This document shows positions 1 through 64,000 of a stretch of 64,000 nt of DNA, piece by piece. The translations under genes were made by a program, and so were the position numbers. This DNA comes from Patescibacteria group bacterium (GTDB taxonomy: Bacteria; Patescibacteriota; UBA1384; XYA2-FULL-43-10; 1-14-0-10-43-13). The number at the start of each line of letters is the position of its first letter. The stretch's first letter is position 1. The notes under the pieces are model-generated. The model ran no database searches, was not told the origin of the DNA, and saw only the letters and a program-made list of their open reading frames with translations. The DNA lies in the NCBI GenBank assembly GCA_041674765.1, contig JBAYVE010000001.1, forward strand, positions 2,321 to 66,320. The letters run 5' to 3'.

Positions 1-470
1 TCTTGATATTTATGACCGGTGAACTCAGCAAATTTCTTGGCGATTAAATCGGATTGATTAAAGCCTCTTTGATTATAACGATTTTTATGAAGTGGTACGG
101 CAGTTATCAAGACTTCCTTTTTTGCTAATAATGACATTAAAGTTCGATTATCGATGCGCTTAACCAAGAGCATTCCGATAATCTCGGAAATACCGGTCAA
201 TCCGCTGTATTTGAGATGATGAATCATTTCCTTGACCGGACCTGCATCGTATTTTGATGCTACAACCAGGTAATCGATTGAAAAACCATTTCTACTACGG
301 CATTTTGCGCATATTTTTGAATTTTCCGATATTTTACCACAGGCAAAACAGGTATCCGTTTTAACCATTTCAATGTTTGACGCACAATTAAAGCATAAAA
401 AATCACCAAATTTACCGCAATTTACGCATCGCCTCGGGAAGAATAACTCCAGGCAAAATAAGTATAATGG
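1..470 (-). CDS. ComF/ComFC-family protein (phosphoribosyltransferase-type competence protein), 3' end cut by window start; start codon not resolved (no in-frame ATG found upstream of the zinc-finger region)
   Basis: Reverse-strand translation reads ...RCVNCGKFGDFLCFNCASNIEMVKTDTCFACGKISENSKICAKCR...VKEMIHHLKYSGLTGISEIIGMLLVKRID...ITAVPLHKNRYNQRGFNQSDLIAKKFAEFTGHKYQ. Multiple CxxC zinc-finger motifs followed by a PRTase-type core, typical of ComF. Not in the ORF track because it is partial and has no ATG. Confidence 0.5.
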
Positions 471-570
471 CCCAAGAAATAGCCCGTTAAATTTCTTGCA
501 CAAATAATTAGAACTCCACAGATGCCTTACTGTTGATAAAGTAGTTAATTGTTTCATAAAACCGCCTGTA

Positions 571-599
571 TTGACTTATAATTGTTATAAAAGTATCAT
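571..599 (+). promoter_or_regulatory. sigma70-like promoter upstream of hsp20 (TTGACT, 17-nt spacer, TATCAT)
   Basis: TTGACT at 571-576 and TATCAT at 594-599, about 50 nt upstream of the Hsp20 start; read by eye. Confidence 0.35.
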
Positions 600-649
600 T
601 TTGTTATAAGTAGGATTTATCGAAATTGGATTTGGCTGAAAGGAGGGCA

Positions 650-1027
650 ATGAATGCAACAGATACTAATAATGACTGGCTTGCTGATGAAGCAGACGGT
701 CAACTTTCGATTGATGTCTACCAGGACGATCATAACATTTATATTTTAGCCCCAATTGCCGGGGTAAATGCAAGTGATGTAGACCTTTCTATCACAGATG
801 AAGTAATTACAATCAAAGGAACTAGAAAGCCGGGTCACTCGGAGCCAAATGATCAACACTTTACCCAGGAATGCTATTGGGGACCTTTCTCCCGTTCCTA
901 CGTCCTTCCCATAGCCGTAAATGCAGAGAATTCAAAGGCTAGTTTGAAAGACGGTTTGTTGACCGTAATAATTCCAAAGGATGAGAAAGTAAAGACCCGA
1001 TCTATCAAAATCAACGAAACGAAATAA
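650..1027 (+). CDS. Hsp20/alpha-crystallin family small heat-shock protein (likely start at ATG 650; ORF track begins at TTG 626)
   Basis: GQLSIDVYQDDHNIYILAPIAGV...LKDGLLTVIIPK matches the alpha-crystallin domain; AGGAGGG sits just upstream of ATG 650. Confidence 0.85.
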   Translation: MNATDTNNDWLADEADGQLSIDVYQDDHNIYILAPIAGVNASDVDLSITDEVITIKGTRKPGHSEPNDQHFTQECYWGPFSRSYVLPIAVNAENSKASLKDGLLTVIIPKDEKVKTRSIKINETK

Positions 1028-1047
1028 GCAAAAGCTGTATTTGTTAG

Positions 1048-1075
1048 AGATTAAGGCACTTTCAAAAGGGCCTTT
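1048..1075 (+). terminator. weak terminator-like hairpin after hsp20 (GGCAC...GGGCC followed by TTTTTGTTT)
   Basis: Imperfect stem followed by a T-rich run directly after the hsp20 stop. Confidence 0.25.
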
Positions 1076-1124
1076 TTGTTTGATACAATGGTAATTAGCA
1101 AAATAAATGTTAAACAGGAACTTT

Positions 1125-2054
1125 ATGAAAAAAATTCGAAAAGCGGTTATCCCGGCAGCTGGCTATGGAACTAGATTTTTGCCTGCAACAAAAGCCATGC
1201 CCAAAGAAATGCTGCCTATTGTTGACAAGCCGGTCATTCAATATGTAGTTGAAGAACTAGTAGAAGCGGGGATTGAGCAGATTATTTTGATTACCGGTTG
1301 GCACAAGAGAGCAATTGAGGATCATTTTGACCGTCATCTAGAGCTAGAGCATAAATTATTTGAAGCAGGTAAGCTGGAGCAATTAGATAAAATTAAAAAG
1401 ATCTCAGAGATGGCCGAATTCGTTTATGTGCGACAGAAGGAGCAGCGTGGCAACGGTGACGCTATTCTGACAGCCAAAAATGTGGTAGGGGATGAGCCAT
1501 TCATAGTTTTCTGGGGGGATGACTTTATACTCTCCGAACCATCCCGTGCCAAACAGTTAATTTCTGCCTACGAGCAGTATGGCTCAACAATATTGGGCGG
1601 AATAATGACCAAAAATCCGGAGGACGCCAAGATATATGGTTTTGCAAAAGGACAGGAAATTGCCGACGGCGTAATCAAGGTTGAAGATTTAATCGAAAAA
1701 CCGGGAGCCGACAAAAAGCCCTCGGACCTCGCCATAGTTTCCGGTTTTGTTTTCCCGCCGGAGATCTTTGGGGCCTTAGAGGCATGCAAGATTGAAGAGG
1801 GAAAGGAATTGGTGTATGTCGACGGTGTAAACAAATTGAGAAATGACGGAATTCCCGCCTATGCAGTTGAAATCAAAGGCGGTAAATATTATGATTGTGG
1901 TAACGTAGTCAAATATATTAAAACCAACCTTGAAATCGCTATGCAGCGAGACGACATCAAAAAAGAGATGACGCCGTTTATCCGTGAAATGGCTGCCGGA
2001 TTGCAATCGGAAGACTCTGATAGACAAAGCTCTTCATATATCGTCAGCAATTAA
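1125..2054 (+). CDS. galU: UTP--glucose-1-phosphate uridylyltransferase (GalU); start probably the second ATG at 1125
   Basis: MKKIRKAVIPAAGYGTRFLPATKAMPKEMLPIVDKPVIQYVVEE is the canonical GalU N-terminus; AGGA lies 6 nt before ATG 1125. Confidence 0.9.
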   Translation: MKKIRKAVIPAAGYGTRFLPATKAMPKEMLPIVDKPVIQYVVEELVEAGIEQIILITGWHKRAIEDHFDRHLELEHKLFEAGKLEQLDKIKKISEMAEFVYVRQKEQRGNGDAILTAKNVVGDEPFIVFWGDDFILSEPSRAKQLISAYEQYGSTILGGIMTKNPEDAKIYGFAKGQEIADGVIKVEDLIEKPGADKKPSDLAIVSGFVFPPEIFGALEACKIEEGKELVYVDGVNKLRNDGIPAYAVEIKGGKYYDCGNVVKYIKTNLEIAMQRDDIKKEMTPFIREMAAGLQSEDSDRQSSSYIVSN

Positions 2055-2080
2055 TATTTTATATAAATCTGGAGGGAGAT

Positions 2081-3460
2081 ATGAAACGGTTTGCGAAGAT
2101 AGCGAGCTACATAATAATAGCCGGCCTTTTTTCGGTAGCGCTCTCGGGCTGTACTGCAAAAAGTCAAAAGACGCCGGAAACGACGAAACTAATTGTCTGG
2201 GGATTTGAGGAGGAAGACGTCTGGAAACCAGTTAAAGCTGAATTCGAAAAAGCCAACAAGGGGATCGAACTAAATTATCAAAAACAGATCTTTGATGACA
2301 GATATGAAACCAGAGTTCTAAATTCAATGCAGTCAGGACAAGGTCCGGATGTCTGGGCAATGCCAAACGACTGGGTCTACCGCCATAAGGACAAACTTGT
2401 GCCAATGCCGGCTAACTTGGCCAAAAATGTCAACCTTGACACGCAATTCGTCCCCATAATCAAACAGTCTGTAAACTTTGACGATAAAATCTATGCTTTA
2501 TCACCATACGCAGAACCCATGCTGGTTTTTTGGAATAGCAGCATCTTCAAAACTATGGAAGAAGACTACAGTCAAAAAGAAAAAACACCAAGCCTGACCT
2601 CGGAGCAGAGAGATAAGACTTTACGGCTTTTTCAGTCCTTTCCAAAAACTTGGACTGAATTTACTGATCTAGCGAAGGCTTTAACGCTCAAAAGCAATCA
2701 GGAAATTCAACAGTCCGGAGTCGCGATGGGGAGTAGTAATATCCGACACAGTCAGGACATTCTAAACCTTCTTATGCTTCAAAATGAGACGAAAATTGTT
2801 TCGGATGATCTAAAAATTGCCACTTTTAATCTTCCCCTGGAGACACCAAGAGAGAATCCTGACATTCCAGGCAAAAGAGCTCTCGATTTCTATACCGCCT
2901 TCAATAATCCAAATAGCGCCAACTACTCATGGAATGATTCCCTTGGGAACTCTCTCGATGCCTTTGCGAATGGTAAAGTGGCTATGATCTTTGCCTATAA
3001 CTCAGATGAGAATTATTTAAAACAAAAGTACCCGAGTTTCTCATACAAAAAAGCTTTTGTCCCCCAAATTAGCGAAGAAACGAACAAAATTACCGATTTT
3101 GCCAAATTTACAGCTTTCGGCGTCAGCAATCAAACAGAATTAGCAGCACAAGCCTGGAATTTAGTATATAACTTTTTGGTTAATGACCCATCAACTCAGT
3201 TTGTCTCCGGAGCAGGGCTGTATAATTCCAAGAAAGCTGCCGAATATGATATCGCTCTTGCAAATAGAGATAACAATAGTCCTGAAAAACTAGAATTGGC
3301 CACGGCAAAGACCTTTAACAAGGGAAGATTTCCCGTTGAATTTGATAACTACATAAAAAGCGCTATATTTGCGGTAAATAAGGGATTACAAGACTCAAAA
3401 CAAGCTCTGGACCTCGCGGCGGAAAATGTGACTCAGCTTCTGAAAAAAACTGATTGGTAA
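2081..3460 (+). CDS. Lipoprotein, family-1 extracellular solute-binding protein (ABC-type sugar-binding fold); no permease genes adjacent
   Basis: Lipobox LSGC after an N-terminal hydrophobic segment; KLIVWGFEEE...FEKANKGIELNY...SGQGPDVWAMPNDW is a typical SBP_bac_1 N-lobe; strong SD GGAGGGAG upstream. Confidence 0.7.
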   Translation: MKRFAKIASYIIIAGLFSVALSGCTAKSQKTPETTKLIVWGFEEEDVWKPVKAEFEKANKGIELNYQKQIFDDRYETRVLNSMQSGQGPDVWAMPNDWVYRHKDKLVPMPANLAKNVNLDTQFVPIIKQSVNFDDKIYALSPYAEPMLVFWNSSIFKTMEEDYSQKEKTPSLTSEQRDKTLRLFQSFPKTWTEFTDLAKALTLKSNQEIQQSGVAMGSSNIRHSQDILNLLMLQNETKIVSDDLKIATFNLPLETPRENPDIPGKRALDFYTAFNNPNSANYSWNDSLGNSLDAFANGKVAMIFAYNSDENYLKQKYPSFSYKKAFVPQISEETNKITDFAKFTAFGVSNQTELAAQAWNLVYNFLVNDPSTQFVSGAGLYNSKKAAEYDIALANRDNNSPEKLELATAKTFNKGRFPVEFDNYIKSAIFAVNKGLQDSKQALDLAAENVTQLLKKTDW

Positions 3461-3478
3461 GACAGGGGAGTGCTCTCA

Positions 3479-5968
3479 ATGGGAGGAACCAAAAGAAAAA
3501 TATTTGCATGGGCCATGGCGGCGATCATAGTTTCGTCAGCTGGTTTTTTATACTTCTCTCTTCCTCTCGCCAGTGCCGACAGAAATTTTCCAGCGACAGG
3601 GGACTATTCTGTCAACCACTATTTTAAATTTCATATCAATTCGAACGAATGGAAAATTATCCGCCAGGTAATGAATGCCGATAGTCAGGGTAAAAAATTA
3701 GGAGAAGAAGGGATAGGAGAAAATCAGCTTCGTGATCTAATTTACAACGGCAACAAACTCCTGATGGGTGATCCGGCCCAATTCACCTATGGCAGACTTT
3801 ATGTCTATGAGAAATTCGGGCAATCAGGTTTTGACTTTCCCCTGGATTTGAGCGGAAATAAACGCTCGGCATGGCTTTTGATCCAAGAAAAGATGAAAGG
3901 CGGACCAGATCTTCATGTTTCGGGTAATAAGAGAACGTTAACTCCAGAGGAAAAAGTATTTCTTACCGACGGAATTTCATATATTCATTATCAATTAGCC
4001 CCTCCTGCCACACCGGTAGTAGAAGCGCCGAAGCCTCCTGAGACCCCAGTCGTAACAGCGACAGTTGCGCCGGCAAAGCCTGTCAGGCCCGCGATTTTGG
4101 ACCTCCAATATTCTACTAGACACAAAGCCGGCCCGGATAGCCCGCTGGTCTTTGTAATTCCCAATGCGACAACTCAGCTCGGATCCGAGAGGGTCAAGAT
4201 TCTCTCAGACCCAAAGTATCCTTTGGGAGCGTTTATGTACAATAAGGCTAGCGACTCCCGTATAGCCGTTGACCCCGACACGCTCTTTCTACCCTATGGG
4301 CTAGAGGTCAGCGATCTTTCGGCTTTCAACAGTACTCACGCCGAGTTTATCAATGTAGTTATGGAAATATATAAGTCTATTATTGATAGAGTCCAGGCGT
4401 CGGGAAATACAACAGACGATCAGGCTAAGACCGATCTGAAAGCAGCTCAAACGGCTTATGAGGCTCTAATTGATTATGTCAGCAGCAATTATCAACCGAT
4501 TGATAGCCTACTAAACTTTTGGGCAGAAAAAGGAACCTATCTGAAGGGTGAGGACGTCGAGATCATCATCGGCATGCCGAGCGTTCCGTCAAATTGGAAT
4601 TATGTCTCCGTCAAGGTTACGGAAGCAGGTTATAAGAGTGCTACAGATAGTGCTCTTGCTCAAGATAACAACTATGGTATTTCTATTTATAATGATGACA
4701 TAACCAAGTTTCCCATTACCGACCCTACGACTGGGAAACGTGAGGAACATACCTTTTGGAAAACAGATGGTGATACTAAGGCCGGCTACCATGGCATATT
4801 GGCCCAGATTTGGGGTCCGAACGGTCCACTGCGAAGCAGGCGAATAGTGGTCAATCTAGAAGAATATAGCGCTGAGAACAAAATCAATGTCAGTAGTAAA
4901 TCGATAAATCAGGGTGATACTTTGAAAATTACCGCTGATATATCTGATCAACAGGCCAAGAGAGATTCCGGACTTAGCTGTTTTTTCTACATTAGCGATG
5001 GCTTGGCGCCAAATCCGAATAAGGATGAAGGGGGTTATTGGCTAAAAGGCGAGGGGATGGGTTATGCTCTTGATAAATGTGCTTTCGATTGGAACACGGA
5101 TACCAATACTACAGTCGGCCTGCATACAGTCGGCTTTACTTTGTTGAAAGTTGGCCTTCATCCAACTTTTATTAAGAAACCGGAAACCCCGCCATTTCCC
5201 TGGGTTTATACCCAGGTCAATGTCTGCAAAAAGGGGTCGTCTTCCTGCAACAGTGACATTCCGCTACTCGGTATCAGTGCTACCAACACGGCGATAAATC
5301 AAGGAACAAAAACGACAATCACCGGCCACATTTCCGATCCCAATTCGGAGGAGGTCAAAGGCAAGCAATGTTATTTCTATGTTGGCGACCGGACAGGCAC
5401 TAATACTTGGATTCCGATGGCCAAAAAAGATCTATCTGATTGTAAATACGAGTGGAATACTATAAATAGTGAGCCTGATCTCTACGGCTGGCGGGTCAAC
5501 CTTCAAGCTCCGGGATTGTCCGGCCCCGATACAAATCCTGAGGCAGAGCCAAAATCAAAAACTCTCTTTGTTAGAGTATGTGAAAAGAATGCCACCAGCT
5601 GCCAAGCCCCAAATCAGCCCGATAATCCCAATCCTCTAGATCCTGCAGGCGATGGCACGGCAATCGTTCCCTTCAATGCAGAGGTTTCATCTTCCTCATT
5701 GATTACAATCGCCGGTTTGACGGCAGATATACAGACACTAGAACAATTACTTTTCAAGACCAAATATTACTGGCTGCCTCTTTTTCTTGGTGTGCTCTCC
5801 TTCATCGCTATTCTTTTCGGTGGATTTATGATATTAACCTCGGGTGGAAACGAGGAGCAGGCAAAAAAAGGCAAAAATTCCATCCTCTACGGAGCGATCG
5901 GGCTTGCTATTGGCACCGTCTCTTATGTTATTATAATTATATTAATCCGTGATTTTATCAATAAATAG
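3479..5968 (+). CDS. Large secreted surface protein: signal peptide, Pro-rich linker, two tandem Cys-containing modules, and a C-terminal two-TM hairpin paralogous to the two downstream small proteins
   Basis: ATG 3479 with GGGGAG 8 nt upstream (ORF track used GTG 3470). Linker PPATPVVEAPKPPETPVVTATVAPAKPVRP. Repeated modules CFFYISDG...CAFDWNT and CYFYVGDR...CKYEWNT. C-terminus FLGVLSFIAILFGGFMILTSGGNEEQAKKGKNSILYGAIGLAIGTVSYVIIIIL. Confidence 0.6.
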   Translation: MGGTKRKIFAWAMAAIIVSSAGFLYFSLPLASADRNFPATGDYSVNHYFKFHINSNEWKIIRQVMNADSQGKKLGEEGIGENQLRDLIYNGNKLLMGDPAQFTYGRLYVYEKFGQSGFDFPLDLSGNKRSAWLLIQEKMKGGPDLHVSGNKRTLTPEEKVFLTDGISYIHYQLAPPATPVVEAPKPPETPVVTATVAPAKPVRPAILDLQYSTRHKAGPDSPLVFVIPNATTQLGSERVKILSDPKYPLGAFMYNKASDSRIAVDPDTLFLPYGLEVSDLSAFNSTHAEFINVVMEIYKSIIDRVQASGNTTDDQAKTDLKAAQTAYEALIDYVSSNYQPIDSLLNFWAEKGTYLKGEDVEIIIGMPSVPSNWNYVSVKVTEAGYKSATDSALAQDNNYGISIYNDDITKFPITDPTTGKREEHTFWKTDGDTKAGYHGILAQIWGPNGPLRSRRIVVNLEEYSAENKINVSSKSINQGDTLKITADISDQQAKRDSGLSCFFYISDGLAPNPNKDEGGYWLKGEGMGYALDKCAFDWNTDTNTTVGLHTVGFTLLKVGLHPTFIKKPETPPFPWVYTQVNVCKKGSSSCNSDIPLLGISATNTAINQGTKTTITGHISDPNSEEVKGKQCYFYVGDRTGTNTWIPMAKKDLSDCKYEWNTINSEPDLYGWRVNLQAPGLSGPDTNPEAEPKSKTLFVRVCEKNATSCQAPNQPDNPNPLDPAGDGTAIVPFNAEVSSSSLITIAGLTADIQTLEQLLFKTKYYWLPLFLGVLSFIAILFGGFMILTSGGNEEQAKKGKNSILYGAIGLAIGTVSYVIIIILIRDFINK

Positions 5969-5986
5969 TTATTATCTTCATAAACA

Positions 5987-6340
5987 ATGTTCCATTTGAT
6001 AGAAAAAGTCAGCGCTAAGAACCTCGGTGAAATCATCAAAGAGATGAATTTTACCGTATCAAACAGTCCTGTTCAGGCAAACAAAGATCATGACTGGGGT
6101 ACAATTTTGACCTTCGTTACAAGAGTGATGGAGATAGCCCTTGACTTTGCCGCTATCACTGCTGGTATAATGATGATGATGGGAGCGATAGGATATGCGA
6201 TGTCCTTTGGCGATGAAGCGAAGGCTGAGACAGCCAAGAAACAGCTTCTTTGGTCGATCATCGGATTGTTTATCCTTGCCGGCTCCAGGTTAGTTATCGG
6301 CTTTATCAGCCGTGAACTGACCGGTAAAGCATTACCTTAA
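5987..6340 (+). CDS. Small two-TM hairpin membrane protein; VirB2/TrbC-pilin-like topology is a hypothesis
   Basis: About 55-aa hydrophilic N-terminus, then AAITAGIMMMMGAIGYAMSFGDEAKAETAKKQLLWSIIGLFILAGSRLVIGFI. Shares the helix-loop(AKK)-helix core with the next ORF and with the C-terminus of the 832-aa protein. Confidence 0.45.
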   Translation: MFHLIEKVSAKNLGEIIKEMNFTVSNSPVQANKDHDWGTILTFVTRVMEIALDFAAITAGIMMMMGAIGYAMSFGDEAKAETAKKQLLWSIIGLFILAGSRLVIGFISRELTGKALP

Positions 6341-6365
6341 ATAAAAACTTAAAACTGGAGGAAAT

Positions 6366-6680
6366 ATGATCAGTCAACTAGTCGAAAAAGTAGTTGCAAG
6401 CTATAACACCAACAATGTCGCGGTGACCCCACTTTCTAGCAATCTTACCCTTACCAATTTACTGGATAAGGTTGTTCCGTGGGTAGCTATCATCGCAGGC
6501 ACATTAGCCTTCTTCTTTCTTGTCTACTCCGGCTTCCTGTATCTGACGGCCAACGGAAATCCAGACGCTGCGAAAAAAGGTCAGGCGGGTATTATCAACG
6601 CCATCATCGGCTTGGTCATCATCTTCTTGGCCTGGGGTATCACTACTGCGATCGTAAATCTGCTAGGTGGTAAAAGCTAG
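6366..6680 (+). CDS. Small two-TM hairpin membrane protein, paralog of 5987-6340; VirB2/TrbC-pilin-like topology is a hypothesis
   Basis: VAIIAGTLAFFFLVYSGFLYLTANGNPDAAKKGQAGIINAIIGLVIIFLAWGITTAIV; GGAGG SD 6 nt upstream of ATG. Confidence 0.45.
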   Translation: MISQLVEKVVASYNTNNVAVTPLSSNLTLTNLLDKVVPWVAIIAGTLAFFFLVYSGFLYLTANGNPDAAKKGQAGIINAIIGLVIIFLAWGITTAIVNLLGGKS

Positions 6681-8314
6681 CTTTTTGTCACTCTCCAGAC
6701 CTCTTCGATAGTAGTAGTCCCTAAAATTGCTTTTATAAGGCCGTCCTGCTCCATGGTAATCATCCCTAGAGCTTGGGCGGCTTTTTCGAATTCAAAGATC
6801 GAAGCCTTCTTGGAGATCAGCTGCTCAATCTGTTCGTTCGGAATCAGAACTTCGATTACAACTTGGCGGCCTGAAAATCCGGTGTTATTGCAGCTTTTGC
6901 AACCGGCGCCTTTCTTTAGCTTGATCTGACCTGAACTTATTTTGGCGTTGGCTTCTGCCGGCAAGCGGTCTTTGATCGGGCGCAGAGTATCGAGCACGAC
7001 CTGCCAGACTTCCGGTCTCGGTGTAATCTCTTCCTGACAATCAGGACAAACTTTCCGTACCAATCTCTGAGCCATAATCAGGTTGATCGAACCGGATAGC
7101 AAGAATGGCTGAACGCCCATTTCGAGAAACCTGGCGTAAACAGCAGGCGCTGAGTTCGCATGAATTGTGGATAAAAGTAAATGGCCTGTCAGAGCCGCTT
7201 GGACGGCAATCTCGGCGGTAGAGATGTCACGGATCTCACCAACCATCAAAACGTCAGGATCTTGGCGCAGAGAGGCTCGCAGCCCATCTGCAAACTCATA
7301 GCCGGCCCCTGGTTTGACCTGGCTCTGTTCAATGCCGTCTATTTTATATTCGACTGGATCTTCAAGTGTGATAATCTTGACACCGGGTTTCTTTAAATCC
7401 ATCAATATTGCATATAGTGTAGATGACTTACCGCTGCCTGTCGGACCAGACGTCAAAATCATCCCATGAGGTTTCGAGATAGCCTCGCGGATAATTGCCA
7501 GCGCATCTGGCCTGAAGCCTAACTTATCGAGGCTCAAGATTGATTTTTCCTGCCCCAACAAACGGAGAACTACCGACTCGCCGAACGCAGACGGCATAAT
7601 CGAGACTCTGAAATCTATCTCCTCTCTGCTATCTTTGAAGGAGAACCGGCCATCCTGCGGCTTATCTGTTATGTCCATCCGGAGCTTGGACATATATTTG
7701 ATACGTGCTATCAACTGTTTATAGGCAGGTATTGGCAGAAAGACAACATCCTGAAGTACACCGTCAACCCGGTAGCGGGTCAGGAAACCGTCCTCAGCCG
7801 GTTCTATATGAATATCCGAGGCATTGAGCTGCATCGCGCCGTATAGTAGAATTTCCAGAAGTTCGGTAGTGGAAGCTTTTTTCGCAGCGTCGGCAGCTGA
7901 TTTGATATCGGTGATCTGGACTTTATTTTGATGCTCCTCCAGCTCGGCTTTTTTCTGACTCAGCTCTGTCTTTGCCTTTTCATACTCATATAAACCATAC
8001 CGCCAACTGCTCTCAGACATCACCCCCGGCTGAAACTGAACACCTAATTTGTCCCCCCATTCAGAGAGGAAATTTATCGTTTCCTGATTTTTCGGGTCAA
8101 CGGCTGCTATTTTTATCTGCTTGCCAACTTTCAGATATGGTATCACTTTGTATCTAAAAGCGTTCTCTTCAGGCACCAAATCAAGGATTTCTTTAACTAA
8201 GGGATAACCGCTCAAATTGATATAGGGCAGTTTTTGCGCTTTCGCCCGCTCCTCAGTATGATGCTCCTCCTGAGTACGGTTGAGGAAATAAATTTTATCA
8301 TTTAGGGTTGACAT
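6677..8314 (-). CDS. pilB: GspE/PilB-family secretion ATPase (type IV pilus/type II secretion assembly ATPase) with N-terminal GspE_N-like domain and C-terminal tetracysteine motif
   Basis: Walker A LTSGPTGSGKSS; Asp box VLMVGEIRD; His box; C-terminal CPDCQ...CKSCNNTG; N-terminal NLSGYPLVKEILDLVPEENAFRYKVIPY resembles T2SSE_N. Confidence 0.85.
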   Translation of the reverse strand: MSTLNDKIYFLNRTQEEHHTEERAKAQKLPYINLSGYPLVKEILDLVPEENAFRYKVIPYLKVGKQIKIAAVDPKNQETINFLSEWGDKLGVQFQPGVMSESSWRYGLYEYEKAKTELSQKKAELEEHQNKVQITDIKSAADAAKKASTTELLEILLYGAMQLNASDIHIEPAEDGFLTRYRVDGVLQDVVFLPIPAYKQLIARIKYMSKLRMDITDKPQDGRFSFKDSREEIDFRVSIMPSAFGESVVLRLLGQEKSILSLDKLGFRPDALAIIREAISKPHGMILTSGPTGSGKSSTLYAILMDLKKPGVKIITLEDPVEYKIDGIEQSQVKPGAGYEFADGLRASLRQDPDVLMVGEIRDISTAEIAVQAALTGHLLLSTIHANSAPAVYARFLEMGVQPFLLSGSINLIMAQRLVRKVCPDCQEEITPRPEVWQVVLDTLRPIKDRLPAEANAKISSGQIKLKKGAGCKSCNNTGFSGRQVVIEVLIPNEQIEQLISKKASIFEFEKAAQALGMITMEQDGLIKAILGTTTIEEVWRVTKS

Positions 8315-8490
8315 TTTTTCCTTTCAATCTCACTTAAGTATAATAGAATCACCTTCTTTTGTCTAATGGAAATCCAAGATCAAATATGATAAGGTTGACA
8401 TAATAAAGAGTAGGGAATGGTAAAAAGTTAGCTGATAGGACTGATTGAAGATTGGTCGCAGAAATGCTTATAGATATTTCGATTACTTCT

Positions 8491-8580
8491 GGTGAGATGC
8501 CCGAGAGGCTGATGGGGCTGGTCTCGAAAACCGGTAACCGGGAAACCGGTTCGTGGGTTCGAATCCCACTCTCACCGCCA
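8491..8580 (+). tRNA. tRNA-Ser (anticodon CGA), CCA-encoded
   Basis: Acceptor GGTGAGA/TCTCACC; anticodon arm CTGGT-CTCGAAA-ACCGG; long variable arm; T-arm GTGGG-TTCGAAT-CCCAC; discriminator G plus CCA. Closely resembles E. coli tRNA-Ser(CGA). Confidence 0.9.
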
Positions 8581-8670
8581 GCCTTCGCTAAAGCTACGGC
8601 TGTCAAGCCAGTAATTTAGCGAAGGGTGTCCGCCGAAGTTTTAACGAAGGCGGGCTTTTGTTATTAGACT

Positions 8671-8910
8671 ATGAATTATTATGTTTATATTTTGGAACTT
8701 TGCGATAAATCACATTATATAGGATCCACGCCAGATATTGATAACCGTCTCAGGGAACACCAATCTGGTTATTGTCTTTCAACCAAAGGTAAATTACCGT
8801 GTATCATGATTTGGCATGGCTGTTTTAACGACAAATTGAAAGCTCTAAGATTTGAAAAATATCTTAAATCTGGTTCAGGCAGGGCGTTTCGTCATAAACG
8901 ATTTGAATAA
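8671..8910 (+). CDS. Small GIY-YIG nuclease-superfamily protein (UPF0213-like)
   Basis: YYVYILELCDKSHYIGSTPDIDNRLREH matches the GIY-YIG core (YVY...YIG...R..EH). Confidence 0.65.
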   Translation: MNYYVYILELCDKSHYIGSTPDIDNRLREHQSGYCLSTKGKLPCIMIWHGCFNDKLKALRFEKYLKSGSGRAFRHKRFE

Positions 8911-9203
8911 TATGTTTAGGGTCTTTTTTGCCGACAGATATGGTATTTATTTAAACAGCCCACCACATGGGCCGTTAAAGTTATTATCGAATTATTTGCT
9001 TTTTGTGCTATTTCAAGTACTATTTGACCACGGGAAAGGTCTAGACCCACACGTCCCGCCAGTTGACCCGTCATAAATAAGTTTATTCCTCACTCCCAGT
9101 AGGCCAATAATTTGAAATTAGCTTGTGGCAGGGCAGATTCTTATAGCAAGCCATGCTCTTATTAAACGGCCTACGTCAATCAGGGGGAAATTGGAGAGCC
9201 ATT

Positions 9204-9233
9204 AAAAAAAGACCTCTTTCGAGGTCTTTTTTT
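9204..9233. terminator. Bidirectional rho-independent terminator (A7-GACCTC-TTTC-GAGGTC-T7), ends yidC
   Basis: Perfect 6-bp stem at 9211-9216 and 9221-9226, flanked by an A-run and a T-run, immediately after the yidC stop. Confidence 0.7.
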
Positions 9234-10158
9234 ATTTCTTGGTTCTGACGGTCACATTCACGCCGAGCTTCTTCTCAGTCTTATCAAGCCGCTTTTCATT
9301 TATCTTAGCAAGCCAATCCTTTTTCTTCTTCGGCGCTCCCAATAAACTATGTTTTTCTGCTGCCTTCAGTTCGCGGTCGATCTCCTGAACCACAGGATCA
9401 CTGTCAAGTTCCTTCCGAGCCTCCGCTCTCTCTTTTTTGTTATTTAGGATTTGTTTGTTGACATAAAGCTGCTGAACAATACTAAATACGGTAGTAACAA
9501 TCCAGTAAATAACTAGAGCCGCCGGCATTGATCTGCCAAAGAAAAGAGTAAAGACTGCCGGTAGAAAAAGCATTTGCTTGTTCATCATAGCCATAGGATC
9601 CTTTGGCTCGTCCTCGGCCTTCTTGTTTTTATCCTTTCTCGGCATCATCAGATAAGAGAGTCCCATCTGTAAGACTGCTGCGACTATCGGTAAAATCCAC
9701 TTATCAGGCTCAGAAAGATTGAAGCCCAAAAACATCTGGTTCATTGTTTCAGGATGGGGGATAAAGGAATATAAATCTTTGAAGCCTTCTTCGGTTAATC
9801 CGCTTCGAAAGACAGAGAAGAGAACCCAAAGAATCGGCAGTTGAATTAGGAGTGGCAGACATGAACCAAAAGGGGAGAAACCTTCTTCTTTGTACAGAGC
9901 CATCAACGCTGCTGATTGATCCTTCTGATCTTTGATCTCGCTCTTGATCTTATTAATCCGTGGTTGAAGTTCCATATTCTTGACTTGGGCGTGAGCAGCC
10001 TTCAGCGATGAAGGCAATAAAATAAGTCTGACAATAACCGTCAGAATAATAATCGCAACACCAATTGAATGACCCGGAACAGCCCATGCAAAAAGAATCA
10101 GCAAATTATATAACGGCTGATAAAGAAGAACGTGAAAAAAAGATTTAAATGCTTCCAT
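9232..10158 (-). CDS. yidC: Membrane protein insertase YidC (short monoderm type) with Lys-rich C-terminal tail
   Basis: Multi-TM core with conserved IVRLILLPSSLK...QP...; position downstream of rnpA-yidD; basic C-terminal tail. Confidence 0.85.
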   Translation of the reverse strand: MEAFKSFFHVLLYQPLYNLLILFAWAVPGHSIGVAIIILTVIVRLILLPSSLKAAHAQVKNMELQPRINKIKSEIKDQKDQSAALMALYKEEGFSPFGSCLPLLIQLPILWVLFSVFRSGLTEEGFKDLYSFIPHPETMNQMFLGFNLSEPDKWILPIVAAVLQMGLSYLMMPRKDKNKKAEDEPKDPMAMMNKQMLFLPAVFTLFFGRSMPAALVIYWIVTTVFSIVQQLYVNKQILNNKKERAEARKELDSDPVVQEIDRELKAAEKHSLLGAPKKKKDWLAKINEKRLDKTEKKLGVNVTVRTKK

Positions 10159-10183
10159 AAGATATAAATTAATTATTTATTGA

Positions 10184-10420
10184 TTATTTAATAGAGTCAA
10201 AACCGCCTTTACTCCATGGGTTGCAACGCAGAACACGCCAAGTTGATAAGGCCATGCCGTAAATAACACCTTTTTTTAGAATTGCTTCTTTGGCATACTC
10301 CGAGCAGGTTGGCGTAAACTTACAGTATCCGCCAGGATGACGATGCCTAAGCCAGCTATGATCAGGTGATAATGTTTTCTGGTATATGCCGATTAAAAAG
10401 ATAAGAAATTTCTTTATCAT
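10184..10420 (-). CDS. yidD: Membrane protein insertion efficiency factor YidD
   Basis: YQKTLSPDHSWLRHRHPGGYCKFTPTCSEYAKEAILKKGVIYGMALSTWRVLRCNPWSKGGFD is a canonical YidD sequence; overlaps rnpA by 4 nt. Confidence 0.85.
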   Translation of the reverse strand: MIKKFLIFLIGIYQKTLSPDHSWLRHRHPGGYCKFTPTCSEYAKEAILKKGVIYGMALSTWRVLRCNPWSKGGFDSIK

Positions 10421-10767
10421 TTTATCGCCCCAATTCTAGAAAGCCCGCAGGTAAGGTCTTTCTTGATATCTTCCCTGACCCGATCACCAGAGTAAGCCTC
10501 TTTTATCCCGATTATAATATCGAGTCCGCCTTTAATCTCCGATAGGTTATCCAGAATAAGCGCTCGTAATTGCCGCCGAAGAAAGTTACGCCTAGTAGCC
10601 CTTTTGTCAATCTTATTACTGATAATAAAACCAAACCGCGTAAGCGTCTGACTATTTGGATTTTGAGCAGCCCTAAGATAAAGATGGCCTGAGTAAACCG
10701 GCTTTGATAACTTAAATACTTTTTGAAAGTCTCTCTGCTTCTGTAAACGATTGTTCTTCTTAAGCAT
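10417..10767 (-). CDS. rnpA: Ribonuclease P protein component RnpA
   Basis: Basic about 116-aa protein NRLQKQRDFQKVFKLSKPVYSGHLYLRAAQNPNSQTLTRFGFIISNKIDKRATRRNFLRRQLR; position between rpmH and yidD. Confidence 0.8.
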   Translation of the reverse strand: MLKKNNRLQKQRDFQKVFKLSKPVYSGHLYLRAAQNPNSQTLTRFGFIISNKIDKRATRRNFLRRQLRALILDNLSEIKGGLDIIIGIKEAYSGDRVREDIKKDLTCGLSRIGAIK

Positions 10768-10870
10768 AGAATTACACTATCATTTAAGGCTGCTGATTGC
10801 AAAGTAAAAAGCGCTATATCCTAGATCAGACTCTGAGTTCATAAAAAAATGAGCTAAAAGCTCATTTTCC

Positions 10871-11005
10871 TTAGGCAGATAGAGTTTTCCGGCCTTTGGC
10901 TCGTCTGCGTTTCAACACAAGACGGCCAGCCAGGCTGGACATTCTCTTCAAAAAACCGTGTCTCTTTGATCTTTTTCTTTTGTTTGGTTGGAAAGTTCTT
11001 TTCAT
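10871..11005 (-). CDS. rpmH: 50S ribosomal protein L34 (45 aa), missed by the ORF track because it is under 60 aa
   Basis: Hand translation of the minus strand gives [44 protein letters not shown], a near-consensus L34; canonical position upstream of rnpA. Confidence 0.9.
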
Positions 11006-11426
11006 AGTAACCATATTTATAACATAATTTTCGACTCATTTCAACCCATAGAAACGTGGTTCCGAAAACCTTACTTTTTCCCTGTTTCTTATTGTTCGAG
11101 GAGGAACGACGAGAACTTTGGTCACTTATTAGTACAGCGACAGACTTCTCATTTCAAAGAGCACCATTCGAAGAATAAATACATTTAATAGGGTTTTAGG
11201 GAATCACAAATAGAAACTACGGTTTGGATTACAGCAAATATTCTGGTAGTGATTCATTTACTACCTTCCCGCTGCACCCGTACAACCAGACTACACCATA
11301 TATCATCCAAACCCAACGTTGCCATTACTGCCGAACTACTTGATACCTCACTCCCTAGATGTTTAATTTCTTTACCACTCTCTTACTGGATAATTTATGC
11401 TTCGAAACGCGCTGTATTGCATACCT

Positions 11427-11435
11427 TGTGGATAA
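11427..11435 (-). promoter_or_regulatory. Perfect DnaA box (TGTGGATAA, reverse complement of TTATCCACA) 40 nt upstream of dnaA
   Basis: Exact 9-mer consensus read in the sequence; likely dnaA autoregulation or an origin element. Confidence 0.5.
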
Positions 11436-11473
11436 CTTGATAATATTTTGAAGACGAAACAACTTACAATTGG

Positions 11474-12868
11474 ATGCTTATGGATTTAGTAGATTTATGG
11501 CGTAACGCCCTAGGAGAGTTACAGATTACCCTGTCGAAGCCAAGCTTTGAAACTTGGTTCAAGAACACTTTCATTTTTGAGTTTAAAAAAGGAAACTTTA
11601 CGATTGGTGTGCCGACTTTCTTCGTTGAGGACTGGCTAAAGAAGAAGTATATCAAAGAGATAATGCGAGCGCTACAAAAACAGATCGATGAGCCGATCAT
11701 AGCCATCAAATTTAAAATAGCCATACCCGCCCCAGAACAGGTTATCGCCTTTGATAAGAACAAAGTTATCCACAAGCCTGTGGACAAACGGTCCGAAGCG
11801 GTAGCTGTTATTTCTCCACCGAGCTTTCCCAAAAGCGCCAACCTAAATGATAGTTATGTTTTTGAAAACTTTGTAGTCGGCCAATCAAATCAATTAGCGT
11901 TTGCTGCTGCACAAGCAGTCGCCAAGGGTCCGGGAACTCTTTACAACCCTCTCTTTATCTATGGAGACTCAGGACTCGGCAAAACTCATCTGATGCAAGC
12001 AATTGGACATGAACTCCTAAAGGACCATCCCAATAAACAGGTTCTTTACGTCTCGACCGAAACATTTGTCAACGATTTTATTCAGGCTGTCGGATCGGGT
12101 TTTGGCAAGGCAAAGGATTTTAAGAACAGATACCGCAATGTGGATCTATTACTAATCGATGATATCCAATTCCTCTCAACCAAAGAACAGACTCAGGACG
12201 AGTTTTTCCACACATTCAACCATCTTCATCAGAACAAAAAACAGGTCGTCCTGACATCAGATAGGACACCTAAAGATATCAAAGGATTGGAATCCAGACT
12301 CAAGACAAGGTTCGAAGGAGGTATGGTCTGCGATATTTCCTACCCCGATCTGGAAACAAGAGAAGCAATTCTACAGCACAAAGCGGTCCAGCTAAATAAG
12401 GTTGTTGACCCCGGGGTGATTACCTTCATCGCCGAAGTCGTTAAATCTTCTGTTCGGGAGCTGGAGGGAGCTCTCAATAAAATAATCGCCACTTGTGAGC
12501 TTACCAATACTGCCCTGACACTAGAGAAAGCAGCCGAAATTCTAGATAACATTATCGAAGATAAAAAGACTGTCATTACTTCCGACTTGGTAATTCGGGA
12601 GGTGCACAAGTATTATAAATTACCAATCGAAGAGATCATCAGCAAAAAAAGGACAAAAGAATTGGTATTACCGAGACAAATAACCATGTACCTTTTACGT
12701 CATGAATGCGGGCTGTCCTTTCCGGAGATAGGCAGAGAGATGGGTGGTAAGGATCATTCCACTATCATGCATGGTTGCAACAAGATAGAAGCATGTATCT
12801 CCAGCAACAACCGAGTTAAAGAGGATCTGAATAACTTAAAGGAACAAATATTTTCCGGGTACCGGTAA
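11474..12868 (+). CDS. dnaA: Chromosomal replication initiator DnaA
   Basis: AAA+ Walker A GDSGLGKTHL; Walker B LLLIDDIQF; C-terminal DNA-binding helix-turn-helix region ...LPRQITMYLLRHECGLSFPEIGREMGGKDHSTIMHGCNKIE. Confidence 0.95.
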   Translation: MLMDLVDLWRNALGELQITLSKPSFETWFKNTFIFEFKKGNFTIGVPTFFVEDWLKKKYIKEIMRALQKQIDEPIIAIKFKIAIPAPEQVIAFDKNKVIHKPVDKRSEAVAVISPPSFPKSANLNDSYVFENFVVGQSNQLAFAAAQAVAKGPGTLYNPLFIYGDSGLGKTHLMQAIGHELLKDHPNKQVLYVSTETFVNDFIQAVGSGFGKAKDFKNRYRNVDLLLIDDIQFLSTKEQTQDEFFHTFNHLHQNKKQVVLTSDRTPKDIKGLESRLKTRFEGGMVCDISYPDLETREAILQHKAVQLNKVVDPGVITFIAEVVKSSVRELEGALNKIIATCELTNTALTLEKAAEILDNIIEDKKTVITSDLVIREVHKYYKLPIEEIISKKRTKELVLPRQITMYLLRHECGLSFPEIGREMGGKDHSTIMHGCNKIEACISSNNRVKEDLNNLKEQIFSGYR

Positions 12869-13292
12869 TAAAATAATAGCTTATTTAAGTAATAGTAATA
12901 ATAAGGGGTGTGGATACTGTGGGCAATTGAAAAAATCCTATGCCAGAGCTATAAACAAGAGCAATGATCTGTGGAAAAACCTGGAAATAACAAAGTTGAT
13001 AAACAGTTGATAAGTGACAAACTATTTTCAGAAATAGGTTAGAAGACCCTTTATACACTTTTTATCCACCAGGCTCTCTCGAATAACCGGTAGTTCTGTC
13101 CACAGGTCTTACCGGTAGGTGGAAAAAAGCCAATATAGAACAGCTAAATTGCGTCAGGACTTATTCACAGTTTTTATAGGAAGTGTTGATAACATCAAAG
13201 ACAGTTCGTAAAGTTGAAAAATTTATAAGTTGTTGAAGTGATCGCTTGTCTTAAAATTTTTTACTTTACGAATTAAGAATATGAGGAGCACA
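12869..13292. promoter_or_regulatory. Candidate oriC: dnaA-dnaN spacer with clustered DnaA-box-like 9-mers and an AT-rich stretch abutting dnaN
   Basis: TGTGGATAC at 12909-12917; TTATCCACC at 13062-13070; CTGTCCACA at 13096-13104; TTATTCACA at 13161-13169; TGTTGATAA at 13184-13192; AT-rich region 13200-13280. Confidence 0.5.
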
Positions 13293-14396
13293 ATGAAAAT
13301 AGTATTGCTGCAATCGAATTTTGCAAAAGCGCTGAACCAGGTATCCAGAGTCGTCGGGGCCCGTACGACCCTACCTGTTTTGAGTAATGTTTTGTTATCT
13401 GCCAAAAAAGGCAAGATAAGACTCTCTGCGACCGATCTGGAAGTTGGTATCACAACTCAGACTGTCGGCAAGATAGAAGAAGAGGGTGAGCTGACCTTGC
13501 CGGCCAGACTGCTATCTGATTTTATCTCAAATAATAAAGACGAGTCGATTGAGATTACTACAGAAGGAATGGTCGCCACCTTGAAGTCAAGTCATTTCGA
13601 GGCAACAATCCAAGGGATTTCTGCCGAGGAGTTTCCGACAGTTCCAGAAGCCCCGAAGGAGTATTATTCTTCTGTTAAAAGAGGGGAATTGGCTGACGCG
13701 TTGAAAAAGGTAAATCTAGCGGCTGCCAATGACGAATCAAGGCCGGCGCTAGCAGGTGTTTTTTGGCAATTTGACTCGGGTGCCCTGACTTTAGCGGCGA
13801 CAGATTCATACCGTTTGGCCGAGAAGAAACTAATTCTAGAGAAGAATGTAGAGAAAAAAGATATTATTATTCCAGGTAGGACGATGAATGAAATTGCCCG
13901 GTTATTGGGAGCTGAGGAGGTTGAAGATGTCCTGTTGGCGGTCGCAGATAATCAAGTAACATTTAAGGTAGGGGATATTTTGATCGTCTCCAGACTCATT
14001 GAGGGTGTGTTCCCCAACTATAGGCAGATTATTCCAACCGGTTATAAAACAACAGTGAAAGCCGGTCTATCAGGACTTCAGTCAGCTGTTAAAATGTCTT
14101 CTCTGTTCGCCAAGGACTCGGCTAACAATAATATTAAACTTGTGGTCGATAAGGTGCTAACAGTGGTCTCATCGGTATCTCAGACTGGCAGCGCAAAATC
14201 AACGGTGGATGCCGAAATTTCCGGTACCGGTCTGACAATAGCCTTCAACGCTAGATATGTCCTTGATGTTCTCTCGGTTATCGGTGGGGACAAAGTGATC
14301 TTTCAGTTTAATGAAAGTAGTTCTGCTGCCCTAATCAAATCTGAGAAAGACGAGAATTACAACTATATTATAATGCCGTTGAAGGCTGAGAGCTAG
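13293..14396 (+). CDS. dnaN: DNA polymerase III beta sliding clamp DnaN (start at the second ATG, 13293, which has an AGGAG SD)
   Basis: MKIVLLQSNFAKALNQVSRVV...LPVLSNVLLSAKKGKIRLSATDLE is a canonical DnaN N-terminus; follows dnaA. Confidence 0.9.
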   Translation: MKIVLLQSNFAKALNQVSRVVGARTTLPVLSNVLLSAKKGKIRLSATDLEVGITTQTVGKIEEEGELTLPARLLSDFISNNKDESIEITTEGMVATLKSSHFEATIQGISAEEFPTVPEAPKEYYSSVKRGELADALKKVNLAAANDESRPALAGVFWQFDSGALTLAATDSYRLAEKKLILEKNVEKKDIIIPGRTMNEIARLLGAEEVEDVLLAVADNQVTFKVGDILIVSRLIEGVFPNYRQIIPTGYKTTVKAGLSGLQSAVKMSSLFAKDSANNNIKLVVDKVLTVVSSVSQTGSAKSTVDAEISGTGLTIAFNARYVLDVLSVIGGDKVIFQFNESSSAALIKSEKDENYNYIIMPLKAES

Positions 14397-14469
14397 TATT
14401 AACTAAAAAGTAAAAACGAAAAAGTTAAAATTAGTGTGTTCGTATCACAAACGAGTTATTTATATATTC

Positions 14470-14484
14470 AGCCACGAAGTGGCT
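14470..14484 (+). terminator. Perfect 6-bp hairpin AGCCAC-GAA-GTGGCT after dnaN; weak terminator (poor U-tract)
   Basis: Read in sequence; followed by cttttacattttt. Confidence 0.25.
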
Positions 14485-14516
14485 ACTAAACTTTTACATT
14501 TTTACCTTTAACAAAA

Positions 14517-15575
14517 ATGTTAAAACACTTGAAATTAGAGAACTATCGCAATCATCAGCAACTGGAGATTGAACTGTCGGAAATAACGGTTTTGATCGGA
14601 AGGAACGGGGCCGGTAAAAGCAATATCTTAGAAGCGATTGCAATGCTGTCCTTCTGCCGTTCTTTTCGTGATGACGCGAAGAAGAATGTTGTCTTTTTTG
14701 AAGCCGATTATGCAAGAATTCGGAGTGGTGAATTGGAGGTCTTTATACAGAAGAATCCGGTTTTTCTATTGAAACCAAAAAGCAAAGGAGTTGCCAGAAA
14801 ACAATCGGAGTTTATCGGCCAGCTCCGCTGTGTTATTTTTTCACCGGAGTCCTTAGAGCTGGTGTCAGGCTCGCCAAAACAGAGAAGACGGTTCTTGGAT
14901 ATAATGATAAGTCAGAGGAATCCGGAGTATCTAAATGCATTGATCGCCTATGAAAAGGTGCGGTCGGAGCGGAATTCGCTTTTGTTAATGATTCTACAAC
15001 ATAGGGCTTCCGAACCGGAATTGGATTTCTGGGATAATGAGATTGCCAAATATGGGCAGATTATTATCGGAGAAAGGCAGAAAGCGATCGGCCTGGTCAA
15101 TGAATTAATTTCAACTATCTATGGGAAAATATCAGGGAGCCCCAATGATCATCTTAGAATCGAATATGAGTCGAACGCCATCGGAGAAGATTATCTAGGT
15201 GGATTAGCAGCGACGAGGAGGAGAGAAATAGCGGCCGCTCGTACCGTTTTTGGCCCTCACCGTGATGACTTCAGATTTATATTAAACAATCATGATATGG
15301 GAAATTTTGCCTCGAGAGGAGAGACTAAATCTGCTGTCTTAGCTTTGAAGATGGCGGAGCTGGCTTTTCTAACAAACAGTTCCAAGGAAAAACCGATTTT
15401 ACTTTTGGATGATGTTTTCTCAGAATTTGACCAGTATCGCCGAAAACAATTAATAGAGGTTGTCCAAGGTTATCAAACGGTAATCTCAACAACCGACCGC
15501 AGTAATCTTTCGGAGCAACTTTTAAGCCATGCTAAAATTATTCAGTTAGCACAGTGTAATTCACAGAATTTTTAA
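14517..15575 (+). CDS. recF: DNA replication and repair protein RecF
   Basis: LKLENYRNHQQLEIELSEITVLIGRNGAGKSNILEAI (Walker A) and signature near the C-terminus; follows dnaN. Confidence 0.9.
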   Translation: MLKHLKLENYRNHQQLEIELSEITVLIGRNGAGKSNILEAIAMLSFCRSFRDDAKKNVVFFEADYARIRSGELEVFIQKNPVFLLKPKSKGVARKQSEFIGQLRCVIFSPESLELVSGSPKQRRRFLDIMISQRNPEYLNALIAYEKVRSERNSLLLMILQHRASEPELDFWDNEIAKYGQIIIGERQKAIGLVNELISTIYGKISGSPNDHLRIEYESNAIGEDYLGGLAATRRREIAAARTVFGPHRDDFRFILNNHDMGNFASRGETKSAVLALKMAELAFLTNSSKEKPILLLDDVFSEFDQYRRKQLIEVVQGYQTVISTTDRSNLSEQLLSHAKIIQLAQCNSQNF

Positions 15576-15577
15576 CT

Positions 15578-15874
15578 ATGAAAAAGATAGATAAGATTTT
15601 GAGCGATAGCCTAACCAAGAAAGGCATCGGACAGGCTGCCAAGAGCGCCCTGGTTTGTTTTTGGGCAGACAAGTGGGGAAACGGTCGTTTTTCCGTTATA
15701 AGCTTCCAAAACGGCATTTTGAAGGTTTCTGTGGAATCATCCCCGGCTGCATCTGAGTTAGAAATAGCTAAAGAGGATCTGATTGATGAGGTCAACAAAA
15801 AAGCAAACAAACGGATAGTTCGTCAGGTTAGAATTTTAGTCGGGAGACAAAGACGGGACTCTGTTCTAAATTAA
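15578..15874 (+). CDS. DUF721/DciA-like protein at the canonical position after recF
   Basis: Small basic protein immediately after recF (ATG overlaps the recF stop region); sequence fits DUF721-type (GIGQAAKSALVCFWADKW...SFQNGILKVSVESSP). Confidence 0.55.
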   Translation: MKKIDKILSDSLTKKGIGQAAKSALVCFWADKWGNGRFSVISFQNGILKVSVESSPAASELEIAKEDLIDEVNKKANKRIVRQVRILVGRQRRDSVLN

Positions 15875-16173
15875 AGAATCCAGCCGTCCAAGAGAGAGCA
15901 GAGAAGCACCGGAAACTAGAATTATCCCATTAGAAAAGAACTAATTGAATTGATCTTGGGTATGTCAAAAGTCTTTGAATCGAAATAACACTGTCATTTC
16001 GACCCCTCGATGTGTTGTCTAGGTTGGAGAAATCTTTGGAGAGTCAATACTTATGGTTTGCTAAATCTCTTTGGTTAATTAGCACCGCTCGAGGCGACAA
16101 AAAAAGTTCTATTTTATTAACCCAAATAAACCACCCCTAGCCCCTCCTTGAAAAGGAAGGGAATGTAACGGGA

Positions 16174-19100
16174 TTAGAACCCTACATGCGTCCAGACGGT
16201 CGTTTGGGTGTTGGCCCAGAGACCCTCTTTTGTTTTTGCTTTGCCCTCGCTATCAAAGCCAAGGCAGATGCCGTTGACAGCCAAAGCGTCTTTGCCAAGG
16301 CGTTGCTGGCAGATATTAGTCGAAACCATGTCATTCCAAAAAGTGACATCCTCTGAACGTCCAGTCATTATTTGTGTTGGGATAAGGGCTTCGCCGGTCG
16401 AATCGTTGTATTTACTGTCGTACTGAATAGAAAGGACGTCTCCGATCAATCTCCTGGCCTTATATTGAGCCGCTAGAATTTTCTTTTTTTCCAATGTCTT
16501 ATTCAGGGCTGATGAATGGGCGGCATTTCCGCCGAAAACGCCTATGCCGGAGATATCATTTTTTTGCATTGCAGAGGAAGGAATTGTAAAATTATTCACC
16601 GGTGTATCAAGAAGGGATAAAGGATCACCCGACAAATTTATGTTTTGGTTTCCAGAAGATCTGCCGCTAAGTTTATCCCAGAAACTAGAAGGAGGAGAAG
16701 AGTCCTTATAAGGGTAATATCCATCAACAGAGCACCAATACTCAACACGGTAAGTAGAGAAGAGATTGATGGCCAGAAAAGTCAGGAGTGTTATAGCGAT
16801 TGTTACCGGATCGACCATCGGAATTATCCAGGCGCCAGCGATAGCATGGGCTGCAATAGCGATACTGGCATATGCAGCGGTGCTTACTAACACCATCAGA
16901 CTACCTGGCACAAGATTTAAGTCCTCTTCCCAGCCCGAGATCGTTTCGCCAAGGTACTTTTCAACTAGATAATCAATCGTCATTTGAACAATAATCTGGA
17001 AGGCTGCAGCTCGAAGGGCTTTGGCATTATCAACTTTGATTTGCTCGACCGTTTCTGCGGCCTGGGCATTCTCCAGATTTGTTTGGAATCTTTGTACCTG
17101 GCCGGCCATGCCGGCGTTTACTGCCTCGTCATATAGCCGTTGGGCTTCTTGGACATTTTCGGTTGCAGTTTGAAGAGACTTTTGGGCGCTTCGAAGAGCC
17201 TGATTCGCTTTATAAGCGTCGATACCTGACTTCGCAAGTCTAAAGGATGTGCCTTCTGAGACACCGAGAGCCCTGTCAGCCCAATTAAATACTCTTCCGA
17301 CGCCCCAATTCACAATAGCCTGTCCGAGCGTTGGAACAGATGCTCCGCCGATAGTTTGATTGGCATTGCCCTGAATTCCTTCGAAGCTGAAGGAATTAAT
17401 ACCCCAGTCATTGGTTGAAAGTCCGACTAAAATTCCCTTGGCCATATCGGGAGTGATTGAGAAGCGAAAAATCTTCTCAAAGCCTTTAGCCATATAATTC
17501 GCAAAATATTGAAAAGACTGACCGTTGTTTACCTTGATTAGAGTCTCTAAGGCAGCCATATTGTTGCCTTGGATCATACTGCTAGCATAAACCAGAATAT
17601 CGCCCCACTCCTGAACATTCTTTACGGCGTCAAATTTGACGCCAAATAAGTGACCGTTTGTCACTCCTCGTTTGACATATTTGACGATAGCAGCAGTCTT
17701 GATTTCTCCATTGCCTTTTATAATTGCCTCTGCAAAGCCAGGATAAATATTTGTGTCCAGCTTCCAAAGTCCGATATCCAGAGCTCGGTATTCGAGAATC
17801 TCAATAGCACGGTTTTTGGCTGATCCATTGACATCTTGGACGTCTGCGGCGTTAGCTCTTGAAGGATCGTTTAGAGTGTTAAGTTTCCTCTCCAAAGGTT
17901 CTACTCTAATCGCCTGTTCATCTTGAATACACGAATTAATCTTATGTTGTTGCTCATACCTATCCGTACACGAGTTTTTAATCGAAGTATTTTCCCTATT
18001 TATCTGAGTTTGGAGATCGACTTTTGCCTGTTCATACTTTTCAGGGGTGTAGTCATACTGTCTTTCGACGGTGGCTTGCACACTTTCAACCGGTGATTTG
18101 AAAGCATCTACCTGACCGAGACAATCAATGCCTTTTGCAAAATCATTGCCGCCCGTCTTTGCGCATTCCGGAGCCCCCGGAGCGTACTCAGTTACCTCGG
18201 GATTGGCCGAGTTACCAGTAGCATCCTTGTAGGCTGCTAGTTTTTGAGCGCTTTTGGTAGATAGACCATAAATTGAGTTACGGATCATCTCATATGTGAT
18301 AAAAAACTCTGCCGGGATAGGAGTCTTTGTATCAACGCCATCGATTTTTTTGATTGCATAATTGGAGGTCAGTGCCATAGTAATAACGCTGATCGCTCTG
18401 TTGCTATCTCGGCCAAAGAGATCTTTCAAATCAGCGGTTGGGACATCAACGCCGATAAAAACACCGCCGATTGTTAAATTGGCAATCTTTTTATGCAGCT
18501 GTTCTATCGCTGCGTTTTGGAGCCAAAGCCGGGCCCGATCTGCCAAGACTTCATTTTTTGGAATTGTACCTTTATCGATATCCTGTTTTTGGGCAATCGA
18601 TCTTCTGGCCGTGATTTTGCATTCTGTCTCTTGTGCATTTAGAGCGTTGATTTGCAGTACGGCATCATCTCTGTCTGCTACGGCATTTTCATATTCATCT
18701 GAACCGACAACGGTCTTGGATATCTCTTTTTCTGCTCCCGACTTGATCAGCGCCAGTCTAAGTTGCTCATCTGCATAAGTGGCCCGACACTGATCATCGG
18801 CACTTTTTACATCAGTTGGCAGAAGGGCTTTATAAATTCCGCTAAAAGATGCTTGGCTGGTGCTATTTAGATCGGCCTGTTCATCAAGCTTGGCTGCTAT
18901 GACTCCCATCATCGTTGAATAGGCGGTATCAGGATTCTCGATTATACTTAAAATTGTGGTTTGCGGAATGCTCAATTTATCTGCAAGTTTATATTTGAAT
19001 AAATTAGTCAAACCGTCGAAGAGCAAGGCATAATTCTTATAATCAGGGTTACTACTCTCTCCAGATATAGAGAATGTTGGCGCAGTAAAGATTGCCCTGA

Positions 19101-22100
19101 GGGCAGTCACAGTTTTCTTCGCGCCTTCTTCCTGTTCCACACTTAGATCAAAAATGCCGCACAGACGATCAACAGATACATCAAGGATGCGGTTTTTTAT
19201 AAGGGAATTTCCGGCTTCTTCTATATATTCCGAAGGTGTTATCTTGCCGTAGAGAAGCTGATAGGTGCCGCCGGCCTTTAAAGAAAAAGTATTGTCAAGC
19301 TGAGCGATAAAGCGGATATACGCAGAGACTCGTGCATTCTGAGTAATATCATTGCTATCGGTAGTGCTGGGTAAAATAGTCAAAGCATCAGTTATATTTA
19401 TTGTTAGCTCATTCTGAAGCTCAGAAAGCGCATCAAAAGCATCATTACTAAGCATTGGCGTGCCCTGAACATATTTCTGCAAGCGAAGAAGTTGATAAGA
19501 GATATCCGAATTCTTAATAAGAGCATACTGTTCGCCCATAATACGGGACATCTTCCCCTCATCCTTCAAAGCCCAGAGAAAAGGAATTTTGAAAGCAGCG
19601 GCAAAGTTTATCGGCTTTACATTTCTAATGATTTCTTCAATATCGTCTCCATGAAAGGTTCCGCGAGGAATGCCAAGTGTTTCTTCAATCTTGGCCTGGC
19701 CGATATTTGAGATAAAGCTATCAATAGTTTTTCCTTTAATCGGGACATAATCTAGTCCAAAGAGCCCGCCCAAGAAAGTGCCGCCGGCTTGGGCAAATGC
19801 ACAATCTCTGGCATCGGTTGTGAGAGCAGTATAAATTAGATAAGTTGTACCAGTTTTTAGTTCCATCTCCTGATCAAGATAACCGGAAGCAATCCGACCG
19901 GCAGATGAATAGTCGCCATTCAAAAGATCAAACATATCCCCGGCATCAAAAAGGTCCGGATCGACGGAAAAGGGGAGATTATCAAACAATTTGTAAGTAA
20001 AGATTTTGGCGGCTTCTTTCTCTCCGACCAATTGTTTATAGTTGGCTACTGAATTTTTAAGATGATTCCTCACAAAAAGTTTTTCTAGCAAGGTAATCGG
20101 AAGGCCAGTACTCCTATAAATCTCATTAATGACGATATTACTTGTATTTGCCTCTCCAAACGCGTATTGCATAGAGGGATCGTTTACAAAATTCTCTAAA
20201 TTGGAGTGAAAAATCTCGAAATCCCAACCAGGGAAAGCTCTACTTAGGCCATAAGAAATTTCATATAGAATACTAATGATTTGCTGCTCTTTGTGATTAT
20301 TTGCATAGTTTTGAGCTTCCTCTCTGCTTTCAAAACAGTGCCGGCCTTCCTTATCGTAATAACAGAACGAATTGTTCTGTAAGGTCGTCTCATTTACGGA
20401 GAATCCTTCTTTTTGGGTGTAGATAACTTTACAGCTGCTCTCTTTGTTATCATCGGCATACGGATTTGCATTGATGTAATCTACGAGCCTATCACTACCG
20501 TACTCATCTGCTTCGCTGGGCAGAAGTTCTCCGTTGAGCATCTGGATATACTTCTCCAAGGCGTTTTTGCTGATTTTTAATATTGAAGCCTCAATCAAAT
20601 TCTTCTGTTTGTTGGTTAGACTGGCCGATGTCAAGGTTTTCTCTTCAGTAAATAGAGATTTTGTGGAACCTTTTAGAACATCAAAATTTTTATCTGCCTT
20701 CTCAGCAGTTGAGTTGGCTTCGCTCCATATTCCAGAATTTCCACTCTTCAAGGCCTCATAACTGCCCATCGGCAAGCCCATACGGAACAACAAATCATTT
20801 TCTGGTGTTCTGATATTATCGCCAAATTTTCTATTGGAGATATTCTCAACGATATCATCCAGATCGTTTTCCTTCGTTAGCAAGCCGTTCTGGTCTTTGA
20901 GCTTTGATTGAAAGTCTTGTTTCCAACGAGTTGTTGCCGCATCGACAAATTTTTTAAATTGGTCGGGGTTATCCTTCTTTAATTTACGGAAATAATCAAC
21001 CGTTAATCTCTCTCTGGTTTGGGATAGCCGCTTAAAGAATTCATCAAATTTACTGAGTTTTACCGTGTCGCCGAAATACGCTGATAATATTTCAGGCCCT
21101 GCCCATCTCATCAAAGCTTCAAAATCTTTCTTGAAGTCAGGCGGGGTCTTGGATATGGAGGCGCCCTGAAAGTAGAAGAAAGGCATATTATAATGTTCCT
21201 CGATTCTTGCTTGACCGATCGCTTGCATAAAGGCATCCTGACCGGTGACTCCTCTTTTTTCAAAGTTCTCGACAAAATAAATTAGGGAGTTGCTGGGAAG
21301 ACCCAATTTAGCCTCGGCGGTGTTGGCTCCGAGGGTGACAAACAGATCAGACACACCAATTTTTCCGGCGATGAAGTTAAAAATAATCTTTGCTATTTGA
21401 AAGGTAGTCAATTTTTTACTTTTTCGCCGTCCATCGCCAGAATCAGTGTTTTGGGTGGAATCGAGGCCTGGCTTTATCTGATTTATGGTTAATAAATCAG
21501 AGGGAATTTCTTTGCCTGCCATGATCTCGCTGATAGCTCTGATCAGTTCGTTTACGTCAGTGATTAGAATGTTTACTCGGGCAGCCTTCTCATCATATTC
21601 ACTGGTTTTCTTCATCTCATACACCTGCTTCAGCGCCAGAAGATTTTTCTGGAGGTCGGCGAGATCGGTAGCAATTACACTAGCCGAATTAATAATCCCC
21701 TGAAGCTTTGAGAGATCGCTATCGTTCTTTAAAAGATCCCTCAAAGAACTCATAGTTTTTTCAACCTTGTCAGAAATCTCACGTATCTCAACATCATCAG
21801 ATTTTAGAGCTTCCCATTCGCTGTTGATCTTACTTTGTAGCTCATAGACCTTAAGAACTCTAGCTAAGTAGAAGCCAAGTTCCTTGTTGTTGGTTGAGAG
21901 TTCCGGATCTAGATTAAGGAGATCAATTTTGGTTTTATCTTCATCATCCAATAATTTGTTGGCCAGTCCGTAATAAAGCAATTTTGAGCCGATTCGTTCA
22001 AATACATTCTCAGCATTTGCGTTAGCATATCCCATCATAAGAAAAAGATCGAAGTCTTCCAAACCGGCTGTTTTAGCTTTTGTTTTTGGGATATTAAAAT

Positions 22101-24717
22101 CTTGAGAATAATCTTTACTTTGAGCCTCGCTTGAATCCTGAGTTTTATATTGGATCCGGAAATTTACGGTCTGACTGAGCGCACAAATACTTTGTTGTCG
22201 CTTCTTTTCAATCTCGTCACTGATCTCAATATTTCCGGCATCTGTGTGAATCGTAATATTAATCTGTTCGGCCGGACGTTGGCAGGCATCTTTGGCAGTA
22301 ACTTTGGCTAAATTACCTCGAAGCCACTCTCTAAAGGTTAGATATCCCAAGTCGCCAGGATTGTATTCCACCTCCTGGCCATTTTCGATGGCAAATATCT
22401 TATCAATAGTTTCACCTTCGTTTAGGAACTTTGTACTGTCTAGATGAGTGGAATCATCTCCGAGCCGCCGTGCCAGCGTGTAGATGCCGATAGTTTGGTA
22501 GGCACTTCTACTGCCGGAAATAGCTTGTTCCCAAGTGCCGTCCGGTAGTTGATAGGCGCTATTCGTCATGGCGAAGTATTTCAAGCCGAAACTCGTGTCG
22601 TGCTTACGGGATTCCCCGACTATGTTGGCATATTCGGCCGCAGTGAAGGGCTTTGCGTGATCATTTGGATTGTGACCGTTCGTAAAAAGCGAAGTTGTCC
22701 CTGGCTGAATATGCAGGAGGTTATCAATATAGCCTGCATTGTTGCGGAAGATCTGAGTGCGGACAGAATTTAAGCTATCGTCTAAATCATTGAAAGACGT
22801 TGCATCCGTAGGCCAACTTTCCTTTGGCAAGTTTAACTTTGCTTCGATAATCTTGGCGCCGACGAGTGTCGCAAACATCGTACCGTCATTTAGATTATCA
22901 AGATCGCCGGCACGAAGATTCATCTCTGCTTCAACTTTGCGCTGTCCAATATTTTCCAGCAAACCGAAAAGATTATTCTTGACTTCCTTTCCGGCCTGGA
23001 AGTCATTATCAAGGGAACCAAAGGGAAGACCAAGCCTTTTTTCGATTGCAGATCTACCAATGACGTATTTGAGCGCTGTCAGGTCTGTAATATCGGTATC
23101 TGTCAGTATTTCTCTTGGAAGACCTAAATAGTCAGCCAGATAAACGCCTCCCAAATTTTTCAGAGTGTCCTCGACATCGCTACCATGAATAGAGTTTGTA
23201 GGCGAGTTAATGATATTAGCAAAGAGTGATTGGCCTAGAAGAGAAACAATATCATCCAAGCCGGCGCTTGAGAGATCGCCATCATAACTGCTAAATTGAG
23301 GATTCATGGCAGACAATAGATCGAGAGCGCTCTGAGATGCCATTTGTCTCATCGTCTCCATCAAATCCGTGCCAGTGTTTGTATTTGATCTCCGATAGCC
23401 ATCAGTTGTCTGCCATGCCAATTTGATCGGTTGGGCAGCCTGAGGTTCCTTGAAATCATGGCCGATCCTTCTTTTCTTTAGGACGGTGCAACGGACGTCG
23501 TCAATCTCGGTGATATCAACTGCCTGACCATTGTAGTGTGCAGAGATATTTCTGCTATTCTTCAGTGCCGGATCACTGTCCTCGAGAATCTCAGCGTTTT
23601 TCAAATCTTCATAATAAGCGTCATATTCCTGACCGTCTTTATCCTCGATTGTAAAACTATTGGCTTTTGCCCCGCATTCCGCGGCACTTTCATCTAAAGA
23701 GCAGACAACGTTTGAGTTGGTAATAGAACCGTTCAATTGTTCTCGTATCACATCTGACTCATTTGAATCGGTGTCGTTCTGGAGGATTCTGTTGGCCTTA
23801 ATTCTCCAATGACCTCCTCCTCCCTGGTCTTTTGGTGTGATTAAGTAAATCAGCGTCTTCAAAACTCTGATATCGATAGTCGGGGCCGAGATAGCATCAG
23901 AAATCAAATCGGCGACATATTCCTTATTGTTGTCACTTAATAGCTTGCCTTGGAGAGTATTGCTATCGATACCGGTGATGCACGAGAGAGTATTAAAATT
24001 GGCAAGATTTGTTTTGCCGGTTGCTTTAATTCGAGCCGCCTCCTCTTCCCAAAGGCCTTTCAACTTTTTATCACCGAAGTTTTTTTCCGCGAGAGAAACC
24101 AGATCCCTGAATTGCTGATGGTTGGAGATAGTCTCCGTCGCAGTAATACCGGTACCGTTTTGAAGCCAGGTTAGATATTGGAATTCATCTAGATATCTAG
24201 GACTCTCCTTGGTCTTTTCGGTATTTACCTGGTCATAAATCTTGTTCCGATTATCTGCAGGCAAAATTGCAAAAAGATTGAACAAGTCGTTATTGAAATC
24301 AGGCATAATATCGCTCATGCATTTGAGCTTTTTGAGAGATTCGATATCTTTCTTAGCTAAAACTAATCTTGCGTCAGAGGACGGTCCGAAAATGTCGTCC
24401 ACGGATAAAAGACTATCAGGATTGGTATAATAACTAATCAATTCCGCGAGCTGCTGATAGGCCTCTGACTGACCGAATTTTTTACAAACTTCTGAGTTAT
24501 TAGTTTCGGGCAGAGTGAACGTGAAATTTTGCTGAATGGTTATTGAATTAAGTCTGATCAGATCCGGTCTGTTCTGGGCAATATAGTCAGAAGAATCCAA
24601 ACTATCGATTTCGGTTGAAGGGATATCTGCAGCCTGTGCCCAGCTTAATAGAAAAGGATTTAGTATAATGACGACAGAGATAACTGCAAATAATAACTTT
24701 TGAAAGAATATCTTCAT
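16174..24717 (-). CDS. Giant (2847 aa) secreted surface protein, membrane-anchored by C-terminal TM helices; last gene of the T4SS-like operon; function unknown
   Basis: Single uninterrupted ORF. Signal peptide MKIFFQKLLFAVISVVIILNPFLLSWAQA. Recurrent motif (I/L)E(A/E)KLGLP at least 8 times. SAHYNGQAVDI motif (M15-peptidase-like SxHxxGxAxD). Coiled-coil segment. Hydrophobic helices SLMVLVSTAAYASIAIAAHAIAGAWIIPMV...ITLLTFLAINLF about 215 aa from the C-terminus. ATG overlaps the upstream gene stop (ATGA). Confidence 0.7.
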   Translation of the reverse strand: MKIFFQKLLFAVISVVIILNPFLLSWAQAADIPSTEIDSLDSSDYIAQNRPDLIRLNSITIQQNFTFTLPETNNSEVCKKFGQSEAYQQLAELISYYTNPDSLLSVDDIFGPSSDARLVLAKKDIESLKKLKCMSDIMPDFNNDLFNLFAILPADNRNKIYDQVNTEKTKESPRYLDEFQYLTWLQNGTGITATETISNHQQFRDLVSLAEKNFGDKKLKGLWEEEAARIKATGKTNLANFNTLSCITGIDSNTLQGKLLSDNNKEYVADLISDAISAPTIDIRVLKTLIYLITPKDQGGGGHWRIKANRILQNDTDSNESDVIREQLNGSITNSNVVCSLDESAAECGAKANSFTIEDKDGQEYDAYYEDLKNAEILEDSDPALKNSRNISAHYNGQAVDITEIDDVRCTVLKKRRIGHDFKEPQAAQPIKLAWQTTDGYRRSNTNTGTDLMETMRQMASQSALDLLSAMNPQFSSYDGDLSSAGLDDIVSLLGQSLFANIINSPTNSIHGSDVEDTLKNLGGVYLADYLGLPREILTDTDITDLTALKYVIGRSAIEKRLGLPFGSLDNDFQAGKEVKNNLFGLLENIGQRKVEAEMNLRAGDLDNLNDGTMFATLVGAKIIEAKLNLPKESWPTDATSFNDLDDSLNSVRTQIFRNNAGYIDNLLHIQPGTTSLFTNGHNPNDHAKPFTAAEYANIVGESRKHDTSFGLKYFAMTNSAYQLPDGTWEQAISGSRSAYQTIGIYTLARRLGDDSTHLDSTKFLNEGETIDKIFAIENGQEVEYNPGDLGYLTFREWLRGNLAKVTAKDACQRPAEQINITIHTDAGNIEISDEIEKKRQQSICALSQTVNFRIQYKTQDSSEAQSKDYSQDFNIPKTKAKTAGLEDFDLFLMMGYANANAENVFERIGSKLLYYGLANKLLDDEDKTKIDLLNLDPELSTNNKELGFYLARVLKVYELQSKINSEWEALKSDDVEIREISDKVEKTMSSLRDLLKNDSDLSKLQGIINSASVIATDLADLQKNLLALKQVYEMKKTSEYDEKAARVNILITDVNELIRAISEIMAGKEIPSDLLTINQIKPGLDSTQNTDSGDGRRKSKKLTTFQIAKIIFNFIAGKIGVSDLFVTLGANTAEAKLGLPSNSLIYFVENFEKRGVTGQDAFMQAIGQARIEEHYNMPFFYFQGASISKTPPDFKKDFEALMRWAGPEILSAYFGDTVKLSKFDEFFKRLSQTRERLTVDYFRKLKKDNPDQFKKFVDAATTRWKQDFQSKLKDQNGLLTKENDLDDIVENISNRKFGDNIRTPENDLLFRMGLPMGSYEALKSGNSGIWSEANSTAEKADKNFDVLKGSTKSLFTEEKTLTSASLTNKQKNLIEASILKISKNALEKYIQMLNGELLPSEADEYGSDRLVDYINANPYADDNKESSCKVIYTQKEGFSVNETTLQNNSFCYYDKEGRHCFESREEAQNYANNHKEQQIISILYEISYGLSRAFPGWDFEIFHSNLENFVNDPSMQYAFGEANTSNIVINEIYRSTGLPITLLEKLFVRNHLKNSVANYKQLVGEKEAAKIFTYKLFDNLPFSVDPDLFDAGDMFDLLNGDYSSAGRIASGYLDQEMELKTGTTYLIYTALTTDARDCAFAQAGGTFLGGLFGLDYVPIKGKTIDSFISNIGQAKIEETLGIPRGTFHGDDIEEIIRNVKPINFAAAFKIPFLWALKDEGKMSRIMGEQYALIKNSDISYQLLRLQKYVQGTPMLSNDAFDALSELQNELTINITDALTILPSTTDSNDITQNARVSAYIRFIAQLDNTFSLKAGGTYQLLYGKITPSEYIEEAGNSLIKNRILDVSVDRLCGIFDLSVEQEEGAKKTVTALRAIFTAPTFSISGESSNPDYKNYALLFDGLTNLFKYKLADKLSIPQTTILSIIENPDTAYSTMMGVIAAKLDEQADLNSTSQASFSGIYKALLPTDVKSADDQCRATYADEQLRLALIKSGAEKEISKTVVGSDEYENAVADRDDAVLQINALNAQETECKITARRSIAQKQDIDKGTIPKNEVLADRARLWLQNAAIEQLHKKIANLTIGGVFIGVDVPTADLKDLFGRDSNRAISVITMALTSNYAIKKIDGVDTKTPIPAEFFITYEMIRNSIYGLSTKSAQKLAAYKDATGNSANPEVTEYAPGAPECAKTGGNDFAKGIDCLGQVDAFKSPVESVQATVERQYDYTPEKYEQAKVDLQTQINRENTSIKNSCTDRYEQQHKINSCIQDEQAIRVEPLERKLNTLNDPSRANAADVQDVNGSAKNRAIEILEYRALDIGLWKLDTNIYPGFAEAIIKGNGEIKTAAIVKYVKRGVTNGHLFGVKFDAVKNVQEWGDILVYASSMIQGNNMAALETLIKVNNGQSFQYFANYMAKGFEKIFRFSITPDMAKGILVGLSTNDWGINSFSFEGIQGNANQTIGGASVPTLGQAIVNWGVGRVFNWADRALGVSEGTSFRLAKSGIDAYKANQALRSAQKSLQTATENVQEAQRLYDEAVNAGMAGQVQRFQTNLENAQAAETVEQIKVDNAKALRAAAFQIIVQMTIDYLVEKYLGETISGWEEDLNLVPGSLMVLVSTAAYASIAIAAHAIAGAWIIPMVDPVTIAITLLTFLAINLFSTYRVEYWCSVDGYYPYKDSSPPSSFWDKLSGRSSGNQNINLSGDPLSLLDTPVNNFTIPSSAMQKNDISGIGVFGGNAAHSSALNKTLEKKKILAAQYKARRLIGDVLSIQYDSKYNDSTGEALIPTQIMTGRSEDVTFWNDMVSTNICQQRLGKDALAVNGICLGFDSEGKAKTKEGLWANTQTTVWTHVGF

Positions 24718-26120
24718 TTTAGCGATAAAGCATACTTAATACGGGACCACAAATAATCGCCCCAATCCTTCGATTCGTTTTGATTATGGTCGATTTTATC
24801 TACTTCTGTGGTTGTTAGACAGACATTGCAGTAGCTCATTTCAATATGAAGCTGCGAATAATTGCCAATTTTTACTGTTTTTCCGATCGGCTTATTTAAG
24901 TCAGTAATCTTTTGTCCTTTTACTACAGAGGGATCAAAATTTGCGTACAAGAGGAGATAGTCACCGTTTTGGATAGCTATCTTCTTATGGCCCGTCCCAT
25001 CATCAGAAACATCAATGACCTCGCCGATCATACCGGGGTAGACGTTGTTACCTTCGGTGGTATACAAATCGACGCCGTCACATTTATTTTGGCCGAAGTA
25101 AATATAAGTTCCGTGACCCAGATCATCGCTCGGTGTAGTCGGTCGGAGTGGTGTTCCGGTGTGAAGTTCACTGTTTGTGCCGATGATTTTGGCCTTTTCA
25201 ATCGGATAATGTCCATTGATAGCAGGAATGCTATTATCTATTTTTTGTAGAACATTTTTTATAGCATCAAAAATTTCCTGACCTAACTCGACATTACCGG
25301 CAGCCGCTTGATTGACCTTTGTGAGAGCGCTATCGATCTCATTCTTGATATTTTGATCTGTCGTCTCCTCCTTTAGCTGAGTTAGTAAGAGCTGTAATTT
25401 TGTCGTTAGCTCTTTCTTTGATTGCTTTTGGATTTCAGGGTCTTTGACTGCGAGGAGTGTAGCCTCAATAACTGATTTATTATCAATCGGCATGGCGGGA
25501 GTAGTGGGAGTTTGGCCGCCGGCCCCACTCTTATAAAATCTAAGGGAGAAAGCCAGCATGCCGATGGCCATAGCCAGTATTACGACGACTAAAATGATAC
25601 TCCAGCTTCCGCCGAGGAGTCCGGCTATCCAGGCCCAGATTCTAACAATTGCAGCTACAAATCTTTTTGTTACTTTTTCTTCGAATTTTTGTTTTAAATC
25701 ATCAGCTATTCTTCTTGCTTTTCCGGCTCTAGCGTTTTGTTGATTAGTGTCTTCTCTAGAAGCATTTGGTTCTTGTCCTTGTTCAGGACCATTTTGGATG
25801 TTAGCCGCTCCCGTCTTTCGGGCGGTTCCCCCCTGATTGGCATATGGATCGGTTTTATCATCGCCAGGAAGAATCTGATCTGGAGAGATCTCGGGGTTGT
25901 CGGGTACCCTTTGCGGTAAAGGGGGCGGCTGTGATTCTTGTTCCCAAATCGGATCGTCAATCTCGCGGTTTAGAAAAGGATCGTCTTGAGCGCCAGGAAC
26001 TCCTTTGCCCTGATTGCGCAGACGTAAATATGAATCTCTAGCGCCCTCCGACTGAGACTTCATGTAGTCTTGTCGGTATTTGCGCATCTGTTTTTTGATA
26101 GATTGTAGTCTTTTATCCAA
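24714..26120 (-). CDS. Membrane-anchored protein with C-terminal M23/LytM-like peptidase domain (possibly degenerate)
   Basis: Basic cytoplasmic N-terminus; TM (WIAGLLGGSWSIILVVVILAMAIGML); C-terminal ...GTNSELHTGTP...VVKGQKITDLNKPIGKTVKIGNYSQLHIEM resembles the M23 core (…VKKGQ.V..GQ.IG..G.TG.STGPHLHFE). Confidence 0.45.
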   Translation of the reverse strand: MDKRLQSIKKQMRKYRQDYMKSQSEGARDSYLRLRNQGKGVPGAQDDPFLNREIDDPIWEQESQPPPLPQRVPDNPEISPDQILPGDDKTDPYANQGGTARKTGAANIQNGPEQGQEPNASREDTNQQNARAGKARRIADDLKQKFEEKVTKRFVAAIVRIWAWIAGLLGGSWSIILVVVILAMAIGMLAFSLRFYKSGAGGQTPTTPAMPIDNKSVIEATLLAVKDPEIQKQSKKELTTKLQLLLTQLKEETTDQNIKNEIDSALTKVNQAAAGNVELGQEIFDAIKNVLQKIDNSIPAINGHYPIEKAKIIGTNSELHTGTPLRPTTPSDDLGHGTYIYFGQNKCDGVDLYTTEGNNVYPGMIGEVIDVSDDGTGHKKIAIQNGDYLLLYANFDPSVVKGQKITDLNKPIGKTVKIGNYSQLHIEMSYCNVCLTTTEVDKIDHNQNESKDWGDYLWSRIKYALSLK

Positions 26121-26180
26121 GACCCCTCCACTTGATTGGGCTAGTATTATTTATAGGTTATCTGGTTTCAACCTCACGCT

Positions 26181-27446
26181 TTATTCAACTTTGATCGCAA
26201 ATATTCCATCGCTTGTTTGATATAAAATCATCTTTTCATCATCAGAAATAAAGAGTGTATTTATAAATATTTTGCCGAAATCTCTAATAATAAACCCGGA
26301 ATTTTTTTTATTATCGGTGTCAAATTTGAAGATTGATTCGTTCTTTGTTTTCGAATCATAAGTAGCGATGACTACGTTTTTTGAATCCTTCTCCCATGCG
26401 GTTTTACTTATTTCTGCAAAAATGCCCAGTGTCCGTTTATCAGAGCCATCGATATTCATGATAGACAGAGCCGAAAAAACGGGGCTTTCGGGATCGCTCT
26501 GATATGTTCCATAAAGTATTTTGTTGCCGTTGGGAGAGAAAGAGGCATCCAATTGACCACCATTATCGGTCAAAGTTTTGAAAGTACGGGAGTAGGTGTT
26601 GAAAAGATATATTTTGTTCTTCGAACGATCGCTATTTCGCGGAATTATAAGCAGCCATTGCGAATCAGGAGACCACTTCAGAATCGGATTCTCGATGCCC
26701 CTCTCGGAAAAATTAGCAATTCTAGTTACCTCGGTATTGGCAATATTGGAAAAAACCAGCGATTTCTCTCCATTCGTTGCATAATAGTAGGCTATTTTGG
26801 AGTTATCAGGAGACCAAGCAACAGCTCCGACATCCTTGCCCCAAGGAAGTTCTGTTTGATTGACAAAGTCGTATTTTTTAAAGTCAAATATTGTCATCTC
26901 GCCGGCTTTTCTTAAAAGGGCCAATTCCTTTGTCGGCGACCAGATTATCTCTTTCACGCCGGTTAATCTAGCATCGGTAATCGGCGTATTCTTGATGATT
27001 TCAATAGTCCCATCCTCCGTCAGACCGACCTTTAGTTTGTAGAGAGTTTTCCCACCGTTCCCAAGGTAGTAGCCGTCGTTGAAATCACTTCCCTTGACGA
27101 TATATTCTGCGCCGTTGCTGATCTCGACCGGTTTCGGAGTAGTTTTCAACTCAAACAAAATCTGTTTCATGAACCCGCGTTTCAGAGAAAGAGTGGTATT
27201 CAATCCGACATAGCCATCGGCCTCGATTTTAACATTATGATTCTCCGGCGAAAGATTGAGGCGGAAAGTGCCGCTGCTGATCGATTGGACAGCCTTATCA
27301 TCAATTGTTAGCTCAGCTTCATAGGGAATGACTTTCAGCGTTACAAATGATCTCGAGAAAACCCATATTAGGGCAATTACGGCTAATATTGTTGCTAAAA
27401 TAGCGATATAAATGGAACGGCTTAATTTTTTTAATTCTACATTCAT
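26181..27446 (-). CDS. N-terminally anchored TolB-like beta-propeller protein (PD40/WD40-like repeats)
   Basis: N-terminal TM then repeated ...WSPD...KI(A/L)Y... units (IIWSPTKE, VAWSPDNSKIAYYY, LKWSPDSQWLLI, ASFSPNGNKILYG). Confidence 0.6.
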   Translation of the reverse strand: MNVELKKLSRSIYIAILATILAVIALIWVFSRSFVTLKVIPYEAELTIDDKAVQSISSGTFRLNLSPENHNVKIEADGYVGLNTTLSLKRGFMKQILFELKTTPKPVEISNGAEYIVKGSDFNDGYYLGNGGKTLYKLKVGLTEDGTIEIIKNTPITDARLTGVKEIIWSPTKELALLRKAGEMTIFDFKKYDFVNQTELPWGKDVGAVAWSPDNSKIAYYYATNGEKSLVFSNIANTEVTRIANFSERGIENPILKWSPDSQWLLIIPRNSDRSKNKIYLFNTYSRTFKTLTDNGGQLDASFSPNGNKILYGTYQSDPESPVFSALSIMNIDGSDKRTLGIFAEISKTAWEKDSKNVVIATYDSKTKNESIFKFDTDNKKNSGFIIRDFGKIFINTLFISDDEKMILYQTSDGIFAIKVE

Positions 27447-27479
27447 TTTTACCTTTACTTATCTTTCTTTAGTTGAGAG

Positions 27480-28691
27480 CTACCAGCGTCCTATGCCGCA
27501 ATTAGCACACTGTAAGTCTTTTAACGTGCGATGATGTTGAATCCTTATCTCATCATCACCGACATTTCCTTCGATTGTGACTAAATCAACTGGAGTGACA
27601 ACAAAGCCTACATGGTAACCGCTGTCGCTTGCCCTACTTGGTACCATGAAGACGTCTCCTGCCTGTATTTCTGATAAGCTTTTCGGCTTAAACCAAGTGT
27701 GATTTTTTATGAAATAATCGCGTAAATTCAGAGTTCTACCGATTTTTGCAACCTCAGGGTCATTGTATACTTGAGCCAAAATCCATGAGACAAAGTATGT
27801 GCACCATTGAGCACAGCCTTTGCCTGGAACATATTTAACGCAGTTTGCGCCTCCGGTCTTATAACCTTTTTTCCCGGCAGCCAATTCGTCTGTAGCCAAC
27901 TTAACTATCTCATTTCCTGTCTGATTGCCTACCGTTAGTTGGCCGTTGATTGTGCATCCTTCAGCTAACTCTGTAAAAGTTTTTCCGACGTCTTGCAGAT
28001 AATCAAGTGCAATCTGTGCCCCACGGATTGCAGTAATACCTTGTTTGGACCAAAGGGGATATATCTTTGACCCATAATTACTCTGATCTTGATATTCTTT
28101 AATCTTGTCTGCGGACATAGGATAGCCATCTGCAACCCAAAGCTTTGCCACATTTGCCCCGCGATTATAAGCCAAAGCTACTGCTTGAATAGCATGAACA
28201 TCGGAAAAATTTGTAATACCAAGACTCTCTGCCTTATTCTTAATTATTTTAGCTGCCGGCCCAACTGATTTTGCAAAGTCTTTAGCGTCTTCTTTGGAAA
28301 GTCCGTATGCTTCTCTGCTGGCGCTATCCAGTTGGAATGGTCCGCAACCGTTTACTACGCAGGCAAAGTCTGATCCCATTGGTTTCCATTGCCTACCATT
28401 TTCCTTCCAGTAAATTGCTGCAAGCATCGCCGGATGAATGCCGGCTTCTTTTGCAGCCTGTGTCATCAGGGTCTGCTCCGATATGCCCACTTTTGCCCAA
28501 GTGTTACAGGAGACATCGCCGGATGAATAATTACTAGCTGCAGGATCGCCCTGTGCCTTCATTATATTCATGAATCCAGCACCGCCGACAGCGGCAGCTA
28601 CGATGGTGCCGCCAAGAATAAGTATGCTTGAAAAAATCAGCGGTCCGACCAGAACTGCGGCTTTATATTTTTTTAAAAATATCAATTTCAT
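27480..28691 (-). CDS. Bifunctional peptidoglycan hydrolase: lytic transglycosylase (SLT)-like domain plus C-terminal CHAP domain; VirB1-equivalent of Gram-positive T4SS (TraG/PrgK-like architecture)
   Basis: N-terminal TM; LAAIYWKENGRQWKPMGSDFACVVNGCGPFQL (SLT-like catalytic Glu region); C-terminal CAQWCTYFVSWILAQV...GDVFMV...GYHVGFVV...TIEGNVGDDEI (CHAP Cys/His). Confidence 0.6.
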   Translation of the reverse strand: MKLIFLKKYKAAVLVGPLIFSSILILGGTIVAAAVGGAGFMNIMKAQGDPAASNYSSGDVSCNTWAKVGISEQTLMTQAAKEAGIHPAMLAAIYWKENGRQWKPMGSDFACVVNGCGPFQLDSASREAYGLSKEDAKDFAKSVGPAAKIIKNKAESLGITNFSDVHAIQAVALAYNRGANVAKLWVADGYPMSADKIKEYQDQSNYGSKIYPLWSKQGITAIRGAQIALDYLQDVGKTFTELAEGCTINGQLTVGNQTGNEIVKLATDELAAGKKGYKTGGANCVKYVPGKGCAQWCTYFVSWILAQVYNDPEVAKIGRTLNLRDYFIKNHTWFKPKSLSEIQAGDVFMVPSRASDSGYHVGFVVTPVDLVTIEGNVGDDEIRIQHHRTLKDLQCANCGIGRW

Positions 28692-28695
28692 TCAT

Positions 28696-30516
28696 TTATT
28701 GTTGTCCTAGTATTTGTTTGGGGTCGGTAGTGATAATTTGATCTTCCGTGTACGAAGCTACTGCTTTGAAAGCAACGTGATTTAATCCTGCAAAGAAAAG
28801 ACCCTCTCCGACGTCTGACTCCAAAAGTAAATACTTTTCACCTTCAGTCAGGTTAAAAGTCTCAGCCACAAGGTCAACAGAAGCTGTTGATTGCTTCATC
28901 AATACCTGCATCGAGGAGTTGGCGACCACGGCCTTTCCATAACGGCTGGACAGAAAATCTTCTACATCCTGACTTATTATCGTCAATCCCAGATAGTATT
29001 TTCTGGCTCTTTTGGCCAAACCGTGAAGGAATTTCGCCGAGTCCTCGTATTGCATCATCCACCAAGCTTCATCGACGATCATCAGGCGCTTTTTCATCTC
29101 CATCCGAACTTTGGTCCAGATATAATCAAGAACAGTGTAAATGGCGATTGGCCGAAGCTGTTCATCCAGATCCCGGACAGAGAAAACAACAAATCCGGGT
29201 TTCAAGGTAAAATTCGTTCGTTGATTGTAAAGATTGGCAAAAGTGCCCTCGGTAAATTTCGACAGCCTGGCACGCAGAGACTCCGTGCCCTGTAGATTTG
29301 AGAGAATGTTGTAAAAATCTTGGAGTAGGGGAGGCTCGTTCTTCTGACTCTCAGGGTCAAAGGTAATATCCTTTAGGGCATATGTTTCAAAGAGCGCTTT
29401 GTCCACCACAGCATCTTCTTCCGGCGAAAGTCCGCCAACCATCAGATTTATCAACCCATGCAAAGAGGAGATGTTTGACCGCAACACATCTTCGCCCGAT
29501 TCTTTATCATTGGTCGGTAGATCAAAAGGGTTGATTCTTTTATCAGAATTCAAGGAAATATTTAGATAGCTACCATTGACGGCGTCACTCAGCGTCTTGT
29601 ATTCGTTTTCAGGATCTATCACGATGACGTCAGCTCCCAGCATCAGATAACGGATTGCTTCCAATTTGACGAAATAAGATTTACCTGAGCCTGATTTGGC
29701 GAACACAACGGAATTGGCATTCTCCAAATGAAAACGGTCAAAGATGATCAGCGAATTGTTGTGCCGGTTGATACCGTATAGGACGCCTTCATCCTGAGTC
29801 AATTCTGAGGAGGTAAAGGGGAAAGTCGACGAGAGAGAACCGGTATCCAAATTCCGCAAAACATTTACCTTGTCGGTGAATAAAGGCAGTGTCGCTTGAA
29901 AACCTTGCTCCATCTGGAAAACTGTTTCCTTCGTGTAGATAAGAAGACCTCCCAGGGTGGATTCCAGCTGATCACAGAGCGTCCGTAATTCCTCTTGAGA
30001 CCTGGCATATAAAGTAAAGTAGAGGCCGAATTGGAAGAGCCGAACCTCGCCTCTTTGAAGAACGTCTCGGAGGGATTCTACATCGCCCAGAGCAGTCTCC
30101 ATCTCAGGATCCCGAGGCTTACCCTTTTCATGATCGATTGACATTGTAGATTCGAGTTTACCAACCTGGGTTTTGAGCTGATACATCACCTCCTTGGATT
30201 CCAAAGGGTGAATGTACATCCCAATGTCCATGTTCATGTCATAGTTGATTACAGGAGAAAGCCAGTTCGTCTCCAAATATCGAGGGTAAGTAAAAACAAA
30301 GAGAGTTTTGATATAAAAGGATCCCACTTGAATATAGTTTGGGGTAACCACATAAGAAGCAGGCGCAATAATATCCCGGATCGATGCCACTCCCTGGCTT
30401 GGCACGTCCTTCTTTTCCTTGGTATCGCGAACATAAGCAACTTCGCGCTCGGAAATATTATTCTGGGCTAGTTGACGTGCATCTACATTTTTAGTTGTTT
30501 GGTCTAAATCAGCCAT
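28696..30516 (-). CDS. virB4: VirB4/TrbE/CagE-family T4SS ATPase (606 aa from ATG 30516; the longer ORF-track version to 30732 is an out-of-frame artefact)
   Basis: Walker A FAKSGSGKSYF; Walker B RLMIVDEAWWMM; VirB4-type middle region YVVTPNYIQVGSFYIKTLFVFTYPRYLETNWLSPVI; GGAG SD 14 nt upstream of ATG 30516; 8-nt overlap (ATGGCTGA) with the upstream gene. Confidence 0.85.
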   Translation of the reverse strand: MADLDQTTKNVDARQLAQNNISEREVAYVRDTKEKKDVPSQGVASIRDIIAPASYVVTPNYIQVGSFYIKTLFVFTYPRYLETNWLSPVINYDMNMDIGMYIHPLESKEVMYQLKTQVGKLESTMSIDHEKGKPRDPEMETALGDVESLRDVLQRGEVRLFQFGLYFTLYARSQEELRTLCDQLESTLGGLLIYTKETVFQMEQGFQATLPLFTDKVNVLRNLDTGSLSSTFPFTSSELTQDEGVLYGINRHNNSLIIFDRFHLENANSVVFAKSGSGKSYFVKLEAIRYLMLGADVIVIDPENEYKTLSDAVNGSYLNISLNSDKRINPFDLPTNDKESGEDVLRSNISSLHGLINLMVGGLSPEEDAVVDKALFETYALKDITFDPESQKNEPPLLQDFYNILSNLQGTESLRARLSKFTEGTFANLYNQRTNFTLKPGFVVFSVRDLDEQLRPIAIYTVLDYIWTKVRMEMKKRLMIVDEAWWMMQYEDSAKFLHGLAKRARKYYLGLTIISQDVEDFLSSRYGKAVVANSSMQVLMKQSTASVDLVAETFNLTEGEKYLLLESDVGEGLFFAGLNHVAFKAVASYTEDQIITTDPKQILGQQ

Positions 30517-31495
30517 TTGATGGTTCTGTCTCCTGTTTAGTTTCCTCTTGGCCCTTTTCGTCATCTGCGACCGGCACGGCCGGTCCTGTTTTCCCGGGAG
30601 TTGGACTGTCCGGGGTATCTTTGGTTTGTGAGCTCGAAGTTTGTCCGTTGCTACTTTTGCTTGACTCGGCTTGAGCCGCTTCTGCCTTGAGTCTCTCTTC
30701 CTGTTCAATCTTTCGCTGTGCCAAAACAACATTGGAATTGTCGATCATATCTAATTCTTCCTGGCTTTTTTTGCCGTCATTTTCAGTCTCTGCAGCATCA
30801 GCTACTTTCATTTTCTTCTTAGTCTCGCTCGCAGCGATAATAATGGGGGAGGCGAGTGAAACAGCATCTTCAATTCGCTCCTTTGAAGCTTCATCAGGAT
30901 TGTAGACCTGATAAAACAATTCTATTAACTGTTCAGTCGATAATTGGAAGCAGTGAAGGCCCATGCTTCCCAAGCCTTGGGCTACTATTGCGCCCCTTTC
31001 CATTATTTTTTTTGCATTGGTCTCAAATTCCTGGTCTGTAATTTTGATATGGTCGTAAATGGTCGCTTTTTTCGGTTTAAATAACTTATCAAATAAACCT
31101 GATTGTTGAATTGCCATCGGCTGGTAGGAGACAACAACGTAAAAATTCTTTTTCATTATGTTGGCCATCGTAATCAGTTCGCCAATGAAGTCTATGTAGT
31201 CGTCGGTCTGTGCCTTCAAGAGTTCGTTCCCCTGGCTTTTGGCTATATCGGTCAGTTTCTTCAGGTATGGCGCCAAGTCGAGCTGTTTTGATCTGATAAT
31301 TATTTCGATTGGGAAATGGAGTGAGTTGAGAAAACCCTGATATTGAAAAACAATCGAATTTTGTTCAGCCTCGCTTTTTAGGTTAAAATTGGCGGCTGCG
31401 ACCTGTAAGACTATCCGGTAGGAACCGTCTTTTAGGATGATAATGCCGTCTTTTATTCCGGCGATATCGATAGCTTGTTGAGTGGAAAACACCAT
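30509..31495 (-). CDS. VirB4 N-terminal-domain-like protein with about 110-aa acidic/Ser/Gln-rich disordered tail; encoded separately from and translationally coupled to the VirB4 ATPase
   Basis: LKDGSYRIVLQVAAANFNLKSEAEQNSIVFQYQGFLNSLHFPIEIIIRSK parallels the extreme N-terminus of A. tumefaciens VirB4 (LEDGSIMSIARIDGVAFELEE...FNTLLRNIADDHVSIYAHLVRH; from memory); tail ...ETENDGKKSQEELDM...AEAAQAESSKSSNGQTSSSQTKDTPDSPTPGKTG...DDEKGQEETKQETEPSNG. Confidence 0.5.
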   Translation of the reverse strand: MVFSTQQAIDIAGIKDGIIILKDGSYRIVLQVAAANFNLKSEAEQNSIVFQYQGFLNSLHFPIEIIIRSKQLDLAPYLKKLTDIAKSQGNELLKAQTDDYIDFIGELITMANIMKKNFYVVVSYQPMAIQQSGLFDKLFKPKKATIYDHIKITDQEFETNAKKIMERGAIVAQGLGSMGLHCFQLSTEQLIELFYQVYNPDEASKERIEDAVSLASPIIIAASETKKKMKVADAAETENDGKKSQEELDMIDNSNVVLAQRKIEQEERLKAEAAQAESSKSSNGQTSSSQTKDTPDSPTPGKTGPAVPVADDEKGQEETKQETEPSNG

Positions 31496-31518
31496 AATAT
31501 AAACTTTAAAATAATTTG

Positions 31519-31932
31519 TTATTGTTTAATCAGAACTTTTCCCGTGTCATACTTCTTCGCTATATTGCTTATTTCATCATGACTGACATTCTTGTGCTGA
31601 ACCGTCGTTCCTTTCTTCTCGACATGATATATTTCTATCCTCAGATCGGAATCATCACCTTGGTGCCAGACCCTTTTTTTCGGTTGGGATACATAGGCAA
31701 TAGCGGCTTTAAAGAAATCCAAGAAAGGGCGCTCATTGATCTTGATGAAATCCAAGCAGATGACAAATACCGCAATCGGTGTGATCAAAATATAGGAAAA
31801 CGGCTTGGGGATAGCAGAATAAATGGCATATGAACAGCCAAAGCCAATTACGGCATAGATAAACTGAACCATTGTTAATGGCCCGAGGACTCGATCTTTC
31901 ATATCGATATTTTGCGGAACTTTATACCTCAA
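31519..31932 (-). CDS. Small two-TM membrane protein, VirB3/PrgI-like (position and topology)
   Basis: 137 aa; MKDRVLGPLTMVQFIYAVIGFGCSYAIYSAIPKPFSYILITPIAVFVICLDFI hairpin; lies immediately upstream of the VirB4-N gene, as VirB3 does in T4SS loci. Confidence 0.4.
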   Translation of the reverse strand: MRYKVPQNIDMKDRVLGPLTMVQFIYAVIGFGCSYAIYSAIPKPFSYILITPIAVFVICLDFIKINERPFLDFFKAAIAYVSQPKKRVWHQGDDSDLRIEIYHVEKKGTTVQHKNVSHDEISNIAKKYDTGKVLIKQ

Positions 31933-32022
31933 AAGCCCCTCCTAGGCCTAAGTTATGACTATAAAGTTAGTATAACAAAAAAAAGGAATGCAACAAAGAG
32001 GACGAAGCTTGGGCAAAGATTA

Positions 32023-32943
32023 TCAAGGATGGATGATAGGAGAAGGTTTTGCTGCCTGTGCTGCAAACTGGTTTTTCCGAATTAGAGGCTTGCCGGCTCT
32101 TTCTAATTCACTTGAAGTGATTAGCGTTGAATAAAAATAAAGCATGGCTGATCGTTCACGAATATAATTTTCAGCTTCTTCATAATTATCGGTTTTAAGG
32201 CCATGCGCTGTAAGATAAATTTTAGTGTCTGCAATTTCCTCGGCGTTGACGATATAAATCAATGCTTCCTCGCAATTGACCTCTTCTTTGAGCTTTTCTA
32301 TATCGAGTTCGAGTCTGTTTGTGAGGCGGTAGAAATCGACAACTTTGGGATAGATTTCTTTGAGCTGGGGGATAGTAATGGGATATTCAATATAATTATG
32401 CATCACAAGCAAAATTTCTTTTGCTAAAGCGCTGATTTTCTTTAAGGTCTCAGGGTTTTCTTCCCCCGATCCTTTATAAAGTCGGGCGAAGTTATCGACT
32501 TGAGGCTTAACAGCGAGATAGCAAAGGTTTTCATAGCCATTCTTAATCTGTCTGCATCGGACAACAATTTCCTGCCAAGACTTGACCTGCTGACTTATGA
32601 CATATTTCTCATTTAGCCGAAATGTGCCCTGAAATAGCTTGGCAAGAGTAATATTTATATCATTCAGACTCCCATCTTTCATTCCAGCTATCGCAAAAAT
32701 AATCCGTTTGCGATCATCATCGATTGCTATTGATCCGCATGTCTCAGCCAGGAGACATGCCAGTATTATTTTGTGGCGTGCAATTTCTCGAAGTAGGCAA
32801 TTTTCAAAAAAGAGATACCAAAAATTTATATAATCAGGTCTCGGCAATGCCGTTACAAATGTTTTTACTTCCTCAAAACTATGAGTTTCCAGGTAGAAGG
32901 CGTAGTTTTTTGCGTCAGTGATATCTTTTTCGGTTTCGATCAT
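32023..32943 (-). CDS. Hypothetical cytoplasmic protein (306 aa) within the T4SS-like operon
   Basis: Long ORF with no TM segments or recognisable motifs; tight operon spacing. Confidence 0.5.
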   Translation of the reverse strand: MIETEKDITDAKNYAFYLETHSFEEVKTFVTALPRPDYINFWYLFFENCLLREIARHKIILACLLAETCGSIAIDDDRKRIIFAIAGMKDGSLNDINITLAKLFQGTFRLNEKYVISQQVKSWQEIVVRCRQIKNGYENLCYLAVKPQVDNFARLYKGSGEENPETLKKISALAKEILLVMHNYIEYPITIPQLKEIYPKVVDFYRLTNRLELDIEKLKEEVNCEEALIYIVNAEEIADTKIYLTAHGLKTDNYEEAENYIRERSAMLYFYSTLITSSELERAGKPLIRKNQFAAQAAKPSPIIHP

Positions 32944-32958
32944 ACAAATTTCTTTTTA

Positions 32959-35733
32959 TTACTTCAAGAACCTGGCTGGAATCTCGACGCCAGGATATTT
33001 TCGTCGGAATTCGTCAACGCCAAGAAAGCTGACCAGGTCATCAATTTTATCGCCAATTTTGACTTTCTTTCCGTTTATTTCAATTGTCTCCGTCGCATCC
33101 AACCCAGAGGCATTATCGAGTTCCTTGCCGCCTTCACGGGAAACAGGAGCGTACTGCAGCTTGGCCTCTGCATCAAAACCTTGCCGATATTGTCCGCCAG
33201 GACCGCGGATATCAGCATTTATAACGGCCTGATTCATTTTGCCGAGGACATCAAGCCCCTGAGTATATTCGGCGCTAGTGACATTTTCACCAGCGGCTTT
33301 TCGAAGGTCTACTTTTAAGGTATTTTTAGTTGAATCCCATACAAAGGTGGCAGCACTTTCGAGTTCGGATTTCTGGACTTTTGTCAGGTCTGCTGCCTTT
33401 CTCACAGCAGCCTCTCGTAGATGGACTTGGAAACCAGAGGCGTCAGTTTCGTCAGCCAGAAATTCGTCAATTTTGGCAGATTTCTCTGCGTCGGTAAGGG
33501 CTTTGAACCCAGCATCTACTTCTCCATAACTTGACATCGCATCTTTTTTAATGGCGATAAATTGGCCGCCGTTCATAACAGTTTCGAGACCTCTTTCATG
33601 CTTTTGGGCTAGTTTATCCCTTACAACCACAGCACCGGCGGCGTCCTCAGTATCACTAGCCGCTTCTAATTCCGCGCTTGTAAACATGTCATGGATGTTT
33701 GACCATGTCGAAGTTTGGGAACTAACCCCTTGAAGAGAATTTTTTATCTCCGAGAAGATTTTCCAATACTCTTTACCGTTGAGATCTCCTGCTCTATTTG
33801 TAACCATTTTCATAAACCAATCTCTCATCTCACCTGTTGCCAAACGAGCCGACTCTTCGGAGATGCGTTTTTCCGTTGTCGAGCCATATTCCTCTTTGTT
33901 TATAGCAGAGAGCTCTTTCATCGTTCTGTCGCGAAGTAGTCCTTTAATTGCCTCGGGCTCGCCATCTGTCAGAGAGCCAGCTTTTGAAATATCTTCACTG
34001 ATAACGTTGCCGTTCTCATCCATTGGAACTATACCTTGCAATGATATTCGGCCTAGTCCTATAAATTTGTTGTTATTTTTATCAAAGTATCTAGAGTCTG
34101 ATTTCAATGAATCCAGTTGGGCGGCATAGCTCAATTCAGCAATCTTTAGCTCCTTTTCAGCAATCACCCTCTGATCTTCTAGCTTTTTCCTTACTACCGG
34201 ATCGGTAACGTCCGGATCTGCAAGCATGGCTTCGACTTTCTCAATTGTATCGCTGTGCTTACGGAAGGATTCGACTACTTCATTTAATTTATATGCGTTC
34301 GCCTTGACCTCTCGGCGGTTATCACTGTCTGATTTTCCACCAAGCCTTTCGTATGGCTGAGCCATCCTAACTGCTTGCAACAAGTCCTCCCAGACTGCCC
34401 GGAATTGTTTATTATCATGAAAAGCAGGATCGCCTAAAGCGGCCATCCCCTTTGCCTTATTCTTGAAATTATTTAGATAAGTATCATCTGCCTCGACTCT
34501 CATCTCATACTGTCTGGTTCTTAAATACGCCTCTTTGCCTTCTGCGCCGCCTAGCTCATAGTATTTTCTCTTTAAGTTCTTGTCTTTCCAATCTTTTTCA
34601 CCATAGAGTGAATTGACGTTATCCATATACTGACCCCATTTGGCTTGGTCTTTGTCGCTCATATATCGGATGCCGCCTGTTTTACCACCAAACGCTTCTC
34701 GATAAAGCTGATCGTCCCAGCCTTCAGATTCTTTTTTATGCCAATCTCTGGCAGCTTGGACCCTTCTAGCACGTCTAACCCAAGCACCGATAGGATTTGC
34801 CAAAGCATTTGGACTCTTGCTACCAAAGCTCTTGAACCAGTTGCCGATCGTTGTCTTCTTATCTTCCACCATAGGATCGATCCACTTGGACTTGACCTTG
34901 CTACCAGCCCATTTGCCAGCTTTTTTGACGGTCAGATTGCCAAATTGATTCATCAGCGATCCACCGACCTTAAATGGGGCCATGATAGCCATTATGATCG
35001 TTGCTAGAGTCAGAATACGCATCATAAAGCTATTATCCGAAATATTGCCAAGCTGGAAACCGAGCCAAAGGATGGCGATGGAGATTACCGGCATAAATGT
35101 CCAGCGAAGCATGTAACTCCACCACTGATTAAATAAGCTTTTTGTTTGAGGAAGGATCATCGCCAGGAAAGCTAGGGGAGAAACCATTATCAATACGTAT
35201 ACGACCCAATTCCGAAAAAGGAAGAGAAAAGCCAAGACCAAGGCACCAATTCCAATGGCCAGAATAGTTATCGAGTTCAGGAATGCATCGAAACCTCCGT
35301 CGAAGTTGAATTGCGGCATCTCCAGACCCAATGAGTTATCGACAGCACTGGTATTCGTAAAGAAAGTCATTGCAACGCTGGAGGCATCGACAAGGATTCT
35401 TGAGATTAGGAAACTGAAATTCGCTGCGATGACAGCGAGCAGAAGAGTGGGGATCAATTTTTTGATCCCGTAAGTATTAGCATTTATCCGTAGTATCTCC
35501 ATAAAGGCGATAGCAACAAGAATAAGAATGAGTAGAGAATTGGCTGTAGTTAAAAGCATGCCCCAAACTTCGCGTATCACTGTCCCCGGTTGTCCACTTC
35601 CTGTTAGGACTTTACACATCGGTTCAACTGTTGACGCCTGCGCGGAATCAGGTAATAAGAAAAAAGCTAGTGGCGATAATACCAATAGTAAATTCAATAA
35701 TCTCCAAATTATCCTTTGCTTTGTCAGGTGCAC
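32959..35733 (-). CDS. VirB6/TrbL-like polytopic membrane protein (signal peptide, about 6-7 TM N-terminal half, about 500-aa hydrophilic C-terminal extension)
   Basis: MHLTKQRIIWRLLNLLLVLSPLAFFLLPDSAQAS then multiple hydrophobic helices (LLILILVAIAFMEIL, LIPTLLLAVIAANFSFLI, ILAIGIGALVLAFLFLF, VVYVLIMVSPLAFLAMIL, FMPVISIAILWLGFQL, ILTLATIIMAIMAPF), then a charged coiled C-terminal region. This architecture is typical of Gram-positive VirB6 analogues. Confidence 0.55.
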   Translation of the reverse strand: MHLTKQRIIWRLLNLLLVLSPLAFFLLPDSAQASTVEPMCKVLTGSGQPGTVIREVWGMLLTTANSLLILILVAIAFMEILRINANTYGIKKLIPTLLLAVIAANFSFLISRILVDASSVAMTFFTNTSAVDNSLGLEMPQFNFDGGFDAFLNSITILAIGIGALVLAFLFLFRNWVVYVLIMVSPLAFLAMILPQTKSLFNQWWSYMLRWTFMPVISIAILWLGFQLGNISDNSFMMRILTLATIIMAIMAPFKVGGSLMNQFGNLTVKKAGKWAGSKVKSKWIDPMVEDKKTTIGNWFKSFGSKSPNALANPIGAWVRRARRVQAARDWHKKESEGWDDQLYREAFGGKTGGIRYMSDKDQAKWGQYMDNVNSLYGEKDWKDKNLKRKYYELGGAEGKEAYLRTRQYEMRVEADDTYLNNFKNKAKGMAALGDPAFHDNKQFRAVWEDLLQAVRMAQPYERLGGKSDSDNRREVKANAYKLNEVVESFRKHSDTIEKVEAMLADPDVTDPVVRKKLEDQRVIAEKELKIAELSYAAQLDSLKSDSRYFDKNNNKFIGLGRISLQGIVPMDENGNVISEDISKAGSLTDGEPEAIKGLLRDRTMKELSAINKEEYGSTTEKRISEESARLATGEMRDWFMKMVTNRAGDLNGKEYWKIFSEIKNSLQGVSSQTSTWSNIHDMFTSAELEAASDTEDAAGAVVVRDKLAQKHERGLETVMNGGQFIAIKKDAMSSYGEVDAGFKALTDAEKSAKIDEFLADETDASGFQVHLREAAVRKAADLTKVQKSELESAATFVWDSTKNTLKVDLRKAAGENVTSAEYTQGLDVLGKMNQAVINADIRGPGGQYRQGFDAEAKLQYAPVSREGGKELDNASGLDATETIEINGKKVKIGDKIDDLVSFLGVDEFRRKYPGVEIPARFLK

Positions 35734-37718
35734 TTTCCTCCATATCCGATCGCATCGCGTAAAAGGCCGAGACCAAGGTTAGCCAGAGGCTCTAAAATAG
35801 TATTGTAAATCAACCTCAACACAATGCAGATTGAAAAGCTTATATATTCTAAAGGACTAAGCATAGATGCATTTGGCGAGATACAATCGCCTTTTGCTCC
35901 TTCTTGGATAGCAGCAGCGTTCCATTCATTGGCTAGGGTTTGATCAGCAAATCTTTGTGCCACAGCGTTCTTATCATCTAAGATTTCTTGAGTAAAGCCA
36001 AAGGCTTTTTTTGTCTCGTCTGTAATGTTTTCACTTCCCATTATACATTCGTGAAATTCAATATTTTTTTGAAGATAAAAAAGTCCTAATTCTGATTGGA
36101 AAACAGCGGTTAGATAATCTTCCTGGGTATTTTGAGCATAAGCCTTTATTCCCCAAAGAGCTATGCCTATTGTGATGATACCTATGAGGGCGTATATATT
36201 GGCTTTTCCAGGGCTCTTAGACCAAAATTTGTTTCCAGCTGCTTTGATTTTAGCAGCTGGCCGTGAGGCTGGTACTATTAACTCAGCCCCGGGTTTTGGG
36301 GCAGTAAGTGCAACATTTGCACCTTTTGAAGATGGCATAAGAATATTTGTCCCTGGGTGCGTTCTTTCAATTTGGGCAATAGCCTTTTCCGTAACAGCTG
36401 CTCCGGTAGTGGTAACTTCTGCAACTGACGCAGCAGCTCTAGCATCTTGCAAGCTTTTTAGTTTATTATACCCAACGAATGCGGCACCTACTTCACCAGC
36501 GCCGACAATGACTTCAGCGGCGCTTGTAAAATCCATATCAAATTGTCCTTCCGGGTACTCCTTGCCTTTATTCCATGGCATTGCTTTCCACCAATCAGAG
36601 TATTTGCTTCTAGCCTCTTCGCTGGTGAACATCTTTATGCCCTTTATTGCCAAGTCGTACTGCTTGTCTAAATAAGCGCCGTTCACAGAATGGATATCAG
36701 GATATTCTGATCCAGAGTTAGCATAAAAAGACGTATACATCGCCATGTCTATATCTGCGTTTTTATATTTAGAGCCGTCAAATTTTTGTTTTACTTCTGT
36801 ACCATTTATTTTGGCGATCTCAGAAGCGAATTCTTCGGCTACGCTCTTAATTGCATCCAAATTCTTCCAGCCGGTTTGCGATTCGGGCTTAACTATGAGG
36901 TTGCGGCATTGATCGACAGCTTCTTTCGGCATATTGCCCTGAATTAATTTTGGCTTTGTGCCACTTTTAAGATACTCGATAGTTTGTTTCAAATACCAAC
37001 CGAAGATCCAGTTAGTGTCGTTCGTGGCAGCCCAATGAAGGCCAATTTTTTCTTTCTCGTTATAGGGATTCTCATAGTAGAAATCCCAGTTCATTAATTT
37101 CCCGTTTGCATCCTTCGCGCATGCCATGAAGAGTGTAAAATCACCCGAATTATCTTTTTGGCACTCTTTCCATGCAAGAGCATCGATCACGGTTCCGTCT
37201 GGAATTTGAGGGTAGAAACCATACTCACCTGCAGGTTTCGAGGTGTCATTTCTTGTTGTTGGTCTGGTGATGAGGACTAAGGGATATTTACCGCTGCCAG
37301 CAGGGGCGCCGTTAACCTTTAACTCTTTTATGGATTCTGATAGATCGATTGTTTTGCCTTCACTAGTTACGGTATATCCGGTTATATATAACAGATCAAC
37401 ATCCCATGAACCATTATCGGCATTGTCATTTTCTACTGTCATATTTCGCCATCGAGTGCCACCGGTTCCATAGTTGGTGTAAGTGATCTTTGCTAGTTTT
37501 CTCTTGCCATCTTCTGTAAAATAGATTGAATGAACCACATTACCAGCGATATGTGTGCTGGTCCCATCTCCAATAGTTGCGTTGGTAGATGACCATGTAG
37601 CGGTTTTTTCCTCAAATTGGGGATTGGGCACCTCTGCGTGAGCAATGTCCGCGAAGATAGGTGAAAAGTAGCCTATCAAAAAAGAAAATAGTACTAGATA
37701 ACTTACAATTTTTTTCAT
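35724..37718 (-). CDS. Secreted protein (664 aa) with signal peptide and a single TM helix near residue 510; unknown function
   Basis: MKKIVSYLVLFSFLIGYFSPIFADIAHA signal; later IYALIGIITIGIALWGIKAYA TM; 10-nt overlap with the VirB6-like gene. Confidence 0.5.
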   Translation of the reverse strand: MKKIVSYLVLFSFLIGYFSPIFADIAHAEVPNPQFEEKTATWSSTNATIGDGTSTHIAGNVVHSIYFTEDGKRKLAKITYTNYGTGGTRWRNMTVENDNADNGSWDVDLLYITGYTVTSEGKTIDLSESIKELKVNGAPAGSGKYPLVLITRPTTRNDTSKPAGEYGFYPQIPDGTVIDALAWKECQKDNSGDFTLFMACAKDANGKLMNWDFYYENPYNEKEKIGLHWAATNDTNWIFGWYLKQTIEYLKSGTKPKLIQGNMPKEAVDQCRNLIVKPESQTGWKNLDAIKSVAEEFASEIAKINGTEVKQKFDGSKYKNADIDMAMYTSFYANSGSEYPDIHSVNGAYLDKQYDLAIKGIKMFTSEEARSKYSDWWKAMPWNKGKEYPEGQFDMDFTSAAEVIVGAGEVGAAFVGYNKLKSLQDARAAASVAEVTTTGAAVTEKAIAQIERTHPGTNILMPSSKGANVALTAPKPGAELIVPASRPAAKIKAAGNKFWSKSPGKANIYALIGIITIGIALWGIKAYAQNTQEDYLTAVFQSELGLFYLQKNIEFHECIMGSENITDETKKAFGFTQEILDDKNAVAQRFADQTLANEWNAAAIQEGAKGDCISPNASMLSPLEYISFSICIVLRLIYNTILEPLANLGLGLLRDAIGYGGKCT

Positions 37719-37807
37719 TTACCCCTCCGGTAATAGTGCATTTTAGTAATCACAAAAATTATACCACAAAGATCTTAAAATCAGTAAACAAATTTTTTAA
37801 TACAAAT

Positions 37808-38476
37808 CTATTCTATAGCGTTCAGATATTGCCGGACAAGTTCATCGTCGGGATTGAGAGACTTGGCGGCAGTAAATGATTGCTTCGCTTCCTCCCGCAA
37901 TTGTTTTTTCAGATTAGAATTCATCTCGATATTTTCAGCAATTTTCAACTGGGAAATACCCAGATATAGCCAGCCGTCGGCGGAAGTTTTGTCCATCTCG
38001 ATAGCAATTTTGGCAGCAGCTGACGCTAACTGAAACTCCTCTTTCTCAATTAGTAATTTAGAATTTTTGACGGCTTGAATGGGCTCAGCGGGGACTTTCT
38101 TTGCTAATTCAAAATATTGTGATTGCTCGGTCAGCTTTTTTTCTTTGAAAAAGTCTTCTAGAGATAATATATCGCTAGTTCCAAGCTCAGCCAATTGCCG
38201 TCTTTCCGCTGCTTTTTCGTTCTTGCCATTTAAGACTAAGGCTTTTTTATATTCCAAGTCGGCACTCAAAAATTTCTTCTGCTCTAAGTACAAGTCGCCC
38301 TTTTCGACATAATTATTCGACCATTTGCCTCGAGCCGGTTTAGTTAGTAAGGATAAGGTCAACAGTATTATCAGAAAAATAAGTGTCCATTTCAGGCATT
38401 TCATAAGCAGAGGATTACCTAGGAGGAAGGAACCTTTATTCTTTTGATCAGGCGGAATTGCCATCGGCATTGGCAT
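37808..38476 (-). CDS. N-terminally anchored TPR-like (helical repeat) protein
   Basis: TM LKWTLIFLIILLTLSLLTK; helical-repeat-like region ...KGDLYLEQKKFLSADLEYKKALVLNGKNEKAAERRQLAELG...DGWLYLGISQLKIAENIEMN...AKQSFTAAKSLNPDDEL. Confidence 0.4.
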   Translation of the reverse strand: MPMPMAIPPDQKNKGSFLLGNPLLMKCLKWTLIFLIILLTLSLLTKPARGKWSNNYVEKGDLYLEQKKFLSADLEYKKALVLNGKNEKAAERRQLAELGTSDILSLEDFFKEKKLTEQSQYFELAKKVPAEPIQAVKNSKLLIEKEEFQLASAAAKIAIEMDKTSADGWLYLGISQLKIAENIEMNSNLKKQLREEAKQSFTAAKSLNPDDELVRQYLNAIE

Positions 38477-38477
38477 C

Positions 38478-39272
38478 TTATCTCCTCAATAGATAAATGA
38501 GAATAATAAACAAAGCAAAAATTATGCGGTAGAATACAAATATTTTGAAATTGCTCTTTTTTAGGTAGTTCAGCAAGAATTTTATAGCGATGAAACCGAA
38601 AACAGTGGCAAACAAAACCGCAGTGAAGAATTCGAGATTAAGGTCAGAGCTCGTTAACTTTCTTGACTCATACAGAAAGGCACCGACTGTGGCAGGCGTT
38701 CCAATCAGAAAGGAAAAACGGGCAGCGTCCTCCCGTTTCAAACCGATCGAACGGGCAGCCACCATCGTGATACCCGAACGGGAAACACCGGGGATTAGGG
38801 CCAATGCCTGAGCTAATCCGATAAGAAAGGATTGCTTGAAGCCAATATCCTTGAAAGAGTTTGTAGATTTGGCATATTTATCTACCAGCCAGAGAACTAT
38901 GCCAAAAATCATCATAGTAAAAGCGATTATCAGTGGAGCCTGGAGCTTTGACTCAGTAATCTTTTCGAGAAATACTCCTGCAATCGCGGCCGGAATCGTT
39001 GCTAACACAATTTGCCAGAGCAGGGTCGAGGAAAACGCAGTGGTATTCTTTCCTGTAAAAGCAGATCGAAATATGCCCAGCCAATCCCGCCAGAAGAAGG
39101 CAAGCAAAGCGGCCACGGTGCCCATATGCAAGGCCGTATCAAATTTCAACCCTCCATGAACCCAATTGAAAAGATAGGGAACTCCCCAGAGATGTGCCGA
39201 TGATGATATTGGCAAAAACTCAGCCAAACCCTGAATAGTGCCCAAAATAATTGCTTGATATAAATATAGCAT
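38478..39272 (-). CDS. uppP: Undecaprenyl-diphosphatase UppP (BacA)
   Basis: IILGTIQGLAEFLPISSSAHL...GVSRSGITM... are canonical UppP motifs; first gene of the long minus-strand operon (1-nt gap to the next gene). Confidence 0.9.
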   Translation of the reverse strand: MLYLYQAIILGTIQGLAEFLPISSSAHLWGVPYLFNWVHGGLKFDTALHMGTVAALLAFFWRDWLGIFRSAFTGKNTTAFSSTLLWQIVLATIPAAIAGVFLEKITESKLQAPLIIAFTMMIFGIVLWLVDKYAKSTNSFKDIGFKQSFLIGLAQALALIPGVSRSGITMVAARSIGLKREDAARFSFLIGTPATVGAFLYESRKLTSSDLNLEFFTAVLFATVFGFIAIKFLLNYLKKSNFKIFVFYRIIFALFIILIYLLRR

Positions 39273-39366
39273 AAGGATATTTTAACAAACAAAGACAAAA
39301 ATACCAAGAAAAGGTGCAGAAGAGATACGCTTGTTGTTAGTGCCAGGTATCCGTTATAATCAATGC

Positions 39367-39921
39367 ATGAATATTTTAGATCAATTGAGATTTTACGATT
39401 ATCACATTTATTTGTTTTTTCATGGTGCCATTCATGGGCGGCCCTACTTAAACGAATTTTATCTTTTCTTCGCCAAGTACGGCATTATCTTCTTTTTCCT
39501 TGCATTTATTTATCTCATCGTGAGAGGAAGAATTTATGCCTTCGTCTGCGCCTTTTTTTCAAGCGCAATGGCCAGTCTTCTTGATATCTTTATCGGCTTG
39601 ATTTTCAAACGACCGAGACCTTTTGTCAGTCATAATGCAGAAGTTCTCACTCCTATCATAACTGGTCTTCGGGTAGACCGTCTTTCCTTTCCTTCGGCTC
39701 ATACATACTTGGCCTTTGCGATTGCCACCAGCATTTTTTTGTATGGCCATCGAAAGTTGGGCATATTGCTATATTTCCTCGCCATCCTGGTGGCGGTGGG
39801 GAGGATGGGAGCAGGCTTACATTATCCTAGTGATGTTACGGCCGGTGCCCTGCTTGGGATTAGCACTGGAATTATCTCATTTCTAGCAATCGAAAAATAT
39901 GAACGTAAACATCAAGATTAG
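39367..39921 (+). CDS. PAP2-family lipid phosphatase (likely start ATG 39367; ORF track begins at 39331 inside a promoter-like sequence)
   Basis: PAP2 motifs KRPRP..., PSAHT, GLHYPSDV; TTGTTA...GTTATAAT promoter-like sequence at 39333-39360. Confidence 0.7.
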   Translation: MNILDQLRFYDYHIYLFFHGAIHGRPYLNEFYLFFAKYGIIFFFLAFIYLIVRGRIYAFVCAFFSSAMASLLDIFIGLIFKRPRPFVSHNAEVLTPIITGLRVDRLSFPSAHTYLAFAIATSIFLYGHRKLGILLYFLAILVAVGRMGAGLHYPSDVTAGALLGISTGIISFLAIEKYERKHQD

Positions 39922-39982
39922 CAGGGGAGGAATTGGAAAGAAACACAATCTTTTAGAATTTAAGACTTACTACATATAACTT

Positions 39983-41032
39983 ATGACTGCCAATCTGATT
40001 GAACTGAAAAGACAATTTTTGGAGTATTGTGAGTTGGACAAGGGCCAATCTCTCTTGACGATAGAAAATTATAACCGGTATCTGGATAGATTTTTTAAAT
40101 TTTTGGAAGAACAACGTGCTGTCATTCCTGCGAAGGCAGAAATCCAGAAGATTAAGGAATTGGATTCCGGATCTCCAGATACAGTCCGGAATGACACTGT
40201 TGAGCTTCTACCATCCGATATAGATCAGGAATGCGTCCGGCAATACCGTCTTTACGTCAACAGGCTAAAGGATGACCGGGGAAGAGAGTTAAAAAGGTCA
40301 ACTCAGAACTTTCATATGCTGGCGCTCCGTGCGTTTCTTCGATACCTCGCTAGGAGTGGTATCGCGAGCCTGGCAGCTGATAAAGTTGATATCGCCAAGA
40401 CGGGCGACCGAGAGGTCACTTTTCTCGAGGGAGAAGAGATTGGTAATATGCTGAAGCTTCCTGACACGGATGAGCTGTCCGGACTGCGGGATCGCGCCAT
40501 TTTAGAGGTGCTATTTTCAACCGGTCTCCGTGTCTCAGAATTAGCAAGCCTCGATATTGATGATTTGAACTTCGATCGTGGCGAGATCTCGATTCTCGGG
40601 AAGGGGAAAAAAATCAGAGTAGTTTTTCTTTCTGAGGAAGCGGTTTATTGGCTTCTTCAATATACCAAGAACCTTGGTTGGGCCGATAAAGAAAAGGACC
40701 AACCTTTATTGTTATCGAACAGAGGGACGCGGCTGACAGTTAGGTCAATCGAGCGGATTGTCAAAAAATATGCTTTGCGAGCAGGCATAGGCAAAAAAGT
40801 CTCGCCACACACCTTGCGTCACTCTTTTGCGACCGATCTCCTTATCGCTGGTGCCGATATCCGCAGTGTTCAGTCCATGCTCGGCCATGCCTCGATTACG
40901 ACCACTCAAGTCTACACCCATATTACAGATCAACATCTTCGGGAAATTCATCAAAAATTTCATGGCAGATCACTAAAAGAGGAAAAAAGCGCCGAAGAAA
41001 GTCATATCACAACAGAGGAAAAAAGCGAATAG
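39983..41032 (+). CDS. Tyrosine site-specific recombinase, XerC/XerD family, with an insertion of about 60 aa in the N-terminal core-binding domain and an acidic C-terminal tail
   Basis: N-terminus LKRQFLEYCELDKGQSLLTIENYNRYLDRFFKFL; catalytic region R..., HTLRHSFATDLLIAGADIRSVQSMLGHASITTTQVYTHI (RHRH...Y). Confidence 0.85.
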   Translation: MTANLIELKRQFLEYCELDKGQSLLTIENYNRYLDRFFKFLEEQRAVIPAKAEIQKIKELDSGSPDTVRNDTVELLPSDIDQECVRQYRLYVNRLKDDRGRELKRSTQNFHMLALRAFLRYLARSGIASLAADKVDIAKTGDREVTFLEGEEIGNMLKLPDTDELSGLRDRAILEVLFSTGLRVSELASLDIDDLNFDRGEISILGKGKKIRVVFLSEEAVYWLLQYTKNLGWADKEKDQPLLLSNRGTRLTVRSIERIVKKYALRAGIGKKVSPHTLRHSFATDLLIAGADIRSVQSMLGHASITTTQVYTHITDQHLREIHQKFHGRSLKEEKSAEESHITTEEKSE

Positions 41033-41035
41033 GGC

Positions 41036-41064
41036 TTGACAAATTATGGTCTATCTGATACAAT
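41036..41064 (+). promoter_or_regulatory. Near-consensus sigma70 promoter (TTGACA, 17 nt, TACAAT) followed by a perfect 7-bp inverted repeat ATTTACT-AAAA-AGTAAAT at 41071-41088
   Basis: Hexamers and spacer read directly; the palindrome sits at the predicted +1 to +18 (operator-like position). Confidence 0.4.
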
Positions 41065-41110
41065 CTCTTAATTTACTAAAAAGTAAATACTAATTAGATA
41101 GGCAGGCCAT

Positions 41111-41272
41111 ATGAAAACAAAAATAAAAATTGATCCGATTGCTGACAATAAGACAAATGTGCTCATCAACTCTGCTGAGCATCGTATTCTTGAAATTAAA
41201 AAGGAAATTCGAGGTGTGTTCGAATTTCCATCAAGATGCAAGACCCGGGTCTTCGAGATGTGGGAAGACTAA
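41111..41272 (+). CDS. Unannotated small ORF (53 aa), hypothetical
   Basis: ATG 41111 (AGGCAGG 4-10 nt upstream) to TAA 41270-41272: MKTKIKIDPIADNKTNVLINSAEHRILEIKKEIRGVFEFPSRCKTRVFEMWED; under the 60-aa threshold so absent from the ORF track; directly downstream of the promoter/palindrome. Confidence 0.3.
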   Translation: MKTKIKIDPIADNKTNVLINSAEHRILEIKKEIRGVFEFPSRCKTRVFEMWED

Positions 41273-41356
41273 AGCAAGAGATGTCTCTCTCGCATTAAAT
41301 TTTGCGCCGTTCTATCTACGATTATTTAGCGGTAATTTGATAGCTTTATAATTTGG

Positions 41357-42685
41357 CTAGTCTCGGCCAAATCTTTTTTCAAGTTCCTCGCGGGCAATTT
41401 TTCTATCTGAAAAAGGGATAAATTTATCCTCTCCGATTGCCATCACTTCTTCGGCTCCTTTGCCGGTGATAATAACCACATCGTTCTTCGCTGCCTCTTT
41501 AACCGCCTTGTGGATTGCTTGGGCCCGATCCAAAACTTTCCAGTAGTTTCGGTTTAAATGCCACTGATGTTTCTTTTCTCCACCTTTATGGATTGCTTCG
41601 GCAACCTGTTCCATAATTTCATCAGGATCCTCGTCATAGGGATCTTCATTTGTAAATATTACCAAATCGGCATAATGACCTGCCAGGGCACCCATGATAG
41701 GACGCCTTGTTTTGTCACGCCTACCTGTCCCGCCAAGAACAGCGATTAATCGTCCACCTCTGTTTTTCATACTATCGCAGATCGTCTCGTAGACATTTTT
41801 CAGTGAATCCGGATTATGAGCGTAGTCAACAATTACGGTGAAATCCTGGTTTTTAGAAGCGACAATCGGCTCCATTCGTCCAGGGACCAGAGTGATTTTC
41901 TCGAGGCCATTTTTGATGATCTCAGGCTCAATTTCCAAAGCAAGTCCGACCGCGAAGGCCGCGAGGGCATTTTGTACATTGAATGTTCCAGGAAGCTTCA
42001 AGTTGATGGTATTTTGGCCGCTGTCGTAGACAGCAGTGAAAGTAATCCCGTTTGGAGAGGGTAATATCTTTCTGGCAACGACGCCATGCTCTACTATCTT
42101 TTTGGCTGAGTAGAGAAATTTCTCGCTCGAAGGCAATGAGTAAAATTTGTTCCAGTTTTGGTCGTCGGCATTTATGACGAATTTTGCGGCAGGATTTTCT
42201 TTGAAGACCTTGAGCTTTGCGTTGAGGTAGTTCTCCTTTGTTTTATGATAATCCAGATGATCCTGAGACAGATTGGTGTAGACCAGGGTATCGAAATGAA
42301 TGCCAGCAATTCTGTTTTGATCAATGGCCTGGGAGGAAGTTTCTATGACCGCAAACTCACATTTTTCCTTCACGGCTTGCTTTAAGAACGCTTGAATGAC
42401 GGGAGCCGGCGGGGTCGTAACCCAGCGTGATTTCGTCGTATGAGCAATGTTTTTGCCGCCCATCTTGGTATTGATTGTCGTCTCCATCGCATTTTTGATG
42501 CCAGCTGTATCTAGGACGGAAGCAATCATATTGCAAACTGTGGTTTTGCCCTTGGTGCCGGTAACACCGATGACTTTTATCTTATTGGCGGGTTTGCCAT
42601 ATCGAAAAGCAGCAAAGATAGCCTCAACTTTATGGGCCTTGTTCTTGGTCGATTGTGTCAGTACTTTGGATATAATTTTTCGCAT
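41357..42685 (-). CDS. murE: Mur ligase, MurE-type (UDP-MurNAc-L-Ala-D-Glu:diamino acid or L-Lys ligase), short N-terminus
   Basis: VIGVTGTKGKTTVCNMIASVL; ETSSQAI; NLSQDHLDYH; DYAHNPDSL are MurE-like signatures. Confidence 0.75.
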   Translation of the reverse strand: MRKIISKVLTQSTKNKAHKVEAIFAAFRYGKPANKIKVIGVTGTKGKTTVCNMIASVLDTAGIKNAMETTINTKMGGKNIAHTTKSRWVTTPPAPVIQAFLKQAVKEKCEFAVIETSSQAIDQNRIAGIHFDTLVYTNLSQDHLDYHKTKENYLNAKLKVFKENPAAKFVINADDQNWNKFYSLPSSEKFLYSAKKIVEHGVVARKILPSPNGITFTAVYDSGQNTINLKLPGTFNVQNALAAFAVGLALEIEPEIIKNGLEKITLVPGRMEPIVASKNQDFTVIVDYAHNPDSLKNVYETICDSMKNRGGRLIAVLGGTGRRDKTRRPIMGALAGHYADLVIFTNEDPYDEDPDEIMEQVAEAIHKGGEKKHQWHLNRNYWKVLDRAQAIHKAVKEAAKNDVVIITGKGAEEVMAIGEDKFIPFSDRKIAREELEKRFGRD

Positions 42686-42771
42686 ACAGATTTGTTTAAT
42701 GCTAAAGACTAAAATAAACGAAATAACGAAATTATCTTTTTAGTTGTTTGGTTTCTTTTAGTTTTTAGCGT

Positions 42772-43758
42772 TTATCTCCGCCTAATTCTCTCTGCAATTT
42801 TAAATAAATTATACTCCATTGGCCGAAGTATCAAATCATGGCTGCCGAGCAGATCGACTTGTTCGCCGCCAAACTGCTTCTTAAATCGGGTAATACCAGA
42901 CCAGGGATGCTTCGGATCATCGTTAGGCGCAATTCCAAAGAAATCATATTTTTTAAAGCCGTTAGCTTTTGCCTCCTGGATAATTTCAAAATGCAGTAGA
43001 TTCGGTGCCATCATGTTCTTATATTCTTTGCTCGACGCTCCAAACATGTAGATGGCGGTATCGCCGGAATAAACAATAATAGCGCTGGCCAGCGGAATTC
43101 TCCCCATGCCCGAGGGGGAGTTAGAGGGGGCGGGAGAATCCTTAATTTCTCCAAAAGCGGTATAGGTCCGAGCATAACCACTTTTAGAGAGAATTTCAAG
43201 GAGCTGGTCAAAATATTTTTTTGAGCGAAAAGAGATGCCATGACGCTTGGCGGTTTCGGAATAAAGCTCGAAGAAGGTATCAGCGGTATTTTCTTCTTCA
43301 ACTTTAATATTATTGTTCTGTGCAATTTTTAAATTATAGCGGCATTTTTGCTTCATACCTGCGAGCATTTTTTCGGTCGGCTGGGTTAAGTCTAGGATCC
43401 AGGTATGTTCGGGTTGCATTTCCTCAAAAGCTTTCTGGAAGCCAAAAGCAGAAAGCTTAAAGTCTAAAGTTGTAGCAGTTGACTCGAAACGGTAAAAAAA
43501 TGCCTTTTCCCTGTTCGCTATTTCTCTTATCTCTTTTAAAAAGTTTTTATCTTTTAACTTGCTACTTTGATCTTCGCTCACCATCGGCGAATAGAGCATA
43601 CTTCGGCCGAATGGCAGATTTTTTTGCAAGACTAAAATTCCTTCTATCCAATAGCTTTTTTGATAGCCGGTCGCAAGCTTAAACTGCTCCCACTCTTTAG
43701 ATTGAAAAATCGATGCCATAAAGACATAATAACATTTTTCTCTAATGAATGGCAGCAT
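42772..43758 (-). CDS. FemAB-family peptidoglycan interpeptide-bridge aminoacyltransferase (alternative start 43719)
   Basis: FemAB-like N-terminus SIFQSKEWEQFKLATGYQKSYWIEGILVLQKNLPFG...; length and position next to murE. Confidence 0.65.
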   Translation of the reverse strand: MLPFIREKCYYVFMASIFQSKEWEQFKLATGYQKSYWIEGILVLQKNLPFGRSMLYSPMVSEDQSSKLKDKNFLKEIREIANREKAFFYRFESTATTLDFKLSAFGFQKAFEEMQPEHTWILDLTQPTEKMLAGMKQKCRYNLKIAQNNNIKVEEENTADTFFELYSETAKRHGISFRSKKYFDQLLEILSKSGYARTYTAFGEIKDSPAPSNSPSGMGRIPLASAIIVYSGDTAIYMFGASSKEYKNMMAPNLLHFEIIQEAKANGFKKYDFFGIAPNDDPKHPWSGITRFKKQFGGEQVDLLGSHDLILRPMEYNLFKIAERIRRR

Positions 43759-43960
43759 TGAGAAAAACTGCCAAAAATGGTATAAATAACTTTAATTGAA
43801 AATCGCCTGATTAGTTTTTTTTCTTTGGGTATCACAAAATCAACAATGCAACAATTTAACAATCAAACAATAAGAATATTAGCTATTAAGACGAGCTGTG
43901 ACCCATCCTACGCTAAAGCTACGGAGGGCGAGTCGAGGAATAAAATAAGTTGAGCCACGC

Positions 43961-45226
43961 ATGAAAAGCGAGAATATTAAAATTTTAGCAATTGAAACCA
44001 GCTGTGATGAGACGGCTGCTGCTGTGATTGGAGTTAAAGACGGACAGCCGGTCATCCTATCGAATGTTGTCAGTTCGCAGATCGATCTTCATGCAAAGAC
44101 TGGCGGAGTTGTCCCTGAGGTGGCAAGCCGTGCTCACCTCGAAGCAATTATTCCGGTAATTACAGAAGCGCTGCTAGTGGCAAAAAATTTCAATATTCAA
44201 CAACCAACCCCCAATCAAATTCCAAATTGTAAGAACCAAATGGAAATTAAAAATTGGATGTTGAATGGACGTTGGAATTTGGAGGTTGGCAACTCTAAGA
44301 ATTTTCTTTTAGAAGATATTACCCATATTGCTGTGACGGCGGGACCGGGACTGATCGGATCGTTGCTGGTTGGATATAATGCTGCAAAGACTATCGCTTA
44401 TGCAAAAAATCTTCCAATTATTCCCATAAACCATATCGAAGGACACATATATTCAGCTTTCGCTGAATTAGGCCAAAAGCCAAAAGTAAAAAGCCAAAAG
44501 CCAGGAACAATTTTTCCGATCCTTGCCTTAACAGTCTCGGGTGGTCATACCTCGCTAACATTAATGAAAGGTCATGGTCAATACGAGACGATCGGTCAAA
44601 CACTCGATGATGCTGTTGGAGAGGCATATGACAAGGTCGCCAGATTGCTTGATCTGGGTTATCCTGGTGGACCAAAGATCGCTCAATTAGCACAACAATT
44701 TCGCGATAAATTTCTAAACAAATCTAAAAATTCATATGGCAATGAAGCAACAAATCAATTGAACAATAAAATAATTTTTCCTCGCCCAATTCTGAACGAT
44801 GGCACTTATAATTTTTCCCTCTCTGGCCTAAAGACAGCAGTGCTTGTGAAGGTTAAAAACATCATGACACAATTTGGTTATGCTACTCCAGATCAAATTC
44901 CAGAGAATACCAAAGAGGAGATCGCCTTCGCTTTCGAGGAGGCCGTCGCTGAAGTTCTGTCGGTCAAAACGGCAAAGGCTGCGATACAATATAGGGCGAA
45001 TGCGGTAATATTTGCGGGAGGCGTCTCAGCAAATACCTATCTTGGGGAGAGGATAAAGGATGAATTGGCAAAGACCAACACGGAGTTGCCAATCTGTATT
45101 CCCAAAAGAGAGTTGGCGGGAGACAATGCAGCAATGATCGGCATCGCGGCTTATTATCACATCTTGGATGGCAAAGTTCGAAAGTGGGACGATACAAAAG
45201 TTGATTCTGGTTGGGAGCTAGCCTAG
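43961..45226 (+). CDS. tsaD: tRNA N6-adenosine threonylcarbamoyltransferase TsaD (Kae1/Gcp) with an insertion of about 60 aa
   Basis: ILAIETSCDETAAAVI...GGVVPEVASRAHLE...; insertion NFNIQQPTPNQIPNCKNQMEIKNWMLNGRWNLEVGNSKNFLLED before ITHIAVTAGPGLIGSLLVG. Confidence 0.9.
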   Translation: MKSENIKILAIETSCDETAAAVIGVKDGQPVILSNVVSSQIDLHAKTGGVVPEVASRAHLEAIIPVITEALLVAKNFNIQQPTPNQIPNCKNQMEIKNWMLNGRWNLEVGNSKNFLLEDITHIAVTAGPGLIGSLLVGYNAAKTIAYAKNLPIIPINHIEGHIYSAFAELGQKPKVKSQKPGTIFPILALTVSGGHTSLTLMKGHGQYETIGQTLDDAVGEAYDKVARLLDLGYPGGPKIAQLAQQFRDKFLNKSKNSYGNEATNQLNNKIIFPRPILNDGTYNFSLSGLKTAVLVKVKNIMTQFGYATPDQIPENTKEEIAFAFEEAVAEVLSVKTAKAAIQYRANAVIFAGGVSANTYLGERIKDELAKTNTELPICIPKRELAGDNAAMIGIAAYYHILDGKVRKWDDTKVDSGWELA

Positions 45227-45390
45227 TTATTGATAAGAACTATTTTGCAATTGAAGGATAATATGGAATCATTTATGTCCTTCTGATAATTTTAGATCCC
45301 AATTAAGTTGATTCTTTGAAACGATAATACTAGAAAAGTTAGCCCCGAAAAAGTATAATCAACAAATAATTATTAATCTTTTATTGTTTT

Positions 45391-46029
45391 ATGATTACAG
45401 CCGTAGTAGACGTTCTGGCAAATGCCGTTATTGAGACAATTGATTTTGCGGGATACGCAGGTATTTTTTTCCTAATGCTGGTCGAAAGTTGCGGGATCCC
45501 GATGCCTTCCGAAGTAATAATGCCCTTCTCGGGGTTCCTGGTTTTTGAAGGCAAAATGACACTACTTGCCATCGTTCTTTATGGCGCTCTGGGCAATCTG
45601 GTCGGCTCTTGGCTAGCCTATTGGATTGGCTACAAGGGAGGGCGTCCGCTGATTGAAAAATACGGGAAATATTTCCTTATCTCCAAACATGATTTGGACT
45701 TGGCTGATAAATGGTTTCAAAAATGGGGGGATTGGACTGTATTTATTGGGCGTCTTTTGCCTGTTGTCCGCACATATATTTCGTTCCCGGCCGGTGTAGC
45801 AAAGATGGATTTTAAGAAGTTCAGCATCTATACTTTTCTAGGCGCTCTTCCCTGGACATTGCTTTTCGGCTGGCTTGGTATCAAGATGGGTGCAAATTGG
45901 GAACTGATTAGGGAAAAACTTCATAATTTTGATATGGCGATTTTATTGGTTGTGGTTTTGACGATTGTTCTCTATGTATGGCGCCATATTCGACAAAACA
46001 AAAAAATCAAAGCAGTAGAGGCCTCATAA
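45391..46029 (+). CDS. DedA/VTT-domain family membrane protein
   Basis: YAGIFFLMLVESCGIPMPSEVIMPFSGFL...GNLVGSWLAYWIGYKGGRPLIEKYGKYF...FIGRLLPVVRTYISFPAG. Confidence 0.8.
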   Translation: MITAVVDVLANAVIETIDFAGYAGIFFLMLVESCGIPMPSEVIMPFSGFLVFEGKMTLLAIVLYGALGNLVGSWLAYWIGYKGGRPLIEKYGKYFLISKHDLDLADKWFQKWGDWTVFIGRLLPVVRTYISFPAGVAKMDFKKFSIYTFLGALPWTLLFGWLGIKMGANWELIREKLHNFDMAILLVVVLTIVLYVWRHIRQNKKIKAVEAS

Positions 46030-46089
46030 ATAATAGTTAGCTCATACTAAAATACCCCGGCAATTCCGGGGTATTTTAGTAATTTCTTT

Positions 46090-46851
46090 TTAGAGAGATG
46101 TACTGGCGGGAGTGGCAGTGTCGTCGGCAGTATCATCAGAGGTAGTGTTTGTAGGGGTTGATCCAGCCTGCGATTGATTATCCTGTATTTGCGATGATGT
46201 TGGCTGAACTTGACTTTGATTAATAGCCGACGGGTTGATATCCGCTGTCTGGGACTGTGTATTGTCTACTGGCGCTGACGTAACCGGAGTCTGCGCCGGA
46301 GGAGTACCTGCTCCTGAACCGGCTGAGCTGAAGGAGAATGGTGAACTGTCTGCCTGGCCAAAAGCGATACCGGTATTTGCTGAATCCTGGTTTGGGGCAA
46401 CGGGGGCGGGAGCTGCAGCCGGCCGATCAAGTGGAAGGCTAGTATCGGTAACGGCTGTCGCCACTGGCGCAGGAGTATTAATCTCGGCCGGACCGAAGAT
46501 ATCTGCATTTAAGTCGGGGCTGCTGGCGGCAAATGGATCGGATGGCACAGCCGACCCAGTGGGCTGATCCCATGTGGCAGTCGGTGCTGACTCCAGAGCA
46601 GGCGGAGTGGCTGGTTGTCCGGCATTTGCCTCTGCTATTTGATCTGCATTACCTTCGTCCACAATCAGATCGGTGTGGGGAATACCGGTCAGCTTTTCTA
46701 GATGATGAACGCCGACAATGATGGCCGCGGGTTTACCATTTTTTGTAATAACATAAAGTTGTTCAGAATCTTCGACCTCATCGATTATTTTGTTAAGAGA
46801 GTCCCTCGCCTCGGTTACGGGTAAAATTTTCTCAACATCTACGTCTAGCAT
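46090..46851 (-). CDS. Phd/YefM-antitoxin-like N-terminal domain fused to an Ala/Pro/Thr/Ser/Gln-rich disordered tail of about 170 aa; no cognate toxin adjacent
   Basis: ILPVTEARDSLNKIIDEVEDSEQLYVITKNGKPAAIIVGVHHLEKL (YefM-like) then ...AGQPATPPALESAPTATWDQPTGSAVPSDPFAASSPDLN...TSAPVDNTQSQTADINPSAINQSQVQPTSSQIQDNQSQAGSTPTNTTSDDTADDTATPASTSL. Confidence 0.45.
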   Translation of the reverse strand: MLDVDVEKILPVTEARDSLNKIIDEVEDSEQLYVITKNGKPAAIIVGVHHLEKLTGIPHTDLIVDEGNADQIAEANAGQPATPPALESAPTATWDQPTGSAVPSDPFAASSPDLNADIFGPAEINTPAPVATAVTDTSLPLDRPAAAPAPVAPNQDSANTGIAFGQADSSPFSFSSAGSGAGTPPAQTPVTSAPVDNTQSQTADINPSAINQSQVQPTSSQIQDNQSQAGSTPTNTTSDDTADDTATPASTSL

Positions 46852-47021
46852 AAACCTCCTGATTTTTTTTAACGATTTTATTATGTTACTATTTTACCAC
46901 TATTTTAGCCATTTACTACTCATCTTGTTCCGGACATTAGCTCCTAATTTTATTTCTAAAAGCAAAGTGTTAAAATGATGGTGAACATTTCAAAGTGAAT
47001 TAAAAGCTAACAGGAATAAAA

Positions 47022-47447
47022 ATGAAAAATGAGAGGTATCAGGGTATTTTCCAATTTATAAAATTTGGGCTAGTTGGCGTGTCAAACACCGCCGTCGACT
47101 GGGTGATCTTTTTTCTCCTGACTATTACTTTTTTAAAGGAGGCCGAAACCTTTGCCAAAGCCCTTGCTTTTCTGGTCGCTATGTTGAACTCCTATCTCTG
47201 GAACACAATATGGACCTTCAAGAAGGAGTACAGGGATGCTACAGCGATAGAGGGTACAAATGTGAAGAGAGCTATCTTTATGAAATTTGCGGTTGTGAGC
47301 ATACTTGGCTGGGGGTTAAACACGCTCGCCTTTAATTTTACTCGCTTTGATCTCGATCAATCAAAAGTGATTGCATTAATCGTTGCTTCAGCGGTAGCCA
47401 CTCTGCTAAATTATTTTGCCAACAAACTCTGGACTTACAAGAAATAA
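47022..47447 (+). CDS. GtrA-family small membrane protein (polyprenyl-phosphate-sugar flippase-like)
   Basis: FIKFGLVGVSNTAVDWVIFFLL...KLWTYKK; 4 TM, about 140 aa. Confidence 0.6.
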   Translation: MKNERYQGIFQFIKFGLVGVSNTAVDWVIFFLLTITFLKEAETFAKALAFLVAMLNSYLWNTIWTFKKEYRDATAIEGTNVKRAIFMKFAVVSILGWGLNTLAFNFTRFDLDQSKVIALIVASAVATLLNYFANKLWTYKK

Positions 47448-47655
47448 GCAGCAAACAGTAAACTAGTTTTAAGCTGTTAAGTCTCAAACAGTGAGTTGAG
47501 CCTATAATACTTACTTTTTGGCCTGGCCAATACTCTTATTTTTAGCCTTCAACTTTTTGCTTTTAGGCTAATGTTAGTTCTCGCTTGCCTTTCGAGCAAA
47601 ACGGTTGTAATATTATCCTATAATTTTCGCAAATCTAATTTTTTATTGGAGAAAT

Positions 47656-48939
47656 ATGGCAAAGGAAAAAGGCAAGGTTGCAATTGTTGGTTTGGGATAC
47701 GTTGGTCTGCCGCTGGCTCTATTGGCCTCAAGAAAGGGATTTGAGGTTGTTGGTATTGATATTAATGAACAAAAGATTTCTCTCTTAAACGAACGCAAAA
47801 TGCCCTTTGTCGATGCAAAATTACAGAAAGAACTTTTGTTGACCAAGGCTAAATTCTATTCGGATATTGAAAAGATCTCCAGCGCAGAAACTATTGTAGT
47901 CTGCGTACCAACACCCGTTTATGACAATTATCTTCCCAATTTGGAACCAGTGAAGGGTGCAATGGATGGAATTGCCAAACAATTGAAGAAAGGGCAGCTG
48001 GTGATACTCGAGTCAACCGTCAACCCGGGTGTTTCCGATGAAGTAGCAATCCCAATTCTTGAGCAGAGCTCCGGTTTGAAGGTGAGCACAGACTTCTATT
48101 TTGCTCATTGTCCTGAGCGGATAAATCCTGGTGACGACAAATGGGATGTAGAAAATATTCCCCGTGTGGTTGGGGGGTCCGATAACCAAGCTTTGAAAAA
48201 GGCAACGACCTTCTACGAAGGGATTCTATCGGGCTCCGTAAAGCCGATGGGTTCTCTAAAAGAAGCAGAGGCCGTGAAAATTGTCGAAAATTCCTTCCGG
48301 GATATCAACATTGCCTTCGTCAATGAACTTGCTCAGTCATTTGCCCATTTGGGAATTGACGTCGTTAATGTCATCGAAGGTGCAGCCACTAAGCCTTTTT
48401 CATTTTTAGCCCATTTCCCTGGCTGTGGCGTTGGCGGCCATTGTATCCCAGTCGACCCGTACTATCTAATCGAATATGCCAAGAAAAATGGTTTCGAACA
48501 TGATTTTCTGCGTTTGGCTAGGAGAATAAACAACCAAATGCCGAGTTATGCCGTCAGCCAGATGGTCGAGGGGCTAAATGAGGCCAATAAATCAATCAAG
48601 GGTTCCGTAATTGCTGTTTTGGGTTTGGCTTATAAGTCGGGGATTGACGACTGCCGTGAGAGTCCCGCTTTCAAAATCATTGAGGAGTTAAAGGGATTGG
48701 GCGCTACTGTCAGGGTTTTTGATCCCTTCGTTATGGCCAAATCTGATGTTCAGAACTTGGATGAGGCTTTATCCGGTGCTACTGCCGTGATGGTCACAAC
48801 CGGCCATAAAATTTTCAAAGATTTGTTGCCTGATGATCTTTCCAAATACAAGATCAAGGTAGTGGTAGACGGACGGAATTGCCTAAATAAGGATAAGTTT
48901 AGAAACTCAAAATTAATTTATAAAGCCATAGGACGGTAA
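47656..48939 (+). CDS. Nucleotide-sugar dehydrogenase (UDP-glucose/GDP-mannose dehydrogenase family; possibly UDP-ManNAc or UDP-GlcNAc dehydrogenase)
   Basis: KVAIVGLGYVGLPLALLASRKGFEVVGIDIN (Rossmann); catalytic Cys region GCGVGGHCIPVDPYYL; TATAAT at 47618 upstream. Confidence 0.85.
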   Translation: MAKEKGKVAIVGLGYVGLPLALLASRKGFEVVGIDINEQKISLLNERKMPFVDAKLQKELLLTKAKFYSDIEKISSAETIVVCVPTPVYDNYLPNLEPVKGAMDGIAKQLKKGQLVILESTVNPGVSDEVAIPILEQSSGLKVSTDFYFAHCPERINPGDDKWDVENIPRVVGGSDNQALKKATTFYEGILSGSVKPMGSLKEAEAVKIVENSFRDINIAFVNELAQSFAHLGIDVVNVIEGAATKPFSFLAHFPGCGVGGHCIPVDPYYLIEYAKKNGFEHDFLRLARRINNQMPSYAVSQMVEGLNEANKSIKGSVIAVLGLAYKSGIDDCRESPAFKIIEELKGLGATVRVFDPFVMAKSDVQNLDEALSGATAVMVTTGHKIFKDLLPDDLSKYKIKVVVDGRNCLNKDKFRNSKLIYKAIGR

Positions 48940-50048
48940 TGTCTGAAGAAGTTCTTTGGAAAAAAATAGAGGGAGGGGTTTTTGTCATCGCCGAAATTGG
49001 CAAGAATTTCATCCAATCCGAAGAAGAGAAACCGGTTTTAGAATATTTGAAAAATGCCAAAAAACTTGCGTTGGCTGCCAAAGAAGCAGGTGCTGATGCT
49101 GTTAAGTTCCAGACCCATAATGTAGAAGATGAACAGATACAAACCAAAGTCGTCTCGCCTCATTTCAAAGGCATGGACCGCTACTCCTGGGTTAAACGCA
49201 ATACACTCGTAACTCCTTTGGAAGGTTTCTGGAAGCCGCTAAAAGCGTATTGTGACCAGATAGGAATCACGTTCTTTTCCACGCCGATGTCTCGTGGGGC
49301 TGCAGAGATTGTGGAGAAAATCGGTGTTGACCTTTGGAAGGTTGGATCAGGCGATATTTTAGACTTTGTCATGCTTGATTATTTGACTCAGACAAAAAAA
49401 CCGATCATTCTCTCAGCCGGAATGTCCACTTTGGAGGAGTTGGACCTTGCTTTGAATTTCCTGAAGAAAAGGAAGTCAAAATTCGCACTTTTGCACTGTG
49501 TTTCCCAATATCCCTGTCCTTTGGAGAAGCTAAATTTGTCGACGCTTGAATATTTCAAAGAGAGATATGAATGCCCGATCGGTTTTTCTGATCATTCGGT
49601 TGGTGAACAGGTGGCTCTTGCCGCAGTCAAGCAAGGCGCCAAAATTATTGAGAAACATTTTTCCTTCGGTCGTGATTTATGGGGCTCTGATCACAAAGTC
49701 TCGATGACACCTAAGGAGATGAAAGAGATGATAGACAAAATCCGTTTGCTGGAGAAGAAAATTTTTGTTGGGACGGACGAACAGTTGATTAAAAAAGCGA
49801 TGGGCAAGAAGGGAAAAATACTGCAGGAGGACGAAGCAGTCTTCCGTCCATTTTTTCGGAAGGCGCTAGTAGCCGGATGTGAGATTAAAAAGGGTGAGAA
49901 AATACAGCCGGAGATGATATATGCGATGAGACCGCAAGCATATATAGCCGGGCTTCACTCTGAAGAATATGAAAAAATAGTCGGTAAAGTTGCCAAAAAA
50001 AAATTTTCCAAATATGAGCCTTTTGATATTGATAGTATTTATAATTGA
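48939..50048 (+). CDS. neuB: NeuB-family nonulosonic acid synthase (N-acetylneuraminate/legionaminate synthase-like) with C-terminal SAF-like region
   Basis: VFVIAEIGKNF...AKEAGADAVKFQTH...; TIM-barrel NeuB signature; ATGA overlap with the upstream gene. Confidence 0.75.
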   Translation: MSEEVLWKKIEGGVFVIAEIGKNFIQSEEEKPVLEYLKNAKKLALAAKEAGADAVKFQTHNVEDEQIQTKVVSPHFKGMDRYSWVKRNTLVTPLEGFWKPLKAYCDQIGITFFSTPMSRGAAEIVEKIGVDLWKVGSGDILDFVMLDYLTQTKKPIILSAGMSTLEELDLALNFLKKRKSKFALLHCVSQYPCPLEKLNLSTLEYFKERYECPIGFSDHSVGEQVALAAVKQGAKIIEKHFSFGRDLWGSDHKVSMTPKEMKEMIDKIRLLEKKIFVGTDEQLIKKAMGKKGKILQEDEAVFRPFFRKALVAGCEIKKGEKIQPEMIYAMRPQAYIAGLHSEEYEKIVGKVAKKKFSKYEPFDIDSIYN

Positions 50049-51394
50049 CGGTTCATTCTATGAGCATTAAAAAACTGTTAGGTGAGATGGTAAAGATATT
50101 CATTAATTTTCTAAGAGTGTTAAAGAGTCATTGGTTTGTAATATTTTTGCTTGCTGTCGGTCTCTTTTATTCATTTTATAGCGCTGTTTTTCTGAAACCT
50201 CATGATGCAGACAATCTAATTGCGCTCTCCTTCGGCTTAAGAAACCCTTCTGAGTTTATTACGGGGTCTTTTACTTCATATTTTCCGGCTTACCGTCCGT
50301 TGGCACAGCTTATTATCTGGTTCCAGTATCAGATTTCAGGCGTAAGCTCTTCAGAGAGTTACTTTGTTATAAATATTCTAATTTGGCTTCTTTGCGCTGT
50401 TTTTGTATATCTGATTGTCCATAATCTAACAAAGCACAAAGTTGCCTCTGCTGCCGCTTCTTTATTACTGTTTCTCGATCAGCGATCTTTCAATTCGATT
50501 ATTTGGATAGGCGAAAGACAGAGTTCGTTAGCTGTTCTATTCGGTTTGGCTGCTTTGTTCGTCAGCCTTCGTACCAATCGATATAACATTGCTCGGATCT
50601 TCTTGATTATGTTTTTATTACTTGCTGCTATGCTGTGCAAAGAATATGGAATTGCTTTTGCCGGCGCAATTGTTCTTATCGCTTTTACTAAGAAAAAAGA
50701 CAAAGGCAAGTTAATCTTGGCCTCAATTCTTTCTGTTGTTATCTATTTCGTGATGCGTTTTGTTATCGCTAGTGGCGGGGGCCTGCGTAATTACTGCGAA
50801 GATATGGGCTATTTTCAAACGGTCGCATATATTTGTTATCAAAATTTGCCGCTGATGGTTGAGATCAAACAGCATATCTATAATACCGGTGCATCGTTCA
50901 TAGGCACCTTTATGCCATTGGCCTTCACCGATAAGGGGCAGATAATTCTATCGCCGGAAATAATTATTCATTATGCCCCGAGCTTTGTTCTGGCGTTGTG
51001 GGTAACTTGTCTTGCTATCTTTGCACTAATAAAGCAACACAAGAAGGCCTTACCCTTTTTGGGTTTAATAATCTTCTGTGCCATCCTAAATTTTATGCTT
51101 TACCGCGGACGCAATCAGTTGGTCGGAGTGACCGGCTTATCGATAATTTTCGGTTTGGGCCTCTCTGGTTTAAAGGTGAAGAAGCAATTAATACCGCTCT
51201 TTTGCTTTGTTATAGTTTTTTTAATACTTTTATTTCCGGGCAGGAGGCTTAGAAATGATATTCTTGAATACACGGCGCTTGAACCCAGCAATACCTACTG
51301 CTTGCAGGAGAGATACCCATTTGATATTAATAGGGATGTGGTTAGCAATTTAAATCAAAAATACAATCTAATATTTAGGGAATGTGATGACTAA
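50045..51394 (+). CDS. Polytopic membrane protein, putative GT-C glycosyltransferase (ArnT/PMT/GtrC-like)
   Basis: About 11 hydrophobic helices; acidic motif HDADN in the first extracytoplasmic loop, as in GT-C enzymes; sits within the glycan locus. Confidence 0.4.
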   Translation: MTVHSMSIKKLLGEMVKIFINFLRVLKSHWFVIFLLAVGLFYSFYSAVFLKPHDADNLIALSFGLRNPSEFITGSFTSYFPAYRPLAQLIIWFQYQISGVSSSESYFVINILIWLLCAVFVYLIVHNLTKHKVASAAASLLLFLDQRSFNSIIWIGERQSSLAVLFGLAALFVSLRTNRYNIARIFLIMFLLLAAMLCKEYGIAFAGAIVLIAFTKKKDKGKLILASILSVVIYFVMRFVIASGGGLRNYCEDMGYFQTVAYICYQNLPLMVEIKQHIYNTGASFIGTFMPLAFTDKGQIILSPEIIIHYAPSFVLALWVTCLAIFALIKQHKKALPFLGLIIFCAILNFMLYRGRNQLVGVTGLSIIFGLGLSGLKVKKQLIPLFCFVIVFLILLFPGRRLRNDILEYTALEPSNTYCLQERYPFDINRDVVSNLNQKYNLIFRECDD

Positions 51395-52166
51395 AAATAC
51401 CAAAGTAGTTATTCTGGCCGGAGGGCTTGGAACAAGGATAAGCGAAGAAACGACCCTAAAACCGAAACCAATGGTAGAGATCGGAGGCAAACCGATCCTC
51501 TGGCATATAATGAAGATCTATTCAGAACAGGGTTTCAATGATTTCATTATTTGCCTTGGCTACAAGGGTTTTTACATCAAAGAATGGTTTAGTCATTACT
51601 ATCTTCATCGGTCTGATGTTACCTTTGATTTTGAAAAGAACCAGACGATATTCCATAATCCCAAATCAGAAGATTGGAAGGTGACTCTAGCCGATACAGG
51701 GGAAGCAACGATGACGGGTGGCAGAATCAAGCGAATCAAGGATTATATTGGCGATAAGACTTTTATGCTGACCTATGGAGACGGGGTCAGCGATGTGGAT
51801 ATAAACAAGTTGCTGAAATTCCACAAAAGAAGCAAAAAGATTGCGACTATGACCTCAGTTATTCCGGAGGGCAGATTTGGTGCCCTGAAACTAATGGGAT
51901 CAAAAGTTAAAAATTTTGCTGAGAAGCACGATAACAAGTCAAGGATCAACGCCGGATTCTTTGTACTAGAACCAGCGATTTTTAACTATATTGAAGGAGA
52001 TGAAACTGTTTTCGAGCAGGAGCCACTGCAAAGGTTAGCGGAGGAAGGGCAGCTGGTAACTTTTAAACACGAAGGTTTCTGGAAGGCGATGGATAGTTTG
52101 TCGGATAAAAATAAATTGGAAGCGATGTGGGAAAACTGCGACGCTCCCTGGAAGACTTGGGAATAA
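51384..52166 (+). CDS. rfbF: Glucose-1-phosphate cytidylyltransferase (RfbF/DdhA)
   Basis: VVILAGGLGTRISEETTLKPKPMVEIGGKPILWHIMKIYSEQGFNDFIICLGYKG is near-identical in pattern to RfbF. Confidence 0.9.
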   Translation: MMTKNTKVVILAGGLGTRISEETTLKPKPMVEIGGKPILWHIMKIYSEQGFNDFIICLGYKGFYIKEWFSHYYLHRSDVTFDFEKNQTIFHNPKSEDWKVTLADTGEATMTGGRIKRIKDYIGDKTFMLTYGDGVSDVDINKLLKFHKRSKKIATMTSVIPEGRFGALKLMGSKVKNFAEKHDNKSRINAGFFVLEPAIFNYIEGDETVFEQEPLQRLAEEGQLVTFKHEGFWKAMDSLSDKNKLEAMWENCDAPWKTWE

Positions 52167-52167
52167 A

Positions 52168-53238
52168 ATGCAGATCACGGAGTTTATAAAAGGCAAAAAG
52201 TTTTTAGTAACAGGACATACCGGTTTTAAAGGGGCTTGGCTGACTAAAATTATTCTTCAGTTCGGCGGAGAGGTCTCAGGTTACGCCCTGGCGCCGAATA
52301 CGTCCCCTTCCCTTTTTGAGGCCTTAGGTTTGAAGTCTCAGATAGAGAATCATTTTGGTGATATTAGAGATCTCGAAAAATTTGATAAAGTAGTAGCTGC
52401 TTACAAGCCTGATGTTATTCTCCATCTTGCTGCTCAACCATTGGTTCGGGCATCTTATGATAAACCGGTTTATACTTTCGAGGCAAATGTTATTGGCACA
52501 GTTAACGTGCTAGAAAGTATCCGCAGAAATAAGATAAAATCCGGTGTCATTATCACGACCGACAAAGTATACAAAAATCTGGAGAAGGATGTTTTATTTA
52601 AAGAAGAAGATGCACTCGGGGGACACGATCCCTATAGTGCCAGCAAGGCTTGCACGGAGATAGTTGCTGATTCGTATATCAAATCATTTTTTTCAACCGA
52701 AAAGTATAAGAAAGATCATGAAACCCTAATAGCTACTGCCCGTGCCGGCAACGTCATTGGCGGGGGAGACTGGGCAGAGGATCGGCTGATTCCAGATGTC
52801 GTACGTTCACTTTTTACCACAAAGGAGACGCTGATCCTGAGAAATCCATCTGCAGTTAGGCCTTGGCAACATGTTTTCGAGTCACTTTATGGTTATCTGC
52901 TATTGGCTTGCCGGCTACACAACGGCGAAAAAAACTTTGTCGGCGCCTGGAATTTCGGCCCTGAAAAAAGTGATATGCTCAAGGTTGAAGAAATCATCAA
53001 GAAGCTTCTTGGAATTCTAGGCAATTATAAAGTCTGCCCTGACCCAGCCAAACCGGAGATGATGCTTTTGAAATTGGACAACAGTCGAGCCAAAGAACTT
53101 TTGAAATGGAAAACTACCTATAACATTGATCAGGCCGTAGAAACGACAGCGGCTTGGTATAGAGCATTTTTTAATGAGAAAAATAAAATAGGAGAATTTT
53201 CCGAGTCACAAATAAAAGAATATTTCCATAATAAATAA
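52168..53238 (+). CDS. rfbG: CDP-glucose 4,6-dehydratase (RfbG/DdhB)
   Basis: FIKGKKFLVTGHTGFKGAWLTKIIL...; YSASKAC; SDR extended family. Confidence 0.9.
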   Translation: MQITEFIKGKKFLVTGHTGFKGAWLTKIILQFGGEVSGYALAPNTSPSLFEALGLKSQIENHFGDIRDLEKFDKVVAAYKPDVILHLAAQPLVRASYDKPVYTFEANVIGTVNVLESIRRNKIKSGVIITTDKVYKNLEKDVLFKEEDALGGHDPYSASKACTEIVADSYIKSFFSTEKYKKDHETLIATARAGNVIGGGDWAEDRLIPDVVRSLFTTKETLILRNPSAVRPWQHVFESLYGYLLLACRLHNGEKNFVGAWNFGPEKSDMLKVEEIIKKLLGILGNYKVCPDPAKPEMMLLKLDNSRAKELLKWKTTYNIDQAVETTAAWYRAFFNEKNKIGEFSESQIKEYFHNK

Positions 53239-53247
53239 AGGTTAGAG

Positions 53248-54540
53248 ATGAAAAAAGATATCAGGAATTTAGTAAAAAAGCATTTCAAGGCTCAATCAAA
53301 TAACGGCGCGATACCTGTCAGCCGGAAGATTTTTGACGAGGAGGAGCTGGGAAATTTGATCGAGGCATCGCTAGAAGGATGGTGGACTGAAGGAAAATGG
53401 GCGGCCCTTTTTGAAGACAAACTGAAAGAGTTCTTGGGTGTGAAGTTTGTCCATGCGGTCAACTCCGGCTCATCAGCCAATTTGCTTGCCTTCTCAGCCC
53501 TTTGTTCGCCATCTTTAGGGGAACGCCAGTTAAAGCCAGGGGATGAGGTAATAACGCTTGCTGCCGGATTTCCAACGACTGTGAATCCGATCATCCAAAA
53601 CAGTTGTATCCCCGTCTTTGTTGATATTGATCTCGCAACGTATGATATTGATGTTTTGGAAATGGAAAAGGCTCTCTCCAAGAAGACAAAGGCAGTAATG
53701 ATCGCACATACACTTGGCAATCCTTTCAATATCAAATCGGTCAAAAAGTTTTGCCGTGAAAATAATCTCTGGCTGATCGAGGATAATTGCGATGCTTTGG
53801 GGTCGGAATACGCTGGTAAAAAAACAGGCACATTTGGTGATATTGCCACTCTTTCCTTCTATCCGGCTCATCATATCACGACCGCTGAGGGTGGCGCAGT
53901 TATCACCAATAACGCGAAACTATCTAAAATTCTTGTTTCTATCAGGGATTGGGGACGTCATTGTTGGTGTAAAACTGGCACTGACAATACCTGCAAAAAC
54001 CGTTTTAGTTGGCAATTAGGTCAGTTGCCAACCGGCTATGATCACAAATATATCTATGGTGAGCTCGGCTACAACCTAAAACTGAGCGATCTTCATGCTG
54101 CGATTGGTGTCGCTCAAATGGATAAATTAGATAATTTTATCAAAAAGAGGCGTGAAAATTTCAATTATTTATCTCAGAAGTTTGCTTCTTTGGACAATTA
54201 TTTTGCTCTTCCGAAGGCGACAAAAAACGCCGATCCTTCTTGGTTCGGCTATCTTTTGAGGATTACTGACGACAGCATTGACCGAGAAGATCTGCTTAGA
54301 TTCTTAGATAGTAAGAAGGTAGGGACCAGGCTACTTTTCGCCGGTAATTTGATTAAACAGCCGTATATTGCCGGAAACAAAGGCATCAAATATCGAAAAG
54401 TTGGGAACTTAAAAAATACTGACATAGTAATGAATAGAGTTTTTTGGATTGGTCTCTGGCCAGGGCTCAGCAAAGAAGAGCTTGATTATGCTGTAAAAAT
54501 GATCAGCGATTTTATAAGGGAAAAAAATGGCAAAAGTTAA
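53248..54540 (+). CDS. rfbH: CDP-6-deoxy-D-xylo-4-hexulose 3-dehydrase E1 (RfbH/DdhC), DegT/DnrJ/EryC1-type
   Basis: DegT family fold; active-site His replacing the PLP-Lys: SFYPAHHITTAEGG is diagnostic of E1; N-terminus like RfbH. Confidence 0.85.
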   Translation: MKKDIRNLVKKHFKAQSNNGAIPVSRKIFDEEELGNLIEASLEGWWTEGKWAALFEDKLKEFLGVKFVHAVNSGSSANLLAFSALCSPSLGERQLKPGDEVITLAAGFPTTVNPIIQNSCIPVFVDIDLATYDIDVLEMEKALSKKTKAVMIAHTLGNPFNIKSVKKFCRENNLWLIEDNCDALGSEYAGKKTGTFGDIATLSFYPAHHITTAEGGAVITNNAKLSKILVSIRDWGRHCWCKTGTDNTCKNRFSWQLGQLPTGYDHKYIYGELGYNLKLSDLHAAIGVAQMDKLDNFIKKRRENFNYLSQKFASLDNYFALPKATKNADPSWFGYLLRITDDSIDREDLLRFLDSKKVGTRLLFAGNLIKQPYIAGNKGIKYRKVGNLKNTDIVMNRVFWIGLWPGLSKEELDYAVKMISDFIREKNGKS

Positions 54541-56290
54541 ATTATCGGATTATGTTATATCTTTTTTGGCAGAGCATGAGGTTGGATATGTTTTTGGTTA
54601 TATCGGAGGCGCGATTACTCATCTTGTTGATTCGGCTAGCAAAAATCGAAAGATCAAATTTATTCAGGTTTATCATGAGCAGACGGCTTCTATTGCCGCA
54701 GAGGGATATGCAAGGCAAACTGGTAATATCGGCGTAGCAGCGGCGACTAGCGGACCTGGGGCTACCAATATGGTGACTGGCATCGCCGATGCATATTTCG
54801 ACTCAATCCCAACAATCTATCTTACCGGACAAGTAAACACTTATGAATATAAGTATGACAAAAAAGTCCGGCAGCAGGGCTTTCAAGAAACAGACATCGT
54901 CAGCATCGTCAAACCAGTTACGAAGTATGCCAAACTGGTTGATAAGCCAGAAGAGATCCGTTTCGAGCTAGAAAAAGCTTTCTATCTTGCAAAAGAGGGC
55001 AGGCCAGGGCCGGTTCTTTTGGATCTTCCGATGGATATTCAACGAGCAGAGATTGACCCTGGTAAATTGAAGAAGTTCATTCCGGAAAAATCCCTGCCAA
55101 AAGAGCTGAATCTTCTTAAGATCAAAAAAATGCTTGAAAAAAGCAGCCGGCCGATAATTTTGGCGGGCGGTGGTGCTGTAAATTCTGGGGCCGAGAAGGA
55201 GCTTTTCAGGTTTGCGAAGAAGAATAATATTCCCGTCGTCACTTCGTTGATGGGAAAAGGAAGTTTTCCTGAGGAGCACTCGCTTTTTATCGGCATGATC
55301 GGAAGCTATGGTAATCGTGCCGCGAACATCGCTTTATCGAACGCCGATCTTCTTTTGGCTATCGGTAGTCGGCTGGATACAAGACAGGTCGGTACAAACT
55401 TAAAAAGCTTTTTGAGGTCTGGCCGGATAGTACATATCGACATAGATAAAAATGAATTAAAACACAACAGGCTAAACGGCAGAATTACCTTAAATATCGA
55501 TGCAAAAAACTTTCTCAAAAAAATTAATGATCTAAAGATTGAAAAAAGGGATAGGCCTCTGTGGGTCTCTTACATTAAAAAAATAACGGCTATTTATAAT
55601 CAGAAGGTTGAATCGGAGAGAAGATGCCCGAACAAGACCCCATATGACCTAATGGAAGTATTGAACAAGGTGTCTCTAAAAGACCAGATTTTCACTGTCG
55701 ATATTGGCCAAAATCAGATGTTTGCCGGCCAAGGATTAACAATCAGGGAAAGGCAGCGCTTTTATACCAGCGGCGGAATGGCGCCAATGGGTTATGCTAT
55801 GCCCGTGGCGATCGGAGCCAGTTTTGCTGACAAAAAGAAAAAAATTATTGCCATCACTGGGGATGGAGGTTTTCATATCTCAACGCAATCGCTCATGCTA
55901 ATTTCGCAATATAACCTTCCGATAAAGGTAATAATTCTCAATAATGCCTCTCTTGGGATGATAGTCCAATTTCAGGATTTGTATTTCGACTCAAATGAAG
56001 TAGCAACTACCAAATCCGGAGGCTATTTAGTACCAGATTTTAAAGCCATGTCAGCTGCTTACGGTTTGCCATTTATCAAAATTGGCGATTTGTCTAGGCA
56101 GAGGAAGAGATTAGAGGAGGCTTTGGCCTCTCCTGGCGGCATGATTATCGAGGTAAATACTGGCGGGAAAACAATAGTAGCTCCAAAGCTTGAGGTCAAT
56201 TGTCCGATCGAAGATATGAACCCAAGGCTAGATAAGGCAGAGCTGAGAGATAATATGATTATTGATTTATTCGGCGAAGGCAAGGAGTAG
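54527..56290 (+). CDS. ThDP-dependent acetolactate-synthase-like enzyme (IlvB/AHAS large-subunit family); candidate YerE-like sugar C-branching enzyme
   Basis: N-terminal PYR domain GYIGGAITHLVD...GYARQTGNIGVAAATSGPGATNMVTGIADAYFDSIPTIYLTGQV; ThDP motif ITGDGGFHIS...NNASLGM; embedded between rfbH and a reductase. Confidence 0.8.
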   Translation: MAKVKLSDYVISFLAEHEVGYVFGYIGGAITHLVDSASKNRKIKFIQVYHEQTASIAAEGYARQTGNIGVAAATSGPGATNMVTGIADAYFDSIPTIYLTGQVNTYEYKYDKKVRQQGFQETDIVSIVKPVTKYAKLVDKPEEIRFELEKAFYLAKEGRPGPVLLDLPMDIQRAEIDPGKLKKFIPEKSLPKELNLLKIKKMLEKSSRPIILAGGGAVNSGAEKELFRFAKKNNIPVVTSLMGKGSFPEEHSLFIGMIGSYGNRAANIALSNADLLLAIGSRLDTRQVGTNLKSFLRSGRIVHIDIDKNELKHNRLNGRITLNIDAKNFLKKINDLKIEKRDRPLWVSYIKKITAIYNQKVESERRCPNKTPYDLMEVLNKVSLKDQIFTVDIGQNQMFAGQGLTIRERQRFYTSGGMAPMGYAMPVAIGASFADKKKKIIAITGDGGFHISTQSLMLISQYNLPIKVIILNNASLGMIVQFQDLYFDSNEVATTKSGGYLVPDFKAMSAAYGLPFIKIGDLSRQRKRLEEALASPGGMIIEVNTGGKTIVAPKLEVNCPIEDMNPRLDKAELRDNMIIDLFGEGKE

Positions 56291-57235
56291 ATGAAAATTT
56301 GTATTTTAGGTGCGTCCAGCCATATTGCTCGAGGATTAGTTTTTAATTTTCTCCAAGAAGGAGAGGATGATCTCTACCTATTTGATAAGGGTATTTATTG
56401 TTTCAATAACTATACTGCCGACTTAAGCTCAAAGAAAGTCAGAAAAATCGGTCTATCGGATAAGTTTGAGTCAGTCAATTTTGACGCTATCATAAATTGT
56501 ATAGGGATTGGTGATCCGGCGAAACTGAAGCAGGCCGGTGGATTTATCTTCGACTTGACGGAAAAATTTGACAACAAGATTTTGAAGTATTTAGAAAAAC
56601 ACAAAAGAACGCTTTATATCAATTTAAGCAGCGGCGCCGTTTTCGGAAAATCTGTGAGCAAACCAATTAACAATTCGACGCTTACAACTCTTGATTTAAA
56701 CAATATCCAACCGGAGGATTATTATTCAATCACAAAAATTAATTGTGAGGCTAAGCACCGAGCACATCCGGATCTTAGAATTATCGATCTTCGTGTTTTC
56801 TCATATTTTAGCCGGTTCATCTCGTTGGAGACTGGTTTTTTCATGACTGATGTCATCAACGCACTTTTGGAGGACAGAGTTTTAGAGACACAAAGTGGTG
56901 ATATGGTTCGAGACTTTATTCATCCGAGTGATTTCTTCGCTTTAGTGAAGAAATGCCTTGCGGCTGATGATATTAATGCAGCCTTCGACGTAGTAAGCAG
57001 AAAGCCGGTCAAAAAGACTGAAATTCTAATACATTTCAAGGACAGGTTCGGTCTAAAGTATAAATTCGTGGATAAAGAAGGTTATATTGAGGCAACTGGT
57101 GCTAAGAATTCTTATTTTTCAAAAAATTTGAAGGCCAAAGAGATTCTTGATTTTATTCCGGAGCATAGCTCGCTTCGAGCTCTCGAAATGGAAACGGAAA
57201 CAATATTATTAGGAGCAAAATGCAAAAGAGATTAA
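56291..57235 (+). CDS. NAD(P)-dependent epimerase/reductase-like Rossmann protein (short-chain family)
   Basis: MKICILGASSHIARGL (GxxGxxG-like); YSITKINCEAK (YxxxK). Confidence 0.5.
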   Translation: MKICILGASSHIARGLVFNFLQEGEDDLYLFDKGIYCFNNYTADLSSKKVRKIGLSDKFESVNFDAIINCIGIGDPAKLKQAGGFIFDLTEKFDNKILKYLEKHKRTLYINLSSGAVFGKSVSKPINNSTLTTLDLNNIQPEDYYSITKINCEAKHRAHPDLRIIDLRVFSYFSRFISLETGFFMTDVINALLEDRVLETQSGDMVRDFIHPSDFFALVKKCLAADDINAAFDVVSRKPVKKTEILIHFKDRFGLKYKFVDKEGYIEATGAKNSYFSKNLKAKEILDFIPEHSSLRALEMETETILLGAKCKRD

Positions 57236-58170
57236 TCTCAATCGTAACTCCCTGTTATTGCGAGGAAAAAAATGTAGTTGAAGTCAGCAAGCGCGTGGCC
57301 AAAGTTTTCAAGATTCTAGATAAATATGAATACGAACATATTTTCATCGATAATTGTTCTCCTGATGGTACCGTGAAGATTCTCAAAGGTCTGGCAGCCC
57401 AAGATAAGCATATTAAACTTATCTTAAATGCCAAAAACTTCGGTCATATCCGTTCACCTTTTTATGGCCTTCTGCAGGCTAAGGGAGATGCAGTCATTTT
57501 GCTAGTTTCTGATCTCCAGGATCCGCCTGAGATGATTATTGATTTGATCAAAAAATGGGAAGAGGGATTCAAGATCGTCATCGGGACTAAAAACAAGAGT
57601 GAAGAGAGTCCTGTCATGTTTGCTCTACGGAAGCTCTATTACGGCATGATTAAAAAGATCTCTGAAACCGAGCATATCAAGAACTTTACCGGTTTTGGTC
57701 TCTACGATCAAAAATTTATTGAGGTTTTGCGCCAACTGGATGATCCTTATCCGTATTTTAGAGGTTTGGTAGCTGAGCTTGGTTTCGAACGGGCAGAAAT
57801 AAACTACACACAACCCAAGAGAAAGAGAGGTAAAACCAACAACAATTTTTATACCCTTTATGATATCGGTATGCTGGGCTTCGTCAATCATTCTAAGGTG
57901 CCGATCAGGATCGCCAGTTTTATCGGATTTTGTGCTGCTATCGCCAGTCTCTTGATCGCAGTCGGTTACTTGATTTACAAGATAATGTTTTGGGATAGAT
58001 TTGATTTGGGAACTGCGCCAATGGTAATCGGCCTCTTCTTTTTCGCCTCCGTCCAACTCTTTTTCATCGGTATCATCGGCGAATATATTGGAGCTATTTT
58101 TACCCAAGTTCGAAATCGGCCCCTAGTAATTGAAAGAGAGAGAGTGAATTTTGATAAAAAAAGTTCCTAG
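57220..58170 (+). CDS. gtrB: GT2 polyprenyl-phosphate glycosyltransferase (GtrB/ArnC/DPM1-like) with C-terminal TM helices
   Basis: ISIVTPCYCEEKNV...IFIDNCSPDGT...VSDLQDPPE (DxD-like); two C-terminal TMs. Confidence 0.8.
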   Translation: MQKRLISIVTPCYCEEKNVVEVSKRVAKVFKILDKYEYEHIFIDNCSPDGTVKILKGLAAQDKHIKLILNAKNFGHIRSPFYGLLQAKGDAVILLVSDLQDPPEMIIDLIKKWEEGFKIVIGTKNKSEESPVMFALRKLYYGMIKKISETEHIKNFTGFGLYDQKFIEVLRQLDDPYPYFRGLVAELGFERAEINYTQPKRKRGKTNNNFYTLYDIGMLGFVNHSKVPIRIASFIGFCAAIASLLIAVGYLIYKIMFWDRFDLGTAPMVIGLFFFASVQLFFIGIIGEYIGAIFTQVRNRPLVIERERVNFDKKSS

Positions 58171-58525
58171 TTCGGAATTTATCCGCTTTGTCCTAGTCGG
58201 CATCTTAAATACTCTCTTTGGTTACAGCATCTTTGCCTTGCTTATCTTTTTGCAGTTAAACTACGCCGCCGCTTTGCTGCTGGCCACTATTATGGGTGTT
58301 TTTTTCAATTTCAAGACGATCGGAAAGTTGGTTTTCAAATCCAGCGATAACAAATTGATTTTCCGGTTTGCCGGAGTTTATACTGTGGCGTACCTTTTGA
58401 ACTTAGGATTAATTTTTGCACTTAGTTTTTGGATCTCAAACCGCTATTTAGAGCAGGCCATACTAGCTTTTCCTGTCGCACTTTTTTCATATTATCTAAA
58501 TAAGCGTCTTGTCTTTGCTCGGTAA
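58151..58525 (+). CDS. gtrA: GtrA-family small membrane protein (second copy)
   Basis: FIRFVLVGILNTLFGYSIFALLIF...NKRLVFAR; overlaps the gtrB stop. Confidence 0.6.
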   Translation: MIKKVPSSEFIRFVLVGILNTLFGYSIFALLIFLQLNYAAALLLATIMGVFFNFKTIGKLVFKSSDNKLIFRFAGVYTVAYLLNLGLIFALSFWISNRYLEQAILAFPVALFSYYLNKRLVFAR

Positions 58526-58599
58526 TTATTAATAATTCGCTCCTCCTCTCTTGTGTGCTAATTATGTGTAATTTTATTGCCCTGATATTTGGCCACGCA

Positions 58600-58627
58600 T
58601 TGACAAAATGACCATAAATGCTATTAT
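58600..58627 (+). promoter_or_regulatory. sigma70-like promoter (TTGACA, 16 nt, TATTAT) at the edge of the GC-rich island
   Basis: Hexamers read directly; followed by hairpin CTCGGC-N12-GCCGAG and SD AGGAGG. Confidence 0.35.
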
Positions 58628-58674
58628 GGGATGTTCTCGGCGACCGAAAACATGCCGAGCGCAGGAGGTGTCCA

Positions 58675-59298
58675 TTGGAAAACATTATCAATGTTATCCG
58701 GCAGGTATTATCCTTGCTGGGGCAAATACCCAACATGGCGATTTGTCAGCAAAGCTCGTATGATCGAGCGATGGAGCTTATCAAAAAGACCGGCGGCTTG
58801 CTGCTCGGTCTAGTCCCCAGAGGTATGCCTCTTGGGACTGAACTGTTTGAGGGCGTTGCCGCCCTTTCCATATCCGTAGCCTACGAAATGGTCGTTTTCC
58901 GAACAGGCCAAGACGGTCGAGTCGAGGTCTATATGACGAAGCGCACGGATGATGACCCGGCTTACCCGGGTGAATGGCACTGTCCGGGGACGGTCAGAAG
59001 GCCTTGGGAATCGCCGGCGGACGCGATCGAGCGCCTGGCGCAACGGGAGTTTGGCGCTCGTATTATCAGCTATAAAATCGTCGGGATGATCGACGATTAT
59101 GCCGAGAAGCGGGGGCATTTCTACACTCCAGTTTGTATCGGCCATCTTGACGGCGAGCCTACCAGCCCTCGAGGGGATTGGTTCCCGGTCGATCAGCTTC
59201 CCGAGAACACGGTCAAGCATCATTCCGTGGGTGTTGTGCCGTGCGCTCTAGAGTGGCGGGATCTTCCGGATATTCCGATCATGGAGATCCGAGCATAA
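58675..59298 (+). CDS. NUDIX-like hydrolase-fold protein (degenerate Nudix box), encoded in a GC-rich island; probable TTG start with perfect SD
   Basis: AGGAGG 6 nt upstream of TTG 58675 (ORF track begins at 58618); ...GRVEVYMTKRTDDDPAYPGEWHCPGTVRRPWESPADAIERLAQREFGA resembles the Nudix fold but departs from GX5EX7REUXEEXGU. Confidence 0.35.
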   Translation: MENIINVIRQVLSLLGQIPNMAICQQSSYDRAMELIKKTGGLLLGLVPRGMPLGTELFEGVAALSISVAYEMVVFRTGQDGRVEVYMTKRTDDDPAYPGEWHCPGTVRRPWESPADAIERLAQREFGARIISYKIVGMIDDYAEKRGHFYTPVCIGHLDGEPTSPRGDWFPVDQLPENTVKHHSVGVVPCALEWRDLPDIPIMEIRA

Positions 59299-59318
59299 CG
59301 CCGGAACATGTGTATGGG

Positions 59319-59347
59319 GGCGGCTGTAAAAGGCTGCCTCTTTTTTT
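59319..59347 (+). terminator. Rho-independent terminator (GGCGGC-tgtaaaag-GCTGCC then TCTTTTTTT)
   Basis: 6-bp stem with one G-U pair plus T7 run immediately after the NUDIX-like gene. Confidence 0.55.
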
Positions 59348-59456
59348 AAACAACCCATCACATGGGGCGTTTGAAGCAAACCTTATCTTCGCTTGAAAAA
59401 AGGGTCGTCTTTCGGTATTCTCTAAATAAGCTTAAAGTTAATCTCTATTTTCACCT

Positions 59457-60614
59457 ATGGCAGAGAAAAGAAAAGTCTGTGTAGTTGTGGCCAGCCGGGC
59501 AAACTACGGACGAGTTAAATATTTGATGAAGGCGGTCAAGGAGCATCCACAACTAGAACTCCAGTTGATTGTTGGGGCCTCTACTTTGCTCTACCGCTTC
59601 GGTAAAGCAGTCGATATTATCAAGAAGGACGGTTTTACGCCTTCGAGAAATCTTTATTATGTCGTTGAAGGTGATACTTTAGCGACGCAATCGAAGTCTG
59701 CAGGGCTTGGTATTCTCGAACTTTCCTCCGCTTTTGAGGATCTGCAGCCCGATGTGATTGTTTCTGTCGCTGATCGTTTTGAGACGATGGCCACGGCTGT
59801 TGCCGCTACCTATCAAAATATTCCATTAGCCCATCTCCAAGGAGGAGAGATTAGCGGAAATATTGATGATCGAGTTCGACATGCCATAACAAAGCTGGCC
59901 GATATCCATTTTGTTGCCAGCGATGAGTCAAGAAATCGTGTTATCAAAATGGGTGAAGACCCAGATTATGTTTTAAATTATGGCTGTCCGGCAATGGACA
60001 TTTTGAAAAACGAAGATCTGGCAATCAGTAATCAAGGCATGGTTCAATATGGCGGGGTCGGATCTAAGGTTGATTGGAGAAAACCTTATGTTCTAATGGT
60101 TCAGCATCCTGTCACTACCTCATACGGCAAGGGCTTCGATCAAGTCAATGAAACTCTTTGCGCGTTGGAAAAATTTCCGGAACTTCAAAAGATTGTACTC
60201 TGGCCGAATATTGATGCCGGCACTGATGATGTATCCAAAGCGATTAGAATATTCCGTGAAAAGCATATGGAGGATAACTTCCATTACTTCCGCAACTTTT
60301 CACCAGAGGATTATGCCCGTGTTCTAAATAATGCTCTCTGCGCTGTCGGCAACTCCAGCAGTTTTATTAGAGAAGCTGCTTATCTTGGCGTTCCTGCCGT
60401 GATTGTTGGCGATCGTCAGAGGGGAAGAGAGCACGGCTCAAATGTTGTCTTTGCTGACTACAATTCAGAGAATATCGGCAAAAATGTCACGAGTCAGTTG
60501 AATCACGGACGTTATAAGAGCGACCAAATCTTTGGCCGGGGCGATGCCGGTAAGAGGATTGCGGATAAATTAGCGACTGTTAAATTTACCGCCATTAAAA
60601 AGATAATGTATTAA
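59457..60614 (+). CDS. neuC: UDP-N-acetylglucosamine 2-epimerase (hydrolysing), NeuC/LegG-type
   Basis: KVCVVVASRANYGRVKYLM...PDVIVSVADRFETMATAVAATYQNIPLAHLQGGEISGNIDD... Confidence 0.8.
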   Translation: MAEKRKVCVVVASRANYGRVKYLMKAVKEHPQLELQLIVGASTLLYRFGKAVDIIKKDGFTPSRNLYYVVEGDTLATQSKSAGLGILELSSAFEDLQPDVIVSVADRFETMATAVAATYQNIPLAHLQGGEISGNIDDRVRHAITKLADIHFVASDESRNRVIKMGEDPDYVLNYGCPAMDILKNEDLAISNQGMVQYGGVGSKVDWRKPYVLMVQHPVTTSYGKGFDQVNETLCALEKFPELQKIVLWPNIDAGTDDVSKAIRIFREKHMEDNFHYFRNFSPEDYARVLNNALCAVGNSSSFIREAAYLGVPAVIVGDRQRGREHGSNVVFADYNSENIGKNVTSQLNHGRYKSDQIFGRGDAGKRIADKLATVKFTAIKKIMY

Positions 60615-60621
60615 GGATTTT

Positions 60622-61473
60622 ATGAAAAAAGGCATGACTGGGGATGAATCCTTATTTGAAAAGAACTGGCAGACTAGAGAAGAGAGCTACTACAATCATT
60701 GGACTAAGGATGAACCAGCCAATCAAATTCAGTTCGCCTTTCGTAACCATTGGGAAGTTTTTCAGGAATTGATGAGGGATAATCATTTTAATAAAGGAAG
60801 ACGCTGCTTAGAAGTGGGCTGTGGGCGAGGCAGTATCTCGGCTTATTTTGCAGATGCGGGATTCGATTGTACCTTGCTTGATGTGTCTCCAGACGTAATA
60901 GAGATTGCCAGAAAAATTTATAAGAAGAATAATTTGAAAGCGAAGTTTGTTGTCGGGGATGCCAACGATCTGCCATTCTCTGAAGGATCGTTTGATATTG
61001 TAGTTTCGATTGGACTTTTGGAACATTTCGAAAATTTTGATAAAACAATTGGCGAACAAGTCAAAATGTTGGCGCCAGGAGGATTATTTCTTGGCTATAT
61101 AGTGCCAAAATATACGGACAATATCCAAAAAGATTATGAATGGATTAACCAGGTACTAAAGGGATATAAAAAGGAAGGTCGCATAGCCTCGAAAGAGGAG
61201 GTCTTCCGCTCAGACACACCCTCGTCAGTTTATTTGAAAGCAATGAAAGCATCGGGCCTAGAGGCATCAAAGTCGAGCGGTATTTATTCTGTTCCAATGA
61301 TTTCTCACTCCATCGATTTCCCTTTTTCTTTAATGCCCGAGGAAAGTGAAAAAGCACTGCTCTTGCATTTTAAAAAGTTATTCGCAGAGAGAAAGAAAAA
61401 ATCTGATAAGCATCCTTGGCTTTGCAAAGAGGGCTTCGGCCAGTCATTTCTAGTTTGGGGATATAAGAAATGA
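60622..61473 (+). CDS. Class I SAM-dependent methyltransferase
   Basis: RCLEVGCGRGSISAYFADAGFDCTLLDVSPDVIEIARK...DLPFSEGSFDIVVSIGLLEHF. Confidence 0.8.
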   Translation: MKKGMTGDESLFEKNWQTREESYYNHWTKDEPANQIQFAFRNHWEVFQELMRDNHFNKGRRCLEVGCGRGSISAYFADAGFDCTLLDVSPDVIEIARKIYKKNNLKAKFVVGDANDLPFSEGSFDIVVSIGLLEHFENFDKTIGEQVKMLAPGGLFLGYIVPKYTDNIQKDYEWINQVLKGYKKEGRIASKEEVFRSDTPSSVYLKAMKASGLEASKSSGIYSVPMISHSIDFPFSLMPEESEKALLLHFKKLFAERKKKSDKHPWLCKEGFGQSFLVWGYKK

Positions 61474-62162
61474 AATATTTGGTCATTATTCCAGCGAGAG
61501 GCGGCTCCAAAGGCATCAAGGATAAAAATATTATTGATGTAAAAGGTAAGCCTCTGATTTGGTACTCTATTAATGCTGCGAATAAGTTAGTATCCGAGGG
61601 CCTGGTGTCGGAAGTTGTTGTCTCTACAGATAATGAAAAGATTGCAGAGATTGCTCGAGAGTGCGGAGGCAATGTGCCTTTTTTGCGTCCGGCCGAGATA
61701 TCGGGAGATAAGGCAAAATCCATTGATTTTGTTCTACACGCTCTAAATTTTTATGAACAGCAGGGCTTGTCTTTCGACGCGGTAATCATCCTTCAACCAA
61801 TAGCTCCACTTCGAACTTTTGAGGATATAAAAGAGGCAGTAATTCTTTTCAATAAGAACAAAGTCGATTCTCTCATATCTGTTTATGAGGAGGAGGGTAT
61901 CGATGATTTGGTCCTTTATTATAGAGACGGGGACAGGGCGGTTCCGCTTAATGCTAATCACAACAATGGAAACCGTCGTCAAGATGCCCCCAAAATTTAT
62001 ATGCGGAATGGAGCCATTTATATTGCTAGGACCGATTTTATTAAGACTGGGCACAAGCTAATCGCCGATCAGCCTTTGATGTTAGAAATGCCAAAAGAGA
62101 GATCTATCAATCTCGATGAACCCAAGGATTTAGAGAAATTGAAAGAAATTTTATGCAAATAG
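61470..62162 (+). CDS. neuA: Acylneuraminate cytidylyltransferase family (CMP-NeuAc/CMP-legionaminate/pseudaminate synthetase)
   Basis: VIIPARGGSKGIKDKNI...KPLIWYSI...VVVSTDNEKIAEIA... Confidence 0.85.
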   Translation: MKYLVIIPARGGSKGIKDKNIIDVKGKPLIWYSINAANKLVSEGLVSEVVVSTDNEKIAEIARECGGNVPFLRPAEISGDKAKSIDFVLHALNFYEQQGLSFDAVIILQPIAPLRTFEDIKEAVILFNKNKVDSLISVYEEEGIDDLVLYYRDGDRAVPLNANHNNGNRRQDAPKIYMRNGAIYIARTDFIKTGHKLIADQPLMLEMPKERSINLDEPKDLEKLKEILCK

Positions 62163-63082
62163 GAATATTAGAAAAAAAGGACTTCAGTCCTGAAGCGTTG
62201 GACATGCTTCGAACTATCGGTGACATTTCTTTGTATTCCGAAGGGGATTTAGGCCAGTTTATTTCAAGTAAAGAAGTGATTTTTATCAGGATCAAGCATT
62301 TTTGGGATAAGGAAATGTTCGCTAAGGCCAAAAGACTTAAATATCTTTGTACTCCAACAACTGGGCTAAATCATATTGACCTTGCCGAGGCAGAGAAAAG
62401 AGGAGTCAAAATTATCTCGCTCAAGGGCGAATATGATTTTACCGGGACTATTGCCGCGACTCCAGAACATACATTCGGCCTAACACTGGCTTTGTTGCGC
62501 AATTATAAAGAAGCCTTTCTGAGTGAAAAAAATAAGGAATGGGATAGAGACCAATATAAGGGTCATGAAATAAAAGACAACAAGGTTGGGATAATCGGTT
62601 TTGGCAGAGTCGGCCGGATGATCGCCGGTTATTTTAAAACCTTCGGAGCAGAGGTTTTTTTCTTTGATGCGGATCAAGAAAAACAACCTTTAAACGGAGA
62701 AACTAAGTGTTTGAGTGTCGGCGAATTGATTTCAGGGTCCAACATTATTATTTTGGCTGCCTCGTACTCGGAAGGCAATAATAAATTCATCGGTAAAAAG
62801 GAATTTGATTTGATGGCTGATAAGTATTTTATCAATACGGCGAGAGGAGAATTGGTAGATGAAGATTATCTGTTGGACCGGATTGAGGCTGGTGCTTTCG
62901 CCGGAGTTGCTGTGGACGTAATTACCCGCGAGAATCACCAAAACAATCTTGAAAGATGGCTTAGCCTTGTAAATAATAGAAATCTGATTATCACCCCTCA
63001 TATCGCCGGCGCAACCTATGAATCTATGGAGAAGACGGAGATATTCGTTGCCAATCAATTAATAAAACAAATTGAAAAATGA
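62153..63082 (+). CDS. D-isomer-specific 2-hydroxyacid dehydrogenase family protein (NAD-binding)
   Basis: VGIIGFGRVGRMIAGYF...; RGELVDEDYL...; IITPHIAGAT. Confidence 0.8.
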   Translation: MQIGILEKKDFSPEALDMLRTIGDISLYSEGDLGQFISSKEVIFIRIKHFWDKEMFAKAKRLKYLCTPTTGLNHIDLAEAEKRGVKIISLKGEYDFTGTIAATPEHTFGLTLALLRNYKEAFLSEKNKEWDRDQYKGHEIKDNKVGIIGFGRVGRMIAGYFKTFGAEVFFFDADQEKQPLNGETKCLSVGELISGSNIIILAASYSEGNNKFIGKKEFDLMADKYFINTARGELVDEDYLLDRIEAGAFAGVAVDVITRENHQNNLERWLSLVNNRNLIITPHIAGATYESMEKTEIFVANQLIKQIEK

Positions 63083-64000
63083 ATGATCTAAAACAGAAAA
63101 ATGTTATGTTGGTCTACTTTTACGACCAATTTTGGCGCGATGTAGCCATCAGGCTCAAATCTGAAGGAGCCAGAATTTCCTGCATTGTAACTGACAATAA
63201 ACCATTTTTTCAGAGTGCATTTAAGGATGCTCAAATAATTGATGAAAAGGAGCTAGAGCGGCCTGAACGAATAACAAAACTGGACAATTCTGTTTCTTTG
63301 TCCGAAAAGTTACTCAAGGATCTTTCATATGATGAGAACGTATTTTTGTCGATTACTGACCGTCTCTCCTTTTTTCCGGTATCAGTTCACACTCGCAAAA
63401 AAGTTTTCAAAGAGCTGGTCAGTTATTGGCTTTATATTTTGCAAGACCAGAATATCGATGTAATTATTTTCCCGCGGATGCCTCATATGGGCGCCGAGAA
63501 TGTGCTTTTTTCTGTCGCCAAAAAATTGAAAATAAAAACAATATACATTGAAAGAACTCTGATCAGCGACCGCGTACTTCTAATAGAAGAAGAGATCGAG
63601 AAAACAAAGGTTATAGCGCAAGCCTTATCGGAGACGAAAACTTTAGATGAGATTGATCCTGGGCTGTATAAAGATGTTTTTGCAGAAAGTGAGTGGTTGA
63701 ACCGATCGAAAACGATCAATAATGCTGTGATCGCAAAGAAGAACAAGCAAATCTCCTCAATAATTAGTGCTAATAAAGGGCTCTTTTCCAGAATTGGCAG
63801 ATTGTTTAAGTCTGCTGAGAGCAGCCAGTTTTTCTTCAATCGTCTTTACCCAAATTGGTATGTCTTTATTATTGTTTTTTTCTATAATTTTAAGTGCAGA
63901 GAGCTCCGGCGTTTTTATGAAAATAATTGCGTAGCCCCGGAACTTCAGAAGAAATTTGTTTTTTTCCCTTTGCATTTTCAGGTTGAGAGGACAACATTGC
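63079..64000 (+). CDS. Hypothetical protein, 5' portion (continues past the window end); possibly a capsule-polysaccharide-biosynthesis (KpsC/KpsS-like) family member
   Basis: ATG 63079 overlaps the upstream stop (ATGA); ...KKFVFFPLHFQVERTT at the window end loosely resembles the LQV..D motif of Capsule_synth proteins. Confidence 0.3.
   Translation, partial: MNDLKQKNVMLVYFYDQFWRDVAIRLKSEGARISCIVTDNKPFFQSAFKDAQIIDEKELERPERITKLDNSVSLSEKLLKDLSYDENVFLSITDRLSFFPVSVHTRKKVFKELVSYWLYILQDQNIDVIIFPRMPHMGAENVLFSVAKKLKIKTIYIERTLISDRVLLIEEEIEKTKVIAQALSETKTLDEIDPGLYKDVFAESEWLNRSKTINNAVIAKKNKQISSIISANKGLFSRIGRLFKSAESSQFFFNRLYPNWYVFIIVFFYNFKCRELRRFYENNCVAPELQKKFVFFPLHFQVERTTL

Follow-up and report, generated by a model that had tools for sequence, protein, structure and literature searches.

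Organization of the locus

The window, i.e., the whole stretch of 64,000 nucleotides that was analysed, belongs to the chromosome of an ultrasmall bacterium of the Patescibacteria, and according to the ORF listing its interval 24714-28691 holds exactly three ORFs on the minus strand, encoding proteins of 403, 421 and 468 aa. Hence the three-gene interval delimited by an earlier sequence-only reading is real, and the motifs quoted there (WKENG, GPFQL, CAQWCTYF and GYHVGFVV) were all found in the translations. The three genes directly follow those for a split VirB4 (TrsD-like protein and ATPase), a PrgI/VirB3 protein and a VirB6-like protein, all of them on the same strand:

32959..35733, minus strand: polytopic VirB6-like protein with long C-terminal extension (weak TrbL/VirB6 match, multiple TM segments)
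31519..31932, minus strand: PrgI / VirB3-like protein (Pfam PrgI, E 2e-13)
30509..31495, minus strand: TrsD-like protein, a VirB4 N-terminal-domain homologue with its own gene (NCBIfam profile)
28696..30516, minus strand: VirB4 ATPase, CD1110 family, 606 aa (NCBIfam conju_CD1110, E 6e-108)
27480..28691, minus strand: 403-aa ORF, predicted bifunctional peptidoglycan hydrolase, VirB1-like and membrane-anchored (named 'CHAP domain-containing protein' in the public record, Patescibacteria group bacterium)
26181..27446, minus strand: 421-aa ORF, membrane-anchored PEGA + PD40 beta-propeller protein (PD40 over cutoff; TolB TIGR02800, E 1e-14)
24714..26120, minus strand: 468-aa ORF, bitopic membrane protein with polar N-terminus, TM segment, helical region and degenerate LytM (M23-like) C-terminus (ORF, hydropathy)
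16174..24717, minus strand: 2847-aa secreted giant protein with signal peptide and C-terminal TM segments (ORF, hydropathy)

The ATG at 30516 is the probable start of VirB4 and the public gene call likewise gives 606 aa. The TrsD-like protein, reported for Patescibacteria (PMC12102498), has a gene of its own in 74 related loci, and the VirB6-like gene is conserved in 34 loci. The operon is tightly packed with gene spacings of 4 to 60 nt, whereby the hydrolase gene begins 4 nt past virB4 and the stop codon of the 468-aa gene and the start codon of the giant gene share nucleotides (ATGA), the two genes being translationally coupled. About 3 kb beyond the giant gene dnaA, dnaN and recF are found, and an origin-proximal T4SS placement has been described for Patescibacteria (PMC12102498), whose T4SS are devoid of relaxases and were proposed to serve an epibiotic lifestyle (PMC12102498; PMC10633639); in Southlakia epibionticum ML1 the T4SS is essential (PMC10633639). 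Peptidoglycan pathway genes of the same genome (Mur ligase, FemAB, UppP) are located nearby, as is PAP2. HMM searches against the 293 window ORFs revealed one copy each of the SLT, CHAP, PEGA, propeller and M23-like domains within the 64-kb window.

The two-domain hydrolase

The 403-aa protein was found to comprise three parts:

28569..28661, minus strand: N-terminal hydrophobic anchor, ~aa 11-41, preceded by KKYK (Kyte-Doolittle scan)
27957..28523, minus strand: GH23/SLT (lysozyme-like) domain, ~aa 57-245, with catalytic Glu97 (WKENG), GPFQ at aa 117-120 and AYNRG at aa 174-178
27483..27926, minus strand: CHAP / NlpC-P60 cysteine peptidase-amidase domain, aa 256-403, with Cys297 (QWCTYF), His360 (GYHVGF) and Glu374/Asn376 (IEGN)

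The anchor was modelled as one long, low-confidence helix (aa 9-46). In the Pfam search of the window proteins both domains scored below their gathering cutoffs (CHAP: E 2.4e-4, 22 bits against 26; SLT: E 5.5e-3, 16.7 bits against 21.3), although the matches are specific: HMMs built from the related loci alone recognized the 403-aa ORF and no other among the 293 window ORFs (SLT 5e-62, CHAP 1e-14), and the SLT family profile matches solved Slt/MltE/goose lysozyme structures (7e-9). The catalytic motifs are kept family-wide, Cys62 and Cys246 are conserved as well, and the structure model of the hydrolase is confident. Its best Foldseek match is 4hpe, with both domains aligned over 360 columns (E 6e-6, ~16% sequence identity), in line with the earlier proposal that the domain pair is that of monoderm conjugation hydrolases. 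Judged from its sequence, the 403-aa protein is thus a SLT + CHAP two-domain hydrolase with a full set of catalytic residues, a pair of enzymes which is ordinary for such secretion systems.

The gene flanked by virB4 and the propeller gene likewise codes for a wall-hydrolase domain (SLT, 3D, CHAP, NlpC/P60, Amidase_2, Amidase_3 or M15_4) in the closer relatives, whereby the combinations SLT+CHAP, SLT+Amidase_3+NlpC/P60, SLT+Amidase_2, 3D+CHAP, M15_4 and Amidase_3 occur. Amidase_3 is present in the orthologues of loci L001, L002 and L038 but absent from the window hydrolase, Peptidase_M15_4 occupies this slot in L003 and L010, and in five more distant loci (e.g., Doudnabacteria) no Pfam match was found in the slot. 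The hydrolase family itself is sparse, with 21 representatives at E<=1e-10 among 1.84 billion.

The propeller protein

Two regions follow from the annotation of the 421-aa protein:

27132..27335, minus strand: PEGA-like beta-sandwich, ~aa 38-105, after a TM anchor at aa 12-32 (weak PEGA/CarboxypepD_reg matches; hydropathy for TM)
26184..27119, minus strand: PD40-type beta-propeller, ~aa 110-421 (Pfam, NCBIfam, PDB and family-profile matches)

An N-terminally anchored PD40 propeller, as had been noticed before, was confirmed by the TM segment in the hydropathy plot and by a Pfam PD40 score of 24.2 bits, which exceeds the cutoff of 20.9. From WSPD-like motifs ~6-7 blades were counted by eye. A propeller HMM derived from related loci alone matched only the 421-aa ORF among the 293 window ORFs (E 2e-96), as did a PEGA HMM built from relatives (E 2e-26), PEGA being detected in 11 of 41 family members (best E 1.7e-10). 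TolB propeller structures in the PDB are matched by the single sequence with E 3e-11 and by the family profile with 5e-24. The fold is hence TolB-like as stated earlier; identity with TolB is ruled out, as the score of 54 bits compares with an equivalog cutoff of 343 and a TM anchor plus PEGA replaces the TolB N-terminal domain.

Nor is the propeller the unexpected element it was taken for. Of 43 related loci, 33 encode a homologue downstream of virB4 (32 on the same strand), versus 1 of 41 upstream (Fisher p 2e-13), whereby the 43 loci are phylogenetically related and synteny alone does not equal physical T4SS membership. The linkage to virB4 persists down to 52% VirB4 identity. The propeller is found in most of the related Patescibacteria T4SS loci sampled and is not peculiar to the window operon. 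None of the T4SS-specific profiles in Pfam and NCBIfam recognizes the propeller or the 468-aa protein, neither a propeller nor a PD40 or TolB-like component is mentioned in the main text of PMC12102498 or PMC10633639, and a description of the operon propeller was not found in the literature. In the excerpt of Wang 2023 Table S2 considered here, no propeller is annotated among the T4SS locus genes of S. epibionticum, and it is thus not obviously required by every Patescibacteria T4SS. The novelty of the locus resides in this protein, for which a cell-wall-directed role is an assumption.

The 468-aa protein and its degenerate LytM domain

Two segments of the 468-aa protein were delimited:

25530..25661, minus strand: hydrophobic segment, aa 154-197, one long or two short TM helices (hydropathy; helix-break-helix in a low-confidence model)
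24816..25103, minus strand: degenerate LytM / M23-like domain, ~aa 340-435 (Pfam Peptidase_M23 at aa 348-429, E 3.3e-5)

The gene has a TTG start preceded by a GGAGG Shine-Dalgarno sequence, and the public call of the same gene gives 449 aa. The N-terminal ~150 aa are rich in Q/D/P/R and probably cytoplasmic; the topology is ambiguous, as the hydrophobic stretch of 44 residues could also form a hairpin, in which case the LytM-like domain would be cytoplasmic too.

The Pfam score of 24.4 remains below the Peptidase_M23 gathering cutoff (28.7), but an HMM from catalytically intact M23 relatives only had the 468-aa ORF as its sole match (E 2.3e-5). The family profile from the alignment with intact relatives (A1) matches the M23 peptidases ShyA, LytM and lysostaphin (1e-16) and also DipM (1.5e-13), SpoIIQ (1.7e-5) and EnvC (3.6e-4). 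When only the three sequences of the window clade were used, the profile gave no more than a non-significant LECT2 match (E 0.32), and the structure model of the domain, based on a 2-sequence alignment, is unusable (pLDDT 43.8). Given the HMMs built from relatives, the intact-M23 HMM and the PDB profile matches, the window domains are well above chance despite their sub-threshold Pfam scores.

Alignment A1 revealed that HxxxD is replaced by CDGVD, HxH by QLH and the middle catalytic His by Asn (YANF), whereas two key residues persist, namely the HxxxD Asp and the final His of HxH. Above-threshold Peptidase_M23 scores (43-67 bits) were obtained for the positional orthologues of loci L008, L027, L026, L007 and L010; all five key residues are kept in L008, L027 and L007, the first His is lost in L010 and L026, and L026 also has HLQ for HxH. 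The window sequence and its counterparts in L001 and L002 carry C/G, N/F and Q/L at three of these five positions. With two catalytic His and one metal ligand lost, the domain is most likely non-catalytic, as had been supposed from the lack of HxxxD, while residual metal binding by the retained Asp and His is possible. Within the clade the degenerate domain is 52-54% identical with long invariant stretches, which indicates a selected, non-catalytic role. In L012 the TM and helical part of this family is fused to the giant protein.

Proposed function and alternative explanations

The analysis shows which domains are present, the state of their catalytic residues, the membrane anchoring, the packing of the operon and its conserved gene order, whereas all functional roles, the direction of regulation and the self or host nature of the target wall are inferred. 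With a probability of about 0.7, the three genes constitute the wall-facing, extracytoplasmic module of a T4SS of the monoderm (MPF-FATA-like) kind, which in this Patescibacteria genome is chromosomal and origin-proximal. Here, the 403-aa protein would be the VirB1 equivalent, tethered to the membrane via its N-terminal helix with both domains outside the cell, whereby the GH23 domain (Glu97) and the CHAP/NlpC-P60 domain (Cys297-His360) would jointly make a local peptidoglycan gap, allowing the secretion apparatus and the giant surface protein to span the wall. The wall so opened may be the cell's own, that of the host at the contact site, or both. In the same membrane, the 468-aa protein, whose LytM domain most likely cleaves nothing, would regulate or target the hydrolase or may serve as peptidoglycan-binding scaffold, in analogy to PrgK-LytM, DipM, EnvC and SpoIIQ. 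The activator function assumed earlier for the non-catalytic domain is hence just one option, as in PrgK of pCF10, a protein with SLT, CHAP and a degenerate, metal-free LytM, the LytM and CHAP domains down-regulate SLT (PMC11323569). The tight coupling of the 468-aa gene to the giant gene suggests joint work with the giant protein. The PEGA + PD40 propeller is assumed to be a non-enzymatic binding platform, probably a structural or ligand-binding subunit of the machine's wall-spanning part. In S. epibionticum, virB4 is adjoined by genes for a lysozyme-like/Cys-proteinase protein and for a large protein containing a Hedgehog/DD-peptidase domain according to the same excerpt of Wang 2023 Table S2, and the peptidase and lysozyme homologues were reported to be essential for epibiotic growth (PMC12102498).

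An aim at the host wall, in which case the hydrolase and perhaps the propeller would not be VirB1-type assembly factors but weapons or tools for entry which an epibiotic parasite displays on its membrane where it touches the host, would explain the extreme domain swapping in the hydrolase slot of close relatives, expected if the target wall chemistry tracks the host, and would fit the sparse, fast-evolving hydrolase family and the epibiotic role proposed for relaxase-less T4SS (PMC12102498; PMC10633639). We consider it unlikely, since each of the three proteins is anchored in the membrane and none has a recognisable secretion or effector signal, so that diffusion into a host is precluded, since the same two-domain architecture remodels the self wall in monoderm conjugation systems (PMC11323569) and since Mur ligase, FemAB and UppP encoded nearby imply that a self wall to cross exists. 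Quite improbable is a general envelope-maintenance or division set (autolysin, TolB-like protein, EnvC-like activator) which neighbours the T4SS owing to a compact, origin-near genome: both degenerate LytM proteins and SLT/CHAP hydrolases are well known from division and turnover, the region abounds in genes for wall synthesis (UppP, PAP2, Mur ligase, FemAB) and the propeller and the 468-aa protein lack T4SS-specific profile matches, but the order virB4/hydrolase/propeller/TM protein/giant on one strand is found at VirB4 identities of 52-82%, the propeller asymmetry is strong (33/43 downstream vs 1/41 upstream), the 468-aa and giant genes overlap, the hydrolase starts 4 nt after virB4, and each domain is present as a single copy in the window.

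The sequence-only reading had further counted four peptidoglycan bonds as possible targets of the operon. Three or four bonds would be reached if the M23-like domain were active with a re-tooled Cys-Asp-His metal site and the giant protein contributed an M15-like domain. In the window and L001 a Cys indeed stands in place of the first His, and the Asp and the second HxH His are kept; however, both catalytic His (equivalents of LytM H260 and H291) are changed to Asn and Gln, and the Cys is Gly in L002, hence not conserved, which argues against a re-tooled site. The M15-like motif itself exists, as SAHYNGQAVD at aa 392 of the giant protein fits SxHxxGxAxD, faint VanY matches occur in 2 of 12 giant-protein relatives (E 0.059), bona fide Peptidase_M15_4 occupies the hydrolase slot of L003 and L010, and SEML1_0007 of S. 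epibionticum has a Hedgehog/DD-peptidase domain. The assignment is nonetheless unsupported: the giant protein has no Pfam match at E<=1, its conserved domain has no PDB match at E<=10 and nothing relevant in PHROGs, and W-Q is found in 12 of 12 relatives at the position of the last His, where M15B enzymes would carry W-H, which we take to be the expected motif. Such extended cleavage is thus highly improbable, and at most two activities are predicted for the operon, i.e., glycan cleavage and a Cys-peptidase/amidase. The earlier interpretation as a whole is partly supported, and the wall-facing T4SS module remains the preferred reading.

Comparison with known systems

With TolB of the diderm Tol-Pal system the propeller shares the PD40-type fold and significant sequence similarity to the propeller domain, but it is devoid of the TolB N-terminal domain, its genomic partner is virB4 instead of tolQRA-pal, and the window lineage is described as monoderm. 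EnvC and NlpD (E. coli), DipM (Caulobacter) and SpoIIQ (Bacillus) likewise possess a M23 fold with metal or catalytic residues lost; such degenerate LytM factors regulate amidases or lytic transglycosylases, SpoIIQ being the scaffold of a cell-to-cell channel, yet they are encoded in divisome or sporulation loci and not in a T4SS operon, and their N-terminal architecture is unlike that of the 468-aa protein. TraG of pIP501 and Tn916 Orf14 / CTn1-Orf17 (PDB 4hpe) are two-domain proteins with lysozyme-like and NlpC/P60-CHAP domains, to which the window protein is related at ~16% sequence identity and from which it differs by its chromosomal location in a system with apparently no relaxase context.

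The Patescibacteria T4SS described so far (Quinonero-Coronel et al. 2025, PMC12102498; S. epibionticum ML1, PMC10633639) resemble the window operon in the clade VirB4, the separate TrsD-like protein, PrgI/VirB3, VirB6 and dnaA nearby. Hydrolases downstream of virB4 and an adjoining very large protein (SEML1_0007 in ML1, with a DD-peptidase-like domain) are shared too, whereas the propeller of the window operon is not among the ML1 T4SS locus genes in the excerpt of the structure-based table considered here. BLAST-level similarity of the module to any plasmid was not found, and the relation to PrgK (pCF10, Enterococcus faecalis, PMC11323569) is one of domains and folds only: a degenerate LytM, SLT/GH23 and CHAP with an N-terminal membrane anchor are encoded inside a T4SS operon, whereby the window CHAP keeps Cys and His and is putatively active. 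In PrgK these domains reside on one polypeptide, whereas in the window SLT+CHAP and the dead LytM are distributed over two membrane proteins with the propeller gene in between.

The T4SS operon and its surroundings

In the window a tightly packed same-strand gene row was identified, which encodes a 664-aa protein, a 924-aa VirB6-like polytopic protein, a 306-aa protein, PrgI/VirB3 (identified by Pfam, E 2e-13), a 328-aa TrsD-like protein and the VirB4 ATPase (NCBIfam conju_CD1110, E 6e-108), followed by the genes for a 403-aa, a 421-aa and a 468-aa protein and by that for a giant protein of 2847 aa. The ORF calls of the three genes considered here match the interval in which the sequence-only reading had placed three wall-directed modules:

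27480-28691, minus strand, 403-aa ORF (hydrolase)
26181-27446, minus strand, 421-aa ORF (propeller)
24714-26120, minus strand, 468-aa ORF (LytM-like protein)

The hydrolase gene begins 4 nt past the virB4 stop, dnaA, dnaN and recF follow some 3 kb past the giant gene, and the opposite flank of the operon holds the UppP, PAP2, XerC/D-like recombinase (39983-41032), Mur ligase and FemAB-family genes. VirB4 with TrsD, VirB3/PrgI and VirB6 are thus found close by each other on the chromosome near dnaA, and the operon is the chromosomal, origin-proximal Patescibacteria T4SS as described by Quinonero-Coronel et al. 2025 (PMC12102498). The best 80 VirB4-related loci in a species-level genome collection come essentially all from Patescibacteria MAGs or mis-binned contigs, with Berkelbacteria, Doudnabacteria, Peribacteria and many Saccharibacteria among their labels.

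VirB4 is split into two genes (28696-31495, minus strand), one for the TrsD-like N-terminal-domain protein of 328 aa and one for the ATPase. A frameshifted VirB4 was ruled out, since the split is shared by 74 related loci (the gene is fused in L027, L035 and L041) and corresponds to the known TrsD arrangement. As listed, the VirB4 ORF has 678 aa and shares 224 nt with the TrsD-like gene; its real start is likely the ATG at 30516, giving 606 aa, as this codon has an AGGAG upstream, leaves an 8-nt overlap with the TrsD stop and agrees with a public 606-aa call. TTG starts with a strong GGAGG(GG) Shine-Dalgarno sequence were observed for the genes at 24714-26120 and 31519-31932 (both minus strand), and as the TTG start of the former is so preceded, the public 449-aa call of the 468-aa gene (P0003) is probably 19 residues short at its N-terminus. 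Scanning the operon for promoters and terminators gave chance-level results only, and no VirB8-like protein was identified among that part of the window ORFs which was scanned. The 306-aa (32023-32943) and 664-aa (35724-37718) products, both from the minus strand, have no family match; the former has conserved counterparts in the closest loci alone (L001, L002, L003), while the latter has a signal-like N-terminus, two later TM segments and one relative (L038).

Outside of the operon, further features were recorded:

6677-8580, PilB-like T2SSE/MshEN ATPase of type IV pilus or T2SS assembly (E 3e-117), beside tRNA-Ser(CGA)
8491-8580, tRNA-Ser(CGA), the only tRNA of the window
47656-56290, plus strand, surface-glycan cluster

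The glycan cluster, with genes for a UDP-glucose/GDP-mannose dehydrogenase, a NeuB-family synthase, an epimerase/dehydratase, a DegT aminotransferase and a TPP-dependent enzyme, looks like one for nonulosonic-acid or unusual sugar biosynthesis.

A VirB1-type bifunctional hydrolase

The 403-aa sequence recurs unchanged in a public protein on a 365-kb contig of 'Patescibacteria group bacterium', and a HMMER scan of 1.84 billion representatives returned only 108 relatives, 21 of them at E<=1e-10 and many about 400 aa long with a full-length match. Word-indexed homologue searches returned no more than the query proteins, a single relative of each and a stray M23 protein. Pfam matched SLT (PF01464) with E 5.5e-3 and 16.7 bits against a gathering cutoff of 21.3, and CHAP (PF05257) with E 2.4e-4 and 22 bits against a cutoff of 26, hence both below their gathering scores; the SLT cutoff is passed by orthologues in related virB4 loci (L001 29, L004 31 and L021 90 bits), the CHAP cutoff by further relatives (L012 45.5, L021 47.2 and L008 33 bits), and a CHAP HMM built from relatives matches the window protein with E 1e-14.

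The residues expected for catalysis were located by alignment. Glu97 (WKENG), the catalytic Glu of the 'ES' motif, aligns to QES of solved Slt, is invariant in the SLT-domain alignment (A3) and is found in 42 of 46 family members; GPFQ and AYNRG correspond to the GLMQ-type and AYNxG-type motifs, align with GLMQ and YNAGPG of solved Slt and have their G, Q, Y and G invariant in A3, with Gly117 kept in 42/46 and Tyr175 in 37/46 sequences. Within the CHAP part, Cys297 (QWCTYF, an aromatic residue following the Cys) and His360 (YHVG) are invariant in alignments A2 and A4 and occur in 36/46 and 41/46 members, Glu374 and Asn376 (IEGN; Asn376 in 45/46) account for the third, polar residue of the triad, and Trp296 is kept in 40/46. 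Cys62 (32/46) and Cys246 (45/46), which flank the SLT domain, are conserved too and may form a disulfide that staples the ends of this domain.

A PDB search with the single 403-aa sequence returned nothing relevant. The N-terminal-domain profile matches solved Slt, MltE, MltC, Slt70, goose-type lysozymes and the T3SS enzyme EtgA, and the C-terminal-domain profile gave marginal matches (~1e-3) to NlpC/P60 and CHAP structures, led by the hydrolase of a Tn916-like conjugative element. An AlphaFold model from the 46-sequence alignment reached a mean pLDDT of 85.9, with both domains above 90, and Foldseek placed the two-domain C. difficile protein CTn1-Orf17 of a Tn916-like element (4hpe) at the top over 360 columns, followed by MltE, MltF and MltC; a lysozyme-like alpha-helical fold was found for the SLT part and a papain-like alpha+beta fold for the CHAP part. 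Thus the SLT plus CHAP pair proposed from sequence alone was confirmed, catalytic Glu, Cys and His being present and aligned and model and Foldseek agreeing. The hydrophobic N-terminus (aa 11-41, after KKYK) is predicted to anchor the protein in the membrane with the enzyme domains outside, and an N-terminal anchor, a glycan-cleaving and a Cys-peptidase domain are here combined within a virB4 cluster, as in VirB1-like proteins of monoderm (MPF-FATA) T4SSs such as TraG of pIP501, PrgK and Tn916 Orf14. Taking motifs, profiles, model, Foldseek and anchor together, the 403-aa protein is a bifunctional hydrolase of the VirB1 type known from monoderms. Its GH23 domain may be a lytic transglycosylase or a muramidase, as sequence does not decide between them; in PrgK the SLT domain acts as a muramidase (PMC11323569).

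A predicted degenerate LytM domain on its own membrane protein

The 468-aa protein begins with about 150 aa rich in Q, D, P and R. A hydrophobic stretch of 44 residues (aa 154-197) and a helical region follow, and Pfam assigned the C-terminal domain to Peptidase_M23 below threshold (E 3.3e-5, 24.4 bits against a cutoff of 28.7). Genes at the same position in related loci encode TM proteins with a bona fide M23 domain (L008 67, L027 62, L026 51, L007 44 and L010 43 bits), and an HMM built from these five relatives alone matched only the 468-aa ORF among the 293 window ORFs (E 2.3e-5). A joint profile of window and relatives matches ShyA, LytM, lysostaphin, DipM, SpoIIQ and EnvC; a single-sequence PDB search with the 468-aa protein gave nothing relevant, and an M23 profile restricted to the window clade found just a non-significant LECT2 match in PDB. 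AlphaFold of the ectodomain, run from a 2-sequence alignment, yielded a pLDDT of 43.8. The hydrophobic stretch at aa 154-197 may also be a hairpin, which would place the LytM-like domain inside the cell.

The key M23 columns were fixed by family-profile alignment to ShyA (HNGTD, YLHLS, PHLHYE). All of HxxxD (as HxGxD), middle His and HxH are kept in L008, L027 and L007, whereas the window protein carries CDGVD, YANF in place of YaHL and QLH in place of HLH, and its closest clade shows CDAVD, YANF and QLH (L001) or GDGVD, YAFV and LVH (L002). The window protein thus differs at three of five key positions, the Cys in place of the first His not being conserved. Both catalytic histidines and one zinc ligand have thus been lost, which agrees with the earlier observation of an M23-like C-terminus that lacks HxxxD. 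Homology to M23 is hereby joined to the loss of catalytic and metal-binding residues, as in degenerate LytM (dLytM) domains. The domain is almost certainly inactive as judged from these residues; since it is nonetheless 52-54% identical within the window clade, with long invariant runs, it is a predicted degenerate LytM domain retained for a non-catalytic role. By analogy with the LytM domain of PrgK and with DipM, EnvC and SpoIIQ, on which this proposal is founded, it would putatively regulate a partner hydrolase or serve as scaffold.

The giant protein

The giant protein (16174-24717, minus strand, 2847 aa) has a predicted signal peptide cleaved after AQA and a C-terminal TM pair (aa 2602-2656). 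Its ATG overlaps the stop of the 468-aa gene (ATGA), its homologues come after the TM-LytM gene in at least 18 loci, and in L012 (7158-13121, plus strand) a gene fusion puts the TM and helical ('M23mid') part of the 468-aa family at the giant N-terminus, which suggests that the 468-aa and giant proteins work together. The motif SAHYNGQAVD, reported earlier as M15-like and agreeing with the pattern SxHxxGxAxD, is indeed present at aa 392, within a domain conserved in at least 20 loci (aa ~250-500) that shows NISAHxxGQAVDISE and an invariant W-Q. The latter sits where the last His ligand of M15 (W-H) would presumably be expected. The M15 assignment itself found no significant support: Pfam gave no match at E<=1 for the whole protein, the conserved-domain profile had none at E<=10 against PDB, PHROGs returned nothing relevant for the domain, and VanY was hit by per-member Pfam in 2 of 12 relatives with a non-significant E of 0.059. 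The protein may still have an M15-like, potentially degenerate fold, as the S. epibionticum counterpart SEML1_0007 carries a Hedgehog/DD-peptidase domain according to structure-based annotation (Wang 2023 Table S2). The suggestion that the operon could attack four different peptidoglycan bonds is not upheld, given the almost certainly inactive M23-like domain and the lack of significant support for M15.

Hydrolase shuffling and the target wall

Between virB4 and the propeller gene, the position of the 403-aa gene, close relatives were found to differ. SLT and CHAP are combined in L012 and L021, SLT, Amidase_3 and NlpC/P60 in L001, L002 and L038, SLT and Amidase_2 in L004, and a 3D-like domain and CHAP in L008, L025 and L028; other loci encode Amidase_3 (L007), Peptidase_M15_4 (L003, L010), NlpC/P60 (L022) or Amidase_2 (L026) at this position, and Pfam gave no match there in more distant loci. 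The hydrolase slot therefore shows extensive domain shuffling between close relatives. A serious alternative to hydrolases opening the cell's own wall is that they act on the wall of the host, and the varying domain content among close relatives fits a diversification against variable targets. On the side of the cell itself, peptidoglycan-related genes lie by the operon (38478-43758), encoding UppP/BacA, a PAP2 phosphatase, a Mur ligase and a FemAB-family peptidyltransferase, from which it follows that the cell probably makes its own wall with interpeptide bridges.

A TolB-type propeller linked to virB4

The PD40 domain of the 421-aa protein passes its Pfam cutoff, whereas SLT, CHAP and M23, the other families anticipated by the sequence-only reading, were matched below their gathering cutoffs. 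Solved TolB propellers in PDB were found with E 3e-11 by the single sequence and with E 5e-24 by a 41-member family profile, and the N-terminus holds an anchor (aa 12-32) followed by a PEGA-like beta-sandwich (relative-built PEGA HMM, E 2e-26; PEGA passes in 11 of the 41 family members), in line with the anchored PD40/TolB-like propeller proposed before. The PD40 propeller domain known from TolB is thus present; the TolA-binding alpha/beta domain at the N-terminus of TolB had no match in any of the 41 family members, TIGR02800 (TolB) matched the propeller part only (E 1e-14, 54.3 bits against a cutoff of 343), and instead of a tolQRA-pal neighbourhood the gene has virB4 and wall hydrolases nearby. 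An identity with TolB was ruled out by domain architecture, score and context, and the protein is a predicted TolB-type propeller, yet not TolB.

In 33 of 43 loci with a flank of 9 kb or more, virB4 has a propeller homologue within 9 kb on its downstream side, in 32 of these on the same strand, as compared to 1 of 41 upstream (Fisher p 2e-13). This linkage persists down to 52% VirB4 and 14% propeller identity and, as the loci are related, represents conserved synteny and not 33 independent events. Some sampled lineages have no propeller, namely the Peribacteria-labelled loci, CPR2 and loci with an unsplit VirB4. Two propeller paralogues downstream of virB4 were observed in L014, L015, L021, L025, L028, L051, L054 and L055, and in several of these loci one paralogue has PEGA and the other lacks it.

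A propeller, PD40 or TolB-like component is mentioned neither in the main text of PMC12102498 or PMC10633639 nor in the 2025 T4SS nomenclature review, none was retrieved by full-text literature searches, and none is listed among the T4SS locus genes examined in the structure-based annotation table of S. epibionticum. In tblastn against PLSDB plasmids, the propeller had just six matches, all of them weak, of generic PD40 type and without annotation as T4SS genes, and the hydrolase had none, so that a plasmid-borne counterpart of either was not found. That the PEGA plus PD40 propeller is a true, previously undescribed and widely conserved structural subunit of the Patescibacteria T4SS is a tentative reading, to which we give a probability of roughly 0.3. 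We know of no recognisable core or channel subunits in Patescibacteria T4SSs. As such a subunit, the propeller could act as a wall-spanning or host-contact platform replacing the missing VirB8/VirB9/VirB10-type core, and would work together with rapidly shuffled wall hydrolases and a dead-LytM adaptor linking them to the giant surface protein. If this holds, the propeller gives structural and genetic studies of T4SS machines a concrete new candidate and hydrolase shuffling offers a handle on host specificity; if not, the finding shrinks to an ordinary VirB1-like hydrolase set.

Comparison with known systems

The T4SS context, split VirB4/TrsD, origin-proximal site, VirB1-like SLT+CHAP hydrolase and M23 association have been described already (PMC12102498), as has a dead LytM domain in a monoderm T4SS (PMC11323569). 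In the literature searched, descriptions were not found of a conserved PEGA-PD40 propeller of T4SS loci, of a dLytM domain on its own membrane protein coupled to a giant protein, or of such a degree of domain shuffling in the hydrolase slot. The Patescibacteria T4SS was found essential for epibiotic growth in the single species tested (PMC10633639), and the locus bears on the way in which T4SSs of monoderms and Patescibacteria pass through the wall and on the make-up of their extracellular part; to this it contributes a TolB-type propeller linked to virB4 across several Patescibacteria lineages while the surrounding hydrolase domains are freely swapped.

PrgK of pCF10, the closest precedent, combines in one T4SS hydrolase a degenerate LytM domain free of metal, an SLT and a CHAP domain, of which SLT is the only one active in vitro and is down-regulated by the other two (PMC11323569). 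As the window holds the same three module types, a working of its proteins can be proposed, in which the roles are inferred, whereas domain identity, residue status, anchoring and linkage are what the analysis shows. The 403-aa enzyme would make a local opening in the wall for the apparatus and for the secreted giant, the 468-aa protein, tied to the giant via the ATGA overlap and the L012 fusion, would regulate, target or scaffold this opening, and the propeller would provide a binding platform in the extracellular part of the machine. The VirB1-type toolkit united in PrgK is therefore present in the window, but SLT plus CHAP and dLytM are split over two membrane proteins.

Follow-up and report, generated by a model that had tools for sequence, protein, structure and literature searches.

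A 64,000-nucleotide stretch of DNA from a Patescibacteria group bacterium (hereafter the window) very probably encodes a genuine two-gene VirB4, i.e., a TrsD-like protein and a separate TrsE-like ATPase, in a monoderm-type T4SS locus of the Patescibacteria (CPR). The sequence-only reading of the same DNA had left a choice between a two-polypeptide VirB4 and a frameshifted or degenerating gene; we favor the former because the two ORFs cover complementary, collinear, and non-overlapping parts of full-length profiles and of single-chain homologues. All genes concerned lie on the minus strand. The trio opens with a PrgI/VirB3-like small membrane protein of 137 aa (31519..31932), which matches Pfam PrgI (PF12666; E 2.1e-13, 51 bits against a cut-off of 27), carries the same PrgI annotation on the ENA and Logan contigs, and bears out the earlier suggestion of a VirB3-like gene directly upstream. 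It is followed by an ORF of 328 aa (30509-31495) and then by the N-terminally shortened, TrsE-like VirB4 ATPase of 606 aa (28696..30516).

Judged by its profile and fold matches, the 328-aa product is a stand-alone counterpart of about half of the VirB4 N-terminal domain (NTD), namely its first ~200 residues, and its resemblance to the VirB4 N-terminus goes beyond chance. The NCBIfam CD1110 VirB4 model (752 positions) aligns at 2-126 with residues 6-129 (3.6e-5), and VirB4_plasma (894 positions) aligns at 113-279 with residues 14-202 (3e-7), in agreement with the parallel to the VirB4 N-terminus that had been noticed at the outset. The fused VirB4 of plasmid pJ62_2 was matched by the protein itself at 28-235 (BLASTP, 9e-13) and by its family at 25-207 of 830 (hhalign, 98.2% probability, E 4e-14). 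The A. tumefaciens VirB4 alignment given in the sequence-only reading proved a good lead but not a test. Similarity of the family to the proteobacterial VirB4 TrwK was not significant in hhalign; the best local match, though non-significant, was collinear (108-139 vs TrwK 111-142). The TrsD-like or "TraC-like" domain (residues 1-215; 30851..31495) is conserved across 120 homologues. A precomputed Pfam annotation assigns PF26593 ("TraC-like") to the 328-aa protein, and a member of its family matches Pfam TraC_F_IV (6.7e-4), while our local Pfam search of the protein gave no match; at NCBI it is a hypothetical protein of "Patescibacteria group bacterium." The NCBIfam TrsD/TraD model (NF041427), which describes a staphylococcal/enterococcal plasmid subfamily, scored 15.5 bits against a cut-off of 200 (E 0.011) and was matched only over positions 21-95 of 201, so the protein is a distant relative that falls outside this narrow subfamily.

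The AF2 model of the TrsD-like core has a pLDDT of mostly 75-95, and the top 14 Foldseek matches to this predicted domain in the PDB were all TrwK/VirB4 (probability 0.94-1.0, E 3e-3 to 5e-2), with a high rmsd of 7-10 Å over ~217 aligned columns. These structures, which gave the only significant fold matches, come from R388 (PDB 7O41, 7O42, 7O43, 8RTB, and 8RTD), whose TrwK has an ATPase domain homologous to that of the window but, unlike the window pair, is a single chain of 823 aa from a diderm system. A sequence search of the PDB with the family profile returned low-complexity noise only. An internal duplication within the VirB4 N-domain, whose two halves start with motifs that look alike (STQQAIDIAG... 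vs ASIRDIIAP...), was also considered and rejected, with an hhalign probability of 0.7% between 70-sequence alignments of the two N-domain halves.

The 606-aa product supplies the remainder: on the profile evidence it is a TrsE-like VirB4 that starts at the second half of the NTD and carries the ATPase. It reaches 361.1 bits against the NCBIfam conju_CD1110 model (NF045971; cut-off 325, E 1.2e-107), yet spans only positions 181-735 of 752 in that profile and 292-889 in VirB4_plasma. Aligning both ORFs to such profiles had been proposed as a check, and it placed the 328-aa protein on the first ~130-200 positions and the ATPase on the rest. Residues ~43-235 correspond to the second half of the VirB4 NTD and ~236-596 to the RecA-like ATPase domain, the latter matching the VirB4 CTD of PDB 4AG5 (residues 236-596, 1.2e-41); Pfam P-loop_TraG (3.1e-27) and pGO1 TrsE (BLASTP, 8e-36) were matched as well. 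The VirB4 middle region and both Walker motifs, A (AKSGSGKS, 29677..29700) and B (LMIVDEAW, 29062..29085), are found in the downstream gene, where they had first been placed.

Single-chain monoderm VirB4 proteins (the CD1110 family, pJ62_2, L078, and the 898-aa P0243) hold both pieces in the same order within one ORF and, unlike the window, have no stop/start junction. On the single 830-aa VirB4 of the B. cereus plasmid pJ62_2, the window NTD aligns at 28-235 and the ATPase at 240-817, and on the fused 873-aa protein of Patescibacteria BroJett034 (L078) at 13-229 and 298-873, respectively. Both states occur within one closely related pair of plasmids: in B. cereus pJ7_3, VirB4 is split into 210 aa and 617 aa with an ATGA overlap, and the 830-aa ORF of pJ62_2 is 57% and 60% identical to these two pieces. 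The plasmid prototype of the split pair is TrsD-TrsE of S. aureus pGO1 (pSK41 family; MPF_FATA, pGO1 subclass), where trsC (VirB3-like), trsD (227 aa), trsE (ATPase, 672 aa), and the CHAP hydrolase gene trsG follow the order of the window. TrsD and TrsE map to 39-199 and 241-822 of the pJ62_2 VirB4, as the window proteins do. TrsD and the window protein share very little identity (pairwise E 1e-4 over 56 residues), and TrsD matches the Patescibacteria profile with 84% probability alone and 99.9% within a Firmicutes alignment. The two systems also differ in that pGO1 TrsD lacks the 113-aa tail of the window protein, pGO1 carries trsF between trsE and trsG, and pGO1 is a conjugative plasmid with a relaxase and a coupling protein whereas the window is a chromosomal CPR locus.

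The comparison of orthologous loci, suggested along with the sequence-only reading, showed VirB4 to be split in 75 of 76 related Patescibacteria loci, with the ATPase in relative frames 0, 1, and 2 in 17, 24, and 33 of them and with junctions from overlaps to gaps of >147 nt. A TrsD-like gene lying 3' of a VirB3/PrgI-like gene and beside a VirB4 that lacks the region was found in the window and 75 related loci, and the same layout occurs in pGO1, pJ7_3, and Pontibacillus and C. difficile BI1 plasmids. The domain is present exactly once per locus, whether as a separate protein or as part of a fusion: ATPases beside a TrsD-like protein always lack exactly that region, and fused forms have no extra copy, which is the pattern that complementation predicts. 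Relatives of the 328-aa protein come from Berkelbacteria, CPR2, Kerfeld-, Uhr-, Andersen-, and Falkowbacteria, among others. A total of 576 homologues were found, the best 120 of which are all 295-383 aa long, and when 1.84 billion proteins were searched, 149 of the best 150 of 2273 representative clusters stood alone. Members of this stand-alone family are 43-60% identical and of similar length.

These comparative data refute the idea that a frameshift, an assembly or sequencing indel, or decay into a pseudogene broke a single virB4 ORF in this genome, to which we give almost no weight. The ATPase frame does stay open from 30732 to 28696, including 216 nt 5' of its ATG (30732-30517) over tail-coding DNA, and in L024, a related contig of low coverage, an in-frame stop interrupts the domain. 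The upstream open stretch, however, encodes a K/R-rich peptide of the kind expected from an alternative frame of the A/G-rich tail DNA, and the ATPase N-terminus (DARQLAQNN.SERE...IRDIIAP) fits the leader conserved among orthologues, which supports the ATG at 30516. The DNA of the junction is also identical in two other assemblies, an ENA contig that agrees with the window over 6,987 nt and a Logan contig that agrees over 5,448 nt, although these may share the same reads. With a split in nearly all related loci, in three frames and with varied spacing, a frameshifted or degenerating gene is excluded, and the two-gene VirB4 stands as the preferred reading.

At the junction itself, the upstream frame reads ...TCA AAT GGC TGA, with the ATPase ATG at 30516-30514 and the TGA at 30511-30509, so that start and stop share the 8-nt overlap ATGGCTGA (30509..30516), as had been read directly from the DNA; the overlap is the same in both other assemblies. 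The ATPase frame is +1 relative to the 328-aa frame and runs without a stop through the final 72 codons of the 328-aa ORF. In principle, programmed +1 frameshifting by the ribosome or bypass of the stop codon within 30509-30732 could yield a fused VirB4 besides or instead of two chains, and in five relatives (L002, L011, L027, L033, and L039) a single in-frame stop alone parts the two ORFs. This seems extremely improbable to us given that frame and spacing vary among loci, that some gaps hold whole genes, that the stops are mostly TAA, and that every ATPase gene begins at a start codon of its own close to the stop. Translational coupling of the two genes, as first proposed, is possible: in this genome the 8-nt overlap would favor translation that is coupled and close to equimolar. 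Four related loci share the -8 overlap, and seven have an ATGA overlap. Coupling is not conserved in the family, however, and cannot be essential to it, since ten related loci have gaps of >147 nt, five of them with another, unrelated gene inserted. The GGAG described as the Shine-Dalgarno sequence of the ATPase gene is present (30530..30533), although its 13-nt distance from the ATG is long for such a spacer.

We hypothesize that the two chains assemble non-covalently as the equivalent of one VirB4 protomer, in which the TrsD-like piece would supply the membrane-proximal surface. In R388, the VirB4 NTD comprises residues 15-400, is wrapped by VirB3, and forms a dimer interface with other NTDs (PMC9259494). 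The corresponding surface, VirB3-wrapped in single-chain systems, would here mediate contacts between VirB4 N-domains with the PrgI-like protein in the place of VirB3, and the TrsD-like piece may be bound both to the ATPase chain and to the PrgI-like protein. TrsD thereby gains a testable role, proposed here as the VirB3-binding half of the VirB4 N-domain, with the TrsD-like piece plus a shortened VirB4 equal to one canonical VirB4 and with natural fused and split pairs at hand. VirB3-VirB4 fusions, which exist, e.g., on Campylobacter plasmids and of which none was found in Patescibacteria (retrieved passages of PMC12102498), run in the opposite direction to the window, fusion versus fission; they show that gene boundaries at the VirB4 N-terminus shift readily in evolution and that VirB3 functions together with this N-terminus. 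Some TrsD-like proteins bear an N-terminal extension, so that the domain starts at residue 100-230. A PrgI/VirB3 fusion, which would have served as Rosetta-stone evidence, was considered for these and discarded, as the extensions checked had no Pfam match; they are of Q/P/A/N-rich low complexity, and one of the proteins (P0239) looks chimeric.

A different role is conceivable, in which the TrsD-like protein, though derived from the N-terminus of VirB4, is now an independent accessory or regulatory T4SS factor, such as an adaptor, an assembly chaperone, or a substoichiometric cap, and not a constitutive half of every protomer. Disordered extensions that are clade-specific (the C-terminal tail here, Q/P/A-rich N-terminal ones elsewhere), the N-terminal hydrophobic segment of Firmicutes TrsD-like versions that is absent from the window protein, and the other genes that can sit between the TrsD-like gene and virB4 would all suit such a factor. 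So would the Gracilibacteria TrsD homologues, which are not associated with virB4 according to the retrieved passages of PMC12102498, and unequal stoichiometry is conceivable given that VirB3 is bound by only 6 of the 12 VirB4 subunits in R388 (PMC9259494). As adjacent ATPases invariably lack this region and fused forms carry no second copy, we regard this role as quite unlikely and retain a constitutive half of VirB4 as its more probable role.

Behind the TrsD-like domain, the protein continues into a low-complexity, mostly disordered tail of 113 aa (residues 216-328; 30512..30850) rich in E/S/K/A/T. The description of a long, acidic, disordered tail holds for its length and disorder, but the tail is only mildly acidic (23 D+E against 15 K+R, net charge -8) and contains a conserved helix. 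AF2 gives a pLDDT of <50 at residues 216-246 and 284-325, and the tail is predicted to be disordered apart from a helix at 254-282 (pLDDT ~85). We refer to this conserved segment as the "IDN" helix (residues 251-283; 30647..30745), in which D252 and N253 are invariant in 30 sequences. Tails this long (69-149 aa) are confined to the closest clade (L001-L035 plus L049). An HMM of the IDN motif matches all 33 intact long-tail loci among L001-L035, always inside the TrsD-like gene, and is significant in most of them (E down to 7e-16; 4.9e-01 in L016); no significant match was found in L049, which has a 149-aa tail (E 3.4), or in short-tail loci. The possibility that the helix lies on the ATPase side in lineages with a short TrsD was examined with an HMM search of all linkers and rejected, as matches fell only in long-tail TrsD-like genes. 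Fused Patescibacteria forms have a low-complexity linker of 70-110 aa where the window has the tail and the gene boundary, and the tail may well match, in place and character, the long linker of these rare fused proteins, with one conserved helix kept in this clade. Tentatively, and with low confidence, we propose that the tail is more than a leftover linker and that its IDN helix, between disordered segments of net acidic charge, is a clade-specific docking or regulatory element that reversibly tethers the piece to the ATPase or another T4SS partner. If true, the split VirB4 would let epibiotic bacteria control the assembly or stoichiometry of the secretion ATPase, e.g., with the VirB3-binding piece loaded on only a subset of VirB4 subunits.

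A TrsD-like protein with a shortened VirB4 is an arrangement already published, normal and conserved in Patescibacteria and in some Gram-positive plasmid T4SS. The retrieved passages of Quinonero-Coronel et al. 2025 (PMC12102498) report 2,272 TrsD homologues in Patescibacteria, 1,664 of them adjoining virB4, describe TrsD homologues as the most abundant T4SS component in this group, and cite remote homology between TrsD and the VirB4 N-terminus; the window pair belongs to the same phylum-level group and has the same arrangement as the pairs reported there. Residue-level complementarity, fused versus split pairs, and a clade-specific tail with the IDN helix were not found in these passages; the word TrsD is absent from the main text of Guglielmini et al. 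2014 (PMC4027160), and a 2025 FEMS T4SS review mentions neither TrsD nor a split VirB4. The IDN helix is the only part for which no description was found in the literature as retrieved, and the locus adds little as a discovery, its arrangement being already published and usual in this lineage. For annotation, TrsD-like/VirB4 pairs are not to be marked as virB4 pseudogenes with a frameshift. Patescibacteria reportedly require their T4SS for epibiotic growth; the T4SS of Southlakia epibionticum is encoded by SEML1_0006-0019 (Wang et al. 2023, PMC10633639), and one TrsD homologue of this species is listed as essential in the retrieved passages of PMC12102498.

Two further genes lie near the trio. 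Directly downstream of the ATPase lies a VirB1/TrsG-like cell-wall hydrolase of 403 aa (27480..28691), with weak Pfam matches to CHAP (2.4e-4) and SLT (5.5e-3), both under the gathering score; an equivalent follows virB4 in pJ62_2 and pJ7_3, and trsF in pGO1. On the other side, a polytopic membrane protein of 924 aa (32959..35733) is a candidate VirB6-like component of the same cluster, with only a weak match to Pfam TrbL/VirB6 (E 0.013, under the cut-off); several hydrophobic segments can be seen in its translation.

We examined a block of three minus-strand genes in the window, in which a 137-aa PrgI/VirB3-like gene (31519-31932; Pfam PrgI, 2.1e-13) is followed, after 23 bases, by the start of the gene for the 328-aa TrsD-like protein (30509-31495) and then by a 606-aa VirB4 ATPase gene (28696-30516; Pfam P-loop_TraG, 3.1e-27). 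PrgI is the monoderm equivalent of VirB3. The TrsD-like stop (TGA, 30511-30509) lies inside the ATPase start region (ATG, 30516-30514) within the overlap ATGGCTGA, with the ATPase in the +1 frame relative to the TrsD-like frame and a GGAG at 30530-30533 on the minus strand, 13 nt ahead of the ATPase ATG. Both Walker A (AKSGSGKS) and Walker B (LMIVDEAW) are found in the 606-aa ATPase, residues 236-596 of which match the C-terminal domain structure of Thermoanaerobacter VirB4 (4AG5, 1.2e-41). All that a sequence-only reading had described of the trio, the overlap, the GGAG and the Walker motifs was correct when the sequence was re-read. The 8-nt overlap would favour coupled translation of the TrsD-like and ATPase genes in this genome.

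Several independent lines, drawn from sequence profiles and a structural model, agree that the 328-aa ORF represents the missing VirB4 N-terminus. Among NCBIfam profiles, its residues 6-129 match positions 2-126 of the 752-position CD1110 VirB4 model (3.6e-5) and residues 14-202 match positions 113-279 of the 894-position VirB4_plasma model (3e-7), while the ATPase covers positions 181-735 of CD1110 (1.2e-107, over the curated cut-off) and 292-889 of VirB4_plasma. In an AlphaFold2 model based on 30 homologues, residues 11-210 form a confident core, and the model's best 14 Foldseek matches in the PDB were all chains of TrwK, the VirB4 of R388 (probability 0.94-1.0, with E only 3e-3 to 5e-2 and high rmsd); direct sequence comparison of TrwK with the TrsD-like protein gave no significant similarity. 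The N-terminal domain of R388 VirB4 spans residues 15-400 (PMC9259494). The TrsD-like piece of about 200 residues and ATPase residues ~43-235 together sum to the size of this full domain, and thus the split falls within the canonical N-domain and not at the boundary between N-domain and ATPase.

The same relationship is seen on Firmicutes plasmids, which make up most of the 81 plasmid records with a TrsD-like match (tblastn, residues 1-215 as query). Bacillus cereus plasmid pJ62_2 encodes VirB4 as a single 830-aa ORF, to which a profile of the domain from 70 Patescibacteria sequences aligned at positions 25-207 (98.2% probability), and on which the window pair is placed at 28-235 (TrsD-like, 9e-13) and 240-817 (ATPase, 1.4e-74). 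The trsD and trsE products of Staphylococcus aureus plasmid pGO1 fall at 39-199 (3e-14) and 241-822 of the same protein. The related plasmid pJ7_3 carries ORFs of 210 and 617 aa with an ATGA overlap, which are 57% and 60% identical to the pJ62_2 protein at 28-213 and 228-828, respectively. The only fused locus among 80 that we fetched, BroJett034, encodes an 873-aa protein on which the window pieces align at 13-229 (40% identity) and 298-873 (61%), with a 68-aa low-complexity linker between them. The TrsD-like and ATPase products are therefore collinear, non-overlapping homologues of one VirB4, and the proposed similarity to the VirB4 N-terminus is borne out by the NCBIfam profiles, the fused pJ62_2 protein, and Foldseek. 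The domain occurs once per locus, free or fused, and the two states are mutually exclusive.

The sequence-only reading had left two alternatives, a genuine two-polypeptide VirB4 or a frameshifted or degenerating gene, and had proposed a comparison with orthologous loci. We found 576 homologues of the 328-aa protein; the top 120 (43-60% identity, 295-383 aa) all derive from Patescibacteria MAGs. In the 80 related loci (Berkelbacteria, CPR2, Kerfeld-, Uhr-, Andersen-, Falkow-, Peri-, and Magasanikbacteria among others), VirB4 was split in 75 of the 76 that hold both parts. Searched exhaustively with HMMER, 1.84 billion representatives yielded 2273 clusters at E ≤ 1e-3, and among the best 150 of these, 149 were proteins of 97-478 aa and one was a fused protein of 898 aa. 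Across 74 analysable split loci, the ATPase lay in relative frame 0, +1, or +2 in 17, 24, and 33 cases, and the junctions, classed by a simple start-codon heuristic, comprised 20 overlaps (four of -8, seven ATGA), 28 gaps of ≤27 nt, 16 of 28-147 nt, and 10 of >147 nt. An ENA contig and a Logan assembly made from SRR6484325, which may derive from shared reads, were identical to the window throughout the locus. A frameshifted or degenerate virB4 is ruled out by the 75 of 76 split loci in all three relative frames, and the data support the first alternative, a real split into two polypeptides. Because the relative frame and the spacing both vary from locus to locus, programmed frameshifting, by which a fused VirB4 would still be made from the two frames, is unlikely. 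Translational coupling is not required across the TrsD-like/VirB4 family.

In five Patescibacteria loci a small unrelated gene separates the TrsD-like stop from the virB4 start; it encodes a DUF559 endonuclease-like protein in L007 (~7051-7463; 9e-32), a 23S_rRNA_IVP four-helix-bundle protein in L028, L036, and L068, and a GIY-YIG protein in L058; these are kinds of small, possibly mobile genes scattered through CPR genomes. Locus L024 (JAQVAO010000041, coverage 2.8x) has an in-frame stop at ~1939 in place of a conserved K/R (SR*LDL) inside the TrsD-like domain, which reflects a sequencing error or else makes this locus the sole pseudogene candidate of the 80. Beyond ~6654, locus L067 continues after the TrsD-like gene in high-GC sequence with no VirB4 ATPase, and this contig may be chimeric.

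By analogy with R388 (PMC9259494), the TrsD-like and ATPase chains would assemble non-covalently, with the TrsD-like piece supplying the surface that VirB3 wraps and the N-domain contacts. The PrgI/VirB3-like gene adjoins the TrsD-like gene.

The tail of the TrsD-like protein (residues 216-328) is of low complexity, mainly E, S, K, A, and T, with 23 D+E and 15 K+R (net charge -8). In 119 homologues, tails have a median length of 121 aa and a median net charge of -6, and 98% are negative. AlphaFold2 pLDDT is <50 at residues 216-246 and 284-325, and a helix is modelled within the tail at 254-282 (pLDDT ~85); the helix segment opens with I251-D252-N253, with D252 and N253 unchanged across 30 sequences. 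An HMM of this IDN motif matched each of the 33 intact long-tail loci (L001-L035), in every case inside the TrsD-like gene and mostly significantly (E down to 7e-16; L016 only 4.9e-01). No significant match came from the ATPase side, from L049 (E 3.4; its tail is 149 aa long), or from short-tail lineages, whose ORFs end 2-30 residues past the domain. Fused Patescibacteria proteins have a low-complexity linker of 70-110 aa where the tail sits, and we infer that the tail, with its one conserved helix, corresponds to this inter-subdomain linker.

The position of the disordered appendage varies over the TrsD-like family. Q/P/A/N-rich N-terminal extensions of 100-230 aa replace the C-terminal tail in representatives P0145, P0195, P0208, P0212, P0220, P0231, and P0266. 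ATPases of the L020-L035 subclade bear disordered, S/T/Q/N/P-rich N-terminal extensions of 130-228 aa (e.g., L026 6888-7559; L033 6185-6868), in which the short conserved motifs DFWQ(S/T) and F(K/Q)LPPQ precede a conserved ...REAQK.FQEGMLTVRDIIAP leader; long low-complexity segments thus occur on both sides of the split. Stand-alone domains of Firmicutes (L085 3809-4777, Clostridioides difficile BI1 plasmid; L084 3821-4645, Pontibacillus plasmid) have a hydrophobic, TM-like start, e.g., LIIVMLFFILFVIGLIGFAFYKI, a segment that the Patescibacteria proteins lack.

In the Patescibacteria lineage, a TrsD-like gene paired with virB4 is the usual arrangement, and it has been published before. Quinonero-Coronel et al. 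(PMC12102498) found TrsD homologues in 2,221 assemblies (2,272 in total, of which 1,664 are associated with virB4) and note that the virB4-adjoining copy of Southlakia epibionticum ML1 is listed as essential. Wang et al. (2023, PMC10633639) describe the T4SS of this organism as essential, with Gram-positive conjugative systems as its closest match. A Pfam family for the domain also exists (PF26593, 'TraC-like'). The gene order trsC-trsD-trsE of pGO1 equals that of the window, and staphylococcal TrsD is a distant relative of the window protein (hhalign probability 60-84% alone, 99.9% via Firmicutes intermediates), which fails the narrow NCBIfam TrsD/TraD model. Explicit 'split VirB4' complementarity, fused/split pairs, and the tail did not turn up in keyword searches of PMC12102498 or a term search of a 2025 FEMS review. 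In the end, the one element for which we found no description is the clade-specific tail together with the conserved helix.

Before the trio, a large ORF encodes a polytopic membrane protein of 924 aa that matches TrbL/VirB6 weakly, and directly after the ATPase gene lies a weak SLT+CHAP hydrolase gene. A 306-aa soluble protein (32023-32943, minus strand), between the VirB6-like and PrgI-like genes, and a 664-aa protein upstream of the VirB6-like gene (35724-37718, minus strand), which has a signal-like segment at its N-terminus and hydrophobic segments towards its C-terminus, have no Pfam hits and are candidate lineage-specific T4SS components. Directly downstream of the cluster, the translation of a giant ORF of 2847 aa (16174-24717, minus strand), whose start overlaps the stop of an M23-peptidase-like gene (24714-26120) by 4 nt, matched nothing in Pfam at E ≤ 1e-3 or among PDB sequences at E ≤ 0.01; the product may be a surface protein associated with the T4SS, or a substrate of it. 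The cluster is flanked by cell-envelope housekeeping genes (BacA/UppP, PAP2 phosphatase, Mur ligase, and FemAB-family; 38478-43758), and a tyrosine recombinase is encoded at 39983-41032; the cluster thus lies in a chromosomal context and not on any obvious mobile element.

Follow-up and report, generated by a model that had tools for sequence, protein, structure and literature searches.

The closest described system is the sialic acid pathway, in which NeuC, NeuB and NeuA are encoded at one locus (neu of Escherichia coli K1, SiaA/SiaC/SiaB of Neisseria meningitidis, neuC1/B1/A1 of Campylobacter jejuni). The NeuB-family reaction is a condensation of phosphoenolpyruvate (PEP) with a 2-acetamido sugar. 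The legionaminic acid pathway of C. jejuni and Legionella pneumophila involves LegB-LegC-LegH-LegG-LegI-LegF and PtmE, with LegG, LegI and LegF representing the families of NeuC, NeuB and NeuA, respectively. The pseudaminic acid pathway (PseB, C, H, G, I, F) has no NeuC step. The beta-Kdo transferases KpsC and KpsS (Capsule_synth) belong, as we understand it, to CAZy family GT107; the donor of KpsC is a CMP-activated 2-keto-3-deoxy sugar acid. To our knowledge, a UDP-sugar dehydrogenase is a step of no nonulosonate route, and neither the Neu5Ac pathways nor any other nonulosonate route employ a 2-hydroxyacid dehydrogenase.

An intact gene set for an activated sialic-acid-like sugar is located on the plus strand of the window, the whole stretch of 64,000 nucleotides analysed here, from an ultra-small member of the Patescibacteria. 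The genes flagged in an initial sequence-only reading are two halves of a single conserved nonulosonic-acid cassette. The first half (47656-50048) comprises a nucleotide-sugar dehydrogenase and NeuB, the second (59457 to approximately 64548) NeuC, a methyltransferase, NeuA, a D-2-hydroxyacid dehydrogenase and a KpsC-like transferase. Between them lies a 9.4 kb block that carries a CDP-dideoxyhexose route together with a GT2/GtrA pair and a small unit of the NUDIX type. All open reading frames named in that reading were recovered at exactly the coordinates it gave, on the plus strand, and HMM scans confirmed the assigned families (NeuB family, NeuC, CMP-sugar synthetase, dehydrogenase, SAM methyltransferase and D-2-hydroxyacid dehydrogenase). 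The features are:

47656..48939, plus strand: nucleotide-sugar 6-dehydrogenase (three UDPG_MGDP_dh domains; TIGR03026 417 bits, cut-off 190)
48939..50048, plus strand: NeuB-family nonulosonic acid synthase (PF03102 239 bits, SAF 22.5)
50045..51394, plus strand: multi-pass membrane protein of 449 aa with hydrophobic sequence, first gene of the intervening block
51384..57235, plus strand: CDP-dideoxyhexose block of RfbF, RfbG, RfbH (E1), an acetolactate-synthase-like ThDP enzyme and an SDR
57220..58525, plus strand: GT2 polyprenyl-phosphate glycosyltransferase (PgfS/ArnC-like) and GtrA-family small membrane protein
58600..59341, plus strand: small stand-alone unit with a weak NUDIX-domain ORF (58618/58675-59298; NUDIX 29 bits)
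59457..60614, plus strand: hydrolysing NDP-2-acetamido-sugar 2-epimerase, NeuC/LegG class (TIGR03568 366.9 bits, cut-off 235.9)
60622..61473, plus strand: class I SAM-dependent methyltransferase (Methyltransf_11, 84 bits)
61470..62162, plus strand: CMP-nonulosonate synthetase, NeuA/LegF/PseF class (PF02348, CTP_transf_3, 78.8 bits)
62153..63082, plus strand: NAD-dependent D-2-hydroxyacid dehydrogenase, SerA/GhrB-like short form (2-Hacid_dh_C 134 bits)
63079..64000, plus strand: KpsC/KpsS-like (Capsule_synth) protein, N-terminal 307 codons (PF05159 26.4 bits, cut-off 20)

At five junctions, start and stop codons either overlap or are no more than 7 nt apart: dehydrogenase/NeuB (stop codon over NeuB start), NeuC/methyltransferase, methyltransferase/NeuA (4 nt overlap with the NeuA start, the methyltransferase sitting between NeuC and NeuA), NeuA/2-hydroxyacid dehydrogenase and 2-hydroxyacid dehydrogenase/KpsC-like gene (ATGA). 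The gene for the 2-hydroxyacid dehydrogenase thus shares nucleotides with its neighbours on both sides.

As in the sialic acid pathway, the same three families occur at one locus and no aminotransferase is needed. Unlike in that pathway, the NeuB found here misses the NeuB equivalog cut-off and constitutes a clade of its own, the conserved partners are a methyltransferase, a D-2-hydroxyacid dehydrogenase and a KpsC-like protein, and the locus is here interrupted by another sugar pathway. Family scans revealed neither NeuD, NeuE or NeuS nor a sialyltransferase of the GT38, GT42, GT52 or GT80 type. Overall, we favour with moderate confidence a split conserved cassette with a neuraminic-type NeuC-NeuB-NeuA route, tailoring and a KpsC-like transfer. 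In this scheme, NeuC would hydrolyse and 2-epimerise its presumed substrate UDP-GlcNAc to ManNAc, which the CPR-type NeuB would condense with PEP to a neuraminic-type (5-acetamido) nonulosonate. NeuA would activate the product with CTP. The methyltransferase, and in some manner the 2-hydroxyacid dehydrogenase, would tailor the sugar, and the HP-motif KpsC-like protein would transfer it onto a surface glycan as the putative acceptor. As product, a methylated neuraminic-type CMP-nonulosonate is most likely; both its neuraminic type and its methylation are predictions. The sugar might serve host mimicry or the glycosylation of pilin or S-layer, as the initial reading suggested.

A metagenome search anchored on the methyltransferase alone yielded 63 loci, with flanks covering 6 kb. 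The 63 homologues were full or near-full length with 42-65% identity; one short fragment reached 71%. NeuC was located directly upstream in 35 and NeuA directly downstream in 36 of the 63 loci; in total, NeuA was present in 55, the 2-hydroxyacid dehydrogenase in 47, NeuC in 44 and NeuB in 35. The exact order NeuB-NeuC-methyltransferase-NeuA-2-hydroxyacid dehydrogenase was found in 19 loci, and in five more with the last two genes swapped. This order, with an optional dehydrogenase in front of NeuB and an optional KpsC-like transferase at the end, appears on dozens of independent contigs from metagenomes. The methyltransferase and the 2-hydroxyacid dehydrogenase are therefore more than neighbours by chance. 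The proposal that both are tied to the nonulosonate route gains support from this ordered co-occurrence with NeuC, NeuB and NeuA, and the methyltransferase is a candidate tailoring enzyme. Synechococcus and Accumulibacter share the order NeuA-2-hydroxyacid dehydrogenase-NeuB-NeuC-CapSyn-like-RfbF. The Synechococcus locus goes on to RfbG, and the Accumulibacter contig stops inside rfbF. The 2-hydroxyacid dehydrogenases adjoining NeuA in these two are 45-49% identical to the one in the window. Five of six NeuB relatives with usable flanks (L004-L008) carry NeuC and NeuA beside NeuB; in L004, L005 and L008 the 2-hydroxyacid dehydrogenase and the methyltransferase adjoin each other. Locus L080 has NeuC, NeuA and an RmlB-like SDR, and its contig stops just past NeuB.

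Homologues of this NeuB type number more than 100, with identities of 60-67%, and those with a source name are all from CPR or unclassified bacteria; genes of this kind are not a rarity among ultra-small bacteria. Sialic acid genes in CPR were mentioned in passing in 2016 (PMC4736985). The cassette is widespread yet unstudied, and the methyltransferase and 2-hydroxyacid dehydrogenase recur as its partners.

The NeuB ORF does not group with KDO-8-P/DAHP synthases; its score on DAHP-synthase models is no higher than about 30 bits. SDH and EKH, the motifs with the metal-binding His residues, align with the NeuB of N. meningitidis (1xuu). It stays below both equivalog cut-offs (NeuB model 271, cut-off 399.65; PseI model 212, cut-off 340). 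Identity amounts to 62-65% with CPR homologues versus 30-38% with non-CPR cassettes. The CPR-type clade has a neighbor-joining bootstrap of 100/100, and its deep placement is divided between the Neu group (47) and the Pse/SpsE group (41). NeuC passes the hydrolysing model and fails the non-hydrolysing WecB model (65.8, cut-off 210). It scores an equal 207 bits against LegG (5xvs) and human GNE (4zht), so its sequence cannot tell a neuraminic from a legionaminic substrate. NeuA reaches 140.6 on the PseF model, below the cut-off of 205.7, with the CMP-Neu5Ac synthetase 6ifd as best solved relative (127 bits).

The equal scores of NeuC are compatible with a legionaminic route, in which LegG, LegI and LegF from the window would act together with a downstream LegB and nucleotidyltransferase and with LegC and LegH from another part of the genome, yielding a CMP-legionaminic derivative, possibly methylated. 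The nearest solved relative of NeuB is SpsE from Bacillus subtilis (149 bits), an enzyme that we take to be assigned to this route, and one JGI homologue of NeuB carries the name N,N'-diacetyllegionaminate synthase. The sequence-only reading had noted that no PseB/PseC or LegB/LegC pair was visible. This is correct inside the window; farther along the contig, PseB and PseC follow 5.3-7.5 kb past the window end, and a LegB-like dehydratase 18 kb downstream lies just over the TIGR04180 cut-off (509, cut-off 475). As in the legionaminic pathway, LegB is accompanied by a nucleotidyltransferase, a 231-aa sugar-1-phosphate enzyme directly after it. An SDR also follows, and this arrangement matches a simple 6-deoxy-HexNAc route. 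Unlike in the legionaminic pathway, LegB does not adjoin the cassette but lies on the far side of the pseudaminic cluster, and neither a LegC-type aminotransferase (TIGR04181) nor LegH or another hexapeptide N-acetyltransferase was found in 92.5 kb of contig. The related cassettes agree: no LegB/LegC/LegH set, and no homologue of LegB or LegH, was found in Synechococcus and Accumulibacter (flanks of 6-10 kb), and L004-L008 have no LegB/LegC pair or hexapeptide acetyltransferase within 10 kb on either side of NeuB; only L006 has a DegT-type gene, an unrelated one at a distance of about 8 kb. A DegT-type aminotransferase occurred within 6 kb in only one of the 63 methyltransferase-anchored loci. 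A legionaminic product is thus considered unlikely.

The nucleotide-sugar dehydrogenase probably acts on a UDP-HexNAc. It stays below the equivalog cut-offs for archaeal UDP-ManNAc dehydrogenase (323, cut-off 750) and TviB (258, cut-off 592), and shares 48% identity with its counterpart in L006, which immediately precedes the CPR-type NeuB there. It adjoins NeuB in 12 of the 35 metagenome loci that show NeuB, was seen in 15 of the 63 loci overall, and was not seen in the Synechococcus and Accumulibacter cassettes. The enzyme often accompanies the cassette on its upstream side but is not an obligatory part of it. Of the minimal route first proposed, NeuC, NeuB and NeuA remain as a credible path to a CMP-activated nonulosonic acid; the UDP-sugar dehydrogenase drops out as a step. 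The D-2-hydroxyacid dehydrogenase has phosphoglycerate dehydrogenase and glyoxylate reductase as nearest PDB relatives. Its translation contains TARG, VDV and TPHIAG, presumably the Arg, acidic and His catalytic positions of the family. Since no Neu5Ac pathway known to us includes such an enzyme, the neuraminic-type scheme leaves one conserved gene unexplained. Both dehydrogenases could find a function if a modified precursor entered NeuC and NeuB, either UDP-GlcNAcA from the nucleotide-sugar dehydrogenase or an NDP-6-deoxy-HexNAc from the LegB-like enzyme and a reductase. A 9-carboxy or 9-deoxy neuraminic-type acid would result, with the 2-hydroxyacid dehydrogenase and the methyltransferase acting on the product, e.g. 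at an alpha-hydroxy-acid end or by methyl esterification. The overlap of the dehydrogenase with NeuB, the deep separate clade of NeuB below all equivalog cut-offs, and the presence of LegB, nucleotidyltransferase and SDR with no aminotransferase are consistent with such a backbone. We nevertheless regard it as decidedly improbable: the dehydrogenase is missing from most loci, the whole pseudaminic cluster stands between LegB and the cassette, the proposal derives purely from gene neighbourhood, and we know of no biochemical precedent.

The cassette looks chimeric by sequence identity, combining a CPR-lineage NeuB with a NeuC nearest to non-CPR bacteria (72-73% identity with Accumulibacter and Synechococcus versus 39-40% with CPR NeuCs). 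For NeuA and the 2-hydroxyacid dehydrogenase, the Synechococcus and Accumulibacter versions are somewhat closer than those of CPR-relative loci. The same contig carries, 5-14 kb beyond the window, a complete pseudaminic acid cluster as a separate module, with PseB, PseC, PseF and PseI all above the equivalog cut-offs (PseI 507, cut-off 340; PseF 280, cut-off 206). The split, the relatives of NeuC (less clearly of NeuA and the 2-hydroxyacid dehydrogenase) in other phyla and this nearby cluster might suggest that the window genes are redundant or decaying leftovers and the pseudaminic cluster the sole working route. That is very improbable, as all seven cassette ORFs are full length and tightly packed, the checked motifs are intact, and the same genes stay together in many genomes. 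The pseudaminic route uses no NeuC-type enzyme and has its own synthase and cytidylyltransferase, PseI and PseF. The window genes therefore do not fill a gap in it, and the organism has two nonulosonate routes.

The last gene of the favoured neuraminic-type cassette encodes 489 aa in full and extends to position 64548 on the contig (L001/L002). A profile of 12 cassette homologues matches the solved beta-Kdo transferase KpsC (8fuw, 6mgc; E=1.5e-8) across the invariant HP-motif region around VKEHP; H299, E303, K336, H338 and P339 are invariant. The motif supports a CMP-ulosonate-dependent transferase, and the protein is a candidate CMP-nonulosonate glycosyltransferase on these grounds. Unlike KpsC, it is similar over approximately 70-100 residues only, while the N-terminal 300 residues match nothing. 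No kps export genes were found near the gene.

The cassette is one module within a surface-glycan island of approximately 40 kb (window-equivalent 47.0-87.7 kb), which also contains the complete pseudaminic acid cluster and the LegB-like dehydratase/nucleotidyltransferase pair. The dideoxyhexose genes between the two halves, already suspected from the sequence, are real: RfbF, RfbG and RfbH each exceed their equivalog cut-offs (TIGR02623 396, cut-off 300; TIGR02622 441, cut-off 278; NF011936 670, cut-off 423). All three TPP domains are present in the ThDP enzyme, which misses the ALS cut-off (494, cut-off 538). The block presumably resembles the yersiniose (YerE/YerF) branched-sugar route. Pfam and NCBIfam scans gave no match for the 449-aa membrane protein, which may be a GT-C-like partner of the GT2/GtrA pair (PF00535 85 bits; PgfS 174 bits, under the cut-off; PF04138 60 bits). 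The NUDIX unit is flanked by the best promoter-like site of the region (58600-58627; 11/12 match plus TG extension) and, 3' of its ORF, by a terminator-like hairpin with a T-run (59316-59341). The G+C content is 0.466 in 58-60 kb, compared with about 0.41 nearby.

The sialic-acid-type genes of the window form a cassette in two parts. The open reading frames proposed by the sequence-only reading are all present on the + strand with exactly the coordinates it had assigned, and HMM assignment by Pfam and TIGRFAM scores upheld their family labels.

Nonulosonate genes of the window
47656-48939, + strand, three-domain nucleotide-sugar dehydrogenase (TIGR03026, 417 bits)
48939-50048, + strand, NeuB-family synthase (PF03102, 239.3 bits, cut-off 22.1, residues 46-274)
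59457-60614, + strand, hydrolysing 2-epimerase NeuC (TIGR03568, 366.9 bits, cut-off 235.9; TIGR00236 WecB, 65.8 bits, below the cut-off of 210.15)
60622-61473, + strand, class I SAM methyltransferase (Methyltransf_11, 84 bits)
61470-62162, + strand, CTP_transf_3 cytidylyltransferase NeuA (PF02348, 78.8 bits, cut-off 22.6)
62153-63082, + strand, D-2-hydroxyacid dehydrogenase, 2HADH (2-Hacid_dh_C, 134 bits)

The grouping that would have spoken against these labels is absent: NeuB reaches only about 30 bits with DAHP-synthase models, and NeuC yields 366.9 bits versus 65.8 bits with WecB. The C-terminal SAF domain of NeuB (PF08666) scores 22.5 bits at a cut-off of 21. The nucleotide-sugar dehydrogenase passes no equivalog cut-off, the best models being the archaeal UDP-ManNAc dehydrogenase (323 bits, cut-off 750) and TviB (258 bits, cut-off 592). 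Directly after the 2HADH follows a Capsule_synth-like protein of 489 amino acids, its ATG overlapping the 2HADH stop codon. Decay of the genes is a highly improbable explanation of the arrangement, since all cassette ORFs are intact and closely packed.

NeuB remains below the NeuB_NnaB equivalog cut-off (TIGR03569, 271.1 bits, cut-off 399.65) and below that of the PseI model (211.6 bits, cut-off 340.25). On these scores it is classed as a NeuB family member, but is assigned to neither the NeuB nor the PseI equivalog. The histidines of its SDH and EKH motifs, presumably the two metal ligands, align with the matching histidines of Neisseria meningitidis NeuB (1xuu). Solved structures are about equidistant: Bacillus subtilis SpsE (149 bits), N. 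meningitidis NeuB (137 bits) and Campylobacter jejuni PseI (123 bits). More than 100 homologues share 60-67% identity with the window protein. Those with a named source all belong to CPR, i.e. Patescibacteria-type ultra-small bacteria (Parcubacteria, Sungbacteria, "Patescibacteria group"), or to unclassified bacteria. NCBI labels them no more specifically than "N-acetylneuraminate synthase family protein", in line with an equivalog score below threshold. A passing mention of sialic acid genes in CPR, for Peregrinibacteria, dates from 2016 (PMC4736985). Together with the abundance of CPR-type NeuB homologues, this makes such genes in an ultra-small bacterium less surprising than first supposed. 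A neighbor-joining tree was calculated for 50 NeuB-like sequences, among them N. meningitidis NeuB, B. subtilis SpsE and the PseI encoded on the contig. The CPR-type NeuB clade received a bootstrap of 100/100 and takes in the synthases of three canonical metagenome cassettes (L017, L037 and L039; being a near-duplicate, L039 did not enter the bootstrap). The deep placement of the clade is divided between the Neu group (bootstrap 47) and the Pse/SpsE group (41), so the type of sugar is not told by the NeuB sequence alone.

All three core enzymes fall into the well-known bacterial families of sialic and legionaminic acid synthesis; NeuC passes its equivalog cut-off, whereas the NeuB and PseF equivalogs are not reached. 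NeuA scores 140.6 bits with the PseF model (TIGR03584, cut-off 205.7), and its best PDB relative is the CMP-Neu5Ac synthetase 6ifd (127 bits). Typing of NeuC by its solved relatives was abandoned, as LegG (5xvs) and human GNE (4zht) give 207 bits each. Gene context alone, i.e. a cassette without an aminotransferase, favours UDP-GlcNAc over UDP/GDP-diNAcBac as NeuC substrate.

Six neighbourhoods of CPR NeuB homologues with usable flanks (L004 to L008 and L080, ±10 kb) were examined. NeuC and NeuA adjoin NeuB in L004 to L008. In L004, L005 and L008, a 2HADH gene and a Methyltransf_23 gene lie adjacent to each other near NeuB, and a TagF-like (Glyphos_transf) protein is also encoded. L006 carries a nucleotide-sugar dehydrogenase directly 5′ of NeuB, as does the window, and a single unrelated DegT-type gene about 8 kb from NeuB. 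L080 contains NeuC, NeuA and an RmlB-like SDR, and its contig stops just past NeuB. The idea of a 9-deoxy sugar, prompted by L080, gains no real backing from this locus, whose dehydratase looks RmlB-like and is only 31% identical to the LegB of the contig. A LegB/LegC pair or a hexapeptide acetyltransferase was found in none of the six neighbourhoods within ±10 kb. Identities between the window and these relatives are 62-65% for NeuB, 39-40% for NeuC, 30-40% for NeuA and 31-35% for the 2HADH. Similarity of the window methyltransferase to the CPR Methyltransf_23 genes is restricted to the generic SAM fold, and homology was discarded.

A metagenome scan anchored on the window methyltransferase alone yielded 63 loci; the full or near-full-length matches among them share 42-65% identity with it. 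Neighbouring ORFs were labelled by BLASTP against the proteins of the contig.

Cassette genes at the 63 methyltransferase-anchored loci (lower bounds, many loci being short)
NeuA: 55
2HADH: 47
NeuC: 44
NeuB: 35
Nucleotide-sugar dehydrogenase: 15
Capsule_synth-like protein: 10
DegT aminotransferase: 1
Exact order NeuB-NeuC-methyltransferase-NeuA-2HADH: 19
Order NeuB-NeuC-methyltransferase, NeuA and 2HADH swapped: 5
Dehydrogenase immediately 5′ of NeuB: 12

Further repeated partners are Methyltransf_23 (14 loci), a fused ABC exporter (8), a polysaccharide deacetylase (7) and a hexapeptide acetyltransferase (5). The nearest cassette, L017, is unbroken and shares 54% (NeuB), 69% (NeuC), 61% (methyltransferase), 56% (NeuA) and 52% (2HADH) identity with the window. 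The window thus represents a cassette of known order that is split between NeuB and NeuC by a 9.4-kb block.

Genes between the cassette halves encode a 449-aa membrane protein without a family match, RfbF, RfbG, RfbH, a ThDP enzyme, an SDR, a GT2 glycosyltransferase, a GtrA-family protein and a NUDIX protein. RfbF, RfbG and RfbH each pass their own equivalog cut-off. The ThDP enzyme is acetolactate-synthase-like (494 bits, ALS cut-off 538) and is followed by the SDR (51384-57235). The combination resembles a pathway of the yersiniose type, where a YerE-like enzyme attaches a branch of two carbons to a CDP-3,6-dideoxy-4-ketohexose. Family scans of the block 51384-57235 revealed no E3 partner for RfbH of the RfbI/AscD iron-sulfur reductase type. 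The GT2 is of the PgfS/ArnC type, with the GtrA-family protein alongside. In total, two GtrA-family proteins, this GT2 and the multi-pass 449-aa protein are encoded at 47022-47447, 50045-51394 and 57220-58525. The set appears to resemble a GtrA/GtrB/GT-C system, which decorates a surface polymer outside the membrane via a polyprenyl-phosphate sugar. A weak, G+C-richer NUDIX ORF stands alone exactly between the cassette halves (58600-59341). In consensus scans, i.e. as pattern matches only, it is bracketed by the region's best promoter-like site (58600-58627, 11/12 plus a TG extension) and a terminator-like hairpin with T-run (59316-59341); a weaker promoter-like site precedes NeuC. These scans would fit two or three transcription units, and the NUDIX unit may be a separate insertion.

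The closest relatives of NeuC in a scan of species-representative genomes lie outside CPR: Accumulibacter (73% identity), Synechococcus (72%), a gammaproteobacterial MAG (69%) and Agarivorans (65%), as compared to 40% for a Patescibacteria MAG. Synechococcus and Accumulibacter share the order NeuA (46%)-2HADH (45-49%)-NeuB (33-38%)-NeuC-Capsule_synth-like protein-RfbF (56-60%). The cassette of Synechococcus is followed by rfbF and then RfbG (43%) (L010:11150-14543); in Accumulibacter, rfbF lies directly after the cassette and the contig stops within it (L009:9112-11345). The link between the cassette and CDP-hexose genes therefore spans phyla and extends beyond this window. No LegB or LegH homologue occurs in either neighbourhood. 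New here are the conserved cassette with methyltransferase and 2HADH (plus the KpsC-like protein), its split form and its mixed ancestry. Literature searches found neither a paper linking nonulosonic acids with Patescibacteria nor a description of a 2HADH or this methyltransferase within a nonulosonate cluster.

The contig (ENA ERZ27247358, k141_2245327, 365,533 bp; record coordinate = window + 2341) was read to window-equivalent position 92,574. Past the Capsule_synth-like protein follow a 388-aa protein without assigned function, a 798-aa CBM_4_9 protein and a second 2HADH. The absence of PseB/PseC from the window, noted in the sequence-only reading, holds for the window itself, while the pair is encoded past its end (PseB 532 bits, cut-off 408; PseC 503 bits, cut-off 423). 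Both precede PseF (280 bits, cut-off 206). Next are an aldo-keto reductase, a second cytidylyltransferase-like protein, a class-III aminotransferase (glutamate-1-semialdehyde-aminomutase-like), a 425-aa fusion with a weakly PseH-like C-terminus (40 bits, cut-off 93) and PseI (507 bits, cut-off 340). PseG was not identified in this cluster. A pseudaminic acid cluster predicted to be complete, with its own synthase and cytidylyltransferase, thus occupies positions 6825-16015 of the downstream segment L002 (window-equivalent about 68.3-77.5 kb). The extra genes between PseF and the PseH-like fusion suggest a non-standard N-acyl group on the pseudaminic acid. The window genes were rejected as missing parts of this route, because the cluster already includes a PseI and a PseF, and the pathway lacks a NeuC step. 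A Wzx flippase and a 332-aa protein without assigned function follow PseI.

Further downstream, a LegB-like dehydratase (L002:18437-19435, window-equivalent 79925-80923) just passes its model (TIGR04180, 508.7 bits, cut-off 475). It is followed by a 231-aa sugar-1-phosphate nucleotidyltransferase and a 314-aa SDR (L002:18437-20750 and, in the next segment, L003:10001-10945; window-equivalent 79.9-82.6 kb). A legionaminic-type route, in which the window genes would act like LegG, LegI and LegF, and LegC and LegH would be encoded elsewhere in the genome, gains from the LegB-like and nucleotidyltransferase genes 18 kb away and from the equal scores of NeuC with the solved LegG and GNE. It is nevertheless unlikely, as two defining enzymes are not found: the 92.5 kb of contig contain no LegC-type aminotransferase (TIGR04181) and no hexapeptide N-acetyltransferase of the LegH/NeuD type. 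The only DegT proteins in this range are RfbH (670 bits, own model) and PseC (503 bits, own model; LegC 231 bits, cut-off 420). LegC or LegH in the first 47 kb of the window was likewise rejected, this part carrying dnaA, dnaN, recF, pilus, secretion and cell-wall genes. LegB, nucleotidyltransferase and SDR without an aminotransferase could rather constitute a route to a 6-deoxy-HexNAc (QuiNAc/FucNAc-type). A novel backbone, arising if the dehydrogenase or the LegB-like enzyme fed a modified precursor to NeuC, is quite improbable. Downstream of the SDR, minus-strand glycosyltransferases and SAM-cycle genes were observed. The latter, a SAM synthetase, a PfkB-family kinase and an S-adenosylhomocysteine hydrolase immediately past the end of the glycan island (L003:16409-19786, window-equivalent about 88.0-91.4 kb), fit a high methylation demand.

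We lean, with some reserve, towards a neuraminic-type CMP-nonulosonate. NeuC would turn UDP-GlcNAc into ManNAc, the CPR-type NeuB would condense it with PEP to a neuraminic-type acid, and NeuA would yield the CMP-sugar. Methyltransferase and 2HADH would tailor the sugar, and the KpsC-like protein would transfer it. The neuraminic type is preferred because the cassette is without a sugar aminotransferase in 62 of the 63 loci, in the two non-CPR genomes (cultured/binned) and in most CPR relatives. The KpsC-like protein scores 26.4 bits with PF05159 Capsule_synth (cut-off 20). A profile of 12 cassette homologues matched the solved beta-Kdo transferase KpsC (8fuw/6mgc) with E=1.5e-8 over the VKEHP stretch in the C-terminal Rossmann-like half. 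H299, E303, K336, H338 and P339 are invariant in the 12 homologues. KpsC uses CMP-Kdo, and an HP motif occurs in sialyltransferases as well, which makes CMP-nonulosonate transferase the most plausible, still putative, role of the 489-aa protein. The translated 2HADH contains the motifs TARG, VDV and TPHIAG, at what we take to be the expected sites of the catalytic Arg, acidic and His residues of the family. The enzyme is most closely related to phosphoglycerate dehydrogenases and glyoxylate reductases. Every model leaves the role of the 2HADH unexplained. Conceivable functions are the supply of a hydroxy-acid substituent (glycerate, lactate or glycolate), oxidation or reduction of the sugar acid, or epimerization via a keto intermediate.

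On cell-surface glycans, nonulosonic acids form the caps and influence how hosts, phages and immune systems recognise a cell. Many unrelated environmental bacteria have the methyltransferase and the 2HADH together with NeuB, NeuC and NeuA, which probably indicates a modified sialic acid. More tentatively, and with rather low confidence, the five-gene core (NeuB, NeuC, NeuA, 2HADH and methyltransferase), often with the KpsC-like protein, may make a structurally undescribed sialic-acid derivative that would be widespread among marine and freshwater bacteria; Patescibacteria would have gained part of the pathway horizontally and would show the sugar on their surface. Candidates are O-methylated, side-chain oxidised or hydroxy-acid-substituted forms. 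If so, no known nonulosonate pathway would contain a step that matches that of the 2HADH. Patescibacteria are attached to other microbes, and their biosynthetic genes are very few. That this bacterium nevertheless gives about 40 kb beside its replication genes to rare sugars, with two nonulosonate routes, points to a large investment in the cell surface.

Several observations concern the upstream part of the window. A 253-aa ORF (46090-46851, - strand), which borders the glycan island on its upstream side, combines an N-terminal Phd/YefM antitoxin domain with about 180 residues without assigned function. A 2847-aa ORF (16174-24717, - strand) is followed by large same-strand ORFs whose family matches are weak or lacking; one shows a faint TrbL/VirB6 match. 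Upstream of the 2847-aa ORF, a T4SS-pilin-like protein (3470-5968) and a T2SSE/PilB ATPase (6677-8314) are encoded. The genes dnaA-dnaN-recF are located at 11474-15575; however, the cumulative GC skew minimum and a switch in gene orientation lie near 38-42 kb, beside a tyrosine recombinase (39983-41032).
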